From NCBI GenBank assembly GCA_018920345.1, contig JAHLMN010000005.1:12255-76254 (forward strand): a DNA stretch of 64,000 bases, read 5' to 3'. The position numbers and the translations under genes are program-made. The notes beneath the pieces were generated by a model. That model had not been told where the DNA came from, searched no databases, and saw only the letters and a program-made list of their open reading frames with translations. How positions within the stretch are numbered: position 1 is the first letter of the stretch; the number at the start of each line of letters is the position of its first letter. The stretch comes from Candidatus Aenigmatarchaeota archaeon (lineage in GTDB: Archaea; Aenigmatarchaeota; Aenigmatarchaeia; CG10238-14). This document shows, piece by piece, positions 1-64,000 of the stretch.

Positions 1-539
1 ACAAAAATGAAAAATTCTTTAAATTTTTACATATACCTGTTCAGTCTGGAAGCGACAAAATATTAAAAGACATGAGGAGAGGATACAAAGTAGAAGACTT
101 TTTATTTTATGTTAAAAGGTTTAGAGAAGAAATAGATTACATAACAATAAGTACTGATATAATAGTTGGTTATCCAACAGAAAAAGAAAAAGATTTTAGG
201 GATACAATTAAATTGATAAAAAAAGTAAAACCAGATGTTGTTAATTTATCTAGATTTACCCCAAGAAAAGGAACTTTGGCTGCTCAATTAAAACAATTAG
301 ACCCAAAGGTTGTTAATAAAAGAAGCCAGAAAATACATAAACTTGTTAGAAAAATACTTGAAAAGAAAAATAAAAAATGGGTTGGTTGGAAGGGAGAAGC
401 ACTAATAGATGAAAAAAATAAAAACATAACTACTGCTAGAAACATTTACTACAAACCTATAATTGTACAAGGAGATTTAGGTCAATTTAGACAAGTAGAA
501 ATAACTAAATCTTTTGCAAATTATTTTGTTGGAAAATAA
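1..539 (+). CDS. Radical-SAM methylthiotransferase (MiaB/MtaB/RimO family), C-terminal portion; 5' end lies outside the window
   Basis: Frame 3 is open from nt 3 and reads ...LHIPVQSGSDKILKDMRRGY..., a conserved motif of radical-SAM methylthiotransferases. It continues into tracked ORF 72-539, which has a TRAM-like C-terminus (IIVQGDLGQFRQVEITK). Confidence 0.7.
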   Translation, partial: KNEKFFKFLHIPVQSGSDKILKDMRRGYKVEDFLFYVKRFREEIDYITISTDIIVGYPTEKEKDFRDTIKLIKKVKPDVVNLSRFTPRKGTLAAQLKQLDPKVVNKRSQKIHKLVRKILEKKNKKWVGWKGEALIDEKNKNITTARNIYYKPIIVQGDLGQFRQVEITKSFANYFVGK

Positions 540-785
540 AAAATAAATAAAAAAGAATTCAACTCACTTACCAATCTTCGTCGTCAAAATCTTCGTCAAA
601 ATCTTCATCGTCACCGAAATCTTCATCGTCTTCCCAATCATCTTCCCTTCTTAAACCAAACAATGCTTTCACCTCTTGGTTTACTCATTTATTCTATTGG
701 ATAAAAGTATTTAAACCTTTATCATATTATTCATGAGTAATAAATTTGCTATTATTTTTTAAATCTTTTATCTAATAAAAATACA

Positions 786-1082
786 ATGAAGTTAACAAAA
801 ACTCAAGTTATGAAAAAATTAAAGGAATGTTATGATCCTGAAATACCTATAAATATTGTTGATTTAGGTTTAGTATATGATGTGAAAATTGAAGGAAAAA
901 ATGTTTATATAAAAATGACTTTGACTTCTATAGGATGTCCATTAGCAGGTTTTATATCAGAAGATATACAAAATAAAATAAAAGAGTTGGGAGCAGAAAA
1001 TGTAGAAGTTGAAATAGTTTGGGATCCTCCGTGGACTCCAGATAAAATGTCTAAGCAAGCGAAAGCAATTTTAGGAATTTAA
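786..1082 (+). CDS. DUF59/MIP18-family Fe-S cluster assembly protein (SufT-like)
   Basis: 98 aa with the characteristic DUF59 pattern: YDPEIPINIVDLGLVYDV...TLTSIGCPLAG... Confidence 0.7.
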   Translation: MKLTKTQVMKKLKECYDPEIPINIVDLGLVYDVKIEGKNVYIKMTLTSIGCPLAGFISEDIQNKIKELGAENVEVEIVWDPPWTPDKMSKQAKAILGI

Positions 1083-1223
1083 TTCCTTTTCCATTTCATT
1101 TACTTCTAATAAAAATCTATTGACAACTTTAGGTACATCTTTTTCTTCAACTCTAAAAATTTCTGCTATTTTTTTCAGAATTTCTTCCTTATTTTTTAAT
1201 TCTTGCCATTCTTTATAATTCAT
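1071..1223 (-). CDS. Small hypothetical protein (50 aa), possibly co-transcribed with the MBF1-like gene
   Basis: ATG-initiated minus-strand ORF MNYKEWQELKNKEEILKKIAEIFRVEEKDVPKVVNRFLLEVNEMEKELNS. It starts 26 nt downstream of the MBF1-like stop. It is too short for the ORF track and has no family signal. Confidence 0.25.
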   Translation of the reverse strand: MNYKEWQELKNKEEILKKIAEIFRVEEKDVPKVVNRFLLEVNEMEKELNS

Positions 1224-1249
1224 AAAAATAAAATTTGACAACAAATATT

Positions 1250-1681
1250 TTAATCTATCTTTGCGACATCACCTATGGTTAACTCAGCTTTTTTATAATC
1301 CTTTTTAGTGAAAGTTGAATCTATTTTTTGTAAAATTTTTATTCCAAGCTGTTTTTCTATCTTTTTTGCAATTTCAACTTCAGGTATCAATTCTTCTGAT
1401 TCAATTCTTCTTAAAATGTTTTCTTTAATTCTAATTTTTGAAGCAAAATCCTTTCTAGATAAATTGTTTTTTTCTCTAGCTTTTTTTATAATTTCACCAA
1501 AATTATCTATTAAATCATATTCTTCTTCCTTTATTTTTTCCTCTTTTACTTCTTCCTTCTTTTTTTCTAATACTATTTGCCCAAATGATGAACAATTTTT
1601 ACATACTTCTACAATTGCATCTTCAACCTTTATTTTTACAAGATCCTTTTCATCTTTTCCGCAAATAGTGCATTCTGGAAT
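1250..1681 (-). CDS. mbf1: MBF1-type transcription cofactor (N-terminal zinc ribbon plus C-terminal XRE-type HTH); start codon uncertain
   Basis: Minus-strand translation reads (L-I-K-G-V-F-I)PECTICGKDEKDLVKIKVEDAIVEVCKNCSSFGQIV...DLIDNFGEIIKKAREKNNLSRKDFASKIRIKENILRRIES...DYKKAELTIGDVAKID*. This is the archaeal MBF1 architecture (CxxC...CxxC then HTH). There is an in-frame TAA at 1700-1702 and no ATG/GTG/TTG before the first Cys, so the start may be ATT at 1679-1681. Confidence 0.65.
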   Translation of the reverse strand: MPECTICGKDEKDLVKIKVEDAIVEVCKNCSSFGQIVLEKKKEEVKEEKIKEEEYDLIDNFGEIIKKAREKNNLSRKDFASKIRIKENILRRIESEELIPEVEIAKKIEKQLGIKILQKIDSTFTKKDYKKAELTIGDVAKID

Positions 1682-1834
1682 AAAAACACCCTTTATTAAT
1701 TATATATATTTTTGAGAAAAAATTTAAACATAAACATATTTTAAATACTTTCTAAACAAAATTTATTAAATGAGGTTTTTTGGTGTTTATCGGATTGATT
1801 TTTTGTTTAATTAATAAAAAAAAGGTGATTTTCT

Positions 1835-4705
1835 ATGAATAATTTTAAAGAAATAGAGGAAAATATAAAAGATTTTTGGAAAAAAAATAATATACCTGAA
1901 AAAGTAAGAAAAGTAAATGAAGGCAAAAAAAAGTTTTATTTTCTTGATGGGCCACCTTACGCTACTGGTTATATTCATATAGGTACGGCATGGAACAAAA
2001 TTTTGAAGGATTCTTATATAAGATTTTGGAGAATGAAAGGTTATGATGTATGGGACAAACCAGGTTATGACACACATGGTCTGCCAATAGAAAATAAAGT
2101 TGAGCAAAAACTTGGATTAAAATCTAAAGGTGATATAGAAAGATTAGGAATAGAAAAGTTTAATCAAGAATGCAAAAATTATGCAACTCAATTTATTGAT
2201 ATAATGAATTCTCAATTTGAAAATCTAGGAGCATGGATGAACTGGAAAGAACCTTACTTAACATTGGACAATAATTATATAGAAGGTGGATGGTATACAT
2301 TTAAAATAGGTTTTGAAAAAGGCCTTCTATATAAAGATGTTTATCCTGTTCATGTATGCACACATTGTGAAACTGTAGTAGCTTATAACGAGATAGAATA
2401 TACTCAATTAACAGATCCTTCTATTTTTGTCAAGTTTCCTGTTTATGGAAAAGAAAATGAATTTTTAGTTGTATGGACAACAACACCTTGGACATTACCA
2501 TCAAATACCGGTATAATGGTAAAACCATCAGCTGATTATGTATATGTAAAAATTGGAAATGAAACATTAATAATGGCAGAATCAAGACTTCAATATGTCA
2601 TGGAAAAAGCGGGTTTAAGTGGATATAGAATAATAAAAAAAGTAAAAGGAAAAGATTTAGAAGGTTTAAAGTATGAACATCCATTAGTAGACGTATTTCC
2701 TTTTATCAAAAGACTCCAAAATGCACATAGAGTAGTTTTGTCTGAACAATATGTATCTTTAGAAGAAGGTACAGGTTTAGTTCACACAGCTCCTGGCCAT
2801 GGCCAAGAAGATTATAAGGTTGGTAAAGAAAATGGTTTGCCAATAGTATCTCCTTTAAGACTTAATGGAACTTATAACAATAATTGTGGTAGATTCTCAG
2901 GAAAATATGCCAAAAGTGCAGATGATGAAATAATAGAAGAATTTAATGTAAGAGGCTTGTTGTTGCATAAAGAAAAAATAACACATGAATATCCTAAATG
3001 TTGGAGATGCAGTACACCATTACTTTACATGGCTGTGCCACAATGGTTTTTCAAGGTAACTGCAATAAGACAAAAACTTTTAGAGGAGAATAAAAAAGTC
3101 AATTGGTACCCAGATTGGGCAGGAAAAAGATTTGAAAATTGGTTAGAAAATTTGGGTGATTGGCCTATATCTAGGCAAAGATATTGGGGTATACCGCTCC
3201 CTATATGGGAGTGCGAAAGATGTGGAAGAGTAAAAGTAATCGGTTCTGTTGAAGAACTTCCTGTTAAGCCAAAAGATTTACACAGACCTTATATAGACGA
3301 AATAGAAATAGAATGTGAATGCAAGGCAAAAATGAAAAGAGTTCCTGATGTTTTAGATGTTTGGTTTGATTCTGGTTTGGCAGGATGGGCAAGTTTGAAT
3401 TTTTCAAAAGATAAAAAATTATTTGAAAGATTATGGCCATGTGATTTGCAAATAGAGGGTCCTGATCAAATAAGAGGATGGTGGAATTCTCAGCTGATAA
3501 CAAGTGTTATAACATTTAATGAAAAACCATTTCAAAATATATTATTTCATGGTTTTGTTCTAGATGCTCATGGAAACAAAATGTCCAAAAGCAAAGGCAA
3601 TATAGTTCAACCAGAAGATGTCATAGAAAAATATGGAAGAGACGTTTTACGTTTTTATTTGTTATCAAGTCCAGCATGGGACGATTTCTATTTTAATTGG
3701 TCAGATACTGAAAATGTTGCAAGAACTTTGAATATTTTGAGAAATACTTTTGTCTTTATAAAAACTTATGTAACTAAAAAACCTGATAAAAAACCTGAAC
3801 TAAAAATAGAAGATAAATGGATATTGTCAAGAATAAATTCTATTTTAGAAGATTTTGATAAAAACATGCAGCAATATAGCCAATATAAATCCGTTCAAGC
3901 ATTACAGGATTTTATTTTGAATGATTTGTCAAGATGGTATATAAAACTAGTGAGAGATAGAGTATGGCCAACATATGAAGGAAAAGATAAAGAAGCAGCA
4001 TTTTACACTTTAATAAAAGTAAGTGAAATATTGCTAAAGATGCTTGCTCCTATTACTCCATTTTTAACTGAATATTATTATCAAGATTTGTTGAGAGATA
4101 AAAAATCACCAGAATCAATACATATGTTTTTGCTTCCAACACCTGACAAGAAAATAATAGATAAAGATCTTGAAAAATACATGATAATAGCTAAACAAAT
4201 ATTTGAGACTTCATCCGCTGTAAGACAAAAAGAAAAGTTAAAACTAAAATGGCCAATGAAAAGAATAATTATTATAACAGATGATAAAGAGGTAAAAGAA
4301 TCGGTAGAAAAATTAAAAGAAATTTTAGAATTTATATGTAACGTAAAACAAGTTCTAGTAGAGAAAAAATTACCTAAAGGAAAATTTTCAGAAGGTATTT
4401 TTGACAAAGGAAAATTATATCTTGATTTAGAAAGAGACGAAGAATTAGAAGCTGAAATGATTTTGAGAGAACTAATAAGATATATACAAGATATGAGAAA
4501 GAAAAACAAGTTTGTTATAAAAGATGAAATAATTTTGACAATAAAAACAGATCAAGACACTACAAAGATAATTGAAAAATATAAAGACAAGCTAAGAAAA
4601 GAAGTTGGTGCAGCTAGTATTGTTTTTAACAAATTGGAAGGAGCATTCAAAGGTAAGTTAGAGATAGAAGATGTTAAAATAGAACTAGCTTTTAACAAAA
4701 AATAA
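1835..4705 (+). CDS. ileS: Isoleucyl-tRNA synthetase (class I)
   Basis: PPYATGYIHIGTAWNKILKD (HIGH region), WDTHGLPIE, CWRCSTP zinc motif and KMSKS (GNKMSKSKGN). At 956 aa it is shorter than typical archaeal IleRS. Confidence 0.85.
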   Translation: MNNFKEIEENIKDFWKKNNIPEKVRKVNEGKKKFYFLDGPPYATGYIHIGTAWNKILKDSYIRFWRMKGYDVWDKPGYDTHGLPIENKVEQKLGLKSKGDIERLGIEKFNQECKNYATQFIDIMNSQFENLGAWMNWKEPYLTLDNNYIEGGWYTFKIGFEKGLLYKDVYPVHVCTHCETVVAYNEIEYTQLTDPSIFVKFPVYGKENEFLVVWTTTPWTLPSNTGIMVKPSADYVYVKIGNETLIMAESRLQYVMEKAGLSGYRIIKKVKGKDLEGLKYEHPLVDVFPFIKRLQNAHRVVLSEQYVSLEEGTGLVHTAPGHGQEDYKVGKENGLPIVSPLRLNGTYNNNCGRFSGKYAKSADDEIIEEFNVRGLLLHKEKITHEYPKCWRCSTPLLYMAVPQWFFKVTAIRQKLLEENKKVNWYPDWAGKRFENWLENLGDWPISRQRYWGIPLPIWECERCGRVKVIGSVEELPVKPKDLHRPYIDEIEIECECKAKMKRVPDVLDVWFDSGLAGWASLNFSKDKKLFERLWPCDLQIEGPDQIRGWWNSQLITSVITFNEKPFQNILFHGFVLDAHGNKMSKSKGNIVQPEDVIEKYGRDVLRFYLLSSPAWDDFYFNWSDTENVARTLNILRNTFVFIKTYVTKKPDKKPELKIEDKWILSRINSILEDFDKNMQQYSQYKSVQALQDFILNDLSRWYIKLVRDRVWPTYEGKDKEAAFYTLIKVSEILLKMLAPITPFLTEYYYQDLLRDKKSPESIHMFLLPTPDKKIIDKDLEKYMIIAKQIFETSSAVRQKEKLKLKWPMKRIIIITDDKEVKESVEKLKEILEFICNVKQVLVEKKLPKGKFSEGIFDKGKLYLDLERDEELEAEMILRELIRYIQDMRKKNKFVIKDEIILTIKTDQDTTKIIEKYKDKLRKEVGAASIVFNKLEGAFKGKLEIEDVKIELAFNKK

Positions 4706-4734
4706 TATAAACAAGCTTTCTAAATATTAATCAT

Positions 4735-5178
4735 ATGCCTAATACTACAGTAAAAGATGTAATGAATCCTAAGGTTGTTGTTGCTAAACCTCAGGCTACC
4801 ATAAAAGAAGCAGCTGAAATAATGTCTCAATTAAGAATAGGATGTTTATTGGTAATGGAAGATGAAAAAGTTATAGGTATAGTTACAGAAAGCGATATAA
4901 TAGGAAAAATTGTTGCAAAGAAAAGAGATCCAGAAAGAGTTACTGTTGATGAAATAATGACAAAAAATATAATTTCTACAACACCTGATGAAACTTTGGA
5001 TGAAGCTGCAGAAAAAATGGTAGAAAATAAAATAAAGAGATTGCCTGTCTTAGATGGAGGTAAGCTTGTTGGCATAATCACAGCTACAGATTTAATATCT
5101 TTTGAGCCAAAAATGATTGAGACTTTAAGTGAGCTTTTTTCAATGAAATCTCAAATAGGTAGAACTATTGCAGGTTAG
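4735..5178 (+). CDS. CBS-domain pair protein
   Basis: Two CBS-like repeats: VKDVMNPKVVVAKPQATIKEAAEIMSQLRIGCLLVMEDEKVIGIVTESDII and IMTKNIISTTPDETLDEAAEKMVENKIKRLPVLDGGKLVGIITATDLI. Confidence 0.8.
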   Translation: MPNTTVKDVMNPKVVVAKPQATIKEAAEIMSQLRIGCLLVMEDEKVIGIVTESDIIGKIVAKKRDPERVTVDEIMTKNIISTTPDETLDEAAEKMVENKIKRLPVLDGGKLVGIITATDLISFEPKMIETLSELFSMKSQIGRTIAG

Positions 5179-5761
5179 TTTTTATTGCAAACATTAAAGG
5201 ATTATCTAAAACATCTATAGAATTTTTTACTTCTTTTTTCAAAATACTTTCATCTATAGGGCAATCTATCTGTTTTAGTATATCAACCATCAATAAATTT
5301 ACAAATTCATATGGATTAATATTAGAAAAATCACCATCTTTATTTACAGAAACATCGTTTTTTACTTTTAATTCTCCATAAATTGAAAGACTTTCGCTTC
5401 TCAAAATTTCTCTATTCTTAACATTTATCATTTCAAAAGAGAAATTAAAAGGAATTTTATCTTCTAAATAAACTATTTTTGTTAATTTAAGCATACCTAC
5501 AATAACTGCAATCGTTCTAACTATATCCACTTCTTTTTTAAGAAAAATTAATTCTTTATATTCTATAATACCTTTTGAAGTTATAGTTGCAGTCGAGCCT
5601 GCTTTTTTATCATTGAAGTTAATATGATCTTCAAATAAAGTGTTTTTATTTAATATCAAAAACCAAGGTTTGTTTTTTATAATTTTTCTCTTAAAGTTAT
5701 CATCTATTTTTATATTAAATTCTTTTTTTGGTTTTACTGTTATTTTATAAAAAGATTTCAT
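5165..5761 (-). CDS. Hypothetical protein (198 aa)
   Basis: Long ORF with ordinary composition, overlapping the CBS gene end by 14 nt. No family recognised. Confidence 0.5.
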   Translation of the reverse strand: MKSFYKITVKPKKEFNIKIDDNFKRKIIKNKPWFLILNKNTLFEDHINFNDKKAGSTATITSKGIIEYKELIFLKKEVDIVRTIAVIVGMLKLTKIVYLEDKIPFNFSFEMINVKNREILRSESLSIYGELKVKNDVSVNKDGDFSNINPYEFVNLLMVDILKQIDCPIDESILKKEVKNSIDVLDNPLMFAIKTNLQ

Positions 5762-5802
5762 AGAAAATATTATTGTTATATTAATATTTAATAGGTTGTT
5801 GG

Positions 5803-5836
5803 AATTTATTTAAATATTTATACAATTAAATAAATT
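5803..5836. promoter_or_regulatory. Candidate ArsR operator: 11-bp inverted repeat (AATTTATTTAA / TTAAATAAATT) with a 12-bp spacer, ending at the arsR-like start codon
   Basis: Perfect 11-bp arms at 5803-5813 and 5826-5836, read directly from the sequence. ArsR/SmtB repressors typically bind imperfect dyads overlapping their own promoter. The AT-rich background weakens the call. Confidence 0.35.
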
Positions 5837-5837
5837 C

Positions 5838-6104
5838 ATGAAAAATGCAGCAAAGCTTTTTAAACTTTTGGGTGATGAGACAAGAATTAAAATCTTACAT
5901 TCTATTATGAAAAAAGAAAAATGTGTTTGTGAAATAATTGAAGATGTAAAAAAATCACAACCAACTATATCTATACATTTAAATAGAATGGAAAGAGAAG
6001 GTTTGTTAGAATCAGAAAGGAGAGGAAGAATGATAATTTATAGAATAAAAAAACCAAAAATAATAGATTTATTAAAAACAGCAGAGGTAATACTAAATGA
6101 ATGA
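5838..6104 (+). CDS. ArsR/SmtB-family winged-helix transcriptional regulator
   Basis: LFKLLGDETRIKILHSIMKKEKCVCEIIEDVKKSQPTISIHLNRMEREGLLESERRGRMIIYRI is the ArsR HTH pattern. Confidence 0.8.
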   Translation: MKNAAKLFKLLGDETRIKILHSIMKKEKCVCEIIEDVKKSQPTISIHLNRMEREGLLESERRGRMIIYRIKKPKIIDLLKTAEVILNE

Positions 6105-6471
6105 AGCACAAAAAGCTGTAATAATATTTTTTGTTTTAACATTTTTAATAATAGGAAGTCTTTATATAATTTACATAAACAAAAAACCAAAATATAATAA
6201 AAATGACATAATTTTCTTTTATGGAGTTACATGCCCTCATTGTAAGAATGTGGAAGAATTTATAAACCAAAATAATCTTGATTCTAAAATAAGTATAATA
6301 AAAAAAGAAGTATATTACAATCAAACAAATCTTTCTGAATTAATGAATTATGCTAAGAAATGTAACTTAAAAGAAGATCAAGTAGGAGTACCATTTATCT
6401 ATTATCAAGGTAAATGTTATATAGGAGATAAAGAATGTATAGAGTTGTTAAAGAGCTTAACAGGTGTTTAG
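6097..6471 (+). CDS. Membrane-anchored thioredoxin-fold protein with DsbA-type CPHC active site
   Basis: N-terminal TM helix (VIIFFVLTFLIIGSLYIIYI), then FFYGVTCPHCKNVEEFI...GVPFIYYQGKCYIGDKECIELLK. Cys-Pro-His-Cys is the DsbA catalytic motif. The start overlaps the arsR-like stop. Confidence 0.6.
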   Translation: MNEAQKAVIIFFVLTFLIIGSLYIIYINKKPKYNKNDIIFFYGVTCPHCKNVEEFINQNNLDSKISIIKKEVYYNQTNLSELMNYAKKCNLKEDQVGVPFIYYQGKCYIGDKECIELLKSLTGV

Positions 6472-6967
6472 AATGCTATGGTTAATAATAATACTCTTAA
6501 GTTTTAGACAAGTTGAGGCTGTTTGCCCTTTATGTACTGTTGCAGTAGGTGCTGGTGTTGGTTTGACAAGGTATTTTGGCATAGATGATTTAATAACAGG
6601 TACATGGATCGGCGCATTGATAATTTCAAGCTCTTTATGGATAATAGATTGGTTTGAAAAAAAGAAAATAAAGTTTTTTGCTATGAAACAAATAGTAATA
6701 GCATCTTTTTATTTAATAGTTCTATTACCATTATATTTTTCTGGTTTTATAGGACATCCAGGTAATACAATTCTAGGTGTAGATAAAATATTATTAGGAT
6801 GTTTATTAGGCACTATGACATTCATTAAAGCTATATTAGCTGATAAATATTTAAGAAAATTAAACAAAAACAAAGTTTTATTTCCATATCAAAAAGTTGT
6901 AATACCAATAGTTTTTCTGATTATTTCAAGTATTATAATTTATTTACTTTTAGGAATACTTTCATGA
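6464..6967 (+). CDS. Polytopic membrane protein with CPLC motif (possible redox partner of the CPHC protein)
   Basis: About 4 predicted TM helices, with CPLC after TM1 and an additional Cys in a later helix. Overlaps the upstream gene by 8 nt (operonic). Family not recognised. Confidence 0.5.
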   Translation: MFRMLWLIIILLSFRQVEAVCPLCTVAVGAGVGLTRYFGIDDLITGTWIGALIISSSLWIIDWFEKKKIKFFAMKQIVIASFYLIVLLPLYFSGFIGHPGNTILGVDKILLGCLLGTMTFIKAILADKYLRKLNKNKVLFPYQKVVIPIVFLIISSIIIYLLLGILS

Positions 6968-6974
6968 GGTGTTG

Positions 6975-7529
6975 AAAATGGATAAAGTAGATGAATTCAT
7001 AAAAAAAGTTGATAAGGTAATAAAAGAGAAAAAACTAGACTTGTCATCAGATGAAGACTTGAGCATAGGAATAATGAATCTAATAAGCATTGAAGAGCAT
7101 CTATTTTTTACAGCCAACAAGACAGGTAAAGACAAGTATTATGCTATGCTTAATGAAGTTAGAGAGATTAGAAAAAAGATGTTAAAGAAAATAATAAAAG
7201 ACTATGAAGGAGAAGTTTGGTGTATAAGCAAACACCTTTTAGCTGCTTCTATGAGATTAATGGAAGTGGGAACAAAACAGCTAAGTAAAGGTAACAAAAA
7301 AGAAGCAAAAGAATTATTTGAACACTCTTATCAGCTATATACAATGTTTTGGGGTTTAAATTTAGGTTTGATAGAAGCAAAAGATATAGATAAGAAAAAA
7401 ATTTTAGAAGAATCGAAAAAAGAAAATTATCTTTCAGAAGAATTAAAACCAGAAGACGAAGAAAAGAAAGGTTTTTTTACTAAGCTAAAAAAAGCATTTG
7501 AAAAGGCAATAGATTGTTGTAAAGAATAA
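6975..7529 (+). CDS. Hypothetical protein (start more likely ATG 6975 than tracked TTG 6969)
   Basis: 184-aa ORF MDKVDEFIKKVDKV..., charged and helical. No family recognised. Confidence 0.5.
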   Translation, partial: KMDKVDEFIKKVDKVIKEKKLDLSSDEDLSIGIMNLISIEEHLFFTANKTGKDKYYAMLNEVREIRKKMLKKIIKDYEGEVWCISKHLLAASMRLMEVGTKQLSKGNKKEAKELFEHSYQLYTMFWGLNLGLIEAKDIDKKKILEESKKENYLSEELKPEDEEKKGFFTKLKKAFEKAIDCCKE

Positions 7530-7566
7530 ACAACATTTTTAAAAAATTAAAGTATTATTATTTTTT

Positions 7567-9906
7567 ATGCCTATTGATAAGAAGACTTTGATGAAAAAGT
7601 TTCAAACACAACCTGAAAAATATTGGAAGGTTTCTTTATTTGATGAAAAAGGTTTTGTTAGAAAAAAATGCATCAGTTGTGGAAAATATTTTTGGACATT
7701 AGATGCTAGTAGAGAGAAATGCGATGACCAACCTTGTCGATTTTATGATTTTATTGGCAACCCACCAACTAATAAAAAATTAGATTATGTAGAAACATGG
7801 AAAGTTATAGAGAAATTTTTTGTCAAGAACGGTCATACATCTTTAAGAAGATATCCTGTTGTTTGCAGATGGTATCCTCTATATTTTAACATAGCTTCTA
7901 TAATAGATTTCTATAGAATAGATCAAGGTCAACTTACATTTGAATTTCCAGCAAATCCGGTAATAGTTCCACAGTTTTGTTTGCGATTTAATGATATACC
8001 GAATGTTGGGATAACAGGTAAGCATTTTACTTGCTTTAATATGATTGGGCAAGCAGGTTTTTATGATGGCAAACAAGGATATTGGAAGGATAGATGCATA
8101 GAACTTGATTTTAATTTTGTTACAAAAGAGCTAGGCATACCTGAAAAAGAAGTTATATTTATAGAAGATATGTGGGTAGGTCCAAGCGCTTTTGGTCCTT
8201 CTTTAGAATATTATTCTAGAGGTTTAGAGCTAGGTAATGCTGTATTTACTGAGTTTGTTGGAACTATTGATAATTACAAAGAGATGCAACCAAAAGTAAT
8301 TGATATGGGCGCAGGTTTAGAAAGGTTAGCTTGGATAACTAATGGTACACCTACTGCTTATGATGTTACCTTTGAGCCAGTAATAAGATATATGTTAAAA
8401 GAAACAGGGTTAACTGCTGATTGGGATTTCTTTCAAAAATACTCTCGCTTAGCCGGGTCCTTGAATATTGAAGAAGCTGGCGATTTAAAAAAAGCAAGAT
8501 CAAAAATAGCAAAAGAAATTGGTATAAGTGTAGATAAATTAATTGAAAAAGTAAGACCATTCGAAGCAATGTATGCTATAGCTGATCATACAAGAGCTTT
8601 GACTTTTGCGATATCAGATGGTGCTTTGCCTAGTAATGTAGGTGGTGGCTATAACTTAAGAATAATTTTAAGAAGAACATTTTCATTTTTGGATGAAGTA
8701 AAACTCAATTTAGATTTAATAAAAATTTGTGAATTACATGCCAAACAATTAGAGTATTTTTCACCAGAATTAAAAGAACATATAAACGACATAAATACAA
8801 TATTTGATGTTGAAAGGAAAAGATATAACTCAAGCAAGACAAGAGCTCAAAAAATTGTTGAAGAAATTGTTAACAAAAATGAAGAAATAAATGAAGATAA
8901 GCTAGTCACTCTTTATGATTCTGAAGGAATTACACCAGAATTAATTTTGCAGTATAAACCTGATTTAAAGATACCTGAAGATTTTTATTCCAGAGTTGCA
9001 GCTAAACACATGAAAGAAGAAGAAACAGTAAAAAGACAAGAAATAGATGTTTCAGGTTTACCTGCAACACAAGCTCTCTATTATGATGATGAAAAAAAGA
9101 TGGAGTTTAAAGCTAAAGTGCTTAAAGTAATAAACAATCAATGGGTTGTTTTAGATAAAACATACTTTTATCCTGAAAGTGGTGGGCAAAAAGCTGACAT
9201 GGGTTTCATAGATGGTCAACCTGTTATGGATGTTCAAAAAATTGGAAATGTAATTGTTCATAGAGTGGTTGGTAATATTCAAGAAGGTAAGGAAGTAGAA
9301 TGTAAAATAAATGCTTATAGAAGACAAATACACACAAGACACCATACAGCTACTCATGTTGTATTTACTGCCGCTAAACAAGTTTTAGGATCTTGGGTTT
9401 GGCAACATGGCGCAGAAAAATCAACTGAAAAGGCTAGAATAGATATAACTCATTTTGACAGCTTAACAGAGCAACAAATAAAAGAGATAGAGAGAATAGC
9501 TAATGAAATTGTTGAAAAGAATTTTACAGTGAAGAAAGAATGGTATGATAGAACAGAAGCAGAAAACAAATTTGGTTTCACTATTTATCAAGGTGGATAT
9601 GTGCCAAATAAAAAAGTTAGAATAGTATCTATAGGCAACCTAAATAGTCAAGCTTGTGGTGGTACGCATGTGGATAAAACAAAAGAAATTGGATATATAA
9701 CAATATTAAAGACAAAAAGAATTCAAGATGGTGTTGTAAGAATTGAATTTTGTTCAGGAGAAATAGCAGAAAAATATTTGAAAGAAAAAGCAGATTTATT
9801 AAAACAGACTTTGGATATTTTGAAAGTTGAAGAGGATAAAGCTATTGATGCTGCTACTCAATTATTTGAAAAATGGAAAGATTTGAGAAAAAAAGTGAAA
9901 AAATGA
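7567..9906 (+). CDS. alaS: Alanyl-tRNA synthetase (archaeal type)
   Basis: Archaeal AlaRS catalytic-core motifs (RRYPVVCRWYP...ASIIDFYR...CLRFNDIPNVGITGKHFTCFNMIGQAGF) and editing-domain motifs HHTATHVV and CGGTHV. At 779 aa it appears to lack the C-terminal C-Ala domain. Confidence 0.85.
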   Translation: MPIDKKTLMKKFQTQPEKYWKVSLFDEKGFVRKKCISCGKYFWTLDASREKCDDQPCRFYDFIGNPPTNKKLDYVETWKVIEKFFVKNGHTSLRRYPVVCRWYPLYFNIASIIDFYRIDQGQLTFEFPANPVIVPQFCLRFNDIPNVGITGKHFTCFNMIGQAGFYDGKQGYWKDRCIELDFNFVTKELGIPEKEVIFIEDMWVGPSAFGPSLEYYSRGLELGNAVFTEFVGTIDNYKEMQPKVIDMGAGLERLAWITNGTPTAYDVTFEPVIRYMLKETGLTADWDFFQKYSRLAGSLNIEEAGDLKKARSKIAKEIGISVDKLIEKVRPFEAMYAIADHTRALTFAISDGALPSNVGGGYNLRIILRRTFSFLDEVKLNLDLIKICELHAKQLEYFSPELKEHINDINTIFDVERKRYNSSKTRAQKIVEEIVNKNEEINEDKLVTLYDSEGITPELILQYKPDLKIPEDFYSRVAAKHMKEEETVKRQEIDVSGLPATQALYYDDEKKMEFKAKVLKVINNQWVVLDKTYFYPESGGQKADMGFIDGQPVMDVQKIGNVIVHRVVGNIQEGKEVECKINAYRRQIHTRHHTATHVVFTAAKQVLGSWVWQHGAEKSTEKARIDITHFDSLTEQQIKEIERIANEIVEKNFTVKKEWYDRTEAENKFGFTIYQGGYVPNKKVRIVSIGNLNSQACGGTHVDKTKEIGYITILKTKRIQDGVVRIEFCSGEIAEKYLKEKADLLKQTLDILKVEEDKAIDAATQLFEKWKDLRKKVKK

Positions 9907-10835
9907 ACATACCTAGAGGCGCTTATGTAGCTGTTAAACAATGTATGAAAATAAAAAAAGGAGAAAAGGTTTTGATAATTACTGATCAAAAAATGAACCA
10001 GTTTTTGTCAAAATCAATAGAATATGTTTGCAAACAACAAGGTGCTAAAACAAGTCTAGTTAATATAAAACCTTTAGAAAGAAATGGTCAGGAGCCAGAA
10101 AATGAAATAGCAAAATTAATGAGAGAATTTGATGCGGAGTTTTTAATTACATCAAAATCTCTTAGTCACACTAAAGCAAGAAAAAAAGCGTGTGAATCAG
10201 GAGCAAGAATAGCATCAATGCCTGGAATAACAGAATTTTCTTTTACTAAAGGAGGTTTGACAGCAAATTATAATAAAGTTAAAAAATTGTGTTTAAAGAT
10301 GTTTTTTGAAATTAAAAAGGCAAAAAAACTCGAGCTGAAAAGTTCTAATGGAACAGACATAATTTTTGAAATTGGAGATTATGCTTTAGACATAGATGAG
10401 GGTTTATATCATAAACCAGGTGATTTTGGAAACTTACCAGCAGGTGAAGTATCTACATCACCAAATGATTTTTCTGTTAATGGAAAATTAGTTATAGATA
10501 AAATGGGTAGATTTGGAGAAAACATTATTTTTGAAATAAAGGATAGTTTTGTAGAAAAAATAAAAGGTTCAAAAATTTTAGAAGAAGAAATTGAAATATT
10601 AGGAAATAAAGTAAGAATAATAGCAGAATTTGGTATAGGTACAAATCCAAAAGCAAAAATAATAGGAAACATTTTAGAAGACGAAAAGGTTTTAGGTACA
10701 GTTCATATGGCAATTGGAAATAATACATCTTATGGAGGAAAAAATGACGTTCAGTTTCATCAAGATGGAATTATATTTAAACCTCATTTGATTGTTGATC
10801 AAAAAGTTTTGATAAAAAATGGTGAATGGGTTTGA
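9903..10835 (+). CDS. M29-family aminopeptidase (aminopeptidase T / AmpS-like)
   Basis: GNLPAGEV...IAEFGIGTNPKA...GTVHMAIGNN pattern. ATG at 9903 forms an ATGA overlap with the alaS stop. The tracked alternative start 9873 is in the same frame. Confidence 0.7.
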   Translation: MNIPRGAYVAVKQCMKIKKGEKVLIITDQKMNQFLSKSIEYVCKQQGAKTSLVNIKPLERNGQEPENEIAKLMREFDAEFLITSKSLSHTKARKKACESGARIASMPGITEFSFTKGGLTANYNKVKKLCLKMFFEIKKAKKLELKSSNGTDIIFEIGDYALDIDEGLYHKPGDFGNLPAGEVSTSPNDFSVNGKLVIDKMGRFGENIIFEIKDSFVEKIKGSKILEEEIEILGNKVRIIAEFGIGTNPKAKIIGNILEDEKVLGTVHMAIGNNTSYGGKNDVQFHQDGIIFKPHLIVDQKVLIKNGEWV

Positions 10836-11305
10836 ATGATAAATTATTGAAAGCCATAGAAAAATTAAAGAAAATTGGCATAAACTATAAAATATTAGAA
10901 TTTAACGAGGCAGCAAGGACTTCTAGTGATGTTGCAAGATTATATGGTATAAACCCGAGAGAAATAATAAAAACATTGATTGTAAAGACAGATGACAATA
11001 GATTTTTTGCTGTAATGTTGCCAGGAATTTTAAAGATAGATAATAAAAAATTATTGAAAGAATTAAATGCAAAAAAAGATAGATTTTTGAATGAAGATGA
11101 ATTGAAAAATAATACAGAATTCGAGCCTGGTGAAGTTTGTCCAATACTAATAGAAAAAATACCAATTTTAGTTGATAAGACGGTTTTTGAAACAGAAAAT
11201 ATAAATTTTGGATCAGGGGATTTGTATTTTGGTATAGAAATAAAATCAAAAGATCTGCATAAAGCAATTAAAATAGAAAAAATTGTAGATATTGTTAAAT
11301 TTTAA
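10826..11305 (+). CDS. YbaK/ProX-type aminoacyl-tRNA deacylase
   Basis: TSSDVARLYGINPREIIKTLIVKTDDNRFFAVMLPGILKIDNKKLLKEL...GEVCPI matches the YbaK/ProX/EbsC deacylase fold pattern. It follows a cluster of synthetases. Confidence 0.65.
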   Translation: MGLNDKLLKAIEKLKKIGINYKILEFNEAARTSSDVARLYGINPREIIKTLIVKTDDNRFFAVMLPGILKIDNKKLLKELNAKKDRFLNEDELKNNTEFEPGEVCPILIEKIPILVDKTVFETENINFGSGDLYFGIEIKSKDLHKAIKIEKIVDIVKF

Positions 11306-11330
11306 TTTAAAATAAATTCATATAAAAAAT

Positions 11331-11843
11331 ATGAAACCAAACATGGGTTCTGGTGATGATGGAAAAACAAATTTAATAGGAAAAAGAGTTTGGAAAGACC
11401 ATTTAAGAGTAGAAATAAATGGAAATATAGATGAACTAAATAGTTTTTTAGGTTTAGCAAATTCAAAAATAAACTATGATGATATCAAGCAAGTAATATT
11501 AGATGTTCAAAATAAACTTTTTTTGATCGGCTCTATAGTAGCTTATTATAGTGATAAAAAAATAAAAAAAGAAGATGTAGATCATATAGAAAAGATGATA
11601 TTTGAATTTGAAAAAGAATTAGATCCATTGAAAAAATTTATTATTCCTTTTGGCGAGGAAGCTTGCTTGCTTCATATATGTAGATCAAAATGTAGAAATG
11701 TCGAGAGATTAATTGTTAAATTATCAAAAAAAGAAAAAATAGATAAAGAAATTTTATCTTACTTGAATAGGCTTTCTGATCTACTTTTTATATTATCAAG
11801 ATTAGTTAATAAGAGAAAAGGAATAAAAGAAATTGAATGGTAA
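11331..11843 (+). CDS. PduO-type ATP:cob(I)alamin adenosyltransferase
   Basis: GDDGKTNLIGKRVWKDHLRVEINGNIDELNSFLGLA matches the GDxGxTxL...R...KDD.RVEAYG.VDELNS.IG signature. Confidence 0.75.
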   Translation: MKPNMGSGDDGKTNLIGKRVWKDHLRVEINGNIDELNSFLGLANSKINYDDIKQVILDVQNKLFLIGSIVAYYSDKKIKKEDVDHIEKMIFEFEKELDPLKKFIIPFGEEACLLHICRSKCRNVERLIVKLSKKEKIDKEILSYLNRLSDLLFILSRLVNKRKGIKEIEW

Positions 11844-11850
11844 TAAATAA

Positions 11851-12285
11851 TTATTTTTTGCAGAAAACTTTTCCATCACCATTTGTGTCAGGAACATTAA
11901 CCTTAACCCCACTTTTTACTAAACCATCATTAAATTTTTTTATTGTATATTCTGGATTAATATCATCCCATAACCTTTTAAATCCATCCCAATCTCCATA
12001 TCCTCCAGGTCCAAGAAAATCCTCGCCCCTATAATAAGCAAAAGGCCAACAGCCTTCTGGCAATGTTTGTTCAAGAATTGACAAACCCTTTTTCGATTCA
12101 GGTAAAGCTGTTTGATAACTTGGTTCAGGCATAAACGATTCAGGTACAACTTGATAAATAGGAGTTGGAACAGTTGTTGGCGAAACAGGAGTTTTATTAT
12201 ATTTAGTTACATATCCAGCTATAAATATTCCACAAAAAGCCACTAATGATATAATTCCATATAAAAATCTTCTATTATTTTTCAT
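11851..12285 (-). CDS. Secreted or membrane-anchored hypothetical protein
   Basis: N-terminal signal anchor (LYGIISLVAFCGIFIAGYV) followed by a Pro/Thr-rich stretch. Confidence 0.55.
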   Translation of the reverse strand: MKNNRRFLYGIISLVAFCGIFIAGYVTKYNKTPVSPTTVPTPIYQVVPESFMPEPSYQTALPESKKGLSILEQTLPEGCWPFAYYRGEDFLGPGGYGDWDGFKRLWDDINPEYTIKKFNDGLVKSGVKVNVPDTNGDGKVFCKK

Positions 12286-12382
12286 ATTTTTAATTTAATA
12301 GTAATAAATTTAAATTTTACAATTTTTAAATGTCAAATTTTAACAATTTAAAACTTTAAAATCAAAATAAAAATAGATCAAA

Positions 12383-12553
12383 ATGATAAAAATTGATAGA
12401 GATTTATGTATAGGTTGTGGTGCTTGTGTTGCTATATGTAGTGAAGTTTTTGAAATAGATAAAAATGGAAAATCAAGAATAAAACAACAAAAAAATACAA
12501 GTTGTGTCGATAAGGCAATAAAATCATGTCCTGTTGGTGCAATAACAAAGTGA
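12383..12553 (+). CDS. Small 4Fe-4S ferredoxin (56 aa)
   Basis: MIKIDRDLCIGCGACVAICSEVFEIDKNGKSRIKQQKNTSCVDKAIKSCPVGAITK has a CxxCxxC...C cluster motif and a second half-motif. Too short for the ORF track. Confidence 0.6.
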   Translation: MIKIDRDLCIGCGACVAICSEVFEIDKNGKSRIKQQKNTSCVDKAIKSCPVGAITK

Positions 12554-12557
12554 TTTT

Positions 12558-13637
12558 ATGGATATAGAAAGAAGAATAGAATTGATAAAAGCACCGCCTA
12601 CAGAAGAAGTGATAACAGAGCAAGATTTAAAAGAGCTACTAGAAACAAAACAAAAACCTATTGCTTATGATGGTTTTGAAACATCGGGTTTACTTCATTT
12701 AGGTTCAGGTGTTTTAAGAGCTATAAAAATTCAAGATATGTTAGAAGCTAAATGTGATTTTATACTTTGGATAGCTGATTGGTTTGCTTATATAAATAAT
12801 AAAATGGGTGGAGATTTGGAGTTAATAAAGAAAACAGGAGAATATTATATAGAGGGTTGGAAAGCATGTGGTGTTGATATAAAAAAAGTAAAAATATTGT
12901 GGACAAGTGATGCTGTCAAAGATCCTGATTATTGGAAAGGTGTTATAGATGTTGCCAAAAACACAACCGTTAAAAGAACTATAAGAGCTAGTCCTATAAT
13001 GGGAAGAAATGAAGCAGAAATAAAATATACAGCACAACTGCTTTATCCTATGATGCAGGCATGGGATCCTTTTTATTTTGGTGCAGATATTCTTCAACTT
13101 GGTATGGATCAAAGACACGCTACTATGCTTTCTAGAGAGTTAGCAGAAAAACTTGGATTTTCTAAAAGAATATGCGTTCACCATCATCTTTTAGCTGGTT
13201 TGCAAGCAGGAAAGGGAAGAATGGGTAAAGATGATTTAGATACGCAGATAGAAAATAAAATGAGCAAGTCTAAGCCAGAGACAGCAATATTTATTCATGA
13301 TACCAAGGAAGAAATAAAAAGGAAGATAATGAATGCTTATTGTCCAGAAAAGATAGTGGAAGGAAATCCTATAATAGAAATATGGAAATATATAATACTA
13401 AGAAAGTTTTCTGTGAGAACAATAAAAAGACCTCAAAAATTTGGTGGAGATTTACAAATAGAAAGTTATCAACAACTAGAAGATTTATTTAAAAAAGGTG
13501 ATTTACATCCTTTAGATTTAAAGAATGAAACTATAGAAGCCTTAGATGAAATATTAGAACCTATAAGAAAACATTTTGAAAAAGATAAACCTAGAGAATT
13601 GTATGAAATAGTTAAAAATGCAAAGATAACCAGATAA
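12558..13637 (+). CDS. tyrS: Tyrosyl-tRNA synthetase (archaeal type)
   Basis: GFETSGLLHLGSG, IADWFAYINNK (LADLHAYLN-like), LYPMMQAWDPFYFGADILQLGMDQRHATMLSREL (matches IYPIMQVND..GGMEQRKIHMLAREL of archaeal TyrRS), and KMSKS. TrpRS is less likely. Confidence 0.75.
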   Translation: MDIERRIELIKAPPTEEVITEQDLKELLETKQKPIAYDGFETSGLLHLGSGVLRAIKIQDMLEAKCDFILWIADWFAYINNKMGGDLELIKKTGEYYIEGWKACGVDIKKVKILWTSDAVKDPDYWKGVIDVAKNTTVKRTIRASPIMGRNEAEIKYTAQLLYPMMQAWDPFYFGADILQLGMDQRHATMLSRELAEKLGFSKRICVHHHLLAGLQAGKGRMGKDDLDTQIENKMSKSKPETAIFIHDTKEEIKRKIMNAYCPEKIVEGNPIIEIWKYIILRKFSVRTIKRPQKFGGDLQIESYQQLEDLFKKGDLHPLDLKNETIEALDEILEPIRKHFEKDKPRELYEIVKNAKITR

Positions 13638-13638
13638 T

Positions 13639-13893
13639 TTAACTAGGGTAATCTTGTAGCCAATTCTTTATTGCTTTTTTTATATCAACAACTTCTTTTG
13701 TTCCATCTGGTAAAGGTCTTTTAATTGTCATAGGTATTTTCATTTGCCTAAACTCTTGCTCAGCTATTTCCATTGGGTCAGATGCATCTGTTTTAATAAG
13801 TAAAGGTGCACCTAGAAAAATTTGTAAAGCTCTAGCACCTATAATCCTTGCAACTTCAAATCTAGTTAATCTATCTTTTGGCCATTCTGGCAT
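13639..13893 (-). CDS. rpoK: DNA-directed RNA polymerase subunit K (Rpb6 homologue)
   Basis: LTRFEVARIIGARALQIFLGAPLLI is the RpoK/Rpb6 signature. Start chosen at MPEWPK (13893), which avoids overlap with rpoN. The tracked alternative is 13923. Confidence 0.75.
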   Translation of the reverse strand: MPEWPKDRLTRFEVARIIGARALQIFLGAPLLIKTDASDPMEIAEQEFRQMKIPMTIKRPLPDGTKEVVDIKKAIKNWLQDYPS

Positions 13894-13903
13894 TAAAACA
13901 CCT

Positions 13904-14098
13904 TTAAGGTTTAAACTTTGCAACTTTTTGTATTAGATCAACATGACTGATGAATAAAGACCTACAACAATATCTTTCTAAGCCTAGATCATTTAATACT
14001 TTTTCGCTATTCTCACCATTTTTAATTCTTTTTTGATATTCTTCCCACAAGTGACCAACTACTTTCCCACAAGAAAAACATCTTACAGGTATAATCAT
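13904..14098 (-). CDS. rpoN: DNA-directed RNA polymerase subunit N (Rpb10 homologue)
   Basis: MIIPVRCFSCGKVVGHLWEEY...LGLERYCCRSLFISHVDL shows the Rpb10 CxxC...CC zinc-bundle signature. Confidence 0.85.
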   Translation of the reverse strand: MIIPVRCFSCGKVVGHLWEEYQKRIKNGENSEKVLNDLGLERYCCRSLFISHVDLIQKVAKFKP

Positions 14099-14215
14099 TC
14101 AATCTCCTACCAATATTTAAATTTTGCAAATATAATTCTTATCCTCAAAATTTTTAAAGATATCTTTCTTAGAAACTCCTATCATTTTATATCTATTAAA
14201 AACAATTATAATCTA

Positions 14216-14497
14216 ATGAGTATAGATATTGATTTTGAAAAAAAACCCATAAAATCTAAAAAGCTCAAAATAATCTCTAATATAGGCTCACTTTATGCTA
14301 CTTTTGATGGATCTAGAGTATGGGAAATTGATCAAGCAGTAAATTATGTTCTAAGTTTATGTGATGGAAATAGAAGAATAGAAGACATAGCACAAGAAAT
14401 AGCTAAAACAATAGAAAGTGATATAGAAGTAGTAAGACAAACTTTAGCTAGTATGATGTTAGAGCTTGAGAAAAATGGTTTTATAGAATATTTATGA
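14216..14497 (+). CDS. PqqD-family / RiPP-recognition-element-like small protein
   Basis: MSIDIDFEKK...GSLYATFDGSRVWEIDQAVNYVLSLCDGNRRIEDIAQEIAKTIESDIEVVRQTLASMMLELEKNGFIEYL. The tracked ORF start at 14033 is an antisense extension over rpoN. The internal ATG at 14216 gives a 93-aa PqqD-sized protein. Confidence 0.55.
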   Translation: MSIDIDFEKKPIKSKKLKIISNIGSLYATFDGSRVWEIDQAVNYVLSLCDGNRRIEDIAQEIAKTIESDIEVVRQTLASMMLELEKNGFIEYL

Positions 14498-14740
14498 AAC
14501 CTTCTTTAACTTTTCTAATACTTCTTCTTCTTTTATTAATTTAACATATCTTTCTTTCAAATAACATAATTTTGCCACACCAACTTTTCTTTGATAAATT
14601 ATACCAGCTCCTATTAACTCGTGAACATATTTTGTAGCTGTTAATCTATTCATATTAGTTAGTTGGGCTATTTTTTGTAGTGTTAATCCTTCTGGGTGTT
14701 TTTTCAAAAGCTCTATTATTGATTGTTTAGGATCGCTCAT
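14492..14740 (-). CDS. Winged-helix DNA-binding protein (paralogue of the N-terminus of gene 18212-19069)
   Basis: IIELLKKHPEGLTLQKIAQLTNMNRLTATKYVHELIGAGIIYQRKVGVAKLCYL aligns with ILQLLSKHPEGLTITSIAEKLGIHRHTATKYVKDLILSGEINERNVGMAKLCFL. Confidence 0.7.
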   Translation of the reverse strand: MSDPKQSIIELLKKHPEGLTLQKIAQLTNMNRLTATKYVHELIGAGIIYQRKVGVAKLCYLKERYVKLIKEEEVLEKLKKVS

Positions 14741-14829
14741 AGTAATCGATAATAATTAATGTTAAACAATAATATTTAAAATTAATTATAAACCGAAATG
14801 TTTATAAGCTGGGTTAACAATATCTATTT

Positions 14830-15723
14830 ATGGACAAAATGAAAATAGAAAATATTTTAATAATTTCATTTATATTGGCTCTATCTATTTTATCACTTGT
14901 AAATTTTCCTTCTATTCAGGCAGCTACAAACGATACTGTTGTAATTCATGTTAATGTATCTTTATTATCAGAAATAACTGTTACTCCAGAAATGTTAGAA
15001 TGGTTGAATATAGTTCCAGGAACACCAGCAGCAGAATATAGTGTAGATATAAAAAACACAGGATCTACCAATTTCACAAAATTATGGGCAACTGTTAACT
15101 CTTTTGCTACTGAAACTACAAATCCTCTAGGAAAAGGTAATCCTTTATTATATGCAGCAGGATCTTTCTTACTTTTGAAAAATGAAACAGGTGAAGATGC
15201 ATTTAGATTCGTCAACAGAATGGAATGGAATGAAACAGAAATGCCTACATATATGGTTCCTAACCCATCTGACGCTGTGTCATGGGGTTATTTCAGGAAT
15301 TTCACTGATATCTATTTGTGGAATTTTAATGACAGTGCGACTGCAGGCGAATGCCTGAATGGGACAGAAATGCAATTTAGAATAAAGACAACACCTGAAT
15401 CTATAGTATTGCCAAACAGAGATATGACAGTCGGCACAGTAGCAGCTACATTTGAAGCAAATACAACAGAATGGAGTGCATGGAGTTTTTCATCAGGACC
15501 ATTAGCTGGATATTGTGTTTACATATACAAAGATTGTCAAAAGATAATGGTTGCACAATGGGACTATAATCAAACTTTACCAGCATGTAGCTCAAGAAAA
15601 TATATAACTCAAGAATTCTTTATGCCAAACATGATTCATACTGTTAATTTAACAGTCTATATACCAAGAGGAGTTCCATACGGTAATACTACATCGAATA
15701 TTTTAACAATAGTAGCTGAATAG
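14830..15723 (+). CDS. Secreted protein with multiple N-glycosylation sequons
   Basis: Signal peptide (ILIISFILALSILSLVNFPSIQAA) and many NxS/T sites. Confidence 0.6.
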   Translation: MDKMKIENILIISFILALSILSLVNFPSIQAATNDTVVIHVNVSLLSEITVTPEMLEWLNIVPGTPAAEYSVDIKNTGSTNFTKLWATVNSFATETTNPLGKGNPLLYAAGSFLLLKNETGEDAFRFVNRMEWNETEMPTYMVPNPSDAVSWGYFRNFTDIYLWNFNDSATAGECLNGTEMQFRIKTTPESIVLPNRDMTVGTVAATFEANTTEWSAWSFSSGPLAGYCVYIYKDCQKIMVAQWDYNQTLPACSSRKYITQEFFMPNMIHTVNLTVYIPRGVPYGNTTSNILTIVAE

Positions 15724-15733
15724 GCTGTTTTTT

Positions 15734-15925
15734 ATGGGTCTATTTGGTGGATATTCTTATAAAAATAAAAAAGGTGAGAAATATTATTTACATTATTCTG
15801 AAAAAAAGAAAGTTTATTATTTTTCTAAAGAACCTACCGATTCAATAGATTTACCTATAGGCTACGAAGTGGTAGAAAGTCCTAGGACCGGGCTACCTGT
15901 TTTAAGAAAAATAGGGAAAAAATAA
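15734..15925 (+). CDS. Small hypothetical protein (63 aa)
   Basis: ORF 11 nt downstream of the preceding gene. Basic and Tyr-rich. No family recognised. Confidence 0.4.
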   Translation: MGLFGGYSYKNKKGEKYYLHYSEKKKVYYFSKEPTDSIDLPIGYEVVESPRTGLPVLRKIGKK

Positions 15926-15990
15926 TTGTTTCACTATAGTTTCATCTAGTAAAAAAATGTTATAGGTAACTAAATTTTAAAAATTTCAAA

Positions 15991-16032
15991 TGTTATAGTT
16001 AACTATAACAAATTTTGCCAAAATTGGCAAAA
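15991..16032. promoter_or_regulatory. Two adjacent palindromes in a promoter region: perfect 20-bp TGTTATAGTTAACTATAACA, then TTTTGCCAA-aa-TTGGCAAAA (9-bp arms)
   Basis: Read directly from the sequence. A third partial copy (TGTTATAGgTAACT) lies at 15958-15971. They sit immediately upstream of the ATG at 16066. Confidence 0.45.
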
Positions 16033-16065
16033 CATACAGTTCAGACCGTCTGGCCGGGGGGTGTC

Positions 16066-16776
16066 ATGGAGCAGCAATTATGGGCATTTGACAAGTTCTG
16101 GATAATATGGTCTTCTTGTTTAGACAAGCCTAGAACGCTTAATGAAATACAAGACTTTTGGGAGTATGATGGTAATGCTTTATACCAAAAAGGTTTGAAT
16201 AAACCAATTTGGAAAGAAATGCTTGAGCAAGGTTTTATAGAAAGCAAAGGCAAAGTTAAAGTAAGAGGAGTTTCTGGCGATTTAATATATGGTAAGCTTG
16301 AATGGATACCCAATTATTTAGAAGAATTATCAAAAGAGTTGAGAGTAAAATATGAAAACGAGCAACTTTTCCATCTTTTAAAATGTATAGAGAACAAGAA
16401 AAAACTTTTGTATTATATTGATACAAACAGAACAGTATTCTTTTTGTTACCTAGACTTAAAATATTGTTTGGTAAAAAAGATGTGCTGAAAGCAAACTAT
16501 GATCTATGTATAACAGCACCTTTAACAATAATATTTAACTACTATATAATAACTACACTAAAGAAAAAATTGAAGCTAGAGCTAGATAGTATATTTCTGC
16601 TTTCCCATTCACTAATATTTACACCTTTTAGTAGAATAAATTTTCTAGGATATTACAAGGCTGTGATGAAAGAATTATCATTAAAAGAGTTGCCTTTGGG
16701 AATTTTTAATGAAGCAGCGACTTTTAAATTATGGAAAGATTATGCAAAGGATATTTTGAAAGAGATAAATCTCTAA
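16066..16776 (+). CDS. Hypothetical protein (ATG start; tracked TTG start 16015 lies inside the palindrome)
   Basis: 236-aa ORF MEQQLWAFDKFW... No family recognised. Confidence 0.5.
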   Translation: MEQQLWAFDKFWIIWSSCLDKPRTLNEIQDFWEYDGNALYQKGLNKPIWKEMLEQGFIESKGKVKVRGVSGDLIYGKLEWIPNYLEELSKELRVKYENEQLFHLLKCIENKKKLLYYIDTNRTVFFLLPRLKILFGKKDVLKANYDLCITAPLTIIFNYYIITTLKKKLKLELDSIFLLSHSLIFTPFSRINFLGYYKAVMKELSLKELPLGIFNEAATFKLWKDYAKDILKEINL

Positions 16777-16802
16777 ATTAAAAAAATATTATTGTTGAGA
16801 AA

Positions 16803-17397
16803 ATGGAAATGATTTATGAAAAAAACAGAATATTTTTGAAAAATAAAAAAATCAATAATCTAGACAAATTTGTAATAAAATTTGTAAAAATCTTGGAAAA
16901 ATATACAAGATATGTTATAGTTAGCGGATATGTATCAATACTCTTTGGTCGTTCAAGAGCAACAGAAGATATAGATATTATTGTCGAAAAAAAAAGATCT
17001 TTCTGAATTTTTTTCTCATTTAGAAAAAAAGAATTATTGGTTGATAAATGCAAGTTTTAATGAAGCTAATGAAAACATAAAATATAATGCTATTAGAATT
17101 GCAAAAAAAGGTAAATTTATTCCAAATATAGAATTAAAGATAGCTAAGACAGATATAGAAAAAATAGCACTTTCGGAAAGAATAAGAGTTTTTCTTAATT
17201 CAAGTTCAATTTACATATCCCCCATAGAATTGAAAATAGCTTATAAGTTGTTTTTATCTTCTGAAAAAGATATAGAAGATGCAAGACATTTATTTAATAT
17301 TTTTTCAGATAAGATAAAAATAGAAGAGTTGAAAAAGATGGTTGAGGAATTAAAAGTGGAAAAAAAATTAAAATATTTGGGGATAAAATATGATTGA
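16803..17397 (+). pseudogene. Nucleotidyltransferase-fold protein interrupted by a frameshift in an A9 homopolymer (16987-16995)
   Basis: ORF 16803-17006 carries a minimal NTase motif (SGYVSILFGRSRATEDIDIIV). It stops just after the A9 run. ORF 16981-17397 continues in another frame from the same run (..IIVEKK | DLSEFFSHLEKK..). Confidence 0.5.
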
Positions 17398-17545
17398 TAT
17401 CAAAGAGTTGAAAGAGCAGAAAATAAAGAATTTTGAAGAAAGATTAAAGTTTATAGATCTTTGGTGTGATTATATAAAAAAAACCCCAAATAAAGTTTGG
17501 AGTTCTCAACAAGCAGAAATAATAAACAGCCAAATAACAAAAGAT
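17390..17545 (+). CDS. Small hypothetical protein (51 aa)
   Basis: ATG overlaps the upstream stop (ATGATTGA). MIDIKELKEQKIKNFEERLKFIDLWCDYIKKTPNKVWSSQQAEIINSQITKDMI. Weak support only. Confidence 0.3.
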
Positions 17546-17550
17546 ATGAT

Positions 17551-17940
17551 TTAAGCAAGTTTGTAATATTTCTTTCTGTTAATAACTTCTGCTCTAGCTT
17601 CTTTATTTCTTTCCATTTCTTTTAGATATTCATTACATCTAGTTCTTGATAATCCCACAATCTCAGCCAATTCTTCTGAAGTCATTTTTCCTTTTTTTCT
17701 TAATATCATTTTTATTGCTTCCTTTATCTTGTCTTTCTTTGTTATTGTTGTTGTTTCACTATCTAATGGTGTTTTTTCCAATAGTTGTTTTATTTCTTCT
17801 AGTTGTAAAGAGATTCTGTCGATTTTTTGGTTTAATTCTCTAACATCTTCCATTAACTTAAATATATGAGCATATTGCAAGTTTAGTTGTTTATGGATTT
17901 CATCATTAGAATCCTTTTCTTGTGTTAGCAATTTTATCAT
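17551..17940 (-). CDS. Coiled-coil protein with C-terminal winged-helix HTH (putative transcription regulator)
   Basis: N-terminal heptad-rich segment (LNQKIDRISLQLEEIKQLLEK), then KMTSEELAEIVGLSRTRCNEYLKEMERNKEARAEVINRKKYYKL. Confidence 0.6.
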   Translation of the reverse strand: MIKLLTQEKDSNDEIHKQLNLQYAHIFKLMEDVRELNQKIDRISLQLEEIKQLLEKTPLDSETTTITKKDKIKEAIKMILRKKGKMTSEELAEIVGLSRTRCNEYLKEMERNKEARAEVINRKKYYKLA

Positions 17941-17949
17941 ATTCTATTT

Positions 17950-18170
17950 ATTTGTTTTGTCGAAATAAAATGCTTTTCTATTCGACACTTTTCTATTCGA
18001 CTTTTTGAAAAAACTTAGAATCGACAAAATAGACAATGCATTTTAAAAAGGCTTTTTTCTCCTTGTTTTTTTGCCTATCAAACATAGTTTTTGTTTCGAT
18101 TAAAAAGAAAATGTGTCGATTCGACTTTTCTTTTCTATATATTAGAAGGAGTTATATCAATCGACAATAT
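17950..18170. promoter_or_regulatory. Divergent intergenic region with at least 8 TCGAC-containing motifs, including a 15-bp tandem direct repeat CTTTTCTATTCGAC(A/T)
   Basis: gtcgaa (17960), cttttctattcgaca (17973-17987), cttttctattcgact (17988-18002), aatcgacaaaatagacaat (18019-18037), tttcgatt (18094), tgtcgattcgac (18113-18124), aatcgacaatattgtt (18159-18174). The pentamer is GC-rich in an AT-rich genome, so the enrichment is strong. Confidence 0.5.
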
Positions 18171-18211
18171 TGTTATACAATATTGGCCAATCTAAGAAGG
18201 AGGATATCCTC

Positions 18212-19069
18212 GTGAAAGAAGAAATATTGCAACTTTTGTCTAAACATCCAGAAGGTTTGACAATAACTTCTATAGCCGAAAAACTAGGGATACATAGACA
18301 TACTGCCACAAAATATGTTAAAGATCTTATCTTATCTGGGGAGATAAATGAGAGAAATGTCGGTATGGCAAAACTTTGTTTTTTGAATAAATACAAGTCT
18401 AGGCATATAATAGGTGAAAAAGCTGAAACAGGGCAGGCACAAATATTTGCTTTAGCAATTCTCTTATTCTTTATACCTGTTTTAATAATAGCTCAGAATT
18501 TTGGCACAAATATTACAGGTAGTTTTAGTGAAGTAATCGACACAACATTTATCACTTCTTCTAGCGATATCATAACAACAACGACAATTTCTGAATTTGT
18601 CGAAAATTCGACAGAATTAGTAGTCCAACAAGAGCCTTTATTAGTTGAAAATTACTCTGAGAATTCGACAGATTTTAATGAAGATATAGCTACTTCAGAG
18701 CATCAAAATATATCATCTTTTATCAATGAAACTAATGAAACAACCTCTAATAATTCATTAACAGAAATACAAGATGAAATTTTACAGCCAACTGAAACAA
18801 TAGAAAAAATAGAACTCGATTTAAACATTCCTAAAAAGATAAATAGAGGTGAAGAATTTCAAGCAACAGCTTCAGTATTAAACAAGTTTTCTTCGCAAAA
18901 AAATGTAAAAATAAAATGGATGCTTCCTCCTGGTTTTTCCATAATAAGAGGTAGTGAAGAAACTTTTTGTGAGCTAGAATCAGAGCAAGGATGCATTTCT
19001 GAAATAATGATAAAAGCTGAAACAGAGTTGGGGTTGCACGAGATAAAGGTGAAAGCAACTTATGAGTAA
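18212..19069 (+). CDS. Membrane-anchored winged-helix regulator (cytoplasmic wHTH, single TM, extracellular glycosylated domain); probable GTG start
   Basis: GTG at 18212 is preceded by AGGAGG 7 nt upstream and gives VKEEILQLLSKHPEGL..., parallel to the paralogue start. The tracked TTG/ATG start is 18170. TM is FALAILLFFIPVLIIA, followed by NxT-rich and CARDB-like sequence. The stop overlaps the giant gene ATG by 8 nt. Confidence 0.7.
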   Translation: MKEEILQLLSKHPEGLTITSIAEKLGIHRHTATKYVKDLILSGEINERNVGMAKLCFLNKYKSRHIIGEKAETGQAQIFALAILLFFIPVLIIAQNFGTNITGSFSEVIDTTFITSSSDIITTTTISEFVENSTELVVQQEPLLVENYSENSTDFNEDIATSEHQNISSFINETNETTSNNSLTEIQDEILQPTETIEKIELDLNIPKKINRGEEFQATASVLNKFSSQKNVKIKWMLPPGFSIIRGSEETFCELESEQGCISEIMIKAETELGLHEIKVKATYE

Positions 19070-22000
19070 TCAAAAATTCAACAAAAGCCAAGTTTCTCTT
19101 GCCTTAGCTATGCCTATATTCTTCTTACCTATTCTAGTAATTCTTCCTCTATATCTTGCTTTATCTTTACTTGTGCTATATATAGCCTTCATAAACTTAA
19201 GTAAAAAATCTGAAACAGGTCAAAGCCAGTTGTTAGCTTCTTTGATTGTCTTGTTAATAACCTCTACTTTAGTAATAGCAACCAATTCCACAATTACAAA
19301 TAATACTATCACAGGAATGTTCACAGAAGTCATGCCAGAAGAGATTGAAAAAACAGCTCAAATAGAAGTGTGGGCAAATACATTTATTGAAACTTCTGAA
19401 GAAAACAATCTTATAAAAGCTAGATTATTAATGGATAATGGTTCTTTTGTTAGCGGACAAGAAATTTTATCATATTTTAATGATCAAGTTCAAAATATTC
19501 AAATCACAGATAATGATGGTTATGCATACTTTGATAAAAACATAACTAAATTAGAATATAAAGGAAACCAAAGTTTATATTTGAACCCCAGTTTTATTGA
19601 AATAAATTATACTCAGACTTTAACTAGACAAGATTTCTTAACAGTTTTTACTGACAAACAGTTTTATGAAAGTAATGAGACAGTAAATGTTTTCGGTTAT
19701 GTTTCAATAAATGGCTCAGTAGAAGTTGAGATAATAGTTGAAAAAGACAGTCAAGTATACAAAACACAAACAATATCTGCTGAAAACGGTTCATATAATT
19801 ATAATTTTATTGTTGATTTTACCGAGCAAGGTGTTTATACAATAAAAGTAAGATCAATAGGTTTGATAAATACAACAGCATTTGAATATAGGTTGCCAAA
19901 GAAACTAAGAATAGAGGCTACTGCTTTTGCAGAAAATATAGGAAAGACAAAATTAAAGTCAATAATTGTTAACGGAAGCGTTTTTTCAGGAGATACAAAA
20001 ATACCAGCCTTAATAAAAGTAAAAATTTACAATGTTAATGGAGAATTGGTATTGCAGAGTCAAAAGCAAATTGTAAATAATTTCTTTTTCAATTTTACTC
20101 ACTTGCCGAAAACATATGGCAAATATTATGCTGAGATAAATGCTGAAACTGAGTTAGGCAATGTAAGCGAAACAATTTATTTTGATGTTTTAAAGCATTT
20201 AGTACTAAAGCCTTTAATAAAACAAGAAAAATTCAATTATGAGCTAGGAGAAAAAATAAGATTCCAAGTAGATGCTGTTGATGAAGATGGAAATATCTAT
20301 TCAGATGTAAATGTTTCTGCTTTTGTCGTTGATCCTGATGGCAATGTAACAGAAGCAAATGTTATAGCAGATGAAACTTTACCAGGAAGATTTTATGTTG
20401 AGTTAGATACTGAAAGAGAGTTTAGGCCAGGCGTGCACAAGCTAAAAGTTCGACTAAACTATATTAGTCCAAACCCAGGTGAGGTTGTTGTTGAGGAGGA
20501 AGTGGAATTTGCTGTTGGTTTGATTAATGTTAATACAGATAAAAGTATTTATTTACCAGGAGATAAAGCAAAGATAACAATTGGAGTTTTAAATAATGAA
20601 GGAAAAAGGGCTTATGATGCAACTGTTATTATGAATATAATAACCCCATCAGGGGAAATTTTTACATACAATAGTTATAATGGAGATTTTTCAACAGACG
20701 AAATTGACGGTAGTTTAGCTTTGCTTTATGATGTAAATGAAACTGGCAATTATTCGATAGATGTTTTGGCATATGGTTCAAATTTTTCAGTTAATTACCA
20801 GACATTTTTTGAAACAAGAAATTATGTAGATTTTGATATACAGAGAAAGGTAAAAACACTTATAGACATAGGACATCCAAATACAGCTGAAATAAAAATC
20901 AAATCCAATGTTAATGCAAACAATGTTACATTGATAGAAAAATTACCTAATAGTTTTTTAGAAATAACAGCATATGGAGCTAGAATAGAAAGAAAGGAAA
21001 ACGAAACTTGGATTATATGGAGTTTTAATAAATTAAATGAAAATGATGAAAAAACATTAAAATATAGCTTCACAACCCCTGATGTTAACCCAGCAATTTA
21101 TTTAGCAGGCCCATTAACAGTTTATTATAATGATTCATTTGTTTTTGAAGAATCAAAACCTTGGACATTTATTGTAGTTGATGTTGTCTATTATTTCTTT
21201 AAATTCATGCCTTATTACTATAGAACTAACAATGTAACTGATTCTGTTCAGCATATAGTTTTTAACAGCTTTGATGAATATAGAGATCCCGTTATTATGT
21301 GTAGAAACCACGAAAATTATTCTTTGAATGTTCTATTAACAGATGAAGCAGATGATGATAATGGAATAATTCAACAATGGGAACTACAAATTTATGATGG
21401 TTCATGGAAAGCAATAACAACAAATGGTGTAGCAGGATTTTATATAATGTCGGGAGAAACTAATCCTGTTTCAGGTAGTGGTGTCGGTACAACAGATACA
21501 TGTACATCAAACTTTGGTGTAGCAGGTGGTGATAAATGTGAATGGGGTGAACATTTCAGATGGAACATAACAATTAATAAAACAGCACCTTTAGGTTTAA
21601 CGAAAATAAGAGTTTTGCCAAAAACAAGAACGCAAGGTCCGATGTTCAATACAAATGAATTTTATGCTTATATAATAGATTGTCAAGATATTAATCTTGT
21701 AAGACCAATAAAAATATTTGGTCCATCAGGTGAGCCAATAGACAAAATATCGAGAGGCCATATAGCAAAAATTGTAATTCCATTAGCAAATTATAACTCA
21801 TCTTTAAAAAAGGCTAACATAAGTATAGATATAAAAGATTCTACTGGAAACTCTGTTGATTGGTTTATTGAGGAAGGAAAAGTACAAACAGTATCTATAC
21901 CAGGAACTTTAACAAGACCAAATTGGAGTGAGAAAATAGTTGTATACACAGTATATGTACCTGATGAAGTACAAGCAACAACATACAGTATTTATGTAAA

Positions 22001-25000
22001 TATAACCTCAGATCAAGTAGTTGTTCAACATGCAAAAACTTTTACTGTGTATACAGATGAAGGTGGAACATCAAACGATATTGTTTTGTTTACAAGTACA
22101 CCAAGAAAATTAGGTGCAAATTGTGAGGATACAGGAGGTCAAACAACAGGTTGTGGTACAGGTCACGCATCTGTTTGTGCAGACGGAGATGGTCAACCTT
22201 GTTATAAAAATTTCAGAGAAATTTATGTATGCAATTATGGTGATTATAATCTTACAGTAAATATAACAGATTTTACCGCCGGCTCAAATGTATATTTTAC
22301 AACAGAGACAGATGGGCCTATGGCTGTTCCCCAACCTGATTATAATTCAACAGGTGAAGTTAGATGGTATAATGTTAAAATAAATACATCTTCTTGCTTC
22401 ATGGCAGAAATTCCATATAGACCGACAGACGATACTGGTGAAGAAACTTTTATTTTACAAGCCGAATGGATAGATCCTGTTACAGGAGAGTCACAAATGG
22501 TAACAAATAAACATATTTCATTAATATCTGCAACTACTGGAACACAATCTCCAACTATAACTACAATTCTTAACAGAACAACAGTGTATCCAAATGAGCA
22601 ATTACCTTTAAGAGTTATTGCAAAACTTGGAGGAAGTGAAGGTTTTGCAGCAATCGATGGTGCAGCAACACACACTGTTGTTCATTATGTTGAATTATAT
22701 ATACCTCCAGGATTTGAAAGGCCAACAAACTTTAGAGTTGTGGATAATAATGGTGCAACTATTAGAGCAACATCACCAGATCCAGGATATCCAATAGGTT
22801 CTCCGGAAGAAGGTTGGGTCGTTAAATTTTCTCCATATTCAATTGGCGGTACAGTGATAAGATTTGCAGCTGCAGCAACACAGTCTGTTGGAAATATAAA
22901 CCATTATGTGGATTTCGTAACAACTGTTTTACCTGAAAATAATATAACTCCAGGTGGAAAAGTTTTTTATACAACCTATGTAGGTTGGATGAGACAAAAC
23001 AAAGATTACCTTTTCAAAACTGATAGAAACGTGTTAAGTGTTTTATCACCATTTATAAAAACTGTTAGATATTACAATACAACAATCAATAATGAAGAAA
23101 AAGGATTTCCTTCTTCAAATATGTGTCAGCCATTTTCTGTAAAGCTTCAAGTTTTTAACAAAGGAAATTTGCCAGCAACAAATTTCAATGTAACAGAAAA
23201 CAAATATAATCATAGTGTTACACACTGGAATGATTTGCAATTTTCAAATTTCAACCCCTCTGCAAATGTTTACAGCAGTAACGGCATAATTTGGGGAAAC
23301 AATAACATCAATTTTATACCAACTGGAAAGGATAATTCATTGAATTATACTTATATAATAACAGTACCTTATCAAACAAATGGAACATTTGTTTTCAAAG
23401 CTTTGACAAGAAATATGACATATATCTTCTATGACAAAAATTATACATCATTAATTTCATGTGGAGCATCATTAATTGTAAGTGAACCAATAATTAAAAA
23501 AGGTGAAATAACAAACCCACCAATTTATGCTGGTGACATTTTCAATATTTCTTCGACAATTTATAATGATGGCCCCGGAAATGCAAGCAATGTTATAGCT
23601 ATAATCAATTATACAGCTAATTTTGATGTTAGAAACTTTACTAATCACAATAGCAATATCACATATTTAGGAAATATTCAAAGCAAAGAATCAAAAGTTG
23701 CTCACATAGATTATACTTATACTGTTAATACTACAGGTGTATTACCAGGTACATATACATTTTGCATAATAGCGAATGCAACAGAAAATGCAACAAAGGT
23801 TGCTGCTTGTAAAGATGTAACAATACAAGCTCCACCAGCAACAATAGAATTAGAAAATCCACTAATTATAAGTAAAGAAACAGGCAGCTCAAGCGGTTCA
23901 TGGGGTTACAATTTTACTTTCAATATAAGCGTAAGAGTAAGCAATTCAGACACAGATGTTTCTATTTGCTCTTATTTCAGCAAAACAGGAAACGAGCCAT
24001 GGATACAAGTTGGCGAATGCCAAAACTATCCAGCTCCAGGCCAATCTATAGGTCAATGGCAAAACTTTACATATGAATTTGATCCTAGTTGCAATGACAT
24101 AGGTCAAATAGTTTTTGTAAAATTCAACGCAACCAATAATGCAGGCACAAGCAATTCAACGCAAACAACATTTTCAATAACAAAAGATAAAATTGCATTT
24201 GAAAACTTAATTGGTAATAATACAGAAACAAGAAGAGGTAAAACAGCAACTCTGCTTGCGATTAGAACTAGAGATGCAAACGGCACACTTGTGACAAACT
24301 TACCATTAACATTTTTCGTCACATTAGATGGCACCATTTATGATTCTGGTTATTCAACAACAACAAATGCTTCTGCTTATGCCAATTATTATTTCCAAGC
24401 ATCATGCTCGCCAAAATACCAAGTTGGTTTGCAAAAAGTGAAAATTGTTTTAGCTAATAACGAATGCTATCAAGACAACAACACAGAAAGTTATTATAAT
24501 ATTTATACTAATGTTACAGGTGATATAATTTTATCTTTTGTAAGGCCTGACGGCTCTGTGAACTATACACAAGAGCAAGAAATTCCATTTTTAGGAGCAG
24601 TCACAGATGATTGTAACGATCCTATAACAGCTACAATAAAATATTTCATCAATCAATCTTCATCCAGCATAGAATGTGAAGACATTAGTCAAGTTGGTTC
24701 CAATGCATTTACTTGTGATTTACCAACAACAATAAACACACCAATGGGTTGGTATAACACGAGCATGTATGCCAATAAATTGCAACATTACAATAATTAT
24801 ACAAATAATTTAGGTAACCCAGGATTGTTCTATTTATTCCCAATCAAAAAATTATTACAACCGTCTGCTTATCCAACAACAGAAGGTTGGGGTTATCCAA
24901 ATTGGAATTTCTCAATAAATGTGAGCAGCGGAGATTCTGAAAATGTTTTGTTAGCTAGTCTTTATATGGCTCAATATTGGCCTCCAACCTATCCTTGCCC

Positions 25001-28000
25001 ATCTAATATTTGCTTGAACCAAACACCTTTAGAATGTGCAAATTGTATAGGTTCTGTAAAATATTGGTATCGCAACTTTACAGCTTATGAACAAGGAATA
25101 TGGTATTATCAATTCAAGCTAGATGGTACACAAACAGATCAAGTCATTTCAGTAACAGTTGAAAAAGATGATACAAATATAACTTATGGTGGTGAAGGAA
25201 ATTTAACAACAGTTATAAAAGATGTTCAACCTCAATATTTGTCAGCAAGAGTTTATGATTTGGATAGACAAACTTATAATGTTACTTCACCATCAGCTAC
25301 AGTTACCTTTAAGCTTTATAACAGCAATTATCCAGATGGTTATATAATTTTAGGTTCGGCCTTAACAAATGAAACAGGTTATGCAAGATTTTTGTTTAAC
25401 ATCACCAATTGCTATGGTTTTTATGAAGGAACTCAATTATGGACAGCTGAAATAAATTCCTCTGAGCCATATTACAAACCAAGCCAAATGGGTAACGGTA
25501 CTATAACTATTCAGTTGCCTGGATGCCAACCACAAATAGATGTAGAGCAAATATTGACGCCAAAAGAAGTATTTTCTGGAAGAAACTTTACAGTAAATGC
25601 AACTATAACATCTTGGGTCGCTTCAGCTGAAAATGTTTACGCAACTATTTATTTGCCTGCAGGTTGGCAAGTTGACCAAGCTATAAAGAGTTTAGGCACA
25701 GTTAATGTAGGCGAGCACGTAAGAATATCTTGGAATGTAAATGCAACAACTGATGGTGTTGAAAACATCACAGTTTATGTAAATTCGACAAATGCTAACA
25801 ACGACGTCATTTATTCAAACAAGATCATTTCATATAAGCCAATCACATCATCAATAATTGAAACATTACCAAAAATTATTCAGCCAAGCCAGAGTCAAAT
25901 ATTCAGCTTTTTATGCGAAGCAGGTGATTATAGAATAGCAAATATAACTACTAACTGGAATGGTACAAATACAAAGGCAAAACTATATTCCTATAACGGC
26001 ACGACCTGGATAGATATAGGAGAAAGATATTTGAATGAAACAAAAATAGAATTTATTCCTATCTTGCAACATCAAATAAATTCAAATGAAACAGGATATT
26101 GTTTGATAAAAATCCAAAACATAGGAGACAATTATATCAATATTAGCAATATACAATTTTCAGCATACTACAATGAAACAATAAAAATACAAGACATTAA
26201 TACAACTGTTTTTGGCAATCAAATAACTGGAATAGAGCCAAATCAAAAATTAAATGTAACTGTTAAAGTTGCAAATTCAGGGCAAGGTCAAACAGGTATT
26301 TTGTGGCTAAACATCACAGGGCCAACTGGTTTGGTAAATTATTCTTCACAGAACATTAACATACCAAATGGCATAAGCTTTTTCAATATTAATGACATAG
26401 ATACTTCAACTTGGCAAGAAGGAACATATTCTATTAAAGCATTTGTAGATTATGGCAATAAAACAGAAAGAATTGAGCTATTAGAGTTGAGACAAATACA
26501 AGCAAGGATACATGCATATAATTGGATGTGCAATTCTTCAACCGAAGATCTATCTGTAGATATTTATCATCCATTTAATGATGATATACAATACAACATT
26601 TCCTTGCAAGTCCCATCTGGTTGGCAATATTCACCTGTTTATCAACTAATAAATGCATCTACTAAAGGCAATTACACAGCCAACTTCACCATAACTTCAG
26701 GCAATACTGCTGAAGTAGCATTAATAAATGCTTCTATTGTCTACAACTATCCTCAAGAAAAATCTTTGCAAGTAACTAAACAAATTATAAGCAATTCAAT
26801 TGCAATTTTAGAAGTTATAAGAGAAATGCCGAAATATGTTGGTAATGACAAAGTTTTTGATGCTCAATTAGTAATACACAATAAAGGTTGTGCACCAACA
26901 ACAGGAACAACAACTGTTTCAGAGCAAATATCAGCAGGATGGATACCAGCAAACCCATTCATAAAGAAAAATGAGTATGGTGACAATATAGAGCTAATAT
27001 CAACACAAGTTGATTTAATTAAAAATAAGGTAACATGGAATTTAGGCCAAATAGGCGTGAATGAATATGCTGTTTTGACATATCAAATAAAAGCACCAGT
27101 CGATACTGCAAGAGAAGGTCAATTCACTTGGAATGTTTCTTGGGATGGAAAGAGTTTGAGAGAAAGAGACCCATATAATGTGCAGACAGCTAATTATTCA
27201 AATGAAGCTCATTTAGAGTTTGATTTAGAGGCCTTGCAACAAGAAGCCTATCCGTGGGTCGAGCCAAGATCTGCTCAGCTAAATAGAAATTATGAATATG
27301 CATTAAAAGTCACAAATGTTGGAGATAAAAATGCAACCGATTGGACAATAACACTATATGTTCCCGAAGCTTGTGATGTCAAGGCAATAAAGAACAGTGG
27401 CAGTTGGAACTCAACCTCAAGAAAAATCTCTTGGTCTTTACCTGAAATAGAGACTTATGAAAGCACTTATTTGAACTTTACATTGAATTGTACAATTGAA
27501 GGAAAGAAAATATTAATAGCAGAGGCATTAAAAGACGAAAGACAACAAATAGCTTTCACAAACGACACAAGCATCTCTTGTTATGGTCAAGAATGTTTAA
27601 TTGAGCAGCCATTCACATTTACAAAACCAGTTAATGCGAGATATGAAACCCTATCTGCTTTAAACATGCTGGTAAATTATGATTGGAGCGGGTTTAGAAA
27701 CACAATAGGAGAAGGAAAGATAACTTTCACAGACGATTTAGGAAACTATTACACTTTATGGCAAAATTACAGTCATGATAGCACATCATCATCTTTATGG
27801 CAAAATTACACAATTCTGGAAAATGAAAAGTATGTTTCTCCAACAAGAAAAATAAAAATAGAAGGTTATGCAGATGCAACTGATGATGCTTTAACAAATG
27901 TTACTATTAACAAAATAAATTATGTCTGGAATGTTGGAAAATACTTCCAAGAGCCACAAGAATTGTTTATAAAGACAAAGATATACACATATAAACCTTT

Positions 28001-31000
28001 ATTAGAAAATGCAACTCTCTACATTAATGGTAATAGCAGCAGAATTATAGGTGGATGGGGAGAAACATTTAATTTTTCTGTAATGTTGAGAGATCGTTTT
28101 GGTAGAGACGTCACTGTCTATGCATGGCACAAAAAAGGTGCTGGGGAATATAGTTTAATAGGAAGCTGGACTTGTTATTCATGCTTGGAATGGAATCAAG
28201 CGAACTTTAGTTATGACTATATAGGCAGTGATATAAGCAGCTGGGAGTTCAAATTTAATGCAACTAATGCTGACGGCACTTCAACATTAAACGGTTATCC
28301 ATATACAGTTGAAGCAGATGACATAAATGTTGATTTTGCTTATCCAACCTATAACATGACTGTTAATAGAAGTGGAACAAGCAATTTTGTAATTTTGGTT
28401 TATGATAGAGACAATCAAACCTCTCCAGCTTATTTAATGCCTGGAGAAACAGATGAAGGTAAAGGAAGAATTTATATTTCAAAATTCGGTAGTAATACAA
28501 CATTTGATCTATCCCCTTCGCTTTCAGCAAACTCTACCGGTCATGTAGTAAGACAAATGAGCAATATAATACCGCAATGGTGTTTGGTAAGCGATTATTA
28601 TTTAGGACAAAATTATTGGAAGGGCGGGATAGAAGGTGCAGTGACTTACAAGAATAATGCAACAGGTATTTATCCATTTATGTTAGTAGGTGATCTATCA
28701 AATTCTTACTTAACACAACCAAACAACAAAAACTTTACAAGAGGCTCAACAATCAATTTAGACGGAGTCATAAAAGACGATTGCAATGATGTAAAAACAG
28801 ATTCTGCAAGATTTGGTGCAGAATATATATTGACGCATGAATCAACTGAATACAGAATTACAGCTTCTTTAACTTCAGCTTCCTTTGAAATTCCGTTAGA
28901 CGCACCGCTAGGCTGGTATAATATTACAATGATATCATTCTCAGAAGGTATTGATAATGACAAATATTGGAATGGCACATATTTCAAGCAAAATGCATTT
29001 TTCTTAGCATCCATACCTCAACTAAACAATGTTCAAGTTCAGCCATATCCAAAAGGAAGTTGGGAAACAAAACCATTCAACTTTTCTGTTTACATAACAA
29101 ACATAGATAATGAAACAGTTTTTGCTAGACTCTGGTTCAAAAACCAAACAGATGATTGGTTCTTGCAAAACACAACTACTTGCAGTAATTGCGACAATTA
29201 TTATTTCTTGACACAACACAACTTCACTTGCTATAATATTGGTGAATGGAAAGCACAATTTAATGCAACTTCAGCTACTTCATTTAGCAATTTGACAACA
29301 ACAATAACATTTAACATTACAAAGTCTGATATCTCTATATTACATTCTTCAGGAAATAACACAATTGTTAATAGAAGTGATGACGAACCAGCTAATACAA
29401 GAGAACTATCTGTTCAAATATTCAATCTAGTTACAAACAAAAATGAGACAGCAATATCAACATCAGACGTCTACACATGGGTATATGATGGCTCTACATA
29501 TATAGAACAGCTTGAGACAGCAAATACTTCACATTACTATTTCAATTTCAATCCATCTTGCAGTTATCAAGTAGGTAAACAAAAATGGAAAGTTAATACA
29601 ACTTCTAGCTGCTATTCAACAAACACATCAGAAGAATTTTACATAGATATTTATGGAAGTTTGAATAACACTTTGATTTTACCTGATGGATCTACAAATT
29701 ACACGCAAAATGATCAAATATTGCTTTTAGGCCAAATAACAGATGATTGCTCGCAACCAGTGTTAAATGCTAATGTAAGATTCAAACTTCAGTCTGGCTC
29801 AAACATCTATTACTGCCCATCTTCAGGTTATATAACAAATACAACAGGCAATTATTATTCATGTGTTTGGGATTCTTCCGGTAAACCAGGTGGTTTTTAC
29901 AATATTACAATGGAGTCAAACAAAGCATATCACAATAATGGAACAGACTATTTGCAAAACGCTTTCTTCCTCATAACACCTGTTCAGCTTATCTCACCGC
30001 AAGTTAGCTATCCTGGCGATGGTAGTTGGGGAGAGTTGCATAACTTTACTGTTTTTGTCACCCACTATGCTCCTGCAAATGTATGCTTGCTAGAAAGAAC
30101 ACCAACAACTCAATGGCAAGTAACAGAATGTAAATATGTTGAAAATCCACAAAATACATTTGTAAACTTTACAAGATACTATACTTGCGATGAATATCAA
30201 GCTTCAGCTTTGAGATATTTTGTATTTAATGCAAGTGAGCCAGGTGTTGCTGCAACATATTCAAACACAACCGAACAATCTCACGTCCTTGTTAAAAATG
30301 ACATAACAATAACTTATGTTTATGGCAACGAGTCTTTTGTCAATAGAAATGGCGCAAACACAACCAAATTTATATTGTTCGTGAATGATACAGACAGAAA
30401 CCAACCAGCATATTATTTATTAGGTGCTTCGGTAAAGCCACAAGTTTGGTTTAGAGTACACAATGCAACTAGCTATTTAGTTGATGGATATAATTCGACA
30501 AACACATCTGGATATGTCGAATATAATTTCAACCCATCTTGTAGTTATGAAGCAGGTAAATTTAAATGGCAAGGCTATACTTCTTCTGATTCTTGCTACA
30601 AAGATTATTCTGCAGAAGAGTATAATGTTACAATAATAGGTGATCTAGTTGCAAATGTCACATATCCAGATGGAATAACATACTTTAGAAATTTAGAGCT
30701 ATACATACCAATCAACGGCACAGTTATTGATGAGTGTAACTTACATTACAATGAAAATGCTACAGTAAACTTTACAGCAATTAGTGTTGGTTTTGGCACA
30801 GAATATCAATGCCTACCTGTTGATAATGCTGGTACAGGAAAGTATAATTGCACGCTAAATGCAACAACAATAGAAGAAGGTTGGTATAACGTAAGAATGA
30901 ATGCAACCAATGTGCAATATTATAATAACGCAACTATTTTAGCATCAAATAAATTTAGAGTCATTCAACAATGGGTTCCACCTATTTTAGAAAACGCAAC

Positions 31001-34000
31001 TGTTTTACCAGAGCAAGACTGGGGCTGGGGTGAAAATTTCACTTTCATAGTTAATGTAAGCGATCTAAATGCACAAGACATAAATGTCTCTTTATGGCTT
31101 TCCCCAGATAATCAAACCTGGCAATACATATCTTCACAAATATGCTACAATTGTGGAAGCAAGAAACAATTAACATTCTATTATAAAGGTTTTAATTGTG
31201 ATGCAATACCAAAATATTATTTCAAATTTAATGCAAGCGATCAATACAATAAAACAGAAATAGCTGGAATAGAGTTTCCAATAACCAAAAATGATGTTGA
31301 AGTTAGATATGTTGATTTTGCTGTAGGCAACAATTCAGTTGTCAATAGAAACGAATACACAATGTTAAGGTTAAGACTATATGACACAGATAATAAAAGC
31401 TATTTGCCAGCAAATGTAAATGGAAGAATTTTTGTAACAACAAATTATGTTGATTTTGATTTAGGTAATGCAAACATAACAGATGAACAAGGCTATTTAA
31501 GTTATTATTTCCAACCAAACTGTAATTATTTAGCTGGTGTGCAAAAATGGAAAGGAGGCACATATGAAGATGCATGCTATAAAGATAGCAATATAACAGA
31601 TTATTTGCAAACAACAATAATAGGTTGGTTAAATAATACAATTATAGAGCCAAATGGAGATGTTTATTATTCAAATCAAAACGTAACAATAGTAACAAAT
31701 GTTTCTGACGAATGCTTCCTGCCAATAACAGATGCATCTGTTGTCTTTATGCTTAATCATTCATCAAACTATTATCAATGTCTTGATGTTTCATCAAATA
31801 ATGGTTGGTATAATTGTACTTGGAACATTTCTAACAACCCATCTGGTTGGTATAGCATAAGAATGAATTCAACAAGGCAATATTATAACAATGCAACAAC
31901 TTATAGTGAGCAATCATTCTTCCATCAAGTCGATCCACAATTAAAAGCAGCTTTTGTAACACCAAATTCAACATGGTGGGGCTCAACATTTGCTTTCAAA
32001 GTAAATGTAACAGATGATGATGATTATGTAAATGTCAGTTTATGGATAAGATGTGTAGGCGGCAATATAACTCCAAACGGCTGCTCACCTGATTCAGAAT
32101 TTTCTTTAGCAAACACCACAAATGTTTACGATTATATTAATAATCAAGTCATGCTAACAAAGAAGTTTGCTGATGGTGTCAATATAGGTAATTATGAATG
32201 GTTCATAAATGCATCAGATAATTATGGCGGATTTGCAAACACAGGCATTTATACATTTAATGTCACAAAAAGACCTGTTTATCTAGTTTATGTATCTGGA
32301 AATGAAACTAATGTAAGCAGGATAGGCGCAAACACAACATTAGTTAGAGTTAGATTATTCAGAGTTGGTGCTGACGGCGGCAACGACGAGCCTTTGAATG
32401 GTTTATCAGTCAACTTCTGGTTTACTCAAGATGGATCTACTTGGTCAAACACGCCTAGATCAAACACAACAGGTCAAAGTGGCCCAGGTTATGCTGAATT
32501 TGCTTTCAATCCATCTTGTCCAGCTACTGACGGAGGTATAGATTTCTTCAAGACAGGTAGACAATGGTGGAATGCAACATTCTCAAGCAACACAGAGCCA
32601 GGAATTTATTATTATGCAAACACATCAACTAATTTCACTTTATATATTAATTCAACTTTAAATGTTAAAATAATAAAACCAGACGGTGAATACTATCCAG
32701 TTGGCACCAATATTTACACCTTAGCAAATGTTTCTGATGAATGTGAATATGTTTCTCAAGCTTCTGTTCAATTATCAGTTTCTGGCGAAAGTATAAGTTG
32801 CAGCAATAACACAGGTGATGCGAATGGTCAATATAGCTGCATTTTGCTAACATCAGTTCTTGGTACAGGTGATTATAATGAGGAAGCAACAGCTACTAAG
32901 AATTATTATGATTCTGCTTACACATTTAAACCAAATGCATTCAAGATTAGATATTCTCCACAGTTAAGCAATCAACAAGTAACGCCAACAACAGAAGGTT
33001 GGGGTTATAACTTTACATTCAATGTTTCAGCTCAAGATTCTGATCCAGGAGATTATCTAAACATAAGTCTATGGAAAAGTTACGGAGGTGAATGGATAAA
33101 AGTTGAGCAAAAGAATTGTGATTCATGTTTGAGCCAGCAAACTCTATTCTTCCATCCAATTTTCAGTTGTGAAGATTACATAAATGGTCCAGTAGTAAGA
33201 TTCAAGTTTAATGCAACAGACTCTTATGGTTTAAAAGCAGAAACACCAAACATTACATTAACATTTGAAAAAGACGATGTTTTATTTACAATTTTACAAG
33301 GTAGTGGAGCAACAATAAATAGAAGTGATGAGAATGATAATAATGCATACAATTTTGTTGTGATTGTTAATGATACAGATAGAAGAAATGTAACTGTTAA
33401 TAGCAGTGAAGAGCCAGACCAAACAATAACAGGTTATTTTGTCTTTAGTAAAGAGCCAATATCACCAACATTTGATTCTGGACATAGCAATACAACTGTT
33501 AATGGCTATCTTAGCTACTATTTCAATCCAGACTGCAATTATAAAACAGGTTTGCAATACTGGAAAGTTAATATAAGCGGAAATACTTGCTATAAAGATA
33601 CAGAATTAACAGAATACCAAACTTTCAACATAATAGGTCAATTAAAGACAAATCTATACTTACCACAAAAATACTCTGAATTTAATGTTACTGACAATAT
33701 AACATTCAAGTTCAACACATATTCAGATTGTTATTTGCAAGGAGCAGAAGATAATGGCAACATAAGTGTTGACACAAGTTCTTTAAGATTAAATGAAACA
33801 TTTTATTGTACACCCATACAACAAGAGTTAGCAGGTAACTATAATTGTACTTGGGACAGCACAGGCAAGCCGCAAGGCAATTATACAGTAAACATAACAG
33901 TTGAAAAATTGAATTACAATTTCAACACAAGCTATTATATTGATTGGTTTTATTTGAAAAATAGAATGCCAAATGTCACAGAAATGAATGTTACTCCATA

Positions 34001-37000
34001 TTCATCTGGCTGGGGTGATACATACACATATAGAGCTGAAATATTTGATGAAGAAAATGACACTGTTACTTGCTCTCTTTATACAAACACAACAGGTCAG
34101 TGGGTTTACAAAGGCAGCAATACAATCAACACACCAGGTAATTGCTCAATAACAGTTAATGATTTTTCATGCGACGAGCAAGGACAAGCATCATTTATGT
34201 TTGAAATTAATGATACCTTTACACGTTTCAATACTTCGGTTGTTTTAGGACCTATAATAGCAAAAGATAATGTCTCAGTTACACACATTTTAGGTAATAA
34301 TTCTTATGTTAATAGAAGCGGTGATCAATATACCACATTTATTTTAAATATAACAGATACAACAAAAAAAGTAAAGGCACAAAATGCAAATACAACAATA
34401 TGGATAACAACTGATGGTAGCAACTATCAATCATGGTTTGATCTAAAGTCAAACGAAACAGGACATGTGATATTCAAATTTAATCCAAATTGTTCTTCGC
34501 CAACTTATAGCTTAGGAAAACAATACTGGTTAGGTGGAGTAAGAAATGATGTGTGCTATAATGAAGCAAACACCACAGAAAACTTTACAGTAAACATATT
34601 AGGTGATCTTCAACTCTTCATAAATCAACCAAAAGGAGAAAAATATTTGAGAACAAATTATCCAGATGGATCTTATGTTATAATAAAGGCAAATATCTCT
34701 GACGATTGTTTATTGCCTATAACAAATGCTCAAGTAAACTTCACTTCTGAAAAAGGTTTAACAAAGAAATATTGTAATCCAATTTACAATGAAGGTGATA
34801 GCAACTATAATTGCACAATAGATACAACAACATATCAAGCAGGTGCATGGAATTTAACAATGAATGCATCTTTGATCAACTACAATTATAATACAACTAC
34901 TTATGTATATCAACCAAACCAAAAAGGTTATTGGGTTGAGACAAAACCTGTAATAGAACCTTATTTGCCAATAACACCAATACCTGCAGGAGATGGTGGC
35001 TGGGGAGAATATTGGCTTTTCAGAACAAATGTTACAGACGAAGATTTGGATACATTAACGCTAAGACTATGGATAAATAGCACTAGTGAACCAGAAACAT
35101 GGACATTTAAAGCATCAAACAACAGTGTCTCAGGCATAAATCAAACTGTTTTCTTTAATGTTACATTCACATCAACTTTTGCAAACAAACACTTTAAATT
35201 CAAATATAACGTTTCAGAAAATGTAATAGACTTTATACAAAACATAAATGAAACAGGTAATGGCACTTTCTATTTAGACAAAGACGATACATTTGTACAA
35301 TATATTGAAGGCAACAACACTGTTGTTAATCGATCAGCTCCAATATCAGTATCAAACTTTACTATGACAGTAAGATTGTGGGATGCAGATAAATATGATA
35401 CAACTATAGGAAATAGAAGAATTAGATTTTGGATGACAACTGATAATGCTGAAAATTGGGTTGTAGTCTCACCAGCAGCTCTAAGAACAAATGGTACAGG
35501 AGAGCAGCCTTCATCAGCAGGTTGGGGTTATGCATCTAACATTTCTCATCCAGGATGCAATTTTGCTGTAGGTCCGCAAAAATGGAAGGCAGAGATTTAT
35601 AATGAAGATCCATACAAGTCAAGCAATTCAAGCATATCATTCTTTACAATAATTGCATCTCAACTTCAATCAAAAGTAATTTCACCAAAAAATAAAACAA
35701 TATTAAAAGGAATAGAAGATCTTGTTATCAAAGGTAATGTTTCTGATGATTGTGGTTTAGTTGCTAATGCATCTGTAACAATAACAGTTATTGATTCAAG
35801 TGGTACTGTTAGAGGTGTTTGCAAACCGAACGATCCATTCAATCCAACATTAGATGAAAGTAACGGCATATATAATTGTACATTTCCAGCTTCACAAATA
35901 TATTCAGAAGATTGGCCAACAGGTTGGTATAATGTTACGATAAATGCAACAAAACAATACTATAACGATTCTGTAACTTATGTTGAGCAGAGTTCATTTA
36001 GAATAAGTACAGCACCTGAATTATCAAATGCAATAGTAACATCAGAAGAAGGCTCCAATGTTGGTGGTTGGGGTGAACTTTGGCAATTTTCTGTTGATAT
36101 AATAGATCCTGATAATGATAATTCAACAGTTTATTTATGGTTAAATTTAACAGGAGATTGGGTATTATATAATCAAACTTATTGGAGAAATGGCATAGAT
36201 CCATCGACGATTACATTTTACAATACATTTAACTGTACAGGTTTAGCTGATTTAGGCACAAAATTCTTCAAGTTTAATGCATCTGACAATTATGGCTATA
36301 AAGATGAAATAACAAACTCATTTACTTTACAACCAGATGATACAGAAGTATATGTCACTGCCACAAACGGTCAATCAATAAATAGAGAAGGTCCAAACGA
36401 GCTAGAGTTATCAGCATGGATATTAGACATAGATAGAGATTATATACCAGTAGGAGAAGGTGTTAATACAAGGATAAGAATAACAACAAACGCAAGTGAT
36501 CCAAATAGTTGGAGTGATTATGAAACTCAAACAAATTCATCTGGCTATACAAAAAGAATTATCGACCCAGATTGTACTTATTCAGTTGGTATTCAAACAT
36601 GGAGAGCAGAGGTTTATAATGATGTTTGCTACAAAACCGCTTATGATCAAGATACAATAACTGTTTTAGGCAGCATTTACAATAGCTTGTTAGCACCAGA
36701 TCAATATTCTTCCTATCCAACCGGAACACCTGTGGCCATTAATTATAGCACTACAAGTGATTGTACAAATGTAAGAAGTGATGAAACACCCTACATAAAT
36801 GTAACTCCAACCATAGAATTAAGCTTAACAGGCGCAAATTGGGAGCAATGTTCACCTATAACAAATAATTATGGCATATACAATTGCACTTGGAATTCAT
36901 CCTACAAACAGCCAGGCTATTGGGATATAAAATTGACAAGCAACAAGCAATACTATAATACTAAGCAAACAGTTTATCAAGACTGGTTCGAAATATATAA

Positions 37001-40000
37001 TGCTAATCCAACTAATACAAGTACACCTACTGTTACACCAACAATAGGTGGATGGGGAACAGTTTACAATTATTCTGTCCAACTTTTAGATACAGACGGC
37101 GATCCAATTACTTGTGTACTATACACATCAACTGATGATGGTAATACTTGGGTGAAACAAGGACAACAATTAATAGGTAGTGTAGGTACATGCAGTTTCC
37201 TTGTCAAAAACTTTAATTGTAATGCAACTTATACAGATGTTGGTAGTGATAACTGGTTCAAATTTGAAATCACAGATGGTTATCACACACCATTTAATAT
37301 CTCAAGTGAACCTGGACCAATAATAGAGAAAAACAATATAACAATAACTTTATTTGCAGGCAATAATTCAGTTGTTAATAGAACAGGAAATGATTTCACA
37401 ATATTAAGAGTTTTTGTAAACGATACAACAAAAGGTTGGCCTGTTGGCAATGCAACTTCAGGCAATGCAACTATCAAGTTCAACATAACTTATAATGGTA
37501 TAAGCTATTTGTTAGAAGGATCAAACACAACTTATAGAGGCAACGTCACATATCGCTTTAACCCATCTTGCTCTTATTATGTAGGTGATCAAAAATGGAT
37601 AGCATATAAACAAGGTGAGATAGGTGGAGATCAATGTTACAATGATGCTTCCTCAGAAGTCTTCAACTTAACAATCACAGGTAATTTAATTAATGTTATA
37701 CAAAAACCAAGTGGAGAAAAATACAACAGAGGCGAAGTAAATGTAACAATAAGAGGTAATGTAACAACAGATTGTCCATCTTTAGATGGATTAATTTCTA
37801 CTGCTCTAGTTAACTATACAATAATTCATGTAGGCACACAAAACACTTATAGCTGTACAGAAGGTACATTCACAAATGAGGGTAATGGTTATTATAATTG
37901 CAGTTTTGATACAACATCAAAACCAACACAATGGTACAATATTAGGATGAATTCTTCTGGATTTCAATATTATACACCCAATACCACAACAAAAACTAAT
38001 GCTTTCTTTATATCTACAATTCCAAATTTAACAAATCCAACAACAACACCTTTATCTGGTGGATGGGGTGCACCACATACATTTAGTGTTTACATAAAAG
38101 ATGATGACAATGATGTCAATAATGTCAGTTTATGGATAAGATGTGTTGGCGGCGGCTGCAATCCAACAAACTTTTGGTTAGCAAAGACAACTTTGATAAC
38201 AGCATCATCGTCTCCTCAACAAGTACAATTCACAAAAACAGACTTTACACCAGCTGATATTGGCAATTGGGAATATTTCTTTAATGCAAGCGATGGTTTA
38301 AATTCAGCTAACACAAGTATAAACACATTTACAATAACAAAGGATACAATTAATTTAACTCTAGTAGCAGGAAACGAGGCTGTAATAAATAGAAGTACGA
38401 CAGAAACAGCAACATTAAGAGTAAAAGTTTTTGATGTTGATAGAAATGTCGCCTTATCACCAGGTGAGCCAGGTACAGGCTATTTCTATGTAACAACAGA
38501 TCCAAATAATCCTAATAGCTATGTAATTGATAAAACTCTAACATCAATAGAAGGAGGAAGTTATTTAACAGATATATTTCCAACATTAGCTAGATGCACA
38601 TATGGTGTTGGTCCACAAAAATGGAAAGTAGAATTTGGCTCAGACGCTTATCAAGCAACAAATAGCTCAGAATTTTTAATCAATATTACAACACATGAAA
38701 TTATTTTGCAAATAATTGGCCCTAATAATCAAACATTTAGAAGAGCAAGAGACCCAATACCTCTGGTGGCTCAAGCCAATGATGATTGTGGCGGTTTAAT
38801 AGGAGCAACAACATTCTTTAAAGCTTATCCAGAATATTCATGGACAACTTGCAATTCGCCTACTGATAATTTGAATGGAACTTATAACTGCACATTGTAT
38901 TCTCCAGAAACTGCAGGTTTAACTTATTATAATTTAGAATTTAATGCAACAAAACAATATTACAATTCAAGTAGCAATGCCTACAAACAAGATGCCTTTG
39001 TACTTGTAACAAATCCAGAAATAATAGCTTATACACCTGTAACTTCTGATACAGTTTATCCAAATGGTTGGTCTGAAGTTTGGAATTTCACAGCAAGCGT
39101 AAGAGACATTGATCAAAATGTCTATAATTTTGAAAAATTGAACATAAGTTTATGGATTGATTTTGGCTCAGGTTATCAACTTGTTAACAGCACTATATGC
39201 TCAGCAACAGATAATCCAAATTGTGCAAGCTGGAAGACAATAACATTCTTGTTTAGAAACTTTACTTGTGGTGATATAGGAATAAAATCATATAAATGGA
39301 ATGTTACTGATGTTTGGAATTATACCAATGAGACAACAGCAACATTAACTGTAGATAAAAGTGATGTAATAATAGAGTTTGTAGATCAACCTTCATATAT
39401 TTATAGAGCTGATACTAGCACTGGTAAATTTGTTTATAGGGTTTATGATACTGATAAAGGTCAATATGTTACAAATACGTCCACAAACACAATGATGTGG
39501 ATAACAACTGATGGTAGCACTTATGACAATGGAAGATTTGTGCAAATAAATTCATCTGGTTATGCTGTTTATGAATTTGATCCAGATTGTAATTACAGAT
39601 ATGGAATGCAAAAATGGATAGCAGGCGTTTATGAGGATGCTTGCTATAAAAACAAGAATTTATCATTCACTCCTCAATTTGAAGTAAGAGTCCAATTACA
39701 AAATAATTTGCTTGTACCTGTATACAATAGCATTTATAATGTAACTGATATGATATTAGTAAGATTTAATACAACCACAGAATGTTCTGCTGAAGGTTTA
39801 ATTGGAAATGCAACAACAACGATTTCTTTACAATCGCCATTAGGTGTTTGGGAGACATGCACACCAATTAATAATGAATACAATGGTTGGTATAACTGCA
39901 CATGGAATTCCACTCATAAAAAGGAAGGCTATTGGTCAATAATGCTTAACAGCACAAAAACACCATATTTTGCTCAGAATTCAACTGTCTATTCTAACTG

Positions 40001-43000
40001 GTTCTGGTTAGAAAATTTAAACTCAAGCTATGACAACATAACATTAACACCAACAATAGGTGGATGGAGTAGGCTATACAACTATACAATAGATATTGAT
40101 GATCCAGAAAGAGAGGACATAAATTGCAGCTTATTTATAAGCAAGGACAACCAATTGACATGGGAATATAAAGGTAGTTATTTATTGCAAAACGGTTTAG
40201 GTACTTGTTTTGTAACAGTTCATGACTTTACATGCGAAGATATTGGAAAAGAAATATTTTACAAATGGCAAGTTGTTAATGGAGAACCTGCTAACGCATA
40301 TAATACATCTGCATATAAAGGCCCAAACATAACAGAATCATTAGTGCAAGTACAGCTTTCTCAAGGCAATAACACATTTATCAACAGAACATTCCAAACA
40401 AAACCTTTAATTGTCAGAATTTTTGATATAGAAAACCAAAGCTATGTATACAATGCTAACACAAGCTTTTGGATAACATATGATTATTCAAATTATTTAC
40501 TTGTAAACAAAACACAAACAGATTATAATGGTTATGCTCTTTACAGCTTTACACCTAGCTGCATATATCAAGTAGGCACACAAAATTGGAAGGCAGGAAT
40601 TGAAGACGACAAATGCTATTCTGATGTTAACTCAACTGATTATCTAGTTCATGTAAACGGTACATTGTTTAATACAATATTACAACCATCAGGACAAGAA
40701 TTTTTAAGAGGAGATAATATAACAATAAAAGCAAACGTCTCAAGTGATTGCCAAAACGAAGTAATGAATGAATCTGTTTACTTGGAATTAACAACTGTTA
40801 AAGATTTACAAAGTTTGCAATGCACACCTGTATTGAATGAAAACACTGGTGTCTACAATTGCACATTTAATACATCAAGCTATGCAGCGAGATGGTGGAA
40901 TATAACAGCTTACAGCAACAAAATAGGCTATAATAGCAACTATACAACAAAAATAAATGCATTTTGGGTTGAAACAAAACCAGAGTTGAACAACCCAACT
41001 GTTATGCCTTTAGGAGATGGAGGTTGGGGTGAAACATGGATATTTACAGTTAATTTTACAGATGAAGATTTAGATCCAAATACAGTAAGATTATGGGTAA
41101 ATAAATCAAGTGGTTGGTCAAATGCAAATACAACTATTGTTTCAGGTATAAATCAAACAATAACATTTGTTCAAGTTAATCTATTTACATCAAGTGATTA
41201 TATAAACTCATTAAACAATTTAACAAAATTCTATTTCAGAACACAAGATGAAATAATACCAACAGAAAACGATACAGCTGAAACACCACAAATTAACATA
41301 ACATTGCAAAAAGATGATGTTTACATAAATCATACCTATGGCAACAATACAGTTGTTAACAGAAGTGGAGGAAGTTTGTTCTTTAGAGTAAGAATGTGGG
41401 ATACAGATAGAGTTCCTTGGGATGATTTACCTTCTGGCAGCAAAGGAAGATTTTGGTTTACAAAAGATGGTAATACATTTGTAAACACAATAGATAAATT
41501 TGCTAATAGCTCTGGAGAAATAGCACATTTGCAAGCTTTAGATTGCTCATTCCAAGTTGGTCCACAAAAATGGTTTGCTGAATTATATGGCAACACGCCA
41601 TATAAAGATACTAACTCAAGCATCTTTAATTGGACAATTGTTACTGTTGGCTTAACAGCTAACATAACTGATCCTGATGGCATACCGAGATTGAGAGGAA
41701 TAGATGATATTGTTTTGCGTGCAAGAGTAACAGATGATTGTGGTGGTGTGCCTAATGCTACTGTTATATTCCATGTTCCAGATGAAAATTATGATTGTAC
41801 AAACGTGTATTATGAAGGTAACGGATATTACAATTGTACAATACCTGCAGCTACAACAGCAAGCTGGAATACAGGTTGGCACGATGTTACTGTTGATGTT
41901 TCAAAACAATACTATAATGGTACATTTGTAGAAAAGACAAATGCATTTTATTTAGCAACAAAACCTGAAATATTGCTTACACCACCTCCTGCTGCTATAC
42001 CAGAGCAAGATGGTGGTTGGGGTGAGGATTGGTTATTTACAGCTATAACACAAGATACTGATGGTGATAGCTATAATGTATCTTTATGGTTCAATTTAAC
42101 AGGTAATTGGCAATTAGTAGATTCAGTAATAGTTAGTGGTCCACAACAAGTTGATTTTCCAGGTAAAACATTCTCTTGTGATGATATTGGTGAAAGGCAA
42201 TTTATGTTTAAAGTAACAGATGTTTGGGGTTATGAAAATAATTATACATCGCCTTTCACAATTTACAAAGATGATACAATAATCGATTATGTTGCTGGTG
42301 CTGGTACACAGGTTAATAGAGAATATGATGACATAGAGCCAATTATAGTGCAAATATCTGACTTTGATAGAGATGGTATTTATGTAGGAAGTAATGTTAA
42401 TGGATCATTCTTTATAACAACAGATGGATCAAACTATATACAAGCAGCAGCTAACAAAACAGATACCTCTAGTCTATTAAGCTATTACTTTAATCCTAAC
42501 TGTACATTCAATGTAGGCATACAAAAATGGAAAGCAGGTACATATAATGATAGATGTTATAAAGATAATATACCGGATTATGGATTTACAATAGAAATCA
42601 CAGGGCAACTGAAAAACAATTTGATAAAACCAAACTATGGTGAAATAATAGCAGTAGGTAATTTGGTTAATACAACATTCCAAGTTTTAGATGAATGTGG
42701 TTTTGCTGTAAATGATTCTAATGGTAAAATAGAATTTGGCTCGCCTACAAATTCATTTGAGCAGTGTTTACCAATAACAGATCAAGGCAATAGCATCTAC
42801 AATTGTACTTGGAATACAAGCTTCCATATGGGTGGTTATTGGGATATAAGACTAAACAGCAGTAAACAGTACTATTATTCCAATTCAACTTTACTAAATG
42901 ATTGGATTTATTTATTGAATACGCCACCTGCTTATGAAAACCTGTCTGTTACACCTACATCAGAAGGTTGGGGAAGAAACTTCAGCTTTAGTGTTGATGT

Positions 43001-46000
43001 CGATGATTTGCAGTATGATAATGTTACATGCACATTATTTGTTTCAACAGATAATGGGTTAACATGGAAAAACAAAGGCAATTATACTGTTTATGGCGGT
43101 CGTGGCAAATGCATAGTCAATGTTTCTGATTTTGATTGTGGTGATATAGGAAATGACAATAGATATTTGTTCCAATTATATGACGGTACAAATTTAATAA
43201 ACACAACAAACAATACAAATCTAATAATAGAGCCAAACGATGTTGAAATAATATACATTTCTGGCAATAATACATTTGTCAACAGAAGTGGCAATCAATA
43301 TACAACATTTGTTGTACAAGTTCATGATCTAGATGCTAATACTTATCCAAAAGATGTAAACATGTCAGTATTTGTTACAGTCGACAAAACAAACTATTTA
43401 ATAAACTCAACACCTAGATCTGACATCAATGGTATGCTTTACTATAACTTTAATCCATCTTGTACTTTTAATGAATTAGGTATGCAATATTGGCTCATAG
43501 GTGCAGATAACAATGTTTGCTATAAGAGTGTTAACACAACTCAAAATTATACAGTCAATATAATAGGAGACATTTTAAACAGACTAACAACACCAAGTGG
43601 TCAAGACTTTTTAAGAGGAGAAGATAATATTACTTTCACTATAGAAACATCAGATGATTGTGCTGCACCTGTGGATAATGCAAATATTAATTTGACATTA
43701 ATAAGCGAATATGGAAATACATACAGTTGCGAACCAATAGATGAGTTTGGCGGAGGAATTTATTATTGCACTAAAAATACAAGTGGCATGAGAGCAAGAT
43801 GGTATAATGTAAGTGTAAACACGAGCAAAGAATTCTTTAACACAAATGTTTCTTTACATGTAAGACCATTTTTCATTAAAACCATGCCAATAGTGCAGAA
43901 TTTAACTATAACACCAGCACAAGATTGGGGTTGGGGTGAAAAATATATATTTACAGCAAATGTCACTGATGAAGATTTAGACACAGTTTACGTCAATCTA
44001 TATTATACACCAGTCGGTTTTGATGATTGGGTTCAAATAAATTCAACAACAATAACTTCACCATTCAATACAACTGTTACATTAACATATCAAGGATTTA
44101 CATGCTCTGATATAGATTACGAGCAAGAATTTGAATTTACTGTTTTAGACAATAGATCTTACTTGGTTAATAGTACAGTACGGGAGCCATGGAAGAAGAA
44201 ATTCAATTTAACAAAAGATGATGTTCAAATAATTTATGAAGCAGGAAATGGCGAAGAGGTATGGAGAAACGGTACTGACTCAAGAAGATTAAGCATAAGA
44301 GTATATGATACTGATAAAGGCAGTTATCCTGGCTCAGGCTACAACGGCATGTTCTGGGTAACGACAAATTATGCTCAATTTGATATAGGCAAAGCGACAA
44401 CAACAAACTCTTCAAGCTTTTTGAATTATTATTTCACTTCCGAAGCACCTCAGCCTGAGTGCGATTATTTAACAGGTGTGCAAAAATGGAAAGCTGGCAT
44501 ATATGATGATGCATGCTATAAAGATACTAACTCAACCAATTATACAATTACAATTAAATCAGAGTTAAGGCCACAAATAGATTATCCATATGGACAAGGT
44601 TTCATAAGACCAAATCCAGTTCCATTCATTGCAAGAATATATGATGATTGTGGTTTGGTTTCAGGGGCGACAACAACTTGGACAGCATATAATGGACCAA
44701 ACGAATATGGTTGCACCAATAAAACAGAAGCTAATGGCTGGTATAATTGTACATGGCCATCTGCTAACAGACCTTATGGATATTACAATCTTCAATTTGC
44801 TGCTACCAAAAACTATTATGCACCTAATAACACTTATAGAGCAAACGCATACTTCTTAGGCACTCTACCACAACTTTCTGATCCAAAGATACTCAACAAT
44901 CATTATTTAGGTGGATGGGGAGAAACTTATGAATTTTCTGTTAAGCTAACAGATTTTGACTTGAACACAAACAATGTAAGTGTTTGGAAGAGTTTTGACG
45001 CTCAAAATTGGACTCTAGTTGCTTCGCAAAATGTTTCTAATGCTGTTAATCAGCAAATAATCTTCCCAGTAAAATTCAACTGCAGTGACATGGGCTTTAA
45101 CTATTTCTACTTTACTTCTGTTGACCAGTTTGGCTATTCAACAAACACAACAATATTGAATTTCACTTTAGAAGCTGATAATGTCACTTTATCTATTGGT
45201 CTAATAAATACAACTGTTAGAAGAATAGGAGAACAACAAGCTTTGTTGAACTTTACAATTTATGATGATGATTATGGAAGATATGCACCAAATGCTTTAG
45301 GCAACATAAACATTACTTTAGATTATTCTAACTATTCTTATGTCTTCAATTGTACTACTAATGAAAGAGGTCAATGTTATATATATTATAATCCAAACTG
45401 CTCTTCTTTAGCTGGTGTACAAAGTTGGATAGGTAAAACAGTTGATAGCTGTTATCAAATAAAAGAAACTTCACCAACTAGCTTGGCTGTCATAGGCCAA
45501 TTAAACACATCTATTTTGAATCCTTACAATGGACAAATATTGAACAGAAATCAAAATGCTTCACTAAACACAATAATATTAGATGAATGCTTTAATGAAG
45601 TAAGTGGGGCAACAGCTTTATGGTATAATGAAACTTGGAGCAACATAGCTTCTGGTTACAATACTAATTGGATAATACCAACTTATTATGAGCTTGGTCC
45701 AGAAACAATTTATCTAAATGTAAGCAAAACATATTATGATCCAAACAGCAACAAAACAAATGTCTACATATATGGTTGGAGCGGCATTAGCATCTTAAAC
45801 CCACTTGATTCATCATTCTATTTAGCTGGAACATCAGTAAATGTTAAATGCAAAGTTATAGATCTAAACACAACAATGCCTTTACAATCATATATGGTCA
45901 AATTCTATAAGAATGGAACTTTAATGGACACACAACCAACTAATTCAGATGGCGAGGCATTTTGGTTATGGCAAACCATGACAGAAAATTATGGATGGTA

Positions 46001-49000
46001 TAACATTACATGCTCAATAGATGATAATACAGTTATGTATTACAATGCAAGTATTCCAAGAGCAACTTCTCTTGTTGAAATAAAGAGGCCTTTGATAATT
46101 CAATCAATAGATAAAAGTTCTCCATTTGTTTATAGAAATGATAGTTTTGTTCCAAATAATGTTAACATAACAGTAAGAATTAAAGATGCATTAATTGGAG
46201 ATGCAGAAAATGCAAATGTTACTTTCTATAATTCTACTGGTTTAATAGATTGGTGTTTGACAAATTCAACAGGTCAATGCTTTATAACATTTAATCCAGC
46301 TGATACAATAACACCAAACATTTATACAATTTATGTTAATGCAACTAAAGTAGGCTTACAAGACTCTGTTACAAATACAACAACAATAGAAGTGAAAGGA
46401 AAGCTTTTTGTCAACATATCTTCACCTTTAAACAATAGTTTCTGGGCAAGAACAGACAATATAGCTTTAATAGCTTCTGTTTATGATGAAGCTGGTCAGG
46501 AAACAACAGCAACAGTAAGATGGTTTAATGAAACAGCTCAAGTTGCCTCTGGCGAAAACAGCAATTGGTATTTAATAGAGCAAACAACAGGTAATCATAC
46601 ATTAACAGTAAATGCCACAAGAGATTATTATGATAAAGGTGAACAAACAATAATAATAACAATAAGCAGCTTGTCAGATGTTCAATGGATTTATCCAAAT
46701 GATGGCAGCATAATGCCATACCCAGATGCATTCAACACTTTATGTAGAGTAATAGATAGCAGCACAGGCACTCCAATACCAAATTACATGGTGCAATTCT
46801 GGTATAACTATACACCTGGTTATATTTTCAATGGTACATTGTATACAAATGCTTCTGGTATAGCAACAAATACATGGCAACCTCCACAAAAAGGTCAAGT
46901 TATGTTTAGATGCAATATAACAAATGATTATGAAAAATTATATACAGCAAACATAAAAGAGGCATTTGCACTAATTACAATAAGAGATATAAGACCACCA
47001 CAAATAAACAATATTTCTATTCAACCTTATGCAGGTTTAGAAGCCAATTTAAATTACACAAACATCTCAGCTGTTATAACAGATGATATAGCTGTATATG
47101 AAGCCTGGGCACAAATAACAATGCCTAACAGTACTATATTGAACTTAACAATGCCTAATAGTGGTAATACTTATAGTGTTTTGTATCTACCTCCAATAGG
47201 AGGAAATTATAGTGTAAGAATATATGCAAGAGATTATCCACCAGAAAGCAACTCCAACAACACATTTGCAGGAACATTTTATGTAAATGGCAAAACTAAT
47301 GGTATTATAACTCAACCTGATAATATACAAATAAATGGCATAACATGGACAAGCTCTGAATCAGCAGAATTAACAATCAATTTCACTAATATAGGCCCAG
47401 CAACTGCTTATGCTGTCAATATTTCATTCATTTCTGATCCATTAAATTCACTTATATTAAATGAAACCATTCATGAATGTGGCACAGTCTATAATCAAAG
47501 CTCTTGTATATTTGGTTTACTAGTCACAGTGCCAGCTGCTACACCACCTTCAGCTATCAAACTTATATCAAATGCAACTTGGCGCAATCCTGACTTGACA
47601 AAAAGTTTCACAACAGAAGATACTAATTTTGTTGTTATTTCAAACAAGATAATTGATATATTACAAGACAACATAACAGCTATTGCTCCTCATGACAAGC
47701 TTACTGATTTACCTGATATAACTGTTCAATCTTTAGGAAATGACATGATAACTGATATAAGCATAACAACAACAGGCGGCAACATATCAACATTATGTCC
47801 AGACTGCGAACTAATAATTGTTCCAAATGAATGGGGTCTACTTGAAGCAGGAGCAAGCTTTGTTTCTGATTTACGTATAAATGTGCCAAGAGCACAACCA
47901 CCAGGAACATACTGGACTTATATCAAGGCAGCATCAGTTGAAACATCGCCAGACTTGATGCCTTTGTATATTACAGTGCCGCTAAATACATCATGGTCAC
48001 GCTCTCCTGAAAACTTTGGCTTAATATTAGCTCCACCAAACACATCTGGTTATATAGGTGAAATAACAACAACAAGCTTTGCAAATATAAGATTAATATT
48101 AAATGCTTACAAACTACAGAACGGCTCACAACTTTTCAACATTTATCCATCTGCTTTCAGTCTTGACAATGGCGCTGTGAGAAACATCACTGTCACATAC
48201 AATATACCCTCATCTTTCATTTCTTCTCAAGGATTATATTATGCTCAAATAATTATAACAAATGAAACAGCAATGCCAAATGAATACAGAACAGAATTCT
48301 GGTTAAATGTTACAGATATACCTCCAATAATATCAAATGTATCTTTTGTGCCAACTGAGTTTGAAATGATTTATGAATCAACAAATATATCAGCAATTAT
48401 TAGAGATAATTTTGCAGTAAGCTCAGCTTTCCTAAATATAACTTTACCTAATAGCACTAGCTTTACTCAACCTATGAATAATACAGGCTCTTATTATTCA
48501 ACTATTTACACAAGCAACATACATGGCTATCATAATATAAGTATTTGTGCAATTGATACCCAAGGCTTACAGGGTTGTACAGAACCAACACCAATATTAG
48601 TTTCAGGTGAAACAACAATAAGAAATGTCTTTAACATAAGCAAAGCAGTCGTGCCTAACATCACTTTGTCAAATGGAAATGAATTTGCAATAACATTTAC
48701 AACAAATAACACAGGTTTATCAAGAGCATTTAATATTTCAGTAAATATAACAACACCTTCAAACATATCATCAAACATAAATTCAACTTTCTATTCATTG
48801 CTTTTAAAGAATCAATCATCTAGTCAAGTAGTTGAATTTAATGTTTCAGCTGCGACAAGACCAGGCATTTACAAAATTAATTTCACAAACAATTGGACAA
48901 ATTTAGATCAAACCATTTCCTCTTCCCTCGATCAGCTAGAAGTAGAAGTATTATCAAATCCAAGATTGAATACAACTGAAAACATTACAGTTTATGTACC

Positions 49001-52000
49001 AGATGGAACTACAAACAACGCTACTATGATATTGCAAGCATCAGGTAATGATGATGTCTACAACATAACATTCTCCTGTCTTGATGGTGTAGCTTGTCAA
49101 GACTTTAATGTTTCATTCTATCCAACATTCATAAACAGAATTAATCTAACTGATACAGATTTAGTAAACATTTCAGTTTCAGTGCCAAAACAATATATGA
49201 CAGGAAGATATAATGGAACAATACTAGTAAATGCAACAAACTTTTCCATGGTCGTGCCTCTATATGTAATAGTCCCAATGAACATTTCTTGGTCTCAAAC
49301 ACCTTTAGAGATTAGCAAGACAGTTTTAGGCGATACAAAAGGTGTATTTGGTGAAATAGAATTGCAAAACACAGGCAATGCACCTGTAATTCTAGAAATT
49401 CTCAAATCAGGAAATATTAGCAACTATATATCTTTATCTGAGAGCAGCATAACAATACCAATAGGTCAAACATATTTAATAAAAATAAACTATACAGTTC
49501 CTGTCATAAATCAAGAAAGCAACTTTACAGGTGAAATAATTATAAGAAATACAACAGCTGACCAACAAAAACAAACATCTGTTTCTCTATATGTATTGCC
49601 ATACTATGTAAACATAACAAAACCAACCGAAGTTGAACCTATTGTAAACATAGCATTTGGAGATGTAGTAACATCTTATGTCAATGTAACATATAGTCAA
49701 ACAATAACAGAAAATGTAACATTCTATTTAAGAATTGGAAACGAATCATTCTCACAAGCAATAGTGGTTGATTCATCTCAATTCTTACCTGACATGCAAT
49801 TATGGCAAATAAACTTCACTGCACCTTTATTACCTGAAAACAGAGCTTATGATTTAAATGTAACAGCTTACTATTCAACAAAGAATGTTACAAGAAGTGA
49901 TATAGAATATAAAGCAATAAACTATAGAGATTCTATACCACCAAATATAACATTAATAACGCCACTCAAAGTTCCAGCTGGTTATATAGCTATAATAGAT
50001 GCACTAATATATGAAGAAGGCAATCTAAAGAATGTTTCTGGTATAATAACATATCCAGATAATAGAACAGAGTATGTTAATTTTGCAAGATTAAAGAGAA
50101 CAAACAACACATATTATTATCAACACAATATAACTAATACAACTTTGCTTGGCGTTTACACAATAAATGCAACAACTTGTGACTTTTCAGGTAATTGTGC
50201 TAATGCCTCAGCAGAATTTAGCATATATCCAGCTGCATTATTCCATGGTTATTCAAAAGATTATGAAGCAGCTTCTGAGCCAGTACAATTTGTTAACTTT
50301 AGCTTATATCAACCTGGAGTAGAATTGCTTTTATTCAACATTACACCTAACATGCAAACAGGTTATTATTCTGCTTTAATAGATGCAAGATCATATGACT
50401 TGCAAGCTTCCATATTCAATTCTACTGTTTTAGCCAGAGATGTTGAAATTATACAAGATGTCTTCAATCCAATAATATTTGGTGATATACCATCAGAAAA
50501 AATAAGTCTTGGTGCATTAACAGGTTTGTATGTAGAATCTATATTGAATACAACTAACACAAGCATTAAGATAGATTATTCACCTTATATTAGCAAGGAA
50601 ATATGTAAGATGAATAATGATTGTAGACCAGCATTATTCTTTGAAGAACATCTTTCATTATTTAGATGCAACGCTTGGACAAGAAAGATTGGTTGCTCAG
50701 GTGGTTGGACAAGGCTAGATACAAAAATAAATACTACATTACACTTTGCTGAAGTTGAAGTTATAGGCAATATTTCAGGTGCTTATGCATTAGCTCCATA
50801 TATTTGTGGCGATGGCATATGTGATCATGGTTATGGAGAGTCACCGTTCACATGTCCAAGAGATTGTGAATTACCAAGGCCAGTACCTGTTCCACCAGCA
50901 GCAGGAGGTGGGGGTGCAGGTGGAGGCGGTGGTGGAGGTGCTGCAGGAGGAAGAGAAGTAAGCATATCTGTACCAGGATTGCCTTATTCAATAAAATCAA
51001 CTTTGTTATTCATCACAATAAAGCCAGGTGAGCAAGAAATACACTCTATTGAAATATCAAATAATGAAGACAAAGAGATAGAAGGCCAACTAAAAGTAGA
51101 AGGATTTGCTTGGGAAATGATAATGCTTGAAGAGCCAGTGTTTAAAGTGGCACCAAAAACTACCAAAGTAATAAAAGTTAAAGTCTTTGCCCTACCAACA
51201 ACTCAGCCTGGTATATATACAGCTGATCTAGTCACAACAATTAATGGCGAACAGCATAGAACACCAATAACAATAAAAGTTGAATATGGTCCAGAGCCAC
51301 TATTAGACGTAAAGATAGAAGCATTATCCAAATCAGTGAGACCAGGAGAAGAGGCAAAATTCCAAGTTACAGTGCTAAATATGGGTCAGACCGCGACAGT
51401 AGAAGATATAGTATTGAATTATACATTAAGGAATTTAAGAACAAACGAGATGATTTCTGTTGGGCAAGAAACAATAGCTGTAGAAGATGTTAATACATTC
51501 ATCAAATCCTTCCATATACCAGAAGATACACCAACTGATAGATATGTCATAGAAGTTACAGCAAGCTATTGGTATGGCAAAAAACAAGCTAGAGCAGCTG
51601 CAGCATTTGATGTTGTTTACTTGCCAGCACCATTGATAATATTGAAAGCTCTTGCTACAAGCTGGATCACATATTTAGTAGTCCTTATAATTGCGCCAGC
51701 TGCTGCAGTTGGCTATAGAGCTTACAGATATTATACAACTATGAAGAAGATTAAAGCCAAATACATATTCCCTGTTGATATAAAGAAGTTACCACAACCA
51801 GGACCAAACACAATATTAGTTGGTAAAGTTGCTGAAACAGATATAAATGCTTATACAGATGTCAACAAGCTTGTCATGCATAGCTTAGCAGCAGGAGGTA
51901 CTGGATCTGGTAAAACAGTATCGGCTATGGTTACAGCAGAAGAATTGCTAAAGAGAGATATACCAATAATTGTCTTTGACCCAACAGCTCAATGGACAGG

Positions 52001-52841
52001 CTTCATAAGGCCTTGTAAAGATGAAGAAATGTTTAAGCTATATCCACAATTTGGCCTGAAGAGAGAGGATGCAAGAGGATTCAAGACAAACATAATAATA
52101 GTTAAAGATCCTAACATGAAGCTAAACTTGAAAGAATATATGAAACCGGGTGAAATAACAGTATTTGTTATGAACAAACTTTCCATGGCTGAAATAGATA
52201 CACTAATAAGAGCATCTATACAAGAGATATTCGACATGAACTTGCCAGAATCAAAACAATTAAAGCTTTTAATGGTTTACGATGAAGTTCACAGATTATT
52301 GCCTAAATATGGAGGTAAAGGTGGTTTCGTAGCTCTAGAAAGAGGTGCAAGAGAATTCAGAAAGTGGGGTGTTGGCTTATATATGATATCACAAGTACTT
52401 ATGGACTTTAGAGGAGCAATTAGAGCTAACATTGGTACAGAAATACAAATGAGAACAAAGTACGAAGGTGATATCAATAGAGTAAAGACAAAGTACGGCG
52501 CTGATTATGCTGCTAGGATAACAAAACTTACTACTGGTACTGGATTGGTGCAAAATCCAGAATACAATGAAGGTAAACCATGGTTCGTTGCATTTAGACC
52601 ACTATTGCATGATACACACAGACTAACAGATGAAGAATTAGCTGAATATGATGCAACACAACAAAAGATTAAAGAAGCTGATGATAGAATTGCAAAACTA
52701 AAGGCAAGAAAGATAGATACTTATGATGTTGAGCTAGAGCTTAACATAGCTAAAGATAAGATGAAACAAGGAATGTTTAAGATGGCTCAAACATATCTAG
52801 AATCTGTTGATAGTAGACTAAAGGCATTAGAGAAGAGATAA
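19062..52841 (+). CDS. Giant (11,259 aa) membrane-anchored, heavily N-glycosylatable surface protein with C-terminal cytoplasmic FtsK/HerA-superfamily ATPase domain
   Basis: Single uninterrupted ORF. N-terminal TM segments. Extracellular tandem modules carry conserved GGWGE, QKWK, CYKD and WYN[IV]T motifs. CARDB-like domains near the C-terminus. TM at ATSWITYLVVLIIAPAAAVGY, followed by positively charged residues. Walker A GGTGSGKT, DEVH box, and a RGAREFRKWGVGLYMISQ motif typical of COG0433/DUF87 ATPases. Confidence 0.85.
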   Translation: MSNQKFNKSQVSLALAMPIFFLPILVILPLYLALSLLVLYIAFINLSKKSETGQSQLLASLIVLLITSTLVIATNSTITNNTITGMFTEVMPEEIEKTAQIEVWANTFIETSEENNLIKARLLMDNGSFVSGQEILSYFNDQVQNIQITDNDGYAYFDKNITKLEYKGNQSLYLNPSFIEINYTQTLTRQDFLTVFTDKQFYESNETVNVFGYVSINGSVEVEIIVEKDSQVYKTQTISAENGSYNYNFIVDFTEQGVYTIKVRSIGLINTTAFEYRLPKKLRIEATAFAENIGKTKLKSIIVNGSVFSGDTKIPALIKVKIYNVNGELVLQSQKQIVNNFFFNFTHLPKTYGKYYAEINAETELGNVSETIYFDVLKHLVLKPLIKQEKFNYELGEKIRFQVDAVDEDGNIYSDVNVSAFVVDPDGNVTEANVIADETLPGRFYVELDTEREFRPGVHKLKVRLNYISPNPGEVVVEEEVEFAVGLINVNTDKSIYLPGDKAKITIGVLNNEGKRAYDATVIMNIITPSGEIFTYNSYNGDFSTDEIDGSLALLYDVNETGNYSIDVLAYGSNFSVNYQTFFETRNYVDFDIQRKVKTLIDIGHPNTAEIKIKSNVNANNVTLIEKLPNSFLEITAYGARIERKENETWIIWSFNKLNENDEKTLKYSFTTPDVNPAIYLAGPLTVYYNDSFVFEESKPWTFIVVDVVYYFFKFMPYYYRTNNVTDSVQHIVFNSFDEYRDPVIMCRNHENYSLNVLLTDEADDDNGIIQQWELQIYDGSWKAITTNGVAGFYIMSGETNPVSGSGVGTTDTCTSNFGVAGGDKCEWGEHFRWNITINKTAPLGLTKIRVLPKTRTQGPMFNTNEFYAYIIDCQDINLVRPIKIFGPSGEPIDKISRGHIAKIVIPLANYNSSLKKANISIDIKDSTGNSVDWFIEEGKVQTVSIPGTLTRPNWSEKIVVYTVYVPDEVQATTYSIYVNITSDQVVVQHAKTFTVYTDEGGTSNDIVLFTSTPRKLGANCEDTGGQTTGCGTGHASVCADGDGQPCYKNFREIYVCNYGDYNLTVNITDFTAGSNVYFTTETDGPMAVPQPDYNSTGEVRWYNVKINTSSCFMAEIPYRPTDDTGEETFILQAEWIDPVTGESQMVTNKHISLISATTGTQSPTITTILNRTTVYPNEQLPLRVIAKLGGSEGFAAIDGAATHTVVHYVELYIPPGFERPTNFRVVDNNGATIRATSPDPGYPIGSPEEGWVVKFSPYSIGGTVIRFAAAATQSVGNINHYVDFVTTVLPENNITPGGKVFYTTYVGWMRQNKDYLFKTDRNVLSVLSPFIKTVRYYNTTINNEEKGFPSSNMCQPFSVKLQVFNKGNLPATNFNVTENKYNHSVTHWNDLQFSNFNPSANVYSSNGIIWGNNNINFIPTGKDNSLNYTYIITVPYQTNGTFVFKALTRNMTYIFYDKNYTSLISCGASLIVSEPIIKKGEITNPPIYAGDIFNISSTIYNDGPGNASNVIAIINYTANFDVRNFTNHNSNITYLGNIQSKESKVAHIDYTYTVNTTGVLPGTYTFCIIANATENATKVAACKDVTIQAPPATIELENPLIISKETGSSSGSWGYNFTFNISVRVSNSDTDVSICSYFSKTGNEPWIQVGECQNYPAPGQSIGQWQNFTYEFDPSCNDIGQIVFVKFNATNNAGTSNSTQTTFSITKDKIAFENLIGNNTETRRGKTATLLAIRTRDANGTLVTNLPLTFFVTLDGTIYDSGYSTTTNASAYANYYFQASCSPKYQVGLQKVKIVLANNECYQDNNTESYYNIYTNVTGDIILSFVRPDGSVNYTQEQEIPFLGAVTDDCNDPITATIKYFINQSSSSIECEDISQVGSNAFTCDLPTTINTPMGWYNTSMYANKLQHYNNYTNNLGNPGLFYLFPIKKLLQPSAYPTTEGWGYPNWNFSINVSSGDSENVLLASLYMAQYWPPTYPCPSNICLNQTPLECANCIGSVKYWYRNFTAYEQGIWYYQFKLDGTQTDQVISVTVEKDDTNITYGGEGNLTTVIKDVQPQYLSARVYDLDRQTYNVTSPSATVTFKLYNSNYPDGYIILGSALTNETGYARFLFNITNCYGFYEGTQLWTAEINSSEPYYKPSQMGNGTITIQLPGCQPQIDVEQILTPKEVFSGRNFTVNATITSWVASAENVYATIYLPAGWQVDQAIKSLGTVNVGEHVRISWNVNATTDGVENITVYVNSTNANNDVIYSNKIISYKPITSSIIETLPKIIQPSQSQIFSFLCEAGDYRIANITTNWNGTNTKAKLYSYNGTTWIDIGERYLNETKIEFIPILQHQINSNETGYCLIKIQNIGDNYINISNIQFSAYYNETIKIQDINTTVFGNQITGIEPNQKLNVTVKVANSGQGQTGILWLNITGPTGLVNYSSQNINIPNGISFFNINDIDTSTWQEGTYSIKAFVDYGNKTERIELLELRQIQARIHAYNWMCNSSTEDLSVDIYHPFNDDIQYNISLQVPSGWQYSPVYQLINASTKGNYTANFTITSGNTAEVALINASIVYNYPQEKSLQVTKQIISNSIAILEVIREMPKYVGNDKVFDAQLVIHNKGCAPTTGTTTVSEQISAGWIPANPFIKKNEYGDNIELISTQVDLIKNKVTWNLGQIGVNEYAVLTYQIKAPVDTAREGQFTWNVSWDGKSLRERDPYNVQTANYSNEAHLEFDLEALQQEAYPWVEPRSAQLNRNYEYALKVTNVGDKNATDWTITLYVPEACDVKAIKNSGSWNSTSRKISWSLPEIETYESTYLNFTLNCTIEGKKILIAEALKDERQQIAFTNDTSISCYGQECLIEQPFTFTKPVNARYETLSALNMLVNYDWSGFRNTIGEGKITFTDDLGNYYTLWQNYSHDSTSSSLWQNYTILENEKYVSPTRKIKIEGYADATDDALTNVTINKINYVWNVGKYFQEPQELFIKTKIYTYKPLLENATLYINGNSSRIIGGWGETFNFSVMLRDRFGRDVTVYAWHKKGAGEYSLIGSWTCYSCLEWNQANFSYDYIGSDISSWEFKFNATNADGTSTLNGYPYTVEADDINVDFAYPTYNMTVNRSGTSNFVILVYDRDNQTSPAYLMPGETDEGKGRIYISKFGSNTTFDLSPSLSANSTGHVVRQMSNIIPQWCLVSDYYLGQNYWKGGIEGAVTYKNNATGIYPFMLVGDLSNSYLTQPNNKNFTRGSTINLDGVIKDDCNDVKTDSARFGAEYILTHESTEYRITASLTSASFEIPLDAPLGWYNITMISFSEGIDNDKYWNGTYFKQNAFFLASIPQLNNVQVQPYPKGSWETKPFNFSVYITNIDNETVFARLWFKNQTDDWFLQNTTTCSNCDNYYFLTQHNFTCYNIGEWKAQFNATSATSFSNLTTTITFNITKSDISILHSSGNNTIVNRSDDEPANTRELSVQIFNLVTNKNETAISTSDVYTWVYDGSTYIEQLETANTSHYYFNFNPSCSYQVGKQKWKVNTTSSCYSTNTSEEFYIDIYGSLNNTLILPDGSTNYTQNDQILLLGQITDDCSQPVLNANVRFKLQSGSNIYYCPSSGYITNTTGNYYSCVWDSSGKPGGFYNITMESNKAYHNNGTDYLQNAFFLITPVQLISPQVSYPGDGSWGELHNFTVFVTHYAPANVCLLERTPTTQWQVTECKYVENPQNTFVNFTRYYTCDEYQASALRYFVFNASEPGVAATYSNTTEQSHVLVKNDITITYVYGNESFVNRNGANTTKFILFVNDTDRNQPAYYLLGASVKPQVWFRVHNATSYLVDGYNSTNTSGYVEYNFNPSCSYEAGKFKWQGYTSSDSCYKDYSAEEYNVTIIGDLVANVTYPDGITYFRNLELYIPINGTVIDECNLHYNENATVNFTAISVGFGTEYQCLPVDNAGTGKYNCTLNATTIEEGWYNVRMNATNVQYYNNATILASNKFRVIQQWVPPILENATVLPEQDWGWGENFTFIVNVSDLNAQDINVSLWLSPDNQTWQYISSQICYNCGSKKQLTFYYKGFNCDAIPKYYFKFNASDQYNKTEIAGIEFPITKNDVEVRYVDFAVGNNSVVNRNEYTMLRLRLYDTDNKSYLPANVNGRIFVTTNYVDFDLGNANITDEQGYLSYYFQPNCNYLAGVQKWKGGTYEDACYKDSNITDYLQTTIIGWLNNTIIEPNGDVYYSNQNVTIVTNVSDECFLPITDASVVFMLNHSSNYYQCLDVSSNNGWYNCTWNISNNPSGWYSIRMNSTRQYYNNATTYSEQSFFHQVDPQLKAAFVTPNSTWWGSTFAFKVNVTDDDDYVNVSLWIRCVGGNITPNGCSPDSEFSLANTTNVYDYINNQVMLTKKFADGVNIGNYEWFINASDNYGGFANTGIYTFNVTKRPVYLVYVSGNETNVSRIGANTTLVRVRLFRVGADGGNDEPLNGLSVNFWFTQDGSTWSNTPRSNTTGQSGPGYAEFAFNPSCPATDGGIDFFKTGRQWWNATFSSNTEPGIYYYANTSTNFTLYINSTLNVKIIKPDGEYYPVGTNIYTLANVSDECEYVSQASVQLSVSGESISCSNNTGDANGQYSCILLTSVLGTGDYNEEATATKNYYDSAYTFKPNAFKIRYSPQLSNQQVTPTTEGWGYNFTFNVSAQDSDPGDYLNISLWKSYGGEWIKVEQKNCDSCLSQQTLFFHPIFSCEDYINGPVVRFKFNATDSYGLKAETPNITLTFEKDDVLFTILQGSGATINRSDENDNNAYNFVVIVNDTDRRNVTVNSSEEPDQTITGYFVFSKEPISPTFDSGHSNTTVNGYLSYYFNPDCNYKTGLQYWKVNISGNTCYKDTELTEYQTFNIIGQLKTNLYLPQKYSEFNVTDNITFKFNTYSDCYLQGAEDNGNISVDTSSLRLNETFYCTPIQQELAGNYNCTWDSTGKPQGNYTVNITVEKLNYNFNTSYYIDWFYLKNRMPNVTEMNVTPYSSGWGDTYTYRAEIFDEENDTVTCSLYTNTTGQWVYKGSNTINTPGNCSITVNDFSCDEQGQASFMFEINDTFTRFNTSVVLGPIIAKDNVSVTHILGNNSYVNRSGDQYTTFILNITDTTKKVKAQNANTTIWITTDGSNYQSWFDLKSNETGHVIFKFNPNCSSPTYSLGKQYWLGGVRNDVCYNEANTTENFTVNILGDLQLFINQPKGEKYLRTNYPDGSYVIIKANISDDCLLPITNAQVNFTSEKGLTKKYCNPIYNEGDSNYNCTIDTTTYQAGAWNLTMNASLINYNYNTTTYVYQPNQKGYWVETKPVIEPYLPITPIPAGDGGWGEYWLFRTNVTDEDLDTLTLRLWINSTSEPETWTFKASNNSVSGINQTVFFNVTFTSTFANKHFKFKYNVSENVIDFIQNINETGNGTFYLDKDDTFVQYIEGNNTVVNRSAPISVSNFTMTVRLWDADKYDTTIGNRRIRFWMTTDNAENWVVVSPAALRTNGTGEQPSSAGWGYASNISHPGCNFAVGPQKWKAEIYNEDPYKSSNSSISFFTIIASQLQSKVISPKNKTILKGIEDLVIKGNVSDDCGLVANASVTITVIDSSGTVRGVCKPNDPFNPTLDESNGIYNCTFPASQIYSEDWPTGWYNVTINATKQYYNDSVTYVEQSSFRISTAPELSNAIVTSEEGSNVGGWGELWQFSVDIIDPDNDNSTVYLWLNLTGDWVLYNQTYWRNGIDPSTITFYNTFNCTGLADLGTKFFKFNASDNYGYKDEITNSFTLQPDDTEVYVTATNGQSINREGPNELELSAWILDIDRDYIPVGEGVNTRIRITTNASDPNSWSDYETQTNSSGYTKRIIDPDCTYSVGIQTWRAEVYNDVCYKTAYDQDTITVLGSIYNSLLAPDQYSSYPTGTPVAINYSTTSDCTNVRSDETPYINVTPTIELSLTGANWEQCSPITNNYGIYNCTWNSSYKQPGYWDIKLTSNKQYYNTKQTVYQDWFEIYNANPTNTSTPTVTPTIGGWGTVYNYSVQLLDTDGDPITCVLYTSTDDGNTWVKQGQQLIGSVGTCSFLVKNFNCNATYTDVGSDNWFKFEITDGYHTPFNISSEPGPIIEKNNITITLFAGNNSVVNRTGNDFTILRVFVNDTTKGWPVGNATSGNATIKFNITYNGISYLLEGSNTTYRGNVTYRFNPSCSYYVGDQKWIAYKQGEIGGDQCYNDASSEVFNLTITGNLINVIQKPSGEKYNRGEVNVTIRGNVTTDCPSLDGLISTALVNYTIIHVGTQNTYSCTEGTFTNEGNGYYNCSFDTTSKPTQWYNIRMNSSGFQYYTPNTTTKTNAFFISTIPNLTNPTTTPLSGGWGAPHTFSVYIKDDDNDVNNVSLWIRCVGGGCNPTNFWLAKTTLITASSSPQQVQFTKTDFTPADIGNWEYFFNASDGLNSANTSINTFTITKDTINLTLVAGNEAVINRSTTETATLRVKVFDVDRNVALSPGEPGTGYFYVTTDPNNPNSYVIDKTLTSIEGGSYLTDIFPTLARCTYGVGPQKWKVEFGSDAYQATNSSEFLINITTHEIILQIIGPNNQTFRRARDPIPLVAQANDDCGGLIGATTFFKAYPEYSWTTCNSPTDNLNGTYNCTLYSPETAGLTYYNLEFNATKQYYNSSSNAYKQDAFVLVTNPEIIAYTPVTSDTVYPNGWSEVWNFTASVRDIDQNVYNFEKLNISLWIDFGSGYQLVNSTICSATDNPNCASWKTITFLFRNFTCGDIGIKSYKWNVTDVWNYTNETTATLTVDKSDVIIEFVDQPSYIYRADTSTGKFVYRVYDTDKGQYVTNTSTNTMMWITTDGSTYDNGRFVQINSSGYAVYEFDPDCNYRYGMQKWIAGVYEDACYKNKNLSFTPQFEVRVQLQNNLLVPVYNSIYNVTDMILVRFNTTTECSAEGLIGNATTTISLQSPLGVWETCTPINNEYNGWYNCTWNSTHKKEGYWSIMLNSTKTPYFAQNSTVYSNWFWLENLNSSYDNITLTPTIGGWSRLYNYTIDIDDPEREDINCSLFISKDNQLTWEYKGSYLLQNGLGTCFVTVHDFTCEDIGKEIFYKWQVVNGEPANAYNTSAYKGPNITESLVQVQLSQGNNTFINRTFQTKPLIVRIFDIENQSYVYNANTSFWITYDYSNYLLVNKTQTDYNGYALYSFTPSCIYQVGTQNWKAGIEDDKCYSDVNSTDYLVHVNGTLFNTILQPSGQEFLRGDNITIKANVSSDCQNEVMNESVYLELTTVKDLQSLQCTPVLNENTGVYNCTFNTSSYAARWWNITAYSNKIGYNSNYTTKINAFWVETKPELNNPTVMPLGDGGWGETWIFTVNFTDEDLDPNTVRLWVNKSSGWSNANTTIVSGINQTITFVQVNLFTSSDYINSLNNLTKFYFRTQDEIIPTENDTAETPQINITLQKDDVYINHTYGNNTVVNRSGGSLFFRVRMWDTDRVPWDDLPSGSKGRFWFTKDGNTFVNTIDKFANSSGEIAHLQALDCSFQVGPQKWFAELYGNTPYKDTNSSIFNWTIVTVGLTANITDPDGIPRLRGIDDIVLRARVTDDCGGVPNATVIFHVPDENYDCTNVYYEGNGYYNCTIPAATTASWNTGWHDVTVDVSKQYYNGTFVEKTNAFYLATKPEILLTPPPAAIPEQDGGWGEDWLFTAITQDTDGDSYNVSLWFNLTGNWQLVDSVIVSGPQQVDFPGKTFSCDDIGERQFMFKVTDVWGYENNYTSPFTIYKDDTIIDYVAGAGTQVNREYDDIEPIIVQISDFDRDGIYVGSNVNGSFFITTDGSNYIQAAANKTDTSSLLSYYFNPNCTFNVGIQKWKAGTYNDRCYKDNIPDYGFTIEITGQLKNNLIKPNYGEIIAVGNLVNTTFQVLDECGFAVNDSNGKIEFGSPTNSFEQCLPITDQGNSIYNCTWNTSFHMGGYWDIRLNSSKQYYYSNSTLLNDWIYLLNTPPAYENLSVTPTSEGWGRNFSFSVDVDDLQYDNVTCTLFVSTDNGLTWKNKGNYTVYGGRGKCIVNVSDFDCGDIGNDNRYLFQLYDGTNLINTTNNTNLIIEPNDVEIIYISGNNTFVNRSGNQYTTFVVQVHDLDANTYPKDVNMSVFVTVDKTNYLINSTPRSDINGMLYYNFNPSCTFNELGMQYWLIGADNNVCYKSVNTTQNYTVNIIGDILNRLTTPSGQDFLRGEDNITFTIETSDDCAAPVDNANINLTLISEYGNTYSCEPIDEFGGGIYYCTKNTSGMRARWYNVSVNTSKEFFNTNVSLHVRPFFIKTMPIVQNLTITPAQDWGWGEKYIFTANVTDEDLDTVYVNLYYTPVGFDDWVQINSTTITSPFNTTVTLTYQGFTCSDIDYEQEFEFTVLDNRSYLVNSTVREPWKKKFNLTKDDVQIIYEAGNGEEVWRNGTDSRRLSIRVYDTDKGSYPGSGYNGMFWVTTNYAQFDIGKATTTNSSSFLNYYFTSEAPQPECDYLTGVQKWKAGIYDDACYKDTNSTNYTITIKSELRPQIDYPYGQGFIRPNPVPFIARIYDDCGLVSGATTTWTAYNGPNEYGCTNKTEANGWYNCTWPSANRPYGYYNLQFAATKNYYAPNNTYRANAYFLGTLPQLSDPKILNNHYLGGWGETYEFSVKLTDFDLNTNNVSVWKSFDAQNWTLVASQNVSNAVNQQIIFPVKFNCSDMGFNYFYFTSVDQFGYSTNTTILNFTLEADNVTLSIGLINTTVRRIGEQQALLNFTIYDDDYGRYAPNALGNINITLDYSNYSYVFNCTTNERGQCYIYYNPNCSSLAGVQSWIGKTVDSCYQIKETSPTSLAVIGQLNTSILNPYNGQILNRNQNASLNTIILDECFNEVSGATALWYNETWSNIASGYNTNWIIPTYYELGPETIYLNVSKTYYDPNSNKTNVYIYGWSGISILNPLDSSFYLAGTSVNVKCKVIDLNTTMPLQSYMVKFYKNGTLMDTQPTNSDGEAFWLWQTMTENYGWYNITCSIDDNTVMYYNASIPRATSLVEIKRPLIIQSIDKSSPFVYRNDSFVPNNVNITVRIKDALIGDAENANVTFYNSTGLIDWCLTNSTGQCFITFNPADTITPNIYTIYVNATKVGLQDSVTNTTTIEVKGKLFVNISSPLNNSFWARTDNIALIASVYDEAGQETTATVRWFNETAQVASGENSNWYLIEQTTGNHTLTVNATRDYYDKGEQTIIITISSLSDVQWIYPNDGSIMPYPDAFNTLCRVIDSSTGTPIPNYMVQFWYNYTPGYIFNGTLYTNASGIATNTWQPPQKGQVMFRCNITNDYEKLYTANIKEAFALITIRDIRPPQINNISIQPYAGLEANLNYTNISAVITDDIAVYEAWAQITMPNSTILNLTMPNSGNTYSVLYLPPIGGNYSVRIYARDYPPESNSNNTFAGTFYVNGKTNGIITQPDNIQINGITWTSSESAELTINFTNIGPATAYAVNISFISDPLNSLILNETIHECGTVYNQSSCIFGLLVTVPAATPPSAIKLISNATWRNPDLTKSFTTEDTNFVVISNKIIDILQDNITAIAPHDKLTDLPDITVQSLGNDMITDISITTTGGNISTLCPDCELIIVPNEWGLLEAGASFVSDLRINVPRAQPPGTYWTYIKAASVETSPDLMPLYITVPLNTSWSRSPENFGLILAPPNTSGYIGEITTTSFANIRLILNAYKLQNGSQLFNIYPSAFSLDNGAVRNITVTYNIPSSFISSQGLYYAQIIITNETAMPNEYRTEFWLNVTDIPPIISNVSFVPTEFEMIYESTNISAIIRDNFAVSSAFLNITLPNSTSFTQPMNNTGSYYSTIYTSNIHGYHNISICAIDTQGLQGCTEPTPILVSGETTIRNVFNISKAVVPNITLSNGNEFAITFTTNNTGLSRAFNISVNITTPSNISSNINSTFYSLLLKNQSSSQVVEFNVSAATRPGIYKINFTNNWTNLDQTISSSLDQLEVEVLSNPRLNTTENITVYVPDGTTNNATMILQASGNDDVYNITFSCLDGVACQDFNVSFYPTFINRINLTDTDLVNISVSVPKQYMTGRYNGTILVNATNFSMVVPLYVIVPMNISWSQTPLEISKTVLGDTKGVFGEIELQNTGNAPVILEILKSGNISNYISLSESSITIPIGQTYLIKINYTVPVINQESNFTGEIIIRNTTADQQKQTSVSLYVLPYYVNITKPTEVEPIVNIAFGDVVTSYVNVTYSQTITENVTFYLRIGNESFSQAIVVDSSQFLPDMQLWQINFTAPLLPENRAYDLNVTAYYSTKNVTRSDIEYKAINYRDSIPPNITLITPLKVPAGYIAIIDALIYEEGNLKNVSGIITYPDNRTEYVNFARLKRTNNTYYYQHNITNTTLLGVYTINATTCDFSGNCANASAEFSIYPAALFHGYSKDYEAASEPVQFVNFSLYQPGVELLLFNITPNMQTGYYSALIDARSYDLQASIFNSTVLARDVEIIQDVFNPIIFGDIPSEKISLGALTGLYVESILNTTNTSIKIDYSPYISKEICKMNNDCRPALFFEEHLSLFRCNAWTRKIGCSGGWTRLDTKINTTLHFAEVEVIGNISGAYALAPYICGDGICDHGYGESPFTCPRDCELPRPVPVPPAAGGGGAGGGGGGGAAGGREVSISVPGLPYSIKSTLLFITIKPGEQEIHSIEISNNEDKEIEGQLKVEGFAWEMIMLEEPVFKVAPKTTKVIKVKVFALPTTQPGIYTADLVTTINGEQHRTPITIKVEYGPEPLLDVKIEALSKSVRPGEEAKFQVTVLNMGQTATVEDIVLNYTLRNLRTNEMISVGQETIAVEDVNTFIKSFHIPEDTPTDRYVIEVTASYWYGKKQARAAAAFDVVYLPAPLIILKALATSWITYLVVLIIAPAAAVGYRAYRYYTTMKKIKAKYIFPVDIKKLPQPGPNTILVGKVAETDINAYTDVNKLVMHSLAAGGTGSGKTVSAMVTAEELLKRDIPIIVFDPTAQWTGFIRPCKDEEMFKLYPQFGLKREDARGFKTNIIIVKDPNMKLNLKEYMKPGEITVFVMNKLSMAEIDTLIRASIQEIFDMNLPESKQLKLLMVYDEVHRLLPKYGGKGGFVALERGAREFRKWGVGLYMISQVLMDFRGAIRANIGTEIQMRTKYEGDINRVKTKYGADYAARITKLTTGTGLVQNPEYNEGKPWFVAFRPLLHDTHRLTDEELAEYDATQQKIKEADDRIAKLKARKIDTYDVELELNIAKDKMKQGMFKMAQTYLESVDSRLKALEKR
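24400..45450 (+). repeat. Intragenic array of about 20 diverged tandem ~1-kb (~330-aa) coding modules
   Basis: The conserved QKWK-type motif recurs at about nt 29580, 30565, 31545, 32562, 33558, 34527, 35580, 36597, 37590, 38617, 39612, 40580, 41562, 42522, 43488, 44478 and 45422 (period 944-1053 nt). The GGWGE-type motif recurs with the same period. Repeats are protein-level, not identical DNA. Confidence 0.7.
51760..52838 (+). other. Cytoplasmic P-loop ATPase domain (FtsK/HerA superfamily, COG0433/DUF87-like) of the giant protein
   Basis: Walker A gca gga ggt act gga tct ggt aaa aca at 51891-51917. Walker B / DEAH-like VYDEVH at 52275-52292. ALERGAREFRKWGVGLYMISQVLMDFRGAIRANIGTEIQMR resembles the HerA/DUF87 arginine-finger region. 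Confidence 0.65.
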
Positions 52842-52887
52842 AACTAAAATTTAATTTTCAAAAACATAAATCATTTAAGGCGTTAAA

Positions 52888-54291
52888 ATGGCTGACATTA
52901 ACGATTTAATTTCACAAAAAAAAGAGATAGAAACTCTTCTAAAATCATTAGAAGATGAATATGGAAGAGCTCAAATAAGTGATGCTACTTATAATGAGAT
53001 AAAAAGCAAAAACATGGAAAAATTAAAAAAAATTCAAGAAGAAATAGACAAGCTAGGAGGAAGCGAGCAAGAATCTGTTGAGAAACAAACACCTGTTTCT
53101 GAAGTACAACCACCTCAAGCTGTATCTCAACCCATATCTTCTACAAATTTGGCTATACAGCCTAAAACGACTGCTGATTCAACAAAAATAAAATCTGAAA
53201 TAATGCTGGAAATAAATAAAAAAATAGATACAGAAATAAACAAGCTAAATATTGAGTTAGAAAAGATAAAGGCATTTTTAGATGCTCAAAAAGATTTAAG
53301 AACAGCTACAGATGAAAAATTGCAAAGATTAACAGAAAGTATAGGAGAGCTAAGATCAATGCTTTTCCAAAAAGAGAGTGAAATAGACAAGATGAATGTA
53401 AAGGTTCAAAGGATAGAAGAAGTTTTTAATGATGTAAAGCCAGAGCAATATACAAGAGAGTTGCAGAAGAGAGATAAAGAATTAGCAAATCAAAATTTGC
53501 GTTTAGAGAAGTTAGAAAAAATGAGCTATGATATGGTTAAAGATGTTAATGATATGAGAAATGTTTTTAAGGAAATAGGGAGTGTAGAAAATCTTGTTAA
53601 TGTAAGTAAAAGAATAAACGAAAAGTTCATAAAAATGGAAAATATGCTGAAAGATGTTGAAAAGATATCTGAAAAATTAGAAAAGCATTTTGTTGAGATA
53701 AACAAAAAATTAGAAGAGTTTGAAGAGTACAAAAACAAGCAATTACAAATAGATGGGTTGTCAAAAGATTTGTTAAAGGCAGTAGATGATATAAATATAA
53801 AAATTGGAAAGTTGGCAAGCGAAGAAGAAGTATTTAAACTTAAAGAAATGTTGAACGATTTTACCAAAGATTTAGAAGATGTTAAAAAATCTGTAAAATC
53901 TGGAATACCTTTTGTCGGACCTTTGCCAGAGGAAATACAAAAGTTACAAGAAGAAAAAGACAAAATAAAAACATTTTTAGATTCTATTGACGAGCAATAC
54001 AAATCAAGAGCTATAAAAGAGGAAGAATACAAGAGAATAAGAGAAGCAAACTTGCAAAAGTTAGCTGATATAGATGCTAAAATAAGGGAAAGTATAGAAA
54101 AGATAAAAGGAATACCTAATGTTCAGCCACAACCTATACCACAACCAGTTCAGCAGACACCTCAAATACAAGAGCAACCTCAGCAAGAAGATAAAGCTTC
54201 AAAATTGCTATCAGAATTAAAAGATTTGTACAAAAAAGGTTTGATAAGTGAAAAGGCATATCAAAAGACATCTAGATTACTTATCAAATAG
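52888..54291 (+). CDS. Long coiled-coil protein with three SHOCT-like motifs
   Basis: 467 aa, predominantly heptad-like charged repeats. SHOCT-like motifs: N-terminal LLKSLEDEYGRAQISDATYNEIKSKNMEKL, internal FLDSIDEQYKSRAIKEEEYKRIREANLQKL, C-terminal LLSELKDLYKKGLISEKAYQKTSRLL. Starts 46 nt after the giant gene on the same strand. Confidence 0.65.
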   Translation: MADINDLISQKKEIETLLKSLEDEYGRAQISDATYNEIKSKNMEKLKKIQEEIDKLGGSEQESVEKQTPVSEVQPPQAVSQPISSTNLAIQPKTTADSTKIKSEIMLEINKKIDTEINKLNIELEKIKAFLDAQKDLRTATDEKLQRLTESIGELRSMLFQKESEIDKMNVKVQRIEEVFNDVKPEQYTRELQKRDKELANQNLRLEKLEKMSYDMVKDVNDMRNVFKEIGSVENLVNVSKRINEKFIKMENMLKDVEKISEKLEKHFVEINKKLEEFEEYKNKQLQIDGLSKDLLKAVDDINIKIGKLASEEEVFKLKEMLNDFTKDLEDVKKSVKSGIPFVGPLPEEIQKLQEEKDKIKTFLDSIDEQYKSRAIKEEEYKRIREANLQKLADIDAKIRESIEKIKGIPNVQPQPIPQPVQQTPQIQEQPQQEDKASKLLSELKDLYKKGLISEKAYQKTSRLLIK

Positions 54292-54589
54292 ATTTTTTAC
54301 CAAAAATATAATTTCCCCCCTCTATTCTTAAAGCCTTACCATTAATAATTGCATCGGCAATTTTTTTTCTAGCAGATGAAACAATTCTGTGAAATGTTGG
54401 TTGTGAAACATTCATTTTTTTGGCAGCTTCTTCTTGCTCTAAATCCAAAAAATCCTTTAACCTTAAAGCTTCAATTTCATCGACTGTTAATACAACTTCT
54501 TCCAAATCCACAATTCTTAAACCAGCAGGCTTAAAGTAAGTAATATTAGGCTTAAAAAAAATTCTTCTACATCTTCTAGGTCTTGGCAT
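54284..54589 (-). CDS. DUF134-family putative DNA-binding protein
   Basis: MPRPRRCRRI...KPAGL...LTVDEIEALRLKDFLDLEQEEAAKKMNVSQPTFHRIVSSARKKIADAIINGKAL is the canonical DUF134 pattern. Confidence 0.8.
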   Translation of the reverse strand: MPRPRRCRRIFFKPNITYFKPAGLRIVDLEEVVLTVDEIEALRLKDFLDLEQEEAAKKMNVSQPTFHRIVSSARKKIADAIINGKALRIEGGNYIFGKKSI

Positions 54590-54631
54590 AATTAAATAAA
54601 ATATTTTTTAGCTTAAATAATTAAAAAAGTC

Positions 54632-54904
54632 TTAACCCAAAACCTTCAATTTATTTTCAATTTCCTCCTTTTCTTTTTCTAGGATTTTTATTTCCTCCTT
54701 TATTTCCTCCAATTCTTCTTGTAAAAATTTTTTTTGCTCGTCCATCGACAATTCGGGCATTCTGCTGTAATACCAAGGTTGCAATCTCCAAAACCTTCTG
54801 TTTTTGAAGCCTCTTCTCCATGCTAAACCCTTTCCACATGGACCTAAACCCCTTCCAGTTAAAGGTCCTTCTCCAAACGGACCAGTCCCATCTCTTCCAG
54901 GCAT
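54632..54904 (-). CDS. DUF5320-family protein (frequent partner of DUF134)
   Basis: MPGRDGTGPFGEGPLTGRGLGPCGKG... plus a C-terminal coiled coil. Start chosen at the second Met (54904). The tracked start 54919 would include the upstream repeat. Confidence 0.75.
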   Translation of the reverse strand: MPGRDGTGPFGEGPLTGRGLGPCGKGLAWRRGFKNRRFWRLQPWYYSRMPELSMDEQKKFLQEELEEIKEEIKILEKEKEEIENKLKVLG

Positions 54905-54917
54905 GTTTTTCACCTCC

Positions 54918-54963
54918 ATATTGAATATATATTCATAATTTATATTGAATATATATTCATAAT
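54918..54963. promoter_or_regulatory. Perfect 22-bp tandem direct repeat ATATTGAATATATATTCATAAT x2 (period 24) immediately upstream of the DUF5320/DUF134 operon
   Basis: Copies at 54918-54939 and 54942-54963, read directly from the sequence. Each contains a TATA-like ATATATAT core. Confidence 0.55.
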
Positions 54964-55005
54964 AGTATTTAAACTTATCGTTTTATTGATTCAAAATGTA
55001 TAAAA

Positions 55006-55275
55006 CTAAAAGAAATATTTCATTATTCTATTTGCGATTTCTTTAGCTTTTTCCTCTTCTTTAATACCTCTTATCATGATTTTATTGTTCTTAGAGATAG
55101 ATATTTTTGCTTGACCAATATCTATTAAAGTTAAAAAATCGGTATCAGTTAGAATATTTCCATCAAATTCTTTTAAAATAACTTTTATTAATAATTTTCT
55201 ATCAATTTTTCCTTGAGGTATTATTTCAAATGAGGCATCAGTTTTACATGGTTTAAACATAAAGTAAACTTTCAT
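55006..55275 (-). CDS. Hypothetical small protein (89 aa)
   Basis: ORF with ordinary composition, divergent from the THUMP gene. No confident family. Confidence 0.45.
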   Translation of the reverse strand: MKVYFMFKPCKTDASFEIIPQGKIDRKLLIKVILKEFDGNILTDTDFLTLIDIGQAKISISKNNKIMIRGIKEEEKAKEIANRIMKYFF

Positions 55276-55315
55276 ATCAAAATATTATTTAAATTAAACT
55301 AAAAAACATATTGAT

Positions 55316-56119
55316 ATGAAATACAATTTATTAATTGCAAGATTTTCTGAAATAGCAATAAAATCACATCCTGTTAGAAAAAGACTTTTGAAAATATTGA
55401 TAAAAAACATAAAAAAAGCGATGTTAAAAAACAAAATAGAGGCAGTCGTATATGCTAAATGGGAAAGAATATTTGTTGAAACAAAAAACATAAAAAAAGC
55501 AACAAACATCTTAAAACATATTTTTGGAATAGTTTCGATATCACCAGTAATAAAATTAAAATTATCTAATCTGGAAAAAACTATAAAAAATTATGCTCAT
55601 ATGGCTAAAAATAAAAACTTTGCTGTAAGAGTTAAAAGAGTAGGAAATCACGATTTTACAAGCAGAGATATGGAAAAAAAACTAGGTTCTATAATTTTAA
55701 GTAAAATTAATGCTAAAGTTAACTTAGAAAAACCTGATATTACATTTTATGTAGAAATAAGAAATGATGACGCATATTTATATTTTGATGTGATTCCTGG
55801 TCCAGGTGGAATGCCTTTAGGAAGTGAGCAAAAGGTTTTTTGTGAAATTAAAAATAAAAGAGATCTAGTAGCTTGTTGGTTAATGATGAAGAGAGGTTGC
55901 AAAGTTGTCATATTTCCAAAAATATCTATAAAACCATTAAAAAAATGGCTATATGGTGAGCATAAGATAATAAAGAAATTAGATGAATTTTGCTTGAAAT
56001 TACCAAAGGTATCAGGAGATTCTTTGAAGAAAATCAAAATAAATGGTATAAAATTTTATCCAATCTGCTGCTTGACACAGGAAGAGATAGATAAAATATT
56101 TAAAAAAATAAATAATTAA
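55316..56119 (+). CDS. ThiI-like THUMP-domain protein with degenerate PP-loop
   Basis: The N-terminal ferredoxin-like and THUMP region resembles ThiI (MKYNLLIARFSEIAIKS..., FAVRVKRVGNHDFTS..., EKPDITFYVEIRNDDAYLY). VACWLMMKRGCKVV matches the ThiI segment after the PP-loop. The SGGxDS motif position reads EIKNKRDL instead. At 267 aa the protein is also shorter than ThiI. Confidence 0.6.
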   Translation: MKYNLLIARFSEIAIKSHPVRKRLLKILIKNIKKAMLKNKIEAVVYAKWERIFVETKNIKKATNILKHIFGIVSISPVIKLKLSNLEKTIKNYAHMAKNKNFAVRVKRVGNHDFTSRDMEKKLGSIILSKINAKVNLEKPDITFYVEIRNDDAYLYFDVIPGPGGMPLGSEQKVFCEIKNKRDLVACWLMMKRGCKVVIFPKISIKPLKKWLYGEHKIIKKLDEFCLKLPKVSGDSLKKIKINGIKFYPICCLTQEEIDKIFKKINN

Positions 56120-56121
56120 TT

Positions 56122-56493
56122 GTGAAAAGAGCAACAAAAAAACAAATAGATGAGGCAATAGATAAAGTATTCCAAGAAAGAAATTATATAAAAACTTTAA
56201 AGCAAGTTCACGAATATGTTAATGAAAAAATAAAACCTGTTAGAATTTCTTTACCAAGACTTAAAAAAATTCTTTTAAAAAGAAAAGATATAGTTGTAAA
56301 AGTAAAAAAGAGAGAGTTAAAAAACAAAAAAATAGAAAATTGTCCTGTTTGTGGTTGTGAATTTGAAAAAATTTTTGGTTTAGATGCTTTTGGACAAAAA
56401 AGACACATAGGCTATAAATGTAAATGTTGTAATTTTAAAATAGGGCTATTTTATTCTGTGCCTTACGAGTATTTATTTAAGAGAAAAGAATAA
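56122..56493 (+). CDS. Zinc-ribbon hypothetical protein (GTG start)
   Basis: CPVCGCEF...CKCCNF double CxxC, and a basic N-terminal half. Confidence 0.5.
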   Translation: MKRATKKQIDEAIDKVFQERNYIKTLKQVHEYVNEKIKPVRISLPRLKKILLKRKDIVVKVKKRELKNKKIENCPVCGCEFEKIFGLDAFGQKRHIGYKCKCCNFKIGLFYSVPYEYLFKRKE

Positions 56494-56513
56494 ATAATTT
56501 TATCTTAATATTA

Positions 56514-56786
56514 TTGGTGCCAATATCGGTGATAATAATGGTTTATAGAGGAAATAATGGTAAAATTTATACGGTTGATCAAAAAGGTCAATTAACAGAT
56601 GAGGAAGGAAGAAAAATTTTTTTTACAGGTACAAGGAGAGCATTATTGACTTGTCCAGATGGTAGTGAGAGAGAAACACAAATATCTTATTTTCAAGGTG
56701 TTATAGGTGAATGTGTGGATGAAAAAGGAAAGATACTAGATGTATTATATTCAGGAACTAAAATAAAAATAGACCCTAAATTTTAA
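56514..56786 (+). CDS. Hypothetical small protein
   Basis: 90-aa ORF. No family recognised. Confidence 0.4.
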   Translation: MVPISVIIMVYRGNNGKIYTVDQKGQLTDEEGRKIFFTGTRRALLTCPDGSERETQISYFQGVIGECVDEKGKILDVLYSGTKIKIDPKF

Positions 56787-57309
56787 TAAAATTCAACACT
56801 TTTTCTAAAACTTCTTTTTCACTCATATTGCTTGTATCAATAACTAAATCAGCCATTTCTTTTTGTTTTCTATAATCTATTCCATAATCCTTCTTCCATT
56901 CCTCCACTTCTAATTTTTCTCTTTCTTTTAAGGCCTTCAAAGCCTCTTTATAACTTATACCATCTCTTTGAGCAGTTCTTTTAGCTCTTTCTTTTATAGC
57001 ACAGTCCAGCCAAATTTTATAATCAGCAATATCTTTAAGCATCAAAATAGATAATTTGCCACAAATCACTATATTACCTTTTTTTGCAAGTCTTTTCTGC
57101 ATTTCATCTATACTTTCATGAAAATTTTTTTCTTTACCTTTACCTGATTTGAAAACATCCAAGGCCTTTGAAGTTTGATTGTTTTTATTAGAATGGTCTT
57201 TAAAATATTCTCCTGGAGAAAAATACTTCAAATTTAATTTTTCAGCCAAAAGTTTTGATAGTGTTGATGAACCAGAACCTGGTAAACCAGAAACAGCTAT
57301 TACAACCAC
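56776..57309 (-). CDS. cmk: Archaeal-type cytidylate kinase
   Basis: VIAVSGLPGSGSSTLSKLLAEKLNLKYFSPGEYF P-loop and overall length match archaeal Cmk. A related adenylate kinase-like family cannot be excluded. Confidence 0.7.
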   Translation of the reverse strand: MVVIAVSGLPGSGSSTLSKLLAEKLNLKYFSPGEYFKDHSNKNNQTSKALDVFKSGKGKEKNFHESIDEMQKRLAKKGNIVICGKLSILMLKDIADYKIWLDCAIKERAKRTAQRDGISYKEALKALKEREKLEVEEWKKDYGIDYRKQKEMADLVIDTSNMSEKEVLEKVLNFIKI

Positions 57310-57510
57310 TCAACCACCACTTATTACTTTTAAGAACTCTATTTTATCCTTTTCATTAATTTTTTCATCTTCCGGAACTATAACATCATTGACTTTAACT
57401 ATATAATTTGAAAGTATAATACCATTTTTTCTTGCTAATTCTGCTATACTCATACCTTTTTCAGCTTTTAATTGTTTAACTTTTCCTTCGAAAATAACCT
57501 TAATTTTCAT
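57310..57510 (-). CDS. ThiS/MoaD-family ubiquitin-like small protein ending in Gly-Gly (SAMP-like)
   Basis: 66 aa, a beta-grasp-sized protein, ending ...FLKVISGG* directly upstream of cmk. Confidence 0.7.
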   Translation of the reverse strand: MKIKVIFEGKVKQLKAEKGMSIAELARKNGIILSNYIVKVNDVIVPEDEKINEKDKIEFLKVISGG

Positions 57511-57539
57511 AGAAATTAATAATGTTAATATAGATAAAA

Positions 57540-57917
57540 ATGTTTAAATTCGACTTACTTCGTCAAGTAATAGGCCTTTCTTTAATCTTATTTTCCTGGT
57601 TAGATCCATTTTATTGGGGTGAAGAATTTCAAATAGTTTCTTTTATTTTAGGTTTTGATATGATGACTTTATTTCCAAAAATAATAATTTTCGGTATAGA
57701 TTATTTCTGGGATATTTCAGGTTATGGTTTATTCTTGCTTTTACAAGTGATAGAAGATTTGATATTTGACTTTTTCACTTTAGGTAGAATAATTGAACTT
57801 ATAGTAAAGCCAGGAATAGTTTTTTTAATAATATTCTTAAATGGCTTTGGCTTTTGGCTAGCATCTATTGCAGCAGTAATAGATTTTATTTTTAATTTTC
57901 AAAAGAAAAAAATATAA
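57540..57917 (+). CDS. Hypothetical integral membrane protein
   Basis: Several hydrophobic helices. No family recognised. Confidence 0.5.
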   Translation: MFKFDLLRQVIGLSLILFSWLDPFYWGEEFQIVSFILGFDMMTLFPKIIIFGIDYFWDISGYGLFLLLQVIEDLIFDFFTLGRIIELIVKPGIVFLIIFLNGFGFWLASIAAVIDFIFNFQKKKI

Positions 57918-57971
57918 CTTGAAAATCATTAAAGCATTTAAACTCTTTAAAAATCAATATTTATTGAAAAT

Positions 57972-58055
57972 GCTGGAGTCGCCTAACCTGGTATGGCACA
58001 GGCCTGGAGAGCCTGCGGGCGAAAGCCCTTGCGTGTTCAAATCACGCCTCCAGCG
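57972..58055 (+). tRNA. tRNA-Ser (anticodon GGA), class II with long variable arm; no encoded CCA
   Basis: Hand-folded. Acceptor GCUGGAG/CUCCAGC (7 bp). D-stem GCC/GGC with a GG-containing loop. Anticodon stem CAGGC/GCCUG with loop CUGGAGA. Variable arm GGGC-GAAA-GCCC. T-arm GCGUG-UUCAAAU-CACGC. Discriminator G. A T-rich tract follows. Confidence 0.85.
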
Positions 58056-58098
58056 CTTTTTCTTTTATATTTTCAGTTTAATTATTAAATTTTTGAAA

Positions 58099-58173
58099 GG
58101 GGCAGTAGTATAGCTTGGTCTAGTATTCCAGCTTGGGGTGCTGGCGACCCGAGTTCAAATCTCGGCTGCCCCA
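58099..58173 (+). tRNA. tRNA-Pro (anticodon GGG); no encoded CCA
   Basis: Hand-folded. Acceptor GGGGCAG/CUGCCCC. Anticodon stem CCAGC/GCUGG with loop UUGGGGU. T-arm CCGAG-UUCAAAU-CUCGG. Discriminator A. The D-stem has two G-U pairs. Confidence 0.8.
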
Positions 58174-58507
58174 CTTATTAATATTAAAAATATTTAGAAG
58201 CAAAAGCAATCTGATATAGATTGATTATAAATAAAAACCTAAGGCCATGCTCTATAATTAGATGAGTTTGGTTTTTTAAAAAAGAATTTTATTAAAAATA
58301 ATTAACAAAATTAGATTTAACAAGTTAAAACTATTTTTAATTTTATAAATAACATTCTATACAAAGATAAAAATTATTATTTTTATTAATCAAGAAATAA
58401 ATTATATATTAAAAATCTATAACAAAATTTTTATTAATAATAATTTTAGCGATAATAATTTTATTTTCAGTAAAAAAATTAAAAATTTTTCTATTTAAAA
58501 AACAATT

Positions 58508-59779
58508 ATGAATATCACTAAAAGAATATTATTAGGAATTACAGCTTTAGGTATTGCTTTAAACTCTGGATGTTTGCCATACAATGGACAAAATGAATTA
58601 AGACAAACTAATCCTCGTGTTGTTCAAACACAACAAACACCAACCTATTTACAAACTCCACCATATCCAACACCTTTTACACCAACAGTAACCCCTGAAA
58701 ATTTTGCTAGAGATTATTTAAGAACAGCTACAACAACAGCCACTCAAACACCAACAGCCACTCAAACAAGTCAGATAAAACCATATGATATTGATAAAGT
58801 TTGTGTTATTAAAGGAACTTATATATTAGAGTCTGATTCATTTTCACCGCATTTATTTTTTTCAGAAAAATACACAACGCCTTATACTGAAGGACCTTCT
58901 ACTAAAATTACAGATTTAAATTACGCATTAGGTATATCGACTGATATTACAAAAATTATTGTAGGCAAAAATCAAGAGGTTTTTATTACTTCTCCTTATT
59001 TTGAAGTTGAAAAAACAGCATGGGGAGTATACACAAAACCATCAATTGGCGCAATTGAAAAATATGATCCAAACAATAAAGATCATCAACAATTTATTAA
59101 AGCTTTACAACTATATATGAGAGGTTCTTCTTTAAAAGAAATAGCTACAGTGGAAGGTGCAATAGAAAAAATAGATAATTATGATATCTTATCGCTAAAA
59201 AAAGGTGAAGAAGGATATATAAAATTAATATATGAATTCTTTTTAGCTTTGAATAATATAAACTATTTTGATTTAAGTTTACAAGAACAAGAAATTGAAA
59301 ATTTAGGTTGGATGATTGAAGATCTAAAATTTTTAGGTGTAATTTCAGATAAAGATTTGGCAAATTTATCAAAGGATCAAATAAGAAATTATTTAGAACA
59401 AAATTTAGATAAAAAAGTGAGTATAAAATTAAAAAAAGGAGATGAAAAAATTACTATAGGTGATTTAACAGATAATCCGAGTTATCATTCACCCATAACA
59501 TTAGGTCAAGTAGTAACAGCTTTAAATGTTTTTCATAGAGATAAAAGAGGCATATTATTAATGCTAGATGAATCTAATAAAACATTAAAAGTTACTGGTG
59601 ATCAGAAAGAAGATAATAATATTTATTGTTTAAAAGTAGATGAAGATAGAATTTATTCATCAGGCAAACCAATAGATCAAAAACCAGATTATCTTAAAAT
59701 TACAAATTTTCAAGTTATGGGAAAAAATTATGAAAAACAAAAACAAATTTTATCTGAACTTTTAGGAATAAACAATTAA
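58508..59779 (+). CDS. Putative lipoprotein / surface protein with Thr-Pro-rich linker
   Basis: Signal peptide with lipobox-like LNSGC, and a TPTATQT-rich linker. Paralogue of the partial gene at 63535. Confidence 0.6.
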   Translation: MNITKRILLGITALGIALNSGCLPYNGQNELRQTNPRVVQTQQTPTYLQTPPYPTPFTPTVTPENFARDYLRTATTTATQTPTATQTSQIKPYDIDKVCVIKGTYILESDSFSPHLFFSEKYTTPYTEGPSTKITDLNYALGISTDITKIIVGKNQEVFITSPYFEVEKTAWGVYTKPSIGAIEKYDPNNKDHQQFIKALQLYMRGSSLKEIATVEGAIEKIDNYDILSLKKGEEGYIKLIYEFFLALNNINYFDLSLQEQEIENLGWMIEDLKFLGVISDKDLANLSKDQIRNYLEQNLDKKVSIKLKKGDEKITIGDLTDNPSYHSPITLGQVVTALNVFHRDKRGILLMLDESNKTLKVTGDQKEDNNIYCLKVDEDRIYSSGKPIDQKPDYLKITNFQVMGKNYEKQKQILSELLGINN

Positions 59780-59954
59780 TTTATTTCTTATAATGTAACA
59801 CCTAGAGCAAGTAAACCATCTGTAATCAAATTTACAATCAAAATATGCATAGCCAAAAGCAAAATAATCCTAAAAAGAATTAGGCAGTCAATATTAAAAC
59901 CTCACAAAGCCTTCAAGACATCCACTATTTTAGAATTGTGATTTTTAGCTGATT

Positions 59955-60569
59955 TTACTTTAGATTAGATTCTATAGTTTCTTTTATTTCATCAAATTTA
60001 ATAACACCTTCTCTAATAAGTCTTGGAGGATAAGATGATACATCTACTATTGTTGAAGGCATTTTAACTTCACATTCACCTTTGTCAATTATCAAATCAA
60101 CTTTATTTTTTATTTCATCACTTATATCATCAATTTTGACAGGTGGTTTTTCTCCAGAAATATTAGCTGATGTAGAAGTTATAGGCTTGTTAAAATTAGA
60201 AATTAATTTTAAAGCAAAATCATTTTTAGGTATTCTTATACCAACTTTTATACCACCTTGATAGACATTTTCATCTATACTATCATCCTTTATGCTTAGA
60301 ACTAGAGACAAAGGTCCAGGTAAATATTTTTTTGCTAAAATATCAGCATATTTATTCCACCAAACATACTTTTTTGCCATTTCAATACTAGAGAAAGCTA
60401 TTAGCAAAGGTTTAAATTTATCCCTTCTCTTTATTTCAAATATCTTATTTATAGCCGAATGATTAGTAGCATCTGCACCTAAACCGTAAACTGTTTCCGT
60501 AGGATAAATTATTACTCCACCTGATCTAAGGGTTCTTATAGCTTTGTTTAACAAAATTTCATCATTCAT
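59955..60569 (-). CDS. tsaC: L-threonylcarbamoyladenylate synthase (Sua5/YrdC/TsaC family)
   Basis: GGVIIYPTETVYGLGADA...KPLLIAFSS... is the classic YrdC/Sua5 signature. Confidence 0.85.
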   Translation of the reverse strand: MNDEILLNKAIRTLRSGGVIIYPTETVYGLGADATNHSAINKIFEIKRRDKFKPLLIAFSSIEMAKKYVWWNKYADILAKKYLPGPLSLVLSIKDDSIDENVYQGGIKVGIRIPKNDFALKLISNFNKPITSTSANISGEKPPVKIDDISDEIKNKVDLIIDKGECEVKMPSTIVDVSSYPPRLIREGVIKFDEIKETIESNLK

Positions 60570-60581
60570 AAACCCTCAGAA

Positions 60582-61271
60582 TTACCTCTTTTTTTTAACT
60601 TTTTTAGCTTTTTGCTCTGTTTGTGGTTTTATTTTAGCTAGTTGATCAACAAGCTTTTCTGCAGGCGTATGAAGTATTTCATCTATTTTACCAGGTGTAA
60701 ATCCTGATTGTTTTACTAATTCCTCTATTTCTATCATCTCCTTTCTTATCCTAGCTAAGCTTTTACATGCCTTGAATTTATAGAAAGCTGCTGTCTCTTC
60801 ATCTACACCCCAACCAACACTGTCAAACCTATCTATTTCTTGAACAAACTCCTTTAATTTTGTTTTAGCTTTTGAATATAGGTCAAGCAAGTCAAATATT
60901 TCACTACTATTCATACTTACTTTTGAAACTACCGTCTTGAATTCTCTTATTCTTCTTTCAATATCCTCTGCTTCTAAATCTATTTTTATACACAAGTTTT
61001 CTAGGGTCATGTTTTTTGATGGTGTCGTTTCTTTTGGCATCAAATTTTCCAAATCACTCAATTCTGTTTCTATTTTTGAAAAATCTGTTTCAGGTATTTC
61101 TATTTCTTTTTGAGATATTTCTAATGCTTCTGTTGATTCTTGAGGTTTATTTTCTTGAGGCATTTCTTCCTTAATTTGCTCATCTTGTGGTACATTTAAT
61201 TCTTTTGTATCCAAAGGAGGTAGTGACAAATCATCTAGATTTTCTTTTTTCTTTTTGAACAAACCAAACAT
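60582..61271 (-). CDS. Hypothetical protein with acidic N-terminal half and basic C-terminal tail
   Basis: 229-aa ORF. No family recognised. Confidence 0.5.
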   Translation of the reverse strand: MFGLFKKKKENLDDLSLPPLDTKELNVPQDEQIKEEMPQENKPQESTEALEISQKEIEIPETDFSKIETELSDLENLMPKETTPSKNMTLENLCIKIDLEAEDIERRIREFKTVVSKVSMNSSEIFDLLDLYSKAKTKLKEFVQEIDRFDSVGWGVDEETAAFYKFKACKSLARIRKEMIEIEELVKQSGFTPGKIDEILHTPAEKLVDQLAKIKPQTEQKAKKVKKKR

Positions 61272-61332
61272 AATAATTTTATTCTTTTTCTAGTTTAAAT
61301 AAATTTTTTATTTCAGAAAAAAATATAAAATT

Positions 61333-63081
61333 ATGATAATGAGAAAATTGTCATTTCTATTAATATTTTTTTCATTTTTTATTCCTTTATCTTCTGCTCT
61401 TTGTGATAATGATAATCCTTGTCCTCCCGGATATTTGTGTATTAGTAACTCTTGTGTTAGAGCTACAACAACTACAGTTGAAACAACAACACAACCCTCA
61501 TCAGGTTCAACGCCAAGACCTCAACCCGGTGGCGGCACAGTAACAACCACAACTTACTGTGTGTGTGGTTATGTTTCTTCAGCAACATGTCCAGGTTCAG
61601 ACCCTGGAAGCAGATATTTTTATGGAAATATTTGCGGTAGTTTGCAATGTACAAAATGTGAAGTATGTCAATGTAGCGATTGGGTAAAAATAGGATGTGG
61701 AAAAGAAGGATGCGAACCAAATAAAATGGCATATAAAAGGTCTTGTTATTCCGGAAGATGCGCAACTATTGATTGTAGAAATGATATACAATGCACTAGT
61801 AATGTAATTTGTAGTTGGATAGGTAATGGGTGTTGTATTGATGGTAAAACAAAATTTAGTCTTATGTGTAATTTTGGTGAAGGACCAAAAGAAGATGATA
61901 GAGATTGTATTGGTATATGTGGCAGTTGCTCATGTACACCTTGGCAAGGTACAGGTGAAAGAGGCAATTGTCCCATAGGTTTTGAAAAACAAATTAGAAC
62001 ATGTGAACCTAAAAATATTTGTAAAGAAGATACAGAAAGATGTGTAGTTGCTGTTCAAACTCCTGTTTCACAAACATATAATCCAACAGTTCAACCACCT
62101 CCATCAACAACTTTACCATCAAACAACAATAACCCTAAAGGTTTTCATGATTCATTGGATTGTCAAATAACAACAGGATGGTCATGTGATCCTGACAATT
62201 ACAATTTACCTCTAAAAATAGAATTTTATTTGGATGGTGAAATAGGTACAGGAACTTTAATAGGAACAACAACCGCAGAAGAAACTAGAGTAGATGTAAT
62301 AACTCAATGTGGAGGAAATACAAACCATGGATTTTCTTGGCAAATACCAACTAATATTAAAGATGGCAATACACATAACATATATGTATATGCAGTTGGA
62401 GATAAAGGAGAAAAAATCAAACTAACAAATTCACCAAAAACAATACAATGTTCAAAATCCTTAACAATATCAGCAGATGTTATAAAAGATGGTTGTAGCC
62501 AAATAACAGATGCTAATAAAGACAAATGCAAAAAATATAAAGATTTGATAAGAGTAATGAGGGGAGAAAAAATCATAGTGAATGGCTATGTATATTCGGG
62601 TAATGATTTAATTTCTGGGGCAAACGTTCAAATTATTATAAAAAATTCTACTAGACAAGAGAAATTTAAATCCAACACACAAACAGGATCAAATGGTGCA
62701 TTTAGTTTTACTTATACTATAAATTCAGACTATGGTAGCTGGCTAATAGAATTAACTGCATCAAAACCAGGTTATCAAGATGGACAAACAACCTTATTGT
62801 TTGATGTTGTTGATTGCTTCAAAGATGATGACTGTCCAATTTATGCTTATTGCTCAGAAAATTTAAAATGTATCGATCTTAGAGAATTTGCAGCATCATG
62901 TAATTATTTTGATTATTGTGATAATGGAAAAATACCAGGAACTCAACAAAATTGTGTTTATGGAATACATTGTTATTCAAAAAATATACCAGAAAACGAA
63001 ATGTGGCCTTTATGTAATGATAATAATTATGCTGCACATAGCTTAATAATAAATTGCAAGTCTATAGGTAGATTAGGATGA
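61333..63081 (+). CDS. Secreted cysteine-rich protein with Thr-rich linker and CarbopepD_reg-like/Ig-like segment
   Basis: Signal peptide, more than 50 Cys in the first ~250 aa (CDNDNPCPPGYLCISNSC...), a TTTTVETTTQ linker, and VNGYVYSGNDLISGANVQIIIKN... beta-sandwich-like motifs. Confidence 0.6.
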   Translation: MIMRKLSFLLIFFSFFIPLSSALCDNDNPCPPGYLCISNSCVRATTTTVETTTQPSSGSTPRPQPGGGTVTTTTYCVCGYVSSATCPGSDPGSRYFYGNICGSLQCTKCEVCQCSDWVKIGCGKEGCEPNKMAYKRSCYSGRCATIDCRNDIQCTSNVICSWIGNGCCIDGKTKFSLMCNFGEGPKEDDRDCIGICGSCSCTPWQGTGERGNCPIGFEKQIRTCEPKNICKEDTERCVVAVQTPVSQTYNPTVQPPPSTTLPSNNNNPKGFHDSLDCQITTGWSCDPDNYNLPLKIEFYLDGEIGTGTLIGTTTAEETRVDVITQCGGNTNHGFSWQIPTNIKDGNTHNIYVYAVGDKGEKIKLTNSPKTIQCSKSLTISADVIKDGCSQITDANKDKCKKYKDLIRVMRGEKIIVNGYVYSGNDLISGANVQIIIKNSTRQEKFKSNTQTGSNGAFSFTYTINSDYGSWLIELTASKPGYQDGQTTLLFDVVDCFKDDDCPIYAYCSENLKCIDLREFAASCNYFDYCDNGKIPGTQQNCVYGIHCYSKNIPENEMWPLCNDNNYAAHSLIINCKSIGRLG

Positions 63082-63524
63082 AATTAATAAATTTACTATT
63101 AATTTTATTTATATTTAAAATTGTTTCAGCTAACGATTTTTTAATATATAACGTAGGTTATAATAAAAACAATGATATAATTATTTCTATAACAAACACA
63201 GGAAATTCTACTCTAAAAGATTTTGATGTCTATATAGATGATGTTTTAGAGAAAAAAATTAATGCACAATTAGAACCTGAATCGGCGTTTCAATTTTACA
63301 TAAAAAATGATGGTGTTAAACATAAATTAAAAATATGCTCTGAAACTATTTGTAAAGAAACAGAAATAATAGGTTTTTATGAAAAGACATATGTAAAAGG
63401 ACAAAATGAAAATAAAAAAATTGATTACATGAAAATAGCTTTAGTTTTGATAATATTAATAATTTTAGGAATAATAATTTTGCTTTTAGTAAATAAAAAA
63501 ACATTTAAAAACTTTTCTATTTAA
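63078..63524 (+). CDS. Hypothetical protein with signal peptide and C-terminal TM anchor
   Basis: N-terminal LLILFIFKIVSA and C-terminal IALVLIILIILGIIILLLV. ATGA overlap with the upstream gene. Confidence 0.5.
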   Translation: MKLINLLLILFIFKIVSANDFLIYNVGYNKNNDIIISITNTGNSTLKDFDVYIDDVLEKKINAQLEPESAFQFYIKNDGVKHKLKICSETICKETEIIGFYEKTYVKGQNENKKIDYMKIALVLIILIILGIIILLLVNKKTFKNFSI

Positions 63525-63534
63525 AAAAATAATT

Positions 63535-64000
63535 ATGAACGTAATTCAGAAATCAATATTAGGCATTATAGCTCTAGCTAATGCTTTATATGGTTCAGGT
63601 TGCTCTTTAGAGTCTAATATACAAAGAAAATTTACGGAAGCAACAAATAGTCCTGTTCAATTAATTCAAACGCAAACGCCTTATAGTCAAATTGAGCAAA
63701 CTTATCCATCACCTTTTGCTAGTACTGTAACTCCTGAAGATTTTGCTAGGAATTATTTAAAAACCAAAACACCAACAGCGACTCAAACAGTAACAGTTAC
63801 ACCAACAGCGACTCAAACACCAACAACTCCTATACCAACCATAAATATTAGTTCATTTTGTTTTTCTAGTTATAATTTAAATGGTGAGCGAACAGCAGAT
63901 TATAAATTATTTTTTGGATCATTTAATCCATATTTATCTATTTCAGATAAAATGTCTCTACCTGTTGTTAGTGAAAGCCAAGGCATTGAAATTCTAGAAT
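63535..64000 (+). CDS. Putative lipoprotein, paralogue of 58508-59779; 3' end outside the window
   Basis: Signal peptide with YGSGC lipobox-like motif. SPFASTVTPEDFARNYLKTKTPTATQT aligns with TPFTPTVTPENFARDYLRTATTTATQT of the paralogue. Confidence 0.55.
   Translation, partial: MNVIQKSILGIIALANALYGSGCSLESNIQRKFTEATNSPVQLIQTQTPYSQIEQTYPSPFASTVTPEDFARNYLKTKTPTATQTVTVTPTATQTPTTPIPTINISSFCFSSYNLNGERTADYKLFFGSFNPYLSISDKMSLPVVSESQGIEILE

Follow-up and report, generated by a model that had tools for sequence, protein, structure and literature searches.

A conserved near-cognate start codon behind a Shine–Dalgarno motif is the probable initiation site of archaeal MBF1 in Aenigmarchaeota

The window, i.e. 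the whole 64000-nt stretch of Aenigmatarchaeota DNA analysed in the present study, has a G+C content of 26–34% and comes from a genome that is 72% A+T. An archaeal MBF1 (aMBF1) gene lies on its minus strand, with the IleRS gene divergently upstream and the AlaRS gene a few kb off, and the divergent IleRS–MBF1 arrangement is common to the relatives that we examined. A sequence-only reading of this DNA had described the minus-strand frame, an in-frame TAA at 1700–1702 and the codons that follow it, all of which proved exact. In the 5′ to 3′ direction the strand reads TAA (1702–1700) TTA ATA AAG GGT GTT TTT ATT (1681–1679) CCA GAA TGC ACT ATT TGC GGA, and the frame then stays open down to the stop at 1252–1250, giving 143 codons counted from ATT. 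The features of the locus are listed below, where AUH stands for ATT, ATC or ATA and SD for Shine–Dalgarno.

1250..1681, minus strand: aMBF1 coding sequence as proposed, with an ATT start, 143 codons and a TAA stop at 1252–1250
1334..1489, minus strand: helix–turn–helix domain HTH_3, residues 65–116 (Pfam)
1388..1390, minus strand: TTG, the first in-frame canonical start, at codon 98; its 46-aa product would lack the zinc ribbon and the greater part of the helix–turn–helix
1592..1672, minus strand: zinc ribbon with Cys4/Cys7 and Cys27/Cys30 (CTIC ... CKNC), from translation and alignment
1636..1689, minus strand: out-of-frame decoy, in which a GTG inside the SD motif opens a 17-codon frame ending at TAA (read from the sequence)
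1679..1681, minus strand: ATT, the proposed near-cognate start codon, aligned with Met1 of MxxCxxCG orthologues
1682..1686, minus strand: TTTTT spacer from SD motif to start codon, taken as non-coding; the orthologue spacers vary in length and sequence
1687..1691, minus strand: GGGTG, the SD motif, with its core GGTG at 1690–1687; GGTG is invariant in 24/24 AUH loci
1694..1696, minus strand: ATA, where the 148-aa database protein P0001 (MKGVFIPEC) would begin; it lies 5′ of the SD motif and in our judgement is not the true start
1700..1702, minus strand: in-frame TAA, six codons upstream of ATT (sequence and translation)
1723..1728, minus strand: TTTAAA, candidate TATA box of the MBF1 transcript (inferred)

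It had also been claimed that no ATG, GTG or TTG precedes the first cysteine codon and that the gene is missed by the ORF track for this reason. This is borne out, as the earliest in-frame canonical codon (ATG, GTG or TTG) is the TTG at 1390–1388, codon 98 from ATT, and the ORF list holds just a 46-aa fragment of the MBF1 gene. Canonical codons make up 3.0% of the internal codons in the window's genes, and the probability of meeting none in 97 successive codons is ~0.05, so that such a run is mildly unusual, not extreme, when taken alone. The key point is that there are zero canonical codons from the upstream stop to the conserved zinc ribbon. Among approximately 35 plausible genes of the window, MBF1 alone lacks a canonical start close to the beginning of its open frame. 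The non-canonical start is gene-specific within the window, which is the scope of this comparison, the related loci spanning 1–3.5 kb each.

Judged by profile matches and domain layout, the window protein is a genuine and ordinary member of the aMBF1 family. It matches NCBIfam TIGR00270 (aMBF1) with 117.6 bits against an equivalog cutoff of 110, residues 3–142 covering profile positions 1–158 of 159, and its residues 65–116 match Pfam HTH_3, a Cro-like helix–turn–helix, with an E value of 9e-10. The order of its parts is that of aMBF1, namely a CxxC...CxxC zinc ribbon, a linker, HTH_3 and a C-terminal LTIGDV motif, and both CxxC pairs of the N-terminal zinc ribbon (C4-T-I-C7 and C27-K-N-C30) are conserved in alignments. 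The closest database protein, P0001, is 99% identical and comes from a Candidatus Aenigmarchaeota MAG. For codons 2–38, nine sequences of clade A (the window's own group of orthologues, described below) gave a median dN of 0.13, a median dS of 1.3, which is saturated (~0.9 or more), and a median dN/dS of 0.07. This low dN/dS value indicates that the zinc ribbon is translated. In addition, the ORFs of the AUH class are all intact, with 141–144 codons. With regard to function, aMBF1 has been reported to bind 30S and 70S ribosomes (Blombach 2014, as cited in PMC6301793), and Mbf1 of yeast blocks the frameshifting of stalled ribosomes (PMC6301793).

We then read the DNA of orthologues around the first cysteine codon, using loci of three origins (species-representative genomes, metagenomes and the contigs of individual database proteins), with a locus search profile built on an 11-sequence alignment. 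This gave 24 distinct AUH loci, comprising 12 of clade A (the window included), nine of clade B and three others. In every one of these 24 loci GGTG is followed, after 5–7 nt, by ATT, ATC or ATA at the homologous codon, and ATG stands there in none, whereas only four of the 42 distinct loci with a canonical start have GGTG at this distance. GGTG was itself part of the definition of the AUH class, yet no locus had AUH at this position and lacked GGTG. The spacer is 5 nt long in 14 of the AUH loci, 6 nt in seven and 7 nt in three. Clade A consists of the window and 11 distinct sequences with 55–73% amino-acid identity, and each member has (G/A)GGTG, a spacer, ATT (ten loci) or ATC (two loci) and then CCA/TCA GAA TGY. 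The arrangements are distributed as follows.

Clade A, 5-nt spacer: window, L001, L081 and L082
Clade A, 6-nt spacer: L004, L005, L028, L074 and L075
Clade A, 7-nt spacer: L003, L029 and L080
Clade B (sediment metagenomes and one MAG): G(A/G)GGTG, 5 nt, then ATA in eight sequences and ATT in one
L083 (larger second family): GGGTG, 6 nt, ATT
L086 (larger second family): GGGGTG, 6 nt, ATT
L087 (larger second family): GGGTG, 5 nt, ATC

The spacers of clade A are T-rich and otherwise not conserved, and there is no conservation of the spacer between clades. As the spacer length changes by 1 or 2 nt from one close relative to another and the sequence from AUH onward stays in frame, coding would begin at AUH, with GGTG outside the coding sequence. 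In 14 of the 24 loci the stretch from the upstream stop to AUH holds no canonical codon in frame. In L001, L005 and L087 an in-frame stop lies just three codons before AUH. In the seven loci with a 6-nt spacer the GTG within GGTG is in frame, and it is this GTG that gene callers report as the start. In protein alignments the isoleucine of the AUH sequences sits at Met1 of distant aMBF1 proteins (MxxCxxCG, MSECELCGS). The sequence-only reading had proposed that ATT at 1679–1681, which would give M-PECTICGK, fits the N-terminus of archaeal MBF1, and it does indeed align with Met1 of distant aMBF1 members that begin MPFC, MGSC, MSRC, MGAC or MSEC. With respect to the codon itself, clade A uses ATT ten times, ATC twice and ATA not at all at the start, and the other conserved isoleucine columns are 62% ATA; this third-position bias is weak evidence, as there are further individual columns in which a single codon is fixed. 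Canonical starts were found in all of the Methanomicrobiales, Desulfurococcales, Micrarchaeota and Nanoarchaeota loci that we fetched.

The history of the start codon was examined with a neighbour-joining tree of the DNA-verified sequences, in which clade A is monophyletic and separate from the remaining AUH groups. On this weakly resolved tree of a 140-aa protein, Fitch parsimony requires at least approximately six changes between the canonical (AUG-type) and AUH states. The safe reading is that AUG and AUH have probably been exchanged several times, at least twice.

Whether GGTG is used as an SD motif elsewhere in the window can be judged from its other genes. At a spacer of 5–7 nt it precedes 7/35 gene starts, compared with 0.8% of all positions, i.e. 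an enrichment of ~25-fold, and on this statistical footing GGTG works as an SD motif in the window's genome. In the adjacent IleRS gene the ATG is preceded by AGGTGAT at a distance of 5 nt, so that 7 nt lie between the GGTG core and the ATG. In the window genes 6473 and 6978 the GTG of the SD motif is the first in-frame canonical codon, the likely start being an ATG 6 nt later. An SD motif is absent from many other window genes, which have a leaderless appearance. For the region from −40 to +40 around the MBF1 start RNAalifold predicted no pairs of a conserved RNA structure, and an Rfam scan of the window returned two tRNAs and nothing else.

Upstream of the SD motif two kinds of AT-rich element can be recognized. 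A TTTAAATTTTTT block is conserved in clade A and centred ~42–47 nt upstream of AUH, and TTTAAA at 1723–1728 is taken as a candidate TATA box on this basis; taken over all groups, this distal element (TTTAAATTTTTT in clade A and AATATTTATTT elsewhere) is centred at approximately −38 to −49. The proximal element is AT-rich and TATA-like, its centre varies from approximately −17 to −28 relative to AUH, and it lies too close to AUH in L083 and L087 to serve a start there. The usual distance from TATA box to transcription start in archaea is ~26 nt. With this spacing one would expect from the distal element a leader of ~11–22 nt (15–21 nt in clade A) that would contain the SD motif, which is suggestive. 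Any promoter inferred from AT-rich elements is likewise suggestive, not decisive, in a genome with so high an A+T content.

These promoter elements bear on the idea of a leaderless mRNA whose 5′ end is at AUU or adjoins it, with GGTG as a promoter-proximal DNA element instead of an SD motif. The window and some loci of clade B do have TATA-like AT-rich elements centred ~25 nt upstream of AUH, and the many SD-less, leaderless-looking genes of the window would make such an mRNA unexceptional. We nevertheless give this idea very little credence, because the proximal element is not at a fixed distance (−17 to −28), whereas the distal one is consistently placed and predicts an SD-containing leader. 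Moreover, L064 and L069, which are nested in the ATA clade and have a different, SD-less upstream region, carry an ATG start, and leaderless initiation depends on a 5′ AUG. A different possibility is that translation begins further upstream, at the ATA of 1696–1694, to give MKGVFIPEC.... This codon is in frame and near-cognate, it is where the NCBI-sourced protein P0001 begins, and ATA is also the codon that clade B has at the start position. It is, however, located 5′ of the SD motif and has no SD motif of its own, and the additional K-G-V-F-I would be encoded by the SD motif and the spacer, which vary in length and sequence among orthologues. The position homologous to it falls beyond an in-frame stop in L001, L005 and L087 and is conserved in no orthologue, which makes a start at this ATA highly unlikely.

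A start at the GTG of 1689–1687 would need the MBF1 frame to be reached by slippage on the T run, during either translation or transcription, or else a T to have been dropped from the assembly (T6 read as T5). One extra T would give GTG TTT TTT ATT CCA, i.e. MFFIPEC, which is like the annotated 6-nt-spacer orthologues (P0005, P0009 and P0008); the clade A spacer is T-rich, and the role of MBF1 as an anti-frameshift factor in yeast (PMC6301793) makes a feedback of this kind attractive. Against this, the GTG frame of the window closes after 17 codons, and the direction of the shift would be inconsistent, being −1 for 5-nt spacers and +1 for 7-nt spacers. Many of the 5-nt spacers contain no slippery sequence (TCTAT, TCTCT, TTACC, TTAAC and TAAAC), and the same homopolymer error in all 14 loci with 5-nt spacers, which come from many assemblies, is impossible. 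We therefore rejected both the frameshift and the homopolymer indel, which retain a very slight probability, on the grounds of the 5-, 6- and 7-nt spacers and their non-slippery sequences. A base error had been put forward by the sequence-only reading as the alternative to rare initiation, and for the window alone, which is MAG sequence, one G-to-T change (ATG misread as ATT) or a decaying pseudogene would be a sufficient account. This explanation is defeated by the orthologues, as 24 distinct DNAs have the AUH and SD arrangement, with ATT, ATC or ATA at the start codon and ATG in none. Separate assemblies of the same orthologues are also identical in their start regions: L001 (NCBI) equals L002 (Logan), L075 equals L076, and L028, L077, L078 and L079 (JGI, ENA and Logan assemblies) are all the same. 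Together with the intact ORFs of 141–144 codons and the dN/dS of 0.07, this brings the probability of error or decay close to negligible. The further suggestion that the protein starts downstream at an internal codon was also rejected, since it would remove the conserved zinc ribbon: each canonical codon downstream deletes at least the first cysteine pair, in a segment that is under purifying selection.

We therefore favour, with a probability of approximately 0.85, the reading that a full-length functional aMBF1, with zinc ribbon and helix–turn–helix, is translated from the near-cognate AUU at 1681–1679. Initiation at either ATT or ATA had been raised from the sequence, and it is the ATT part of this proposal that stands: there is no alternative start, ATT aligns with Met1, the SD motif GGGTG (1691–1687) precedes it by 5 nt and GGTG-N5–7-AUH recurs in 24 orthologues. 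The ATA part falls with its position 5′ of the SD motif.

The mechanism that we propose for AUU initiation would run as follows. A short 5′ leader, whose shortness is inferred, bears the SD motif GGGUG (1691–1687), which would pair with CACC(U) at the 3′ end of 16S rRNA and so set the P site of the 30S subunit on AUU, 5 nt downstream. Initiator tRNA would then match two of the three bases of AUU, and the product would begin with methionine. The weak codon would set a synthesis rate that is low or varies with conditions. In this aMBF1 family the weak codon is always paired with a strong GGUG-type SD motif, and the invariance of the latter fits a compensation for the weakness of the former. In the seven of 24 orthologues that have the GTG of the SD motif in frame, this GTG could serve as a start there. 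The archaeal eIF1 homologue, aIF1, discriminates against AUU in vitro (PMC4705826), and in the Sulfolobus in vitro system it keeps 30S complexes off an AUU model mRNA (review PMC4705826). As aIF1 disfavours AUU complexes, initiation at AUU should be inefficient and sensitive to the stringency of initiation.

By analogy with other genes for translation factors, the AUH start may be regulatory, tying aMBF1 synthesis to the permissiveness of initiation through aIF1 activity or through the occupancy of 30S subunits by aMBF1; we offer this only tentatively and consider it unlikely. To our knowledge, no autoregulatory loop has been described for aMBF1, and we know of no report of MBF1 as an initiation-fidelity factor. 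If the autoregulatory reading were true, there would be a feedback loop like that of the infC AUU or the poor start context of eIF1, and selection for this loop would account for the recurrent switching from AUG to AUH, for the strong SD motif that always goes with AUH and for the gene-specificity within the window. The alternative to feedback is a tuning of expression to a low level, or drift in small A+T-rich genomes.

These results also have a bearing on annotation. We retrieved 140 protein clusters of this aMBF1 type, of which, where named, all but one are from Candidatus Aenigmarchaeota/Aenigmatarchaeota, and their N-termini fall into the following classes.

Canonical start at the homologous position: 96 clusters
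Extended, with isoleucine at the homologous position: 16 clusters
Truncated call with the first cysteine pair missing: about 23 clusters, some of which may be truncated by contig ends
Other: 5 clusters

In the loci with a 6-nt spacer, calls at the in-frame GTG of the SD motif yield N-termini such as MFFISEC (P0005 and P0009), MLFIPEC (P0008), MCFIPEC, VSFIPEC, VKPIPEC and MSTISEC. For the window gene itself, the 148-aa NCBI-sourced P0001 implies an ATA start upstream of the SD motif. The two proteins of a 73%-identical orthologue, P0002 and P0003, imply respectively the ATT start as we propose it and a start at the codon for Ile6, and P0002 is the NCBI annotation of L001, which thus already has an ATT start. 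Callers that are restricted to ATG, GTG and TTG overlook this conserved gene, shorten it or give it a false extension, and a rule of an SD motif, 5–7 nt and AUH at the Met1 position mends the aMBF1 start calls.

Compared with most archaeal orthologues, the window aMBF1 starts at AUU instead of AUG, and its protein features are otherwise those of TIGR00270. Initiation in archaea is generally described as using AUG, GUG and UUG (PMC4705826). Our literature search returned no account of archaeal MBF1 starting at a non-canonical codon or of such starts in Aenigmarchaeota, and a search on an MBF1–paromomycin phenotype gave nothing directly relevant. On the comparative sequence evidence, the AUH start of aMBF1 is a well supported candidate for a new, conserved and recurrent case of SD-directed near-cognate initiation. 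Being phylum-wide, gene-specific and repeatedly evolved, it would provide rare comparative evidence for the use of near-cognate codons in an archaeal core gene. In Haloferax volcanii, ribosome profiling placed ~30% of the putative alternative initiation sites at near-cognate codons, with no further analysis (PMC7261190). Those sites are not known to be conserved or to serve as the only start of an essential-looking gene, and the two cases differ in kind, that of aMBF1 being comparative and that of Haloferax experimental.

The bacterial infC gene is a further point of comparison. Its AUU start has been proven to be autoregulatory, IF3 itself discriminating against AUU, and pcnB of E. coli provides another example of an AUU start. 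The aMBF1 gene is like infC in having a conserved near-cognate start behind an SD motif and a product that acts on the small ribosomal subunit. It differs in belonging to another domain of life and in encoding another protein, with aIF1 and aIF2 in place of IF3. In infC, which encodes IF3, the AUU behind an SD motif is kept across many species (PMC4705826). Unlike this, the aMBF1 codon varies between AUU, AUC and AUA and has been switched with AUG repeatedly. The ribosome-associated nature of the product lets one ask whether a feedback on initiation stringency, such as that of infC or eIF1, exists in archaea. In eukaryotes, eIF1 and eIF5 are autoregulated via the poor context of their own start codons, by scanning and Kozak context. 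The aMBF1 gene resembles these in being a gene of the translation machinery with a suboptimal initiation site of its own, whereas its start would be placed by an SD motif and not by scanning.

The annotation of the MBF1 gene is inconsistent, both for the window gene and for its 73%-identical orthologue (DNA loci L001 from NCBI and L002 from Logan, which agree in the start region). Among the NCBI-sourced database proteins, P0001, which represents the window MBF1, implies an ATA start located 5′ of the Shine–Dalgarno (SD) sequence, and the two entries for the orthologue imply the ATT start (P0002) and the Ile6 codon (P0003) respectively. In addition, the Logan gene call for this orthologue (P0007) is truncated and starts at the GTG of Val26.

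We also found the start trap that mis-starts MBF1 orthologues, i.e. an in-frame GTG embedded in the SD, at the first two of the following genes.

6464/6473, plus strand: gene with a GTG inside the SD (CAGGTG) and an ATG 6 nt further on
6969/6978, plus strand: gene with a GTG inside the SD (GAGGTG) and an ATG 6 nt further on
10826/10832, plus strand: gene presenting a different start case, in which the listed ATG directly abuts GGTGA

As the GTG within the SD motif is the first canonical in-frame codon of both the 6464/6473 and 6969/6978 genes, with the ATG following so closely, their mechanical ORF starts are probably three codons too long. The 10826/10832 gene is unlike these two: its start in the ORF list is the ATG abutting GGTGA, whereas a TTG two codons after this ATG has GGTG at a 7-nt spacer.

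The divergent order of IleRS and MBF1 is kept in the Aenigmarchaeota loci examined.

1703-1834: IleRS–MBF1 intergenic region, matched by those of the orthologue loci L001, L074, L075, L081 and L082

In clade A (the window and 11 distinct MBF1 orthologues with ATT or ATC at the start), this region is ~150 nt long and its conserved blocks include TATTTAAAA, TTTAAATTTTTT and CCGATAAACA. Given the ~85–100 nt that separate the TATA-like elements from the IleRS ATG in this clade, the IleRS transcript may carry a long leader. In clade B, where ATA mostly stands at the MBF1 start, the two start codons are just ~60 nt apart.

More than half of the window is occupied by a single ORF, and the matches obtained with Rfam or ARAGORN were limited to two tandem tRNA genes.

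19062-52841, plus strand: uninterrupted giant ORF of 33.8 kb (11,259 aa)
57972-58174, plus strand: tRNA-Ser(GGA) and tRNA-Pro(GGG), in tandem

The giant ORF has an AGGTGA motif 9 nt upstream of its ATG and a slightly higher G+C content (0.33) than its flanks (0.27–0.30). Its first 4,900 aa match solely MG2, NPCBM_assoc and DUF11 in Pfam, and the 5,000 aa that follow gave no Pfam domain match. The product is probably a giant surface protein.

Downstream of MBF1 lies a small ORF.

1071-1223, minus strand: 50-aa ORF (protein MNYKEWQELKNKEE...), 26 nt 3′ of MBF1 on the same strand

This ORF, for which no match was found in Pfam, overlaps at its 3′ end the convergent FeS_assembly_P gene (786-1082, plus strand), and a gene of 49–52 aa is called at the matching position in all clade A loci. 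In orthologue loci L083–L088, which group with the proteins P0065, P0124 and P0129, the start of an acylphosphatase gene overlaps the MBF1 stop region by 14–20 nt. The place of this acylphosphatase gene is taken in clade A by the small 50-aa ORF.

Follow-up and report, generated by a model that had tools for sequence, protein, structure and literature searches.

The intergenic region at 17941-18211 of the analysed DNA, a 64-kb stretch that we call the window and that comes from a MAG of Candidatus Aenigmatarchaeota, a DPANN phylum, contains a cluster of TCGAC sites that, judged from its conservation, is very probably a protein-binding regulatory array. It is likely to be a multi-site operator array with the half-site TCGACA (TCGACA-r-T), for which a 129-aa wHTH protein encoded next to it is the best candidate as binder. 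The region separates the minus-strand gene of this protein from a plus-strand 285-aa gene, the first of an operon that includes a giant gene:

17551..17940, minus strand: gene of the 129-aa regulator, the proposed TCGACA binder (Pfam HTH_24, E = 7e-9; TrmB, E = 2e-7).
18212..19069, plus strand: first gene of the operon, 285 aa, with an HPEGLT wHTH, a TM helix and an extracytoplasmic part (Pfam HTH_11, E = 4e-7).
19062..52841, plus strand: giant gene of 11,259 aa, presumably the target of the regulation, overlapping the 285-aa gene by 8 nt.

Direct reading and counting of the sequence gave seven TCGAC/GTCGA cores in 17958-18166, together with one TCGAT. In the intergenic region, TCGAC starts at 17982, 17997, 18021, 18121 and 18161, and GTCGA, which is TCGAC on the minus strand, at 17959 and 18115. 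The clustering described in the initial annotation is therefore real, with the qualification that the eighth site counted there is the TCGAT at 18096. The GC content of the window is 30.7%, CG is strongly depleted (495 per 64 kb), and the core occurs 35 times in the 64 kb (0.55 per kb), of which 28 occurrences lie outside the cluster. The expectation is 0.12 cores per 220 bp, compared with seven seen (Poisson P = 6.5e-11 per window position), and when 35 sites were placed at random in 20,000 runs, the maximum was five cores per 220 bp. ORF-free DNA elsewhere in the window has one core in 2,641 bp, as against seven in 229 bp at the cluster. An equal density in unrelated intergenic DNA was found neither in the window nor in the related loci described below. 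The 15-bp tandem repeat reported at 17973-18002 (CTTTTCTATTCGACA followed by CTTTTCTATTCGACT) and the paired AATCGACAA(A/T)A sites (AATCGACAAAA at 18019 and AATCGACAATA at 18159) are likewise present as described. The sites and the putative promoter elements are as follows:

17958..17963, minus strand: site F, TCGACA, immediately after the regulator gene's TATA-like box; the ATG comes 17 nt downstream.
17964..17971, minus strand: putative TATA box of the regulator gene, ATTTTATT, invariant in the clade alignment (A2, below) and about 25-32 nt before the ATG.
17982..17987, plus strand: site E, TCGACA, within copy one of the 15-bp tandem repeat.
17997..18002, plus strand: site D, TCGACT, the least conserved site; it falls within copy two of the 15-bp tandem repeat.
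18021..18026, plus strand: site C, TCGACA inside AATCGACAAAA; TTGTCGA(T/A)T is kept in 8/8 aligned orthologous intergenic regions.
18096..18099, minus strand: degenerate TCGA, AATCGAAAC, the eighth site mentioned above.
18114..18126, unstranded: site B, TGTCGA-T-TCGACT, a palindromic pair; the TATA-like box of the operon lies about 26 nt downstream.
18152..18159, plus strand: putative TATA box of the wHTH-TM/giant-gene operon, TTATATCA; CTTATATCAATCGACA is conserved in A2.
18161..18166, plus strand: site A, TCGACA, starting two bases past the TATA-like box of the operon; every aligned orthologue has it unchanged.

Each of the two divergent promoters has one TCGACA directly downstream of its TATA-like box, namely site F for the regulator and site A for the operon. 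Sites F and E form an inverted pair, TGTCGA-N18-TCGACA, which flanks the TATA-like box of the regulator on both sides. As expected for autoregulatory operators, the sites recur in orthologous promoters and adjoin TATA-like boxes, which were assigned by sequence and position; the box of the regulator gene is accordingly called putative. The order of TATA-like box and TCGACA, with the ATG 17 nt later, suggests that the regulator transcript is probably leaderless. On the operon side, TATATATTA at 18138 was considered as the TATA box and dropped because it is unconserved, and the conserved TTATATCA at 18152 was taken instead. A sigma-70 promoter scan was disregarded because it does not apply to an archaeon. 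The degenerate TCGA at 18096 is loosely conserved in A2, with CTCGAA, CTCGAC or AACGAC in some orthologues and nothing comparable in others, and it is probably not a core site.

In the A2 alignment, the window was compared with orthologous intergenic regions from loci with 89, 74, 67, 63, 63, 62, 60 and 54% protein identity. Invariant islands stand out from diverged DNA between them, and six of the seven sites keep their position. The core columns have a mean identity of 96% (29/35 invariant) versus 69% for the remaining columns. In the orientation of the regulator gene, the islands read:

Island A: TTGGCCAATATTGTATAACAATATTGTCGATTGATATAAG
Island B: GTGTCGAATCGACAG
Island C: TTTGTCGATT
Island D: AAGTCGAA, lost in 3/8
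Island E: GTGTCGAATAGAAAAG
Island F: ATTTTAT(T/A)TCGACAAtACAAATA, with the ATG 17 nt further on

Relative to the start codon of the regulator, the sites lie near -22, -45, (-60), -84, -170 to -186 (a pair) and -214 to -228, and among orthologues they drift by a few nt at the promoter-proximal positions and by about 10-20 nt at the distal ones. The block of site F, ATTTTAT(T/A)TCGACA, is invariant in 9/9 clade members, and the site is found at -21 to -23 in 10/10 loci compared, including L085, whose protein is only 48% identical. The block of site E, GTGTCGAA(T/A)AG, is also invariant, and this site is at -44 to -46 in 10/10 loci compared. Site C is at -83 to -85 and site A at -214 to -228; the block of site B, GTCGAATCGACA, is kept in all clade members, in the form GTCGAACCGAC in L089. 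Site D is at -60/-61 in the window, L087, L007 and L008, reads CTCGA in L083, and is missing from L088, L089 and L084. In L085, the sites are at -21, -44, -84, -202 and -241, so that four positions are kept and the fifth is shifted. In L086, a hicB-like gene is inserted into the intergenic region; there, B and A are found with the operon and E and F with the regulator, and sites C-F are duplicated.

Some candidates outside or within the region were rejected. The related site that the initial annotation placed upstream of the gene for an 82-aa wHTH protein (near 14744-14755, AATCGATAATAA) does exist, but it contains ATCGAT/TCGAT and not TCGAC, and the ATCGAT at 14746 was ruled out as a member of the array because it is not conserved in orthologous promoters. 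The core at 17819, within the regulator CDS, was also excluded: orthologues encode E and not D at this point, and most have no core. A further core occurs at 16984, and in an unaligned comparison of offsets L083, L088 and L089 have one at a similar offset. A structured RNA was also considered and dropped; the short invariant islands do not suggest one, and Rfam has no family in the intergenic region. The Rfam search of 16500-19500 gave no match, with one sub-threshold candidate at 19202-19334 (25 bits versus 100).

The motif was then followed in 76 homologous loci from GTDB species genomes, nearly all of them Aenigmatarchaeota MAGs, with 22-54% GC and 28-63% identity to the query. These loci were retrieved with recognition-helix peptide patterns derived from a profile of 33 homologues (A1), so that all share that helix and the set holds no homologues of a different helix as a control. 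The 300-bp stretches ahead of the homologues total 21.8 kb and hold 208 cores (9.5 per kb), versus 885 in 507 kb (1.7 per kb) elsewhere. An unbiased k-mer scan returned TCGACA/TGTCGA as the top hexamer, present in 67/72 upstream regions and in 11% of 250-bp background chunks (nominal P = 1e-57, uncorrected for phylogeny). The logo of 204 sites reads T-C-G-A-C-A(78%)-r-T(61%), and 47/74 loci have a core between -45 and -8 relative to the predicted start. In distant clades, TTTAAAT is directly followed by a palindrome, TTGTCGA(T/C)CGACAA, about 21 nt before the regulator ATG, and on the opposite strand TATATATA-ct-TCGACAg points towards the giant operon. In L037-L039, the regulator gene has no upstream TCGACA; it follows another gene there with no intergenic region.

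These results bear on two other explanations of the cluster. One is that it has no sequence-specific function and arose by chance, by local duplication or as a relic of restriction-modification directed at TCGA. The CG depletion noted above means that methylation or restriction pressure could shape TCGA counts, and part of the cluster is indeed a 15-bp tandem duplication. However, the statistics together with positional conservation across 22-54% GC exclude chance and strain-specific restriction-modification, and within the duplication only site D is poorly conserved; this explanation is hardly credible. The other is that TCGACA is read by a factor encoded elsewhere, for instance as a lineage-specific promoter-proximal element by a variant of a basal factor (a TFB or TBP paralogue), or by a nucleoid protein. 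A core-promoter element could fit the position of the motif, which adjoins TATA-like boxes at both promoters and in most clades. However, other intergenic regions are not enriched: the density of TCGACA is 13.2 per kb in the target intergenic regions, as against 2.6 per kb for 84 further intergenic regions taken from these loci and 0.85 per kb for ORFs, and the other intergenic DNA of the window has one site in 2.6 kb. A dedicated regulator also accounts better for sites that occur in either orientation, in palindromes, well upstream and within a gene. We consider an outside factor improbable, and return to the operator array of a dedicated regulator.

The array extends into the first gene of the operon, where three sites were found:

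18537..18542, plus strand: site I1, TCGACA, at CDS +326; at the same CDS position in L083, L088, L089 and L084.
18598..18613, unstranded: site I2, TGTCGA-AAAT-TCGACA, at CDS +387 to +402; its TCGACA half is at 18608 (+397).
18665..18670, plus strand: site I3, TCGACA, at CDS +454.

The two TTCGACAGA copies that had been pointed out in the coding region, at 18607 and 18664, are thus present, and they are moreover conserved in orthologues. The CDS positions of I1-I3 and their spacings (71 and 57 nt) recur in orthologues, although L087 and L086 have a site near the I1 position rather than at it. The TCGACA half of I2 is kept in 6/7 orthologues despite differing peptides (ENSTE, EQSTI, TSTVE). At I3, GAAAATTCGACA is invariant in 7/7 orthologues, in a surrounding stretch with a mean identity of 48% in the DNA alignment. 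The intragenic TCGACA uses a TCG serine codon, and TCG makes up 2.9% of the serine codons in the window (33/1,128). Since TCG is rare and TCGACA is kept across changes of peptide, the constraint would be on the DNA rather than on the protein, and selection at the intragenic sites appears to act on the DNA.

Sites that are conserved, enriched and linked to a regulator support the reading as an operator array given in the initial annotation, and tie it to the giant-gene operon. The same annotation attributed binding to winged-helix paralogues, and this part was not supported. The 82-aa protein (14492-14740) is a paralogue of the N-terminal domain of the 285-aa protein (18212), with 54% identity, but the 17551 protein belongs to a different family and has no significant similarity to the 14492 and 18212 proteins.

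In an AlphaFold2 model (pLDDT 87), the 129-aa regulator consists of a long N-terminal helix (2-56), a linker (57-67) that is flexible and of low confidence, and a C-terminal wHTH (68-128). The elements of the wHTH are helices 68-83, 88-95 and 99-111 and strands 115-120 and 123-128, with pLDDT above 90. Membership of the wHTH group is clear (HTH_24, E = 7.4e-9, 35.5 bits versus a cut-off of 21.9), and no closer assignment was obtained. The match to TrmB is confined to the HTH part (residues 80-126, E = 2.3e-7), and the protein has no effector domain and carries its wHTH at the C terminus, unlike TrmB with its N-terminal wHTH; it is thus not a member of the TrmB family. Nor does it belong to Lrp/AsnC, since the matches are weak and restricted to the HTH (PDB 2p5v, E = 1.2e-3; NCBIfam Lrp, 22.9 bits versus a cut-off of 233), the RAM domain is absent, and the domain order is reversed. 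A sequence search of the PDB gave weak HTH or coiled-coil matches only (best, 8fje 'E8', E = 2e-4), no NCBIfam family scored above its curated cut-off, and Foldseek listed generic wHTH relatives only (ArsR, MarR, Zalpha, and AspA among many). The 129-aa protein is present on contigs of the Candidatus Aenigmatarchaeota MAGs GCA_038997225.1 and GCA_018920285.1; a single-protein search of metagenome contigs found no confirmed relative. A full-text literature search found no description of this regulator, of the TCGACA motif or of the synteny.

Down to 37% identity, the 33 homologues of A1 show little or no variation in the segment LSRTRCNEYLKEME, which aligns with the recognition helix of the model. 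An invariant recognition-helix segment is thus matched by an invariant half-site. The spacing of half-sites varies widely (N0, N1, N4 and N18), more than a simple dimeric wHTH would usually show. The regulator probably forms dimers or higher oligomers by means of its long N-terminal helix.

The main competing candidates for binding TCGACA are the HPEGLT proteins, i.e., the membrane-anchored 285-aa protein (18212), the free 82-aa protein (14492), or both. The 285-aa protein has the wHTH signature "HPEGLT...HRHTATKY" and an external part rich in S/T and in sequons. Its recognition region, HRHT(A/V/S)(T/S)KY, is also well conserved; sites A and I1-I3 are at or within its own gene; and the HPEGLT gene likewise co-occurs with the motif, since it lies divergently next to the regulator gene in about 39 loci. 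However, TCGACA is found upstream of the 129-aa-family gene not only in 39/39 loci with a divergent HPEGLT gene but also in 28/34 without a detectable one, and the six misses among the 34 are operon-internal genes or doubtful start calls. Furthermore, the HPEGLT gene is tracked by a different palindrome:

18165..18190, unstranded: second element, CAATATTG-N5-CAATATTG, then TTGGCCAA; a conserved block in A2.

Judged by position, this element spans the expected transcription start of the operon. In other clades, TGTACA-N4-6-TGTACA lies between the divergent genes, and in loci that were read in detail the TGTACA pair is just downstream of the TATA-TCGACA of the operon; in the clade of the window, CAATATTG-N5-CAATATTG occupies the corresponding position. 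The TGTACA-type palindrome occurs in 31/39 loci with a divergent HPEGLT gene versus 2/34 without one. No TCGA is conserved in the promoter of the 82-aa paralogue; the words that are conserved there are ATATTGTTA-like and similar to the CAATATTG element. Finally, L045, L048 and L073 have a regulator and TCGAC pairs with no giant-gene neighbour, and in L045 and L048 the ATG-proximal palindrome remains with the regulator gene. This pattern of co-occurrence assigns TCGACA to the 129-aa wHTH and the second palindrome, as a candidate operator, to the HPEGLT-type wHTH proteins, with the reservation that most loci carry both wHTH genes, so that the discrimination rests on about 30 loci, some of them with uncertain gene starts. 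Thus, binding of TCGACA by HPEGLT proteins is unlikely, and the 17551 protein is probably the binder.

The regulator, the intergenic region and the giant operon form a block that is conserved across the phylum, since in 65/77 Aenigmatarchaeota loci the regulator gene is divergent from that of a small membrane protein, which is followed by a very large homologue of the giant gene. A Pfam scan of the first 3000 and last 2999 residues of the giant protein found Ig-like MG2, NEW3 and DUF11 repeats and a C-terminal match to a HerA/DUF87-like ATPase. A conserved segment, ETGQ(A/S)Q followed by a hydrophobic helix, is present after the HPEGLT wHTH domain and also in the giant protein, and it is similar to a prepilin-type (class III) signal of archaea.

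An AT-rich intergenic region with several short repeats could also be a DNA-maintenance site, such as a replication origin with ORB-like repeats or a centromere-like site along which a wHTH protein would spread in the manner of AspA on pNOB8, and AspA is among the many wHTH proteins listed by Foldseek. The AspA match, however, reflects the generic wHTH fold and ranks among ArsR, MarR and Zalpha. The Pfam-scanned genes of the window and the Pfam-matching genes of the related loci inspected include no orc1/cdc6 or parA-like product, the cumulative GC skew lacks near 18 kb the turning point that would mark an archaeal origin, and the sites keep fixed distances from TATA boxes and start codons. 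A maintenance site is very improbable here.

In archaeal systems that have been characterised, operators that coincide with TATA or closely follow it cause repression by blocking the recruitment of TFB and RNA polymerase. Archaeal repressors that regulate their own genes through operators overlapping or following TATA include MDR1 of Archaeoglobus, LrpA and Phr of Pyrococcus and TrmB of Thermococcales. By analogy with these, the regulator at the positions of F and A would hinder the recruitment of TFB and RNA polymerase; occupancy of site F would act on the regulator gene and that of site A on the wHTH-TM/giant-gene operon. The outcome would be autorepression together with repression of the giant-gene operon, to which palindrome B, sites C, D and E and the intragenic I1-I3 may add cooperative binding, looping or a roadblock. 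On this analogy, we give about an even chance to the proposal that the regulator represses both promoters.

The system resembles these archaeal repressors in that a small bacterial-type HTH/wHTH protein has putative sites at or after BRE/TATA, at its own gene and at a neighbouring operon, in a divergent promoter arrangement. It differs from them in that the regulator has no ligand-binding domain (neither the RAM domain of Lrp nor the sugar-binding domain of TrmB) and consists of a long N-terminal helix and a wHTH only, in its half-site TCGACA, in the unusually large number of sites (seven intergenic and three to four intragenic), and in having a giant surface-protein operon as its presumed target. 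The small archaeal wHTH proteins Lrs14, Sta1 and Sul12a show a weak profile similarity to the regulator (E = 2e-3 to 7e-3), but the scores are 17-18 bits versus cut-offs of 80-150, and they lack its 55-residue N-terminal helix. Moreover, their binding is often reported to be of low specificity, whereas the site here is a sharply conserved hexamer. The bacterial multi-operator looping systems lac (O1/O2/O3) and gal (OE/OI) have auxiliary operators within their first structural gene. The conserved auxiliary sites in the first gene of the present operon (+326 to +454), in addition to the promoter-proximal ones, are similar to these, although the basal machinery is archaeal and the regulator is unrelated to LacI or GalR. 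Besides looping, the intragenic sites could equally be roadblocks or mark an internal promoter. The mechanism would be ordinary in kind, with an autoregulating wHTH and operators at divergent promoters, and this pair of regulator and motif is previously undescribed. Its distinctive features are the conservation beside giant genes across the phylum, the expanded array in the clade of the window, the variable spacing and the partner motif of the membrane-tethered wHTH.

A more far-reaching proposal, which we regard as doubtful, is that these elements form a phylum-wide two-regulator switch for the giant surface-protein genes of Aenigmatarchaeota. In such a switch, the soluble coiled-coil wHTH would read TCGACA arrays at both divergent promoters and at the intragenic sites, perhaps by looping the DNA or building a higher-order repressive complex, and the membrane-tethered HPEGLT wHTH would read the second palindrome over the transcription start. 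Processing of the class III-like signal might free the wHTH domain of the HPEGLT protein. If this were true, export or assembly of the giant protein, or contact with a host, would be coupled to transcription. DPANN archaea characteristically have giant surface proteins, which are thought to attach them to host cells. Most of these organisms are uncultivated, which has hindered study of how such proteins are regulated. The present results offer a testable module, namely a regulator family with an invariant recognition helix, the half-site TCGACA, mapped sites and a second pair of motif and regulator. Conservation of the module across the phylum makes it accessible to in vitro tests with recombinant protein and synthetic DNA, for which no culture is necessary, and the TCGACA motif can be used to predict regulons in complete genomes. 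An 18-bp candidate target duplex for the 17551 regulator is TTGTCGATCGACAA.

A second conserved element, distinct in sequence from the TCGACA sites, lies at the promoter of the operon formed by the 285-aa wHTH-TM gene and the giant gene:

18165-18190, CAATATTG-N5-CAATATTG followed by TTGGCCAA, spanning the site where operon transcription is expected to begin

In the intergenic regions of related loci from other clades (L009-L080), TGTACA-N4-6-TGTACA(AC) was located between the divergent genes. This palindrome goes together with the gene for the HPEGLT-type wHTH, the family of the N-terminal domain of the 285-aa protein: it was found in 31 of the 39 loci that have the gene and in two of the 34 loci that lack it. 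Upstream of the free 82-aa paralogue of this family (14741-14829), the words ATATTGTTAAC and ATTGTTTAACAATA are conserved in four orthologous loci; the ATCGAT in this promoter, which the initial annotation had related to the operator array, was not conserved.

One orthologous locus (L086, 1708-2500) has acquired a hicB-like antitoxin gene in the region separating the divergent genes, and the insertion carries a second copy of the intergenic TCGACA sites C-F, thus placing the hicB-like gene downstream of a copy of the putative regulator promoter and operators. Furthermore, a GTCGAAATCCGAC or GTCGAACAGTCGAC pair recurs in distant clades within the coding sequence of the regulator, about 240 nt past its start (loci L040, L041, L043, L063, L067, L068, and L080; also L053, L054, and L064). 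This pair may be another intragenic operator.

The giant protein (19062-52841, 11,259 aa) joins Ig-like MG2, NEW3, and DUF11 repeats to a C-terminal match to a HerA/DUF87-type P-loop ATPase (E 3e-9, about 51800-52100), a domain fusion that is unusual in a protein presumed to lie at the cell surface. It has a segment in common with the 285-aa protein (BLASTP E 3e-5), 'K-x-ETGQ(A/S)Q + hydrophobic helix + N-x-T...ITGxFxEV', encoded at two positions:

18410-18540, in the 285-aa gene
19197-19335, in the giant gene

This segment looks like a common membrane anchor or a prepilin-like (class III) signal, and in the 285-aa protein it would be positioned immediately after the wHTH domain.

The two wHTH loci are separated by small genes (14830-17397), at least one of which (14830-15723) encodes a product rich in N-x-S/T sequons whose N terminus resembles a signal peptide. 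Two further small ORFs were identified around these loci:

14033-14497, 154-aa ORF with a PqqD-like domain
17390-17554, 54-aa ORF in convergent orientation to the regulator gene, their 3' ends overlapping; DUF8150 match in related loci

The gene for a 195-197-aa protein (16804-17397) is broken into two ORFs in the window because of an additional A in a homopolymer at 16987-16995, which has nine A compared with eight in L001-L006, six assemblies that are nearly identical to the window here. Either the assembly is in error at this point or the tract is prone to slippage. A TCGACA directly adjoins this tract.

Follow-up and report, generated by a model that had tools for sequence, protein, structure and literature searches.

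Introduction

Transcription regulators that reside in the membrane, defined by a predicted DNA-binding domain together with at least one predicted membrane region, are common in archaea, with about 4 per genome and a predominance of single-pass forms (Demey et al., 2023; PMC10269533). ArnR and ArnR1 of Sulfolobus are such archaeal transmembrane regulators, and ArnR controls surface-appendage genes from the membrane (PMC6396743). The bacterial proteins ToxR, TcpP and CadC are activators of direct-repeat promoters in which a cytoplasmic winged helix of the OmpR/PhoB type (Trans_reg_C) is joined through one membrane helix to an external domain, and toxS or tcpH follows as the gene of a co-transcribed membrane partner. 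TcpP and CadC are under proteolytic control. The membrane spans of ArnR are C-terminal and accompanied by HAMP-like features, and ArnR is not known to have an ectodomain of the kind described below. A life attached to hosts is assumed for Aenigmatarchaeota and other DPANN archaea.

Here we describe a locus of a Candidatus Aenigmatarchaeota archaeon, contained in an analysed stretch of 64,000 nucleotides (the window), in which a small membrane protein is encoded directly upstream of a giant surface protein. With its HTH_11 domain and one helix the small protein falls within the definition of Demey et al. (2023), and like the regulators covered there it carries a membrane span and a helix-turn-helix domain on a single chain. 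It differs from them in that its anchor is paralogous to that of the co-translated giant, its winged-helix-free homologues are structural partners of the giant surface protein, and the same winged helix is fused to the giant in sister lineages. The layout of ToxR, TcpP and CadC is shared, including a co-transcribed membrane partner downstream (here the giant gene), whereas Trans_reg_C is absent and the sensor folds differ, the ectodomain being macroglobulin/CARDB-like.

Results

Layout and topology of the small protein

18212-19069, plus strand: small gene, encoding a 285-aa bitopic protein (open reading frame and translation, homologues, AlphaFold2 model)
18212-18391, plus strand: winged helix-turn-helix domain, residues 1-60 (Pfam HTH_11/HTH_IclR, AlphaFold2)
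18419-18499, plus strand: anchor module of the small protein (BLASTP, shuffles, profile search, family alignment)
18500-18796, plus strand: extracellular stalk, residues 97-195 (disorder prediction, composition, sequon positions)
18797-19066, plus strand: C-terminal macroglobulin/CARDB-like beta-sandwich, residues 196-285 (AlphaFold2, Foldseek, Pfam of homologues)

The open reading frame starts with GTG at 18212, 8 nt downstream of AGGAGGA (18198-18204), and ends with a TAA stop codon at 19069. From the N- to the C-terminus, its product comprises a winged helix, a single membrane helix (residues 71-94 in the AlphaFold2 model; hydrophobic core Q75-N96), a disordered stalk rich in sequons and a macroglobulin/CARDB-like beta-sandwich. 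An earlier note on this DNA had proposed a cytoplasmic winged helix, a membrane anchor and an external NxT-rich domain, and this architecture is borne out by Pfam, AlphaFold2 and the sequon positions. The protein fits an N-in/C-out topology, since four K/R residues flank the membrane helix on its N-terminal side and none on its C-terminal side, and since all N-x-S/T sequons (8/8) lie past the helix, as does the conserved Cys pair; the topology prediction suggested in the same note thus yielded one helix in the expected orientation. The stalk, which carries all eight sequons and neither K nor R, is predicted to be disordered (pLDDT <50 across residues 101-195). A signal peptidase I cut after the helix was also considered and was rejected from reading the sequence, where a conserved A-Q-N breaks the -3/-1 rule.

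The beta-sandwich was modelled with a pLDDT >90 and contains a conserved W236 and the C253/C261 pair. Its best PDB matches in Foldseek were macroglobulin domains of C3/C4/C5/CVF (E 2e-5), and Pfam A2M stayed just under its cut-off on the small protein (20.5 vs 21). In homologues NPCBM_assoc and DUF11 reach their cut-offs and CARDB lies slightly under its own, so that the former description as CARDB-like is fair at the level of the fold. The domain also gave a weak profile match to residues 2149-2240 of the giant. Taken as a whole, the small protein is laid out like a transmembrane transcription regulator with a single span, and it is predicted to be a glycoprotein and the membrane partner of the giant surface protein.

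A MarR/HTH_11-type winged helix and its soluble paralogue

14492-14740, minus strand: soluble 82-aa winged-helix paralogue (sequence identity, synteny)

The N-terminal domain was matched by Pfam HTH_11 over residues 3-43 (E 4e-7, 30.3 bits vs a cut-off of 25), passes the cut-off of HTH_IclR (24.2 vs 22) and reaches that of HTH_24 (21.9 vs 21.9). AlphaFold2 predicts the classic H1-H2-H3-wing fold for residues 1-60 with a pLDDT >90 (helices 2-11, 18-25 and 29-41, strands 45-50 and 53-58). Trans_reg_C was absent from the Pfam scan at E<=0.1, which returned 17 families, all of the HTH_11/IclR/MarR type, and the model shows no N-terminal beta-sheet of the kind that characterises OmpR-type domains. 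The winged helix is of the MarR/HTH_11 type and not of the OmpR type. Membership in the ToxR/CadC family was rejected on the missing Trans_reg_C and on an ectodomain that is not a CadC/ToxR sensor domain; the term ToxR/CadC-like, used before for this protein, describes its layout only and not a relationship. From MarR, IclR and HTH_11 regulators, which it resembles in profile scores, fold and a palindromic candidate operator, the domain differs as a bare 60-residue module without dimerisation or effector domains that is tethered to the membrane. The linker from the wing to the membrane helix has only about 12-16 residues, and access to DNA may therefore be hindered for a dimer that is tethered.

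The start of the recognition helix (H28-R29-H30-T31-x-T33-K34) is invariant in 20 homologues with identities down to 31%. A soluble protein of 82 aa, encoded 3.5 kb upstream, is about 50% identical to the winged helix, and its gene is syntenic in the loci L001, L002 and L006; no such paralogue was seen near the distant cassettes L003 and L005. This paralogue is the likely source of the fused winged helix. It might also be its target, if the membrane winged helix binds no DNA and titrates the paralogue or another factor by heterodimerisation, as known from Mlc, which is held by PtsG in E. coli. The close similarity and the conserved neighbourhood of the paralogue would suit such a role, but it is the recognition helix that holds the invariant residues, which is what contacts to bases would require, and the paralogue was missing from the surroundings of L003 and L005. 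We regard titration as very improbable.

The giant gene and the shared anchor module

19062-52841, plus strand: giant gene, 11,259 aa (open reading frame, domain matches)
19062-19069, plus strand: ATGAGTAA, giant start codon over the small-gene stop codon (sequence, 8-nt overlap)

The overlap of the two genes reported before is real and amounts to 8 nt; one of 4-11 nt is kept in every split locus examined, including L001-L005 and L009-L011. ATGAGTAA is a putative site for translational coupling, and the two genes are almost certainly expressed together. About 10,760 aa of the giant protein are extracellular, and residues 10857-10884 form its second membrane helix. The C-terminal P-loop domain matches DUF87 (8.5e-10), HerA_C and T4SS-DNA_transf as well as solved HerA structures and is a predicted cytoplasmic HerA-type ATPase.

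The anchor module of the small protein consists of a cytoplasmic junction, K70-x-E-x-G74-Q75-x-Q77, and the membrane helix Q75-N96, in which P89 is conserved. BLASTP aligned residues 67-109 of the small protein with residues 46-91 of the giant (41% identity, E 9e-6). The corresponding Smith-Waterman score of 82 was reached by 0/2000 full shuffles (z=13) and by none of 2000 segment-preserving shuffles (z=8.4), so that the pairwise alignment proposed earlier is significant. A profile built from small proteins alone matched the N-termini of 9 giant ORFs, 7 of them at E 1e-7 to 1e-5, and thereby found giants in most of 12 loci; among 1115 ORF segments no other ORF was matched at E<0.2. The giant's copy occupies residues 47-93 (nt 19200-19340), behind a hydrophobic hairpin (residues 9-48). 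The claimed paralogy with the giant N-terminus stands, except that the module does not lie at the very N-terminus. The 45-residue anchor profile returned only two giant N-terminal fragments from an index of 5.8 billion proteins in a word-indexed and insensitive search.

Across the anchor family, position -1 of the junction is G in 84/102 sequences and S or A in 4 more, and position +1 is Q in 95/102, followed by about 20 hydrophobic residues. Position -2 is T in the window protein and K in about 20/102, and a K is conserved at -5. What precedes the junction is interchangeable: a winged helix or a hydrophobic hairpin may stand there, or no more than a short tail. Archaeal class III EppA-type signals (PMC4371748, PMC4858521) share with this module a small residue at -1, Gln at +1 and about 20 retained hydrophobic residues, as well as a beta-sandwich globular domain and heavy N-glycosylation, here predicted from the sequons.

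The anchor could be read as a prepilin-type (class III-like) signal, in which a membrane peptidase cuts after G74 on the cytoplasmic side and frees the 74-residue winged helix. One winged helix would be released per exported partner, reporting surface assembly to the promoter, and in forms without a winged helix the cut would remove a short leader. The junction is the best-conserved part of the module, and the region before it can be exchanged. In the 49 cluster representatives without a winged helix, only a basic leader of variable sequence (6-38 residues, median 18.5) precedes the module. P0105, P0085, P0151 and P0128 have the canonical form of the site, K-G↓Q or K-S↓Q, the soluble paralogue has the size of the predicted freed fragment, and the archaeal peptidase EppA has substrates with Q at +1 (PMC4371748). 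Canonical archaeal class III sites, however, carry K/R at -2 along with G/A/S at -1 (PMC4371748), whereas the window protein has T at -2, K/R is found there in about 20% of members, and Glu at +5 is missing. Four anchor segments, scanned against Pfam and NCBIfam, matched no model of a class III signal or of a pilin even at E<=10; P0028 has V at -1, and the motif is wholly absent from the winged-helix-free small protein P0098. The short positively charged N-region of class III signals is also not present, since 74 residues including a folded domain precede G74, and no precedent is known for a folded leader of this length. The helix is followed by a long disordered stalk, about 100 residues in length, before the globular domain, unlike in known pilins. 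The cassette showed no genes for a peptidase or for pilus assembly, and a search of the remaining ORFs in window and loci for N-termini of the class III kind gave nothing informative. Cleavage of this type seems unlikely to us. The further assumption that K-x-E-x-G↓Q-x-Q is a processing site in partner and giant alike, whose leader in this lineage became a winged-helix transcription factor, we hold to be rather doubtful; to our knowledge, no folded transcription factor has been described in the role of a cleavable signal-peptide leader. If it were true, each membrane processing event would free one repressor, or one competitor of the soluble paralogue, into the cytoplasm, which would create a stoichiometric link between transcription and the building of a giant host-contact structure.

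Variants of the cassette across lineages

An exhaustive profile search yielded 1731 cluster representatives at E<=1e-3 and exposed the family; 22 full-length homologues of the small protein were found. About 50 loci, mostly from Aenigmatarchaeota MAGs and including those of a metagenome scan with 11 aligned sequences as query, carry a conserved cassette, made up of the small anchor protein, the giant whose gene overlaps it and a divergently encoded regulator of the HTH_24 type. No description of a small-anchor/giant cassette was found in the literature on giant proteins in Aenigmatarchaeota or DPANN. A 253-aa ORF upstream (16015-16776) was considered as a cassette member; its counterpart in L003 is 22% identical.

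Classification of 165 family proteins gave 49 cluster representatives without and 42 with a winged helix. Small proteins without it stand in the same cassette, preceding 12,662-aa giants, and the anchor is already common to both. Elsewhere, winged helix and anchor are fused onto giant-type ORFs (P0066, P0070, P0076, P0094, P0097 and P0088), with fused winged helix-anchor-giant loci in L012, L013, L026-L028, L031-L033 and L035; such fusions tie the domain physically to the giant. Because winged-helix-free homologues share their anchor with giants, and because the domain is fused to the giant in other lineages, the winged helix is a later add-on to a structural partner and not a regulator built from its target. 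The history proposed in the earlier note is thus reversed. In L007 the recognition helix is deleted and a near-intact dyad (see below) retained, and since this helix was lost, the winged helix is dispensable in at least one lineage.

TCGACA boxes and the divergent HTH_24 regulator

17551-17940, minus strand: divergent 129-aa coiled-coil and HTH_24/TrmB-like regulator (Pfam, alignment, locus contexts)
17958-18166, no strand assigned: seven TCGAC(A) boxes in an array, assigned to the divergent HTH_24 regulator as its candidate operator (enrichment, conserved positions, occurrence without the winged helix)
18537-18670, no strand assigned: four intragenic TCGACA boxes at 18537, 18598 (minus), 18608 and 18665 (conserved positions)

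The HTH_24 regulator has an invariant recognition helix (LSRTRCxEY), and its gene is present in all cassette loci except L010, L046 and L055, two of which are contigs under 2 kb. The array between this gene and the small gene includes boxes at 17958-63 (minus), 17982-87, 17997-18001, 18021-26 and 18161-66 and the palindrome TGTCGATTCGAC (18114-18125). TCGAC occurs 35 times in the window vs 13.4 expected, with 7 copies within 17959-18165, and the hexamer TCGACA/TGTCGA 9 times in 17941-19069 vs 0.23 expected (Poisson P 5e-12). The box positions are kept across the window, L001, L002 and L006. The array that had been noticed upstream of the small gene is real. Those of the intragenic boxes are kept in L001, L002, L005, L006 and L007. 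The boxes at 18608 and 18665 encode Ser(TCG)-Thr(ACA) in 'ENST'; both of these S-T dipeptides use TCG-ACA, although TCG makes up only 2.7% of the Ser codons in the giant gene.

TCGACA boxes were found in all three cassette types examined, including L008-L011, which have no winged helix, and L007 with its deleted recognition helix. Since the boxes are present where the winged helix is absent or deleted, the array is best assigned to the divergent HTH_24 regulator as its candidate operator, and is unlikely to be the operator of the small protein, as had been suggested. The recognition helices are invariant in both the winged helix and the HTH_24 protein, and conservation does not separate the two regulators. 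The same distribution bears on the model in which a ToxR/CadC-type sensor of an external ligand or surface activates the giant gene through the TCGAC array. The layout of cytoplasmic winged helix, one membrane helix and external domain agrees with that model, and the array is real and conserved. On the other side, the winged helix is not OmpR-type, the ectodomain lacks the CadC/ToxR sensor fold and is a conserved structural module older than the winged helix, and the array exists in the cassettes just named, where the winged helix is absent or deleted; we consider the model improbable.

The promoter and the TGTACA dyad

18152-18159, plus strand: TTATATCA, invariant TATA-like element, putative promoter of the small/giant operon (four-locus alignment)
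18164-18191, no strand assigned: dyad ACAATATTGT-TAT-ACAATATTGG (18164-18186) overlapping the palindrome ATTGGCCAAT, candidate winged-helix operator (perfect arms, invariant block)

The window dyad has perfect 9-nt arms, forms an invariant block in the four-locus alignment and appears to be a diverged form, specific to the window clade, of the dyad TGTACA-N4-TGTACA. The half-sites of the latter are kept and its central 4 nt vary; its distance to the winged helix downstream is 39-112 nt (mostly 40-80) in winged-helix cassettes, and no other in-spacing copy was found in about 500 kb. Among the non-redundant cassettes, those with a winged helix, all from one phylum, contain the dyad or its core in 32/34 cases, and those without in 0/6, only 6 of the latter having been sampled; L006 and L025 have no exact match. 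Because of this distribution, the TGTACA-N4-TGTACA dyad is a likelier candidate operator of the membrane winged helix than the TCGACA array. The correlation may stem from a single ancestral event. Instead of being an operator, the 16-nt palindrome could also fold into a hairpin in the RNA of the 5' leader. An Rfam scan of 17400-19400 at E<=1 gave two sub-threshold chance matches only.

Repeated boxes that reach into coding sequence, together with the end of the giant in a membrane helix and a P-loop domain (DUF87, HerA_C, T4SS-DNA_transf), might point to DNA transfer. The winged helix would then be a DNA-handling accessory of a transfer machine with the HerA/FtsK-type ATPase of the giant, recognising repeated DNA motifs and loading DNA for transport across the envelope, with parallels in the FtsK gamma domain with KOPS and in TraB with clt repeats. 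Fused forms, known from their N-terminal parts, would place winged helix and ATPase at the two cytoplasmic ends of one polypeptide. Such a machine would not need the winged helix, because cassettes without it retain the giant. Moreover, the conserved DNA elements lie exactly at the promoter positions of two divergent genes, by TATA-like boxes, the locus lies on the chromosome in a conserved neighbourhood with genes for tRNA synthetase and RNA polymerase subunits, and HerA-type ATPases are not limited to DNA transport. This makes a role in DNA transfer most improbable.

Discussion

These findings led us to a model, to which we give even chances, of a small partner of the giant that gained a winged helix and feeds back on its own operon through the dyad, next to a separate HTH_24 layer. 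The partner would insert N-in/C-out through an anchor module that is also borne by the giant. Both proteins would be produced together from one transcript with overlapping stop and start codons, and they probably pair in the membrane. In the Aenigmatarchaeota lineage of the window, the partner would have acquired its MarR/HTH_11-type winged helix, probably from the 82-aa paralogue. As a dimer, the winged helix might bind its own operon at the dyad, which lies past the TATA-like box and before the ribosome-binding site, and repress the promoter, whereby the output of the small/giant operon would be fed back from the membrane. Whether tethered or after release, its action on DNA is in either case an inference. 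The TCGACA array would constitute a separate layer of control, run by the divergent HTH_24 regulator. Points that weigh against this model are the short linker, the diverged dyad of the window clade, the near-intact dyad beside the deleted recognition helix of L007, a possible single origin of the correlation and the alternative of an RNA hairpin. On the available sequences, autoregulation by the small protein is plausible.

The cassette devotes about 34 kb of a small genome to one surface protein with both ends in the membrane, and its regulatory layout is now defined by two winged-helix proteins and two distinct conserved candidate operators. The anchor module, common to >100 protein clusters, is a candidate for a new membrane-targeting or processing signal. 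The natural variants of the cassette, which are split, winged-helix-free, fused or domain-deleted, provide a ready-made genetic series, and the locus offers a testable archaeal case of transcription that may be read out from the membrane.

Results

Domains of the small protein and its anchor

17551-17940 (-): HTH_24 regulator, 129 aa, divergently transcribed
18164-18186: dyad in the diverged form ACAATATTGT-TAT-ACAATATTGG, with perfect 9-nt arms
18212-19069 (+): small-protein gene, GTG 18212 to TAA 19069, 285 aa, AGGAGGA 8 nt before the start
19062-52841 (+): gene of the giant surface protein, 11,259 aa

The winged helix that the earlier note had recognized in the small protein was borne out: Pfam HTH_11 matches residues 3-43 (E 4e-7), with HTH_IclR above the cut-off too, and residues 1-60 form a classic winged helix (pLDDT >90) in an AlphaFold2 model whose input alignment comprised 20 sequences. 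No OmpR-type model was matched in the Pfam scan. The proposed ToxR/CadC membership had to be abandoned, since two defining features were tested for and found lacking. In the model, a helix at residues 71-94 is followed by a disordered stretch (101-195) and a confident beta-sandwich (196-285), the top PDB matches of which are macroglobulin domains of complement C3/C4/C5. Since four K/R lie in the flank preceding the single helix and none in the following one, and since all eight N-x-S/T sequons, like the conserved C253/C261 pair, are located C-terminal of it, an N-in/C-out topology is predicted, as the earlier note had envisaged.

The giant ORF starts within ATGAGTAA, so that the suspected gene overlap exists, and the suspected anchor homology is real by alignment, shuffles and profile search. 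Residues 67-109 of the small protein align with residues 46-91 of the giant (41% identity, E 9e-6), and the score of 82 lies above all 2000 full shuffles (z=13) and all 2000 segment-preserving shuffles (z=8.4). A profile built from small proteins only finds giant N-termini in most of 12 loci (9 giant ORFs, 7 at E 1e-7 to 1e-5), with no match elsewhere at E<0.2 among 1115 ORF segments. The common module comprises K-x-E-x-G-Q-x-Q, a hydrophobic stretch of about 20 residues that includes a conserved Pro, A-Q/T-N, sequons and T-G-x-F. It is preceded by a hydrophobic hairpin (residues 9-48) in the giant of the window and forms the extreme N-terminus in the giants of distant relatives (e.g., MKHKGYSGQSQLL...).

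The most conserved feature of this module is the G-Q junction (G at -1 in 84/102, Q at +1 in 95/102), which follows a short basic leader in forms without winged helix and is similar to the EppA class of archaeal prepilin-type signals, in which Q at +1 is required (PMC4371748; PMC4858521). Prepilin-type cleavage at the junction, by which the winged helix would be freed, is the main rival reading but appears unlikely to us: only about one member in five has K/R at -2, E is missing at +5, curated profiles give no match to the anchor, and V stands at -1 in individual members, while others are without the motif. Our preferred reading is that the same module would insert both the small protein and the giant in the membrane.

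The giant possesses a second membrane helix (residues 10857-10884) and, beyond it, about 375 aa forming a cytoplasmic P-loop domain (GTGSGKT; window 51630-52841), which matches HerA central (DUF87, 8.5e-10), HerA_C, T4SS-DNA_transf and solved HerA structures. Its extracellular region of about 10,760 aa, with 516 sequons and 181 Cys, is therefore membrane-anchored at both ends, and the ATPase is intracellular. Immediately downstream of the giant gene, a 467-aa protein is encoded (52888-54291, +), which is predicted by eye to consist almost wholly of coiled coil and whose C-terminus is weakly SHOCT-like.

Cassette conservation and origin of the winged helix

The cassette, consisting of a divergent coiled-coil and HTH_24 protein (about 130-165 aa), the small anchor protein and a giant gene overlapping the small one, was found at all homologue-encoding loci except three (L010, L046, and L055, two of which are contigs <2 kb). 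No published description of it was found in the literature on giant proteins in Aenigmatarchaeota or DPANN. An exhaustive profile search yielded 1731 cluster representatives, and a set of 165 family proteins, comprising the listed representatives together with homologues of the small protein, was classified. The full architecture is present in 42 of them, and 49 have anchor and beta-sandwich without winged helix, with a variable leader of 6-38 residues before the anchor; in several members an intact winged helix and anchor open giant-type ORFs of 636 to >2853 residues.

Cassette types in the window and related loci (L numbers)
Split, with winged helix: window, L001-L006, many further loci
Split, without winged helix: L008-L011 (including a 12,662-aa giant), L043-L054
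Fused, giant bearing the winged helix: L012, L013, L026-L028, L031-L033, L035

Since the anchor is already common to both proteins in split cassettes without winged helix, it is older than the winged helix. From the classified architectures and the three cassette types it follows that the giant-protein complex has the winged helix as an accessory domain, carried by either subunit. L007 is also fused, but its protein, P0031 (encoded at 8001-10101), has lost the recognition helix and wing by an in-frame deletion (about 40 residues); the promoter elements stayed largely in place. A Hint/intein-like insertion occurs in some giant-type homologues of Aenigmatarchaeota (P0031, P0094 of L013, and P0088).

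The likely donor of the winged helix is a soluble 82-aa paralogue (14492-14740, -), about 50% identical to that of the small protein and, by eye, closer to the winged helices that distant members of the family carry. Its gene is flanked by a PqqD-like ORF (14033-14497, +) and a 297-aa secreted protein (14830-15723, +), an arrangement syntenic in L001, L002, and L006, and its short intergenic region contains no TCGAC or dyad element. Directly upstream of the HTH_24 regulator, the window and the same three loci encode a protein of 236-254 aa (16015-16776, +), which may be a fourth cassette member; the ORF of equal size in L003 is only 22% identical. In two cassettes without winged helix, a MinD/ParA-family ATPase gene adjoins the HTH_24 regulator or lies one gene off (L008 1-708, L011 8625-9371). 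Archaeal type IV pilus loci are reported to encode such ATPases (PMC4858521), which hints, though weakly, at assembly along a pilus-like pathway.

The window (30.7% G+C) belongs to an Aenigmatarchaeota (DPANN) archaeon, as supported by Aenigmatarchaeota MAGs with near-identical or related proteins and by the ordinary chromosomal genes around the cassette (tRNA synthetases, THUMP-domain protein, Sua5). The fused winged-helix/giant protein P0070 was deposited under a Peribacteraceae MAG (candidate phyla radiation bacterium), probably a binning error because the cassette is archaeal. Farther downstream, a very Cys-rich 582-aa secreted protein without Pfam match (61333-63081, +) is followed by another predicted surface protein (63078-63524).

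TCGACA boxes and the dyad

The TCGAC array is real, with seven copies in 17959-18165 at positions kept in related loci, and the hexamer TCGACA/TGTCGA occurs 9 times in 17941-19069 against 0.23 expected. All three cassette types have boxes, with several individual loci lacking any in the region scanned. Among these boxes are a palindrome, TGTCGA(N0-1)TCGACA, which adjoins the start of the divergent gene, and, in the forward promoter, a box immediately past the TATA-like element. The earlier note treated the array as a possible target of the small protein; however, boxes are present even where the winged helix is missing or deleted, and the HTH_24 regulator, with its invariant recognition helix LSRTRCxEY, is common to nearly all cassettes, from which we infer that the array is a candidate site of the latter.

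Four boxes lie within the small gene's coding sequence (18537-18670), at equivalent positions in L001, L002, L005, L006, and L007. They occupy two reading frames ('IDT', 'xST'), and two of them encode Ser(TCG)-Thr(ACA), TCG accounting for only 2.7% of the giant gene's Ser codons. The conserved positions and the rare codon suggest DNA-level selection inside the small gene; these boxes could extend binding of the HTH_24 regulator or provide an internal control point ahead of the giant gene.

The element that tracks the winged helix is a 16-bp dyad, TGTACA-N4-TGTACA, with conserved half-sites and four variable middle bases. The dyad or its core ACAATATTGT precedes the winged helix in 32/34 non-redundant winged-helix cassettes, which span G+C contents of 30% to 49% and protein identities as low as about 30%, at 39-112 nt (mostly 40-80) from the first winged-helix residue, and in 0/6 non-redundant cassettes without winged helix. 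Further matches in about 500 kb were only off-spacing and inside giant coding sequence. The window dyad is flanked on one side by the invariant TTATATCA (18152-18159) and on the other by the ribosome-binding site, within a 40-nt block nearly invariant in four loci. Because this position would block initiation, we infer that the winged helix may bind the dyad and repress its own operon. The main caveat is phylogenetic: since all winged-helix cassettes belong to one phylum, the correlation may come from one ancestral event. A GGCCA-centred palindrome (ATTGGCCAAT or TTTGGCCAAA) stands on one side or the other of the dyad in several clades (window 18182-18191; upstream regions of L005, L016, and L019) and may belong to the same operator or be a site of its own.

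Discussion

Building on the observed architecture, homology and co-occurrence, we propose that the small protein would be a small membrane partner of the giant, both presumably arising from one transcript by coupled translation and pairing in the membrane. In this lineage the cytoplasmic winged helix of the partner would feed back on the operon promoter, and the HTH_24 regulator would govern both divergent promoters via the TCGACA boxes. Taken as a whole, we give this partner-plus-feedback model an even chance.

Transmembrane transcription regulators have been reported to be common in archaea, and the small protein is one as Demey et al. define them (PMC10269533). Three features make the small protein a novel variation on transmembrane regulators: the domain is carried by what would be the structural partner of a giant, the anchor has a paralogue in that co-translated giant, and fused, split and domain-less forms occur naturally.

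Follow-up and report, generated by a model that had tools for sequence, protein, structure and literature searches.

DPANN archaea need physical contact with their hosts, and the machinery of this contact is almost unknown. The closest described systems are the SPEARE or giant proteins of the Nanohaloarchaeota, in which a signal is followed by about 75 Ig-like domains, a transmembrane (TM) helix, an ATPase and a coiled coil (PMC10266531). Published examples are NAR1_1133 of Ca. Nanohaloarchaeum antarcticus (5,998 aa), the protein of Ca. Nanopetramus SG9 (8,553 aa) and SVXNc_0300 of Ca. Nanohalococcus occultus (9,409 aa) (PMC6642349, PMC10266531). A SPEARE protein has been detected by proteomics in Ca. 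Nanohaloarchaeum antarcticus, all of the SPEARE ectodomains have been said to hold at least one laminin-G domain, and their conserved cytoplasmic portion was also noted in Aenigmarchaeota (Hamm et al., 2019; PMC6642349). Cleavage of the ectodomain from the TM-ATPase portion has also been reported for Ca. Nanohaloarchaeum antarcticus. The nanohaloarchaeal genes adjoin a downstream gene for a VirB4/TraG-family ATPase (La Cono et al., 2023; PMC10266531). Halomucin of Haloquadratum walsbyi, with ~9,000 aa, has been cited as the largest archaeal protein (PMC6642349). In the literature on DUF87/HerA in DPANN and on giant proteins of Aenigmatarchaeota, we found no account from the latter phylum of the protein analysed here.

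The 64,000-nt stretch analysed here (hereafter the window) comes from a hot-spring Ca. Aenigmatarchaeota (DPANN) archaeon: the source genome is DPANN-sized (0.82 Mb at 95.5% completeness), it matches the archaeal AlaRS model above its cut-off and its nearest named relatives are Ca. Aenigmatarchaeota. As the original prediction stated, a single continuous reading frame runs from 19062 to 52841 on the + strand (33.8 kb); both the ORF listing and our own translation give 11,259 codons and a stop, with no interruption. It occupies 52.8% of the window (53% had been predicted) and 4.1% of the 815,730-bp genome. The frame starts with ATG, and an in-frame stop lies 12 nt upstream, at 19050. The remaining five frames of the same stretch contain 651–1,135 stops each, and the probability of 11,259 stop-free codons given its base composition is ~10^-403. 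The predicted protein has a mass of 1,264.5 kDa (1.26 MDa) and a pI of 4.66. Judged by the architecture published for the SPEARE-type proteins of Nanohaloarchaeota, it is their Aenigmatarchaeota counterpart. Both are found in small-genome DPANN organisms in which the gene takes up several percent of the genome. Both begin with a signal or anchor and continue into a huge ectodomain, in which Ig-like domains are arranged in tandem; near the C-terminus, one TM helix is followed by a conserved P-loop ATPase in the cytoplasm, and the protein ends in a coiled coil.

Two points could speak for a collapsed, chimeric or mis-joined repeat region that mimics one ORF: the sequence was assembled from a metagenome, and the encoded protein contains internal repeats. 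However, the repeats of the protein are only 16–40% identical (median 27%), Tandem Repeats Finder detects a single 37-nt array of Gly codons (50904–50940) and the longest exact DNA repeat within the ORF is 26 nt, so that the earlier concern about error-prone tandem repeats does not apply at the DNA level. Logan contigs from independent runs of three studies tile positions 27500–47499 collinearly and at flat depth, and a 3-nt in-frame indel is the only indel. Three contig 'joints' that skip 1.8–8.2 kb were also encountered; each occurs in a single contig with a shorter side of 20–21 nt, and we ascribe them to chance k-mer sharing between diverged repeats rather than to deletions. Moreover, an independent congeneric assembly (G002) contains a collinear orthologue of 11,248 aa, which is under purifying selection throughout, and intact orthologues of 10,000–14,500 aa are found in several more distant genomes. 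We regard an assembly artefact, which had been named as the outcome that would overturn the finding, as vanishingly improbable and effectively already refuted.

The G002 orthologue shares 76.8% identity with the giant protein over an alignment with only 29 gap columns. The dN/dS ratio is 0.127 at a dS of about 1.3, and all 750-aa bins lie between 0.09 and 0.19, which indicates purifying selection along the entire gene, as judged from these substitution rates. The comparative search proposed earlier thus yielded collinear orthologues, and these were found by searching genomes rather than protein homologues. They measure 10,144, 11,434, at least 12,990, 14,236 and 14,525 aa in other families and orders, and those in genomes of the same order or class range from 9,000 to 14,525 aa. 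Among the 301 sampled genomes of the phylum, 135 carry the family and 14 have open frames of more than 10,000 aa in it, the largest of 14,526 aa. The genomic relatives number roughly 590. The statement that such proteins are very rare in archaea holds for the published literature and is overstated for this phylum. The gene is genuine, intact and maintained by selection.

Nearly the whole protein lies outside the cell, as the prediction of an ~11,000-aa ectodomain implied. The ectodomain contains 513 N-glycosylation sequons (4.76 per 100 aa versus 1.76 expected) and 180 Cys, compared with no sequon and one Cys in the cytoplasmic tail, and its K+R content is 6.2% compared with 16.5%. It forms a stalk of about 10,780 aa with roughly 100 β-sandwich (Ig/MG-like) domains, which is probably heavily N-glycosylated and disulfide-bonded. 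The distal tip (aa 80–1610; 19299..23891; this and all further segments of the giant gene are on the + strand) is composed of MG2, filamin-like and DUF11/CARDB-like β-sandwiches, as seen from Pfam and from atlas look-alikes. Its first part (aa 80–300) is the fastest-evolving region of the protein (46% identity and an omega of 0.30 versus G002), and the tip (aa 80–1610) has no match in any of 245 homologues, the longest of which measures 7,665 aa. Two copies of a super-repeat, delimited with an iterated HMM, follow (aa 1611–2253; 23892..25820), then a non-repeat insert with DUF11/CARDB-like domains in Pfam (aa 2254–2996; 25821..28049), which is collinear in G002, G036, G039 and G040, and then 18 contiguous copies of the super-repeat (aa 2997–8898; 28050..45755; iterated HMM). 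The 20 copies in all have a unit of ~325 aa made up of three β-sandwich domains, and each contains four, six or eight Cys, always an even number. Their similarity reveals a higher-order period of three units, with a mean identity of 0.32, 0.31 and 0.30 at lags of 3, 6 and 9, respectively, versus 0.27 at other lags. The AlphaFold2 model of one unit (pLDDT 92.2) shows the three β-sandwiches, and Foldseek matches it to complement/A2M MG domains and to the extender domains of RTX adhesins. Partial repeats and a proximal stalk with Big_7 and NEW3-like domains (aa 8899–10,560; 45756..50741; Pfam and HMM) lead to a Cys-rich motif and a Pro/Gly-rich linker identified from the sequence (aa 10,561–10,700; 50742..51161), and finally to a membrane-proximal pair of β-sandwiches with weak MG2/NEW3 matches in Pfam (aa 10,701–10,860; 51162..51641). 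Among the 245 family members, region 9300–10,560 is conserved in 104, the Cys-rich motif and linker in 98 and the membrane-proximal pair in 207.

The super-repeat of three domains and its period-3 superstructure distinguish this ectodomain from those of the published SPEARE proteins. So does its domain content: Pfam scans of the whole giant protein gave no Laminin_G_3 or related match, whereas some other members of the family do have PF13385, and no protease or toxin-like domain was detected in the protein. Pfam and the atlas look-alikes also revealed no enzyme domain in any ectodomain segment and no recognisable receptor-binding domain. The MG domains are shared with thioester proteins of the α-2-macroglobulin/complement type, but the thioester motif C[GLAS]EQ (CGEQ-like) is absent from the entire giant protein despite its MG2 domains. 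Halomucin is likewise a very large extracellular archaeal protein, yet it is secreted, mucin-like and sugar-binding, has no TM-ATPase module and is unrelated in architecture.

An ectodomain consisting wholly of adhesin-type β-sandwiches recalls the giant adhesins of bacteria, namely the RTX adhesins (MpIBP and LapA-type), SiiE and Ebh/Embp, in which tandem Ig-like extenders likewise span hundreds of nanometres and carry a distinct distal region. The protein might then be a passive giant adhesin or cell coat, with a stalk that does no more than adhere to surfaces or hosts or shield the cell as a glycoprotein layer, and with an ATPase that serves its own biogenesis, anchoring, turnover or clustering without any cargo. 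The likeness to the extender regions of RTX adhesins speaks for this reading, as does the neighbourhood of the gene, where no channel-forming component or other part of a secretion system was identified. We nevertheless consider it unlikely, given the conservation of the ATPase described below. The giant protein also differs from the bacterial adhesins in several respects: its repeats are strongly diverged (median 27%) and not near-identical copies, it is archaeal, an RTX or T1SS signal is absent, TM helices of its own anchor it in the membrane and it carries a cytoplasmic motor ATPase.

The predicted N-terminal hydrophobic segments are present at aa 12–44 and 57–73 (N-terminal membrane region 19095..19280; hydropathy). 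The first is a Pro-rich segment of 33 aa, which is followed by a short K-rich loop and the second helix; the region is conserved in the G002 and G036 orthologues, and the G040 orthologue has the second helix only. A later start codon, with which the first segment would be lost, can be rejected since residue 46 is encoded by TTA, which is not a start codon, and since this segment is conserved in G002 and G036. The module at aa 48–90 is paralogous to aa 85–130 of the protein encoded upstream. For the 'GQxQ + hydrophobic helix' module, we considered a class III (prepilin-type) signal and discarded it: the archaeal consensus has a charged residue at –2, whereas here it is T or I, both uncharged. 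An 'ITG[RFM]' motif past the first helix is common to the giant protein, its upstream gene product and some orthologues, and the loose regular expression is not enriched (24 versus 20 of 198 in a control window). In two relatives (14,525 and 14,236 aa; G113 and G166), a cytoplasmic winged helix–turn–helix (wHTH) domain precedes the first TM helix of the giant protein, so that the N-terminal segment must be a true anchor there. This comparison supports the predicted tethering at both ends and suggests that the N-terminus of the window protein itself is a membrane anchor, although N-terminal cleavage is conceivable.

The C-terminal TM helix of the original prediction is also present (aa ~10,861–10,883; 51642..51710), both in the hydropathy profile and as a long helix in the AlphaFold2 model. 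It is, however, no simple tail anchor: it sits 376 residues before the end of the protein, is followed by a K/R-rich stretch and leads into a P-loop ATPase of the HerA/FtsK superfamily with a helical/coiled-coil tail (aa 10,884–11,259; 51711..52838; Pfam, PDB and AlphaFold2), in which Walker A lies at 51894–51917 and Walker B at 52266–52286. The topology signals described above (sequons, Cys and K+R) place this ATPase in the cytoplasm. In Pfam, it matches DUF87 (3e-10) and HerA_C (2e-8), both above the cut-off. T4SS-DNA_transf also scores 27.5 bits (cut-off 20.1), but its best stretch is limited to the surroundings of the P-loop (~46 residues). Neither TrwB_AAD_bind nor AAA_10 reaches its cut-off, and CagE_TrbE_VirB gives no Pfam match. 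Pfam and NCBIfam give further weak matches to FtsK_SpoIIIE, TraB, TraD, CedD and ResIII, the last of which explains the original 'restriction enzyme' label of SPEARE. The sequence matches in the PDB are HerA, and Foldseek ranks HerA hexameric translocases best for the AlphaFold2 model (pLDDT 91.5; helices at model positions 336–404), followed by FtsK and TcpA. The domain predictions with AlphaFold that had been suggested delivered models of both the super-repeat unit and the motor.

The ATPase shares the RecA-like core and the Walker A/B motifs with the hexameric DNA translocase HerA (for instance that of Sulfolobus solfataricus, PDB entry 4D2I), its best match in both sequence and fold. Yet only two short strands are modelled between the TM helix and the core, so that the HAS-barrel of HerA is missing and a TM helix stands ahead of the core instead; there is no NurA-like gene among the neighbours of the giant gene, and the ATPase is part of one polypeptide with a megadalton ectodomain. 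On contig C14, the source genome has a further, canonical HerA-like gene. The position of a TM helix directly N-terminal to a cytoplasm-facing motor is reminiscent of FtsK/SpoIIIE, Streptomyces TraB, VirD4/TraG/TcpA and the crenarchaeal Ced ATPases. The matches to these membrane-anchored translocases are nevertheless mainly in the P-loop region, the giant protein has neither their all-α domain nor their γ domain, no secretion-channel genes accompany it and none of them has a giant extracellular domain. Among the solved structures that come closest in sequence and fold are also anti-phage HerA complexes, and there are weak NCBIfam matches to HerA_antiphage models. One may think of a defence system in which the ATPase would work as in the HerA-based anti-phage systems and the ectodomain would be a virus barrier or decoy. 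This seems very improbable to us: no Sir2, DUF4297 or nuclease effector partner is found beside the giant gene, the HAS-barrel typical of HerA is missing, fusion through the membrane to a giant ectodomain has no precedent in HerA anti-phage systems and the locus lies among housekeeping genes in conserved synteny.

The TM-ATPase module is the defining element of a family that occurs across DPANN under the annotation 'DUF87 domain-containing protein' and has an architecture of N-terminal anchor, variable ectodomain, TM helix and ATPase. At E < 1e-30, 370 clusters match, almost all of them with the ATPase at the C-terminus of proteins of 600–7,665 aa, and the TM helix precedes the ATPase in nearly all homologues. 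The named matches belong to Aenigmat-, Micr-, Nano-, Woese-, Pace-, Nanohalo-, Alti- and Parvarchaeota; the Nanohaloarchaeota proteins match the ATPase at 52–64% identity. No other part of the family is as well conserved as the ATPase or under as strong a constraint (omega 0.02); its Walker residues are invariant in 38 homologues and it is retained even in members with an ectodomain of only ~250 aa. These observations argue against a passive adhesin and for the motor, and not the stalk, as the core function.

The giant gene sits among housekeeping genes with conserved synteny and belongs to a cassette that is conserved between genomes. A divergently transcribed wHTH gene and a small gene that overlaps the giant one lie upstream, and a coiled-coil gene lies downstream. 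The divergent gene encodes a small TrmB-like wHTH protein (17551..17940, – strand; Pfam) and its homologues occupy the equivalent place in G002, G036, G040, G113 and G166. The upstream gene (299 aa; 18170..19069, + strand; Pfam) encodes a cytoplasmic wHTH, a TM helix, a Ser/Thr-rich linker and a β-sandwich, and its stop overlaps the ATG of the giant gene by 8 nt. In G002, G036 and G040, too, a small gene lies upstream with an overlap of 8 nt. The downstream gene (52888..54291, + strand) encodes a coiled-coil protein of 467 aa with SHOCT-like motifs, and its homologue lies directly 3′ of the giant gene in G002, G036, G039, G040, G113 and G166. A complex prediction for the ATPase tail with this coiled-coil protein (score 0.00) counts neither for nor against an interaction. 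A homologue of the coiled-coil gene also lies downstream of a 2,210-aa paralogue on contig C20 of the source genome, and it is thus conserved in both paralogous lineages; the PQQ-like β-propellers of this paralogue are a further likeness to the SPEARE proteins, as they are described for SVXNc_0300. The cassette differs from the nanohaloarchaeal loci on both sides of the giant gene: downstream, a coiled-coil protein that lacks an ATPase domain takes the place of the VirB4/TraG-like ATPase, and upstream there is the overlapping wHTH-TM gene, found as a fusion in some relatives.

The wHTH proteins raise the possibility of contact-sensing signalling, in which host binding or mechanical pull on the stalk would be relayed to the cytoplasm via the membrane-tethered wHTH module and the ATPase so as to switch gene expression on attachment. 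The overlap of the wHTH-TM gene with the giant gene, the fusion of its wHTH-TM part to the giant N-terminus in G113 and G166, the second, divergent wHTH gene as a conserved neighbour and the many ectodomain proteins of the class that are headed by wHTH-TM modules would all fit. However, the upstream genes of the G036 and G040 orthologues have no wHTH, which is therefore not obligatory; no protease or cleavage site was identified, and to our knowledge no HerA-type motor is a signal transducer. We find contact sensing doubtful, and less credible than the passive adhesin.

The reality of the gene, its domain anatomy, the topology signals, the membership of the family by homology, the cassette and the purifying selection are established here, and on this basis we think it probable that the giant protein is a SPEARE-type host tether coupled to a ring translocase. 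The oligomeric state, the binding to the host and, for any cargo, its kind and its direction of transport are what we infer. By analogy with HerA, FtsK and coupling proteins, the ATPase domains would form a ring under the symbiont membrane. Several stalks would be held together by this ring as one fibre with a length of a few hundred nanometres, the fast-evolving distal tip of which may bind the cell envelope of the host. At the contact site, the ring motor might spend ATP on passing DNA, protein or another such polymer through the membrane of the symbiont, or alternatively on remodelling the contact. The coiled-coil protein and the wHTH-TM protein would be its cytoplasmic and membrane partners. 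HerA-type ATPases also serve in DNA repair and anti-phage systems, so that other cargoes, and even the opposite direction of action, are conceivable.

A bolder form of the tether-and-motor explanation is that the family constitutes a previously unrecognised archaeal cell-to-cell transfer apparatus of essentially one polypeptide, which moves DNA or another polymer from or into the host. We deem this rather unlikely, at about the level of the passive adhesin or slightly below. If true, a motor ring of the HerA/FtsK type in the symbiont membrane would carry its own tether of several hundred nanometres to the host, and in some lineages both ends of the protein, an N-terminal wHTH and a C-terminal translocase, would be cytoplasmic and DNA-related. 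The family would be a DPANN-specific functional analogue of the conjugation or competence machinery, and the size of the protein (2 to 27 super-repeats and up to 14,500 aa) would be adapted to how thick the host envelope is or to the contact distance.

The giant gene is a new, very large member of the already known SPEARE-type proteins. It extends this architecture from the halophilic Nanohaloarchaeota to the thermophilic Aenigmatarchaeota, where it is common. It exceeds every published example, its relatives reach 14,525 aa, and the size range of archaeal proteins is thus raised well above 9,409 aa and about 9,000 aa (PMC10266531, PMC6642349). The role in surface biology and host interaction that was originally predicted matches the surface and host-contact role already proposed for the published relatives (PMC6642349, PMC10266531). 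The locus also defines parts that can be tested: a TM-ATPase module small enough to be expressed, a conserved coiled-coil partner and a wHTH-TM module that is split or fused depending on the lineage. The fast-evolving tip is a natural candidate for host recognition. Since it takes up 4.1% of a genome of only 0.82 Mb and has been kept intact under purifying selection, the giant gene must be central to the life of this organism.

The single uninterrupted reading frame of the original prediction was recovered both in an ORF listing and by a separate translation: it runs on the forward strand from an ATG at 19062 to a single terminal stop ending at 52841 (19062..52841), encodes 11,259 amino acids and occupies 52.8% of the window, in line with the 53% proposed. 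An in-frame stop lies 12 nt 5′ of the ATG, the remaining five frames across this stretch contain 651–1,135 stops apiece, and the probability of 11,259 stop-free codons arising by chance, given the base composition of the ORF, is about 10^-403. In the source genome (815,730 bp, 27 contigs, 95.5% complete) the gene accounts for 4.1% of the sequence and is by far the longest ORF, the runners-up encoding 2,665 and 2,213 aa; the 2,665-aa ORF lies around 91198 of contig C2, which carries the window, about 15 kb past the window end. The cassette containing the giant gene is flanked by housekeeping genes (IleRS, AlaRS, TyrRS, a THUMP protein, cytidylate kinase and Sua5), and the AlaRS matches its archaeal equivalog above the cut-off. 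Two adjoining tRNA genes (57972–58055 and 58099–58173) lie downstream of the cassette. Another gene of the window (14830–15723) encodes a 297-aa secreted, sequon-rich protein with a paralogue on contig C12 (26443–27357) and an orthologue in the congeneric genome G002, each 78% identical. The nearest named relatives are Candidatus Aenigmatarchaeota MAGs, and all nine public runs holding the sequence (9/9) are hot-spring metagenomes.

The N-terminal membrane region comprises a Pro-rich hydrophobic segment of 33 aa (aa 12–44), a short K-rich loop and a second hydrophobic helix (aa 57–73), and both hydrophobic segments had been pointed out in the original prediction. The distal region (aa 80–1610) is made up of MG2, filamin-like and DUF11/CARDB-like β-sandwiches, and no enzyme domain was found in it. 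It is followed by the first two copies of a super-repeat (aa 1611–2253), a non-repeat insert (aa 2254–2996), 18 contiguous copies (aa 2997–8898) and partial copies up to approximately aa 9290. The proximal stalk extends to aa 10,560 and leads, through a Cys-rich motif and a Pro/Gly-rich linker, to two membrane-proximal β-sandwiches (aa 10,701–10,860), a single TM helix (aa ~10,861–10,883) and a K/R-rich stretch. This C-terminal TM helix had been predicted, but the cytoplasmic domain of 376 aa that follows it had been missed: it is a P-loop ATPase, with a Walker A motif (GGTGSGKT at aa 10,945) and a Walker B motif (LLMVYDE at aa 11,069), and its last ~70 residues form long helices.

One super-repeat unit, modelled by AlphaFold2 with the 20 units as the alignment input, folds into three β-sandwich domains (pLDDT 92.2) that Foldseek matches to the MG domains of complement C5/A2M and to the extender domains of RTX adhesins. 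Each unit contains 4, 6 or 8 Cys. The similarity between units peaks at lags 3, 6 and 9 (0.32, 0.31 and 0.30, respectively, versus 0.27), which shows that the array grew via duplication of three-unit blocks. The composition on either side of the TM helix supports a topology with the ectodomain outside and the tail inside: the ectodomain contains 513 N-x-S/T sequons (2.7 times the expectation), 180 Cys and 6.2% K+R, compared with no sequon, one Cys and 16.5% K+R in the cytoplasmic tail. As read from the sequence, the stalk is thus an extracellular, glycoprotein-type structure between membrane anchors. The polypeptide has a mass of 1,264.5 kDa, glycosylation excluded. Ig-like β-sandwich domains are roughly 4 nm long each, and the fully extended protein, with about 100 of them, would reach approximately 0.3–0.45 µm.

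An ORF of this kind could be an assembly artefact, for example through collapsed tandem repeats, and the original prediction had warned that such repeats are error-prone. At the DNA level this concern is unfounded: Tandem Repeats Finder detected none in the ORF beyond one 37-nt Gly-codon array, and the longest exact internal repeat is 26 nt. The repeat copies in the protein are old, with pairwise identities of 16–40% (median 27%) between the 20 full units of ~325 aa. Logan contigs from four runs of three studies, placed on the repeat core (27500–47499), are collinear with the window at ~99% identity and flat depth, although this support is not fully independent because the assembly may itself derive from one of the runs. 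The core is tiled end to end by three contigs of metagenome run X2, which are 15.0, 6.1 and 16.3 kb long. The contigs differ in length from the window solely by 3 nt deleted in frame at 47449 (runs X1 and X2); this deletion, together with many synonymous-looking SNPs shared between runs, points to strain variation of the gene in hot-spring populations.

The strongest evidence against an artefact comes from the orthologues. G002, a MAG of another species of the genus that was assembled separately, encodes a collinear protein of 11,248 aa (11,239 aligned positions, 29 gap columns, 76.8% identity) with a dN/dS of 0.127 overall and of 0.09–0.19 in each 750-aa bin, at a dS of ~1.3. The comparative search proposed for related DPANN genomes also yielded intact collinear orthologues in other families of the order and class, namely in G040 (10,144 aa), G036 (11,434 aa), G166 (14,236 aa) and G113 (14,525 aa), and a collinear one of at least 12,990 aa in G039, where the frame runs off the contig end. 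Their length differences mainly reflect the number of super-repeats, from 17 to at least 27. The artefact hypothesis can be regarded as refuted, and the giant is a real gene under selection. Its conservation falls outward from the membrane, as judged from 245 homologues of the ATPase family (up to 7,665 aa) and from dN/dS against G002 (ω): the ATPase retains 63–65% identity across families (ω of 0.02), the membrane-proximal β-sandwich pair is found in 207/245 homologues, the proximal stalk (aa 9300–10,560) in 104/245 and the super-repeat in 97/245, in 2–9 copies, while the distal 1,600 aa have a match in none of the 245. The tip (aa 80–300) evolves fast, with 46% identity to G002 and an ω of 0.30.

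The ATPase matches the Pfam families DUF87 (the HerA central domain; 3e-10) and HerA_C (2e-8). The T4SS-DNA_transf match (27.5 bits for a cut-off of 20.1) is confined to the surroundings of the P-loop, and there are weak matches to FtsK_SpoIIIE and ResIII in Pfam and to CedD, HerA, TraB and TraD in NCBIfam. The closest solved sequences are HerA proteins, and the AlphaFold2 model of the TM helix and ATPase (pLDDT 91.5) has HerA hexameric translocases as its top 30 structural matches, with the FtsK motor and the TcpA coupling protein coming next. True HerA has a HAS-barrel, which the model lacks; the TM helix stands in its place. By these comparisons the domain is nearer to HerA than to VirB4/VirD4, all being within the FtsK–HerA superfamily, and its motifs predict a catalytically intact, cytoplasmic ATPase of ring-translocase type. 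Elsewhere in the source genome, contig C14 (112 N in all) carries a separate canonical HerA-like gene (14261–16471; 736 aa) with an N-terminal barrel-like region and a run of N inside its frame.

When 1.84 billion representatives were searched exhaustively (E < 1e-30), the family comprised 370 clusters, in nearly all of which the ATPase is C-terminal in proteins of 600–7,665 aa. The N-terminus of these proteins is hydrophobic, and a TM helix directly precedes their ATPase. Named members are annotated as 'DUF87 domain-containing protein' and come from Aenigmat-, Micr-, Nano-, Woese-, Pace-, Nanohalo-, Alti- and Parvarchaeota. The domain occurs in 135/301 genomes of the phylum sample (48/98 high-quality genomes), and 14/301 have open frames of >10,000 aa, so that 'very rare in archaea' was an overstatement within the phylum. 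In some relatives (e.g. G089, G098, G174, G198 and G234) the ATPase match contains one or two in-frame stop codons, which could reflect pseudogenes, sequencing errors or split genes. Six distant members (P0055, P0067, P0088, P0090, P0116 and P0220) carry a different cytoplasmic module of 40–60 aa before the first TM helix. This module contains much K, Y and G and a motif of the type 'YGPY..Y.SYR.NGKV', and its DUF6788 match is weak and sub-threshold. The source genome encodes a second member (P0239, locus L002; contig C20, 4674–11306) of 2,210 aa, with PQQ-like/carrageenase-type β-propellers and an ATPase 50% identical to that of the giant. Its length is kept at ~2,200 aa across many related genomes, and the gene upstream encodes a secreted protein of 664 aa that has a similar Pro/Gly linker and is anchored at its C-terminus.

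The giant has conserved partner genes. The end of the upstream gene (18170–19069), stop codon included, overlaps the start of the giant gene by 8 nt, and a small upstream gene does so too in G002, G036 and G040. The upstream product in the window comprises a wHTH, a TM module similar to that of the giant, a Ser/Thr-rich linker and a β-sandwich. In G113 (C3, 21543–65120; 14,525 aa) and G166 (C1, 56732–99442; 14,236 aa), the homologous wHTH–TM module forms the N-terminus of the giant itself (phmmer E of 1e-15), and the upstream gene of the window is its split version. A cytoplasmic wHTH followed by one TM helix at the start shows that both ends of the G113 and G166 proteins are cytoplasmic, with the ectodomain a loop between the wHTH and ATPase ends; these relatives support the anchoring at both ends originally proposed. 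A coiled-coil gene (52888–54291) begins 46 nt after the giant stop, and a homologue lies directly downstream of every giant orthologue examined and, with a 4-nt overlap, of the 2,210-aa paralogue on C20. A divergent small wHTH (TrmB-like) gene (17551–17940, reverse strand) is also a conserved neighbour. A class-wide search with the wHTH–TM module (18170–18529) matched 100/201 genomes, where it heads open frames of about 300, 839, 1,596, 2,224, 2,854, 3,670 and 14,526 aa; free-standing wHTH genes of 70–100 aa are also present. In this class, ectodomains headed by a membrane-tethered wHTH seem to be commonplace.

The SPEARE proteins of Nanohaloarchaeota are mostly extracytoplasmic, reach 8,553 aa, and combine a TM helix close to the C-terminus with a conserved cytoplasmic portion labelled restriction-enzyme-like (Hamm et al., 2019, PMC6642349), a label that the weak ResIII match of the giant ATPase explains. 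Similar cytoplasmic portions were reported in Woese-, Aenigm- and Micrarchaeota and Altiarchaeales, and proteomics showed a SPEARE protein to be made and apparently processed (PMC6642349). Re-analysis described a signal peptide, ~75 Ig-like domains, a TM helix, a 'VirB4/TraG-like' ATPase and a coiled coil, proposed a T4SS-like 'straw' and reported one such protein, at 9,409 aa, to be larger than any other from a cultivated archaeon (La Cono et al., 2023, PMC10266531). In a further study, the archaeal proteins of >10,000 aa that were found were few and mostly from Asgard archaea (West-Roberts et al., 2023, bioRxiv 10.1101/2023.11.21.568195). By its predicted features, the giant is an unusually large protein of SPEARE-type architecture: the architecture is the same as in the published descriptions of named SPEARE proteins, and the ATPase family is shared with Nanohaloarchaeota members (52–64% identity). 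It differs in its larger size, in the super-repeat organization of its ectodomain, in having no laminin-G, protease or toxin-like domains, in the coiled-coil gene beside it instead of a VirB4/TraG-like gene, and in the accompanying wHTH–TM gene.

The interpretation in the original prediction holds in part: the role it envisaged at the surface and in host contact is plausible, and anchoring at both ends has support from relatives; it missed the ATPase and overstated rarity in the phylum. Like its relatives, the ATPase would assemble as a ring beneath the membrane, so that several stalks would be bundled; the fast-evolving tip may bind the host, and the motor could transport DNA or protein through the membrane of the symbiont where the two cells touch, or remodel the contact. 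Possibly, the giant is instead a passive adhesin whose ATPase serves biogenesis only, or a contact sensor working via the wHTH module; a role in defence is likewise possible. The giant represents an extreme investment by a minimal genome, exceeds in size the archaeal values of 8,553 aa (PMC6642349) and 9,409 aa (PMC10266531), and offers defined modules that can be tested.
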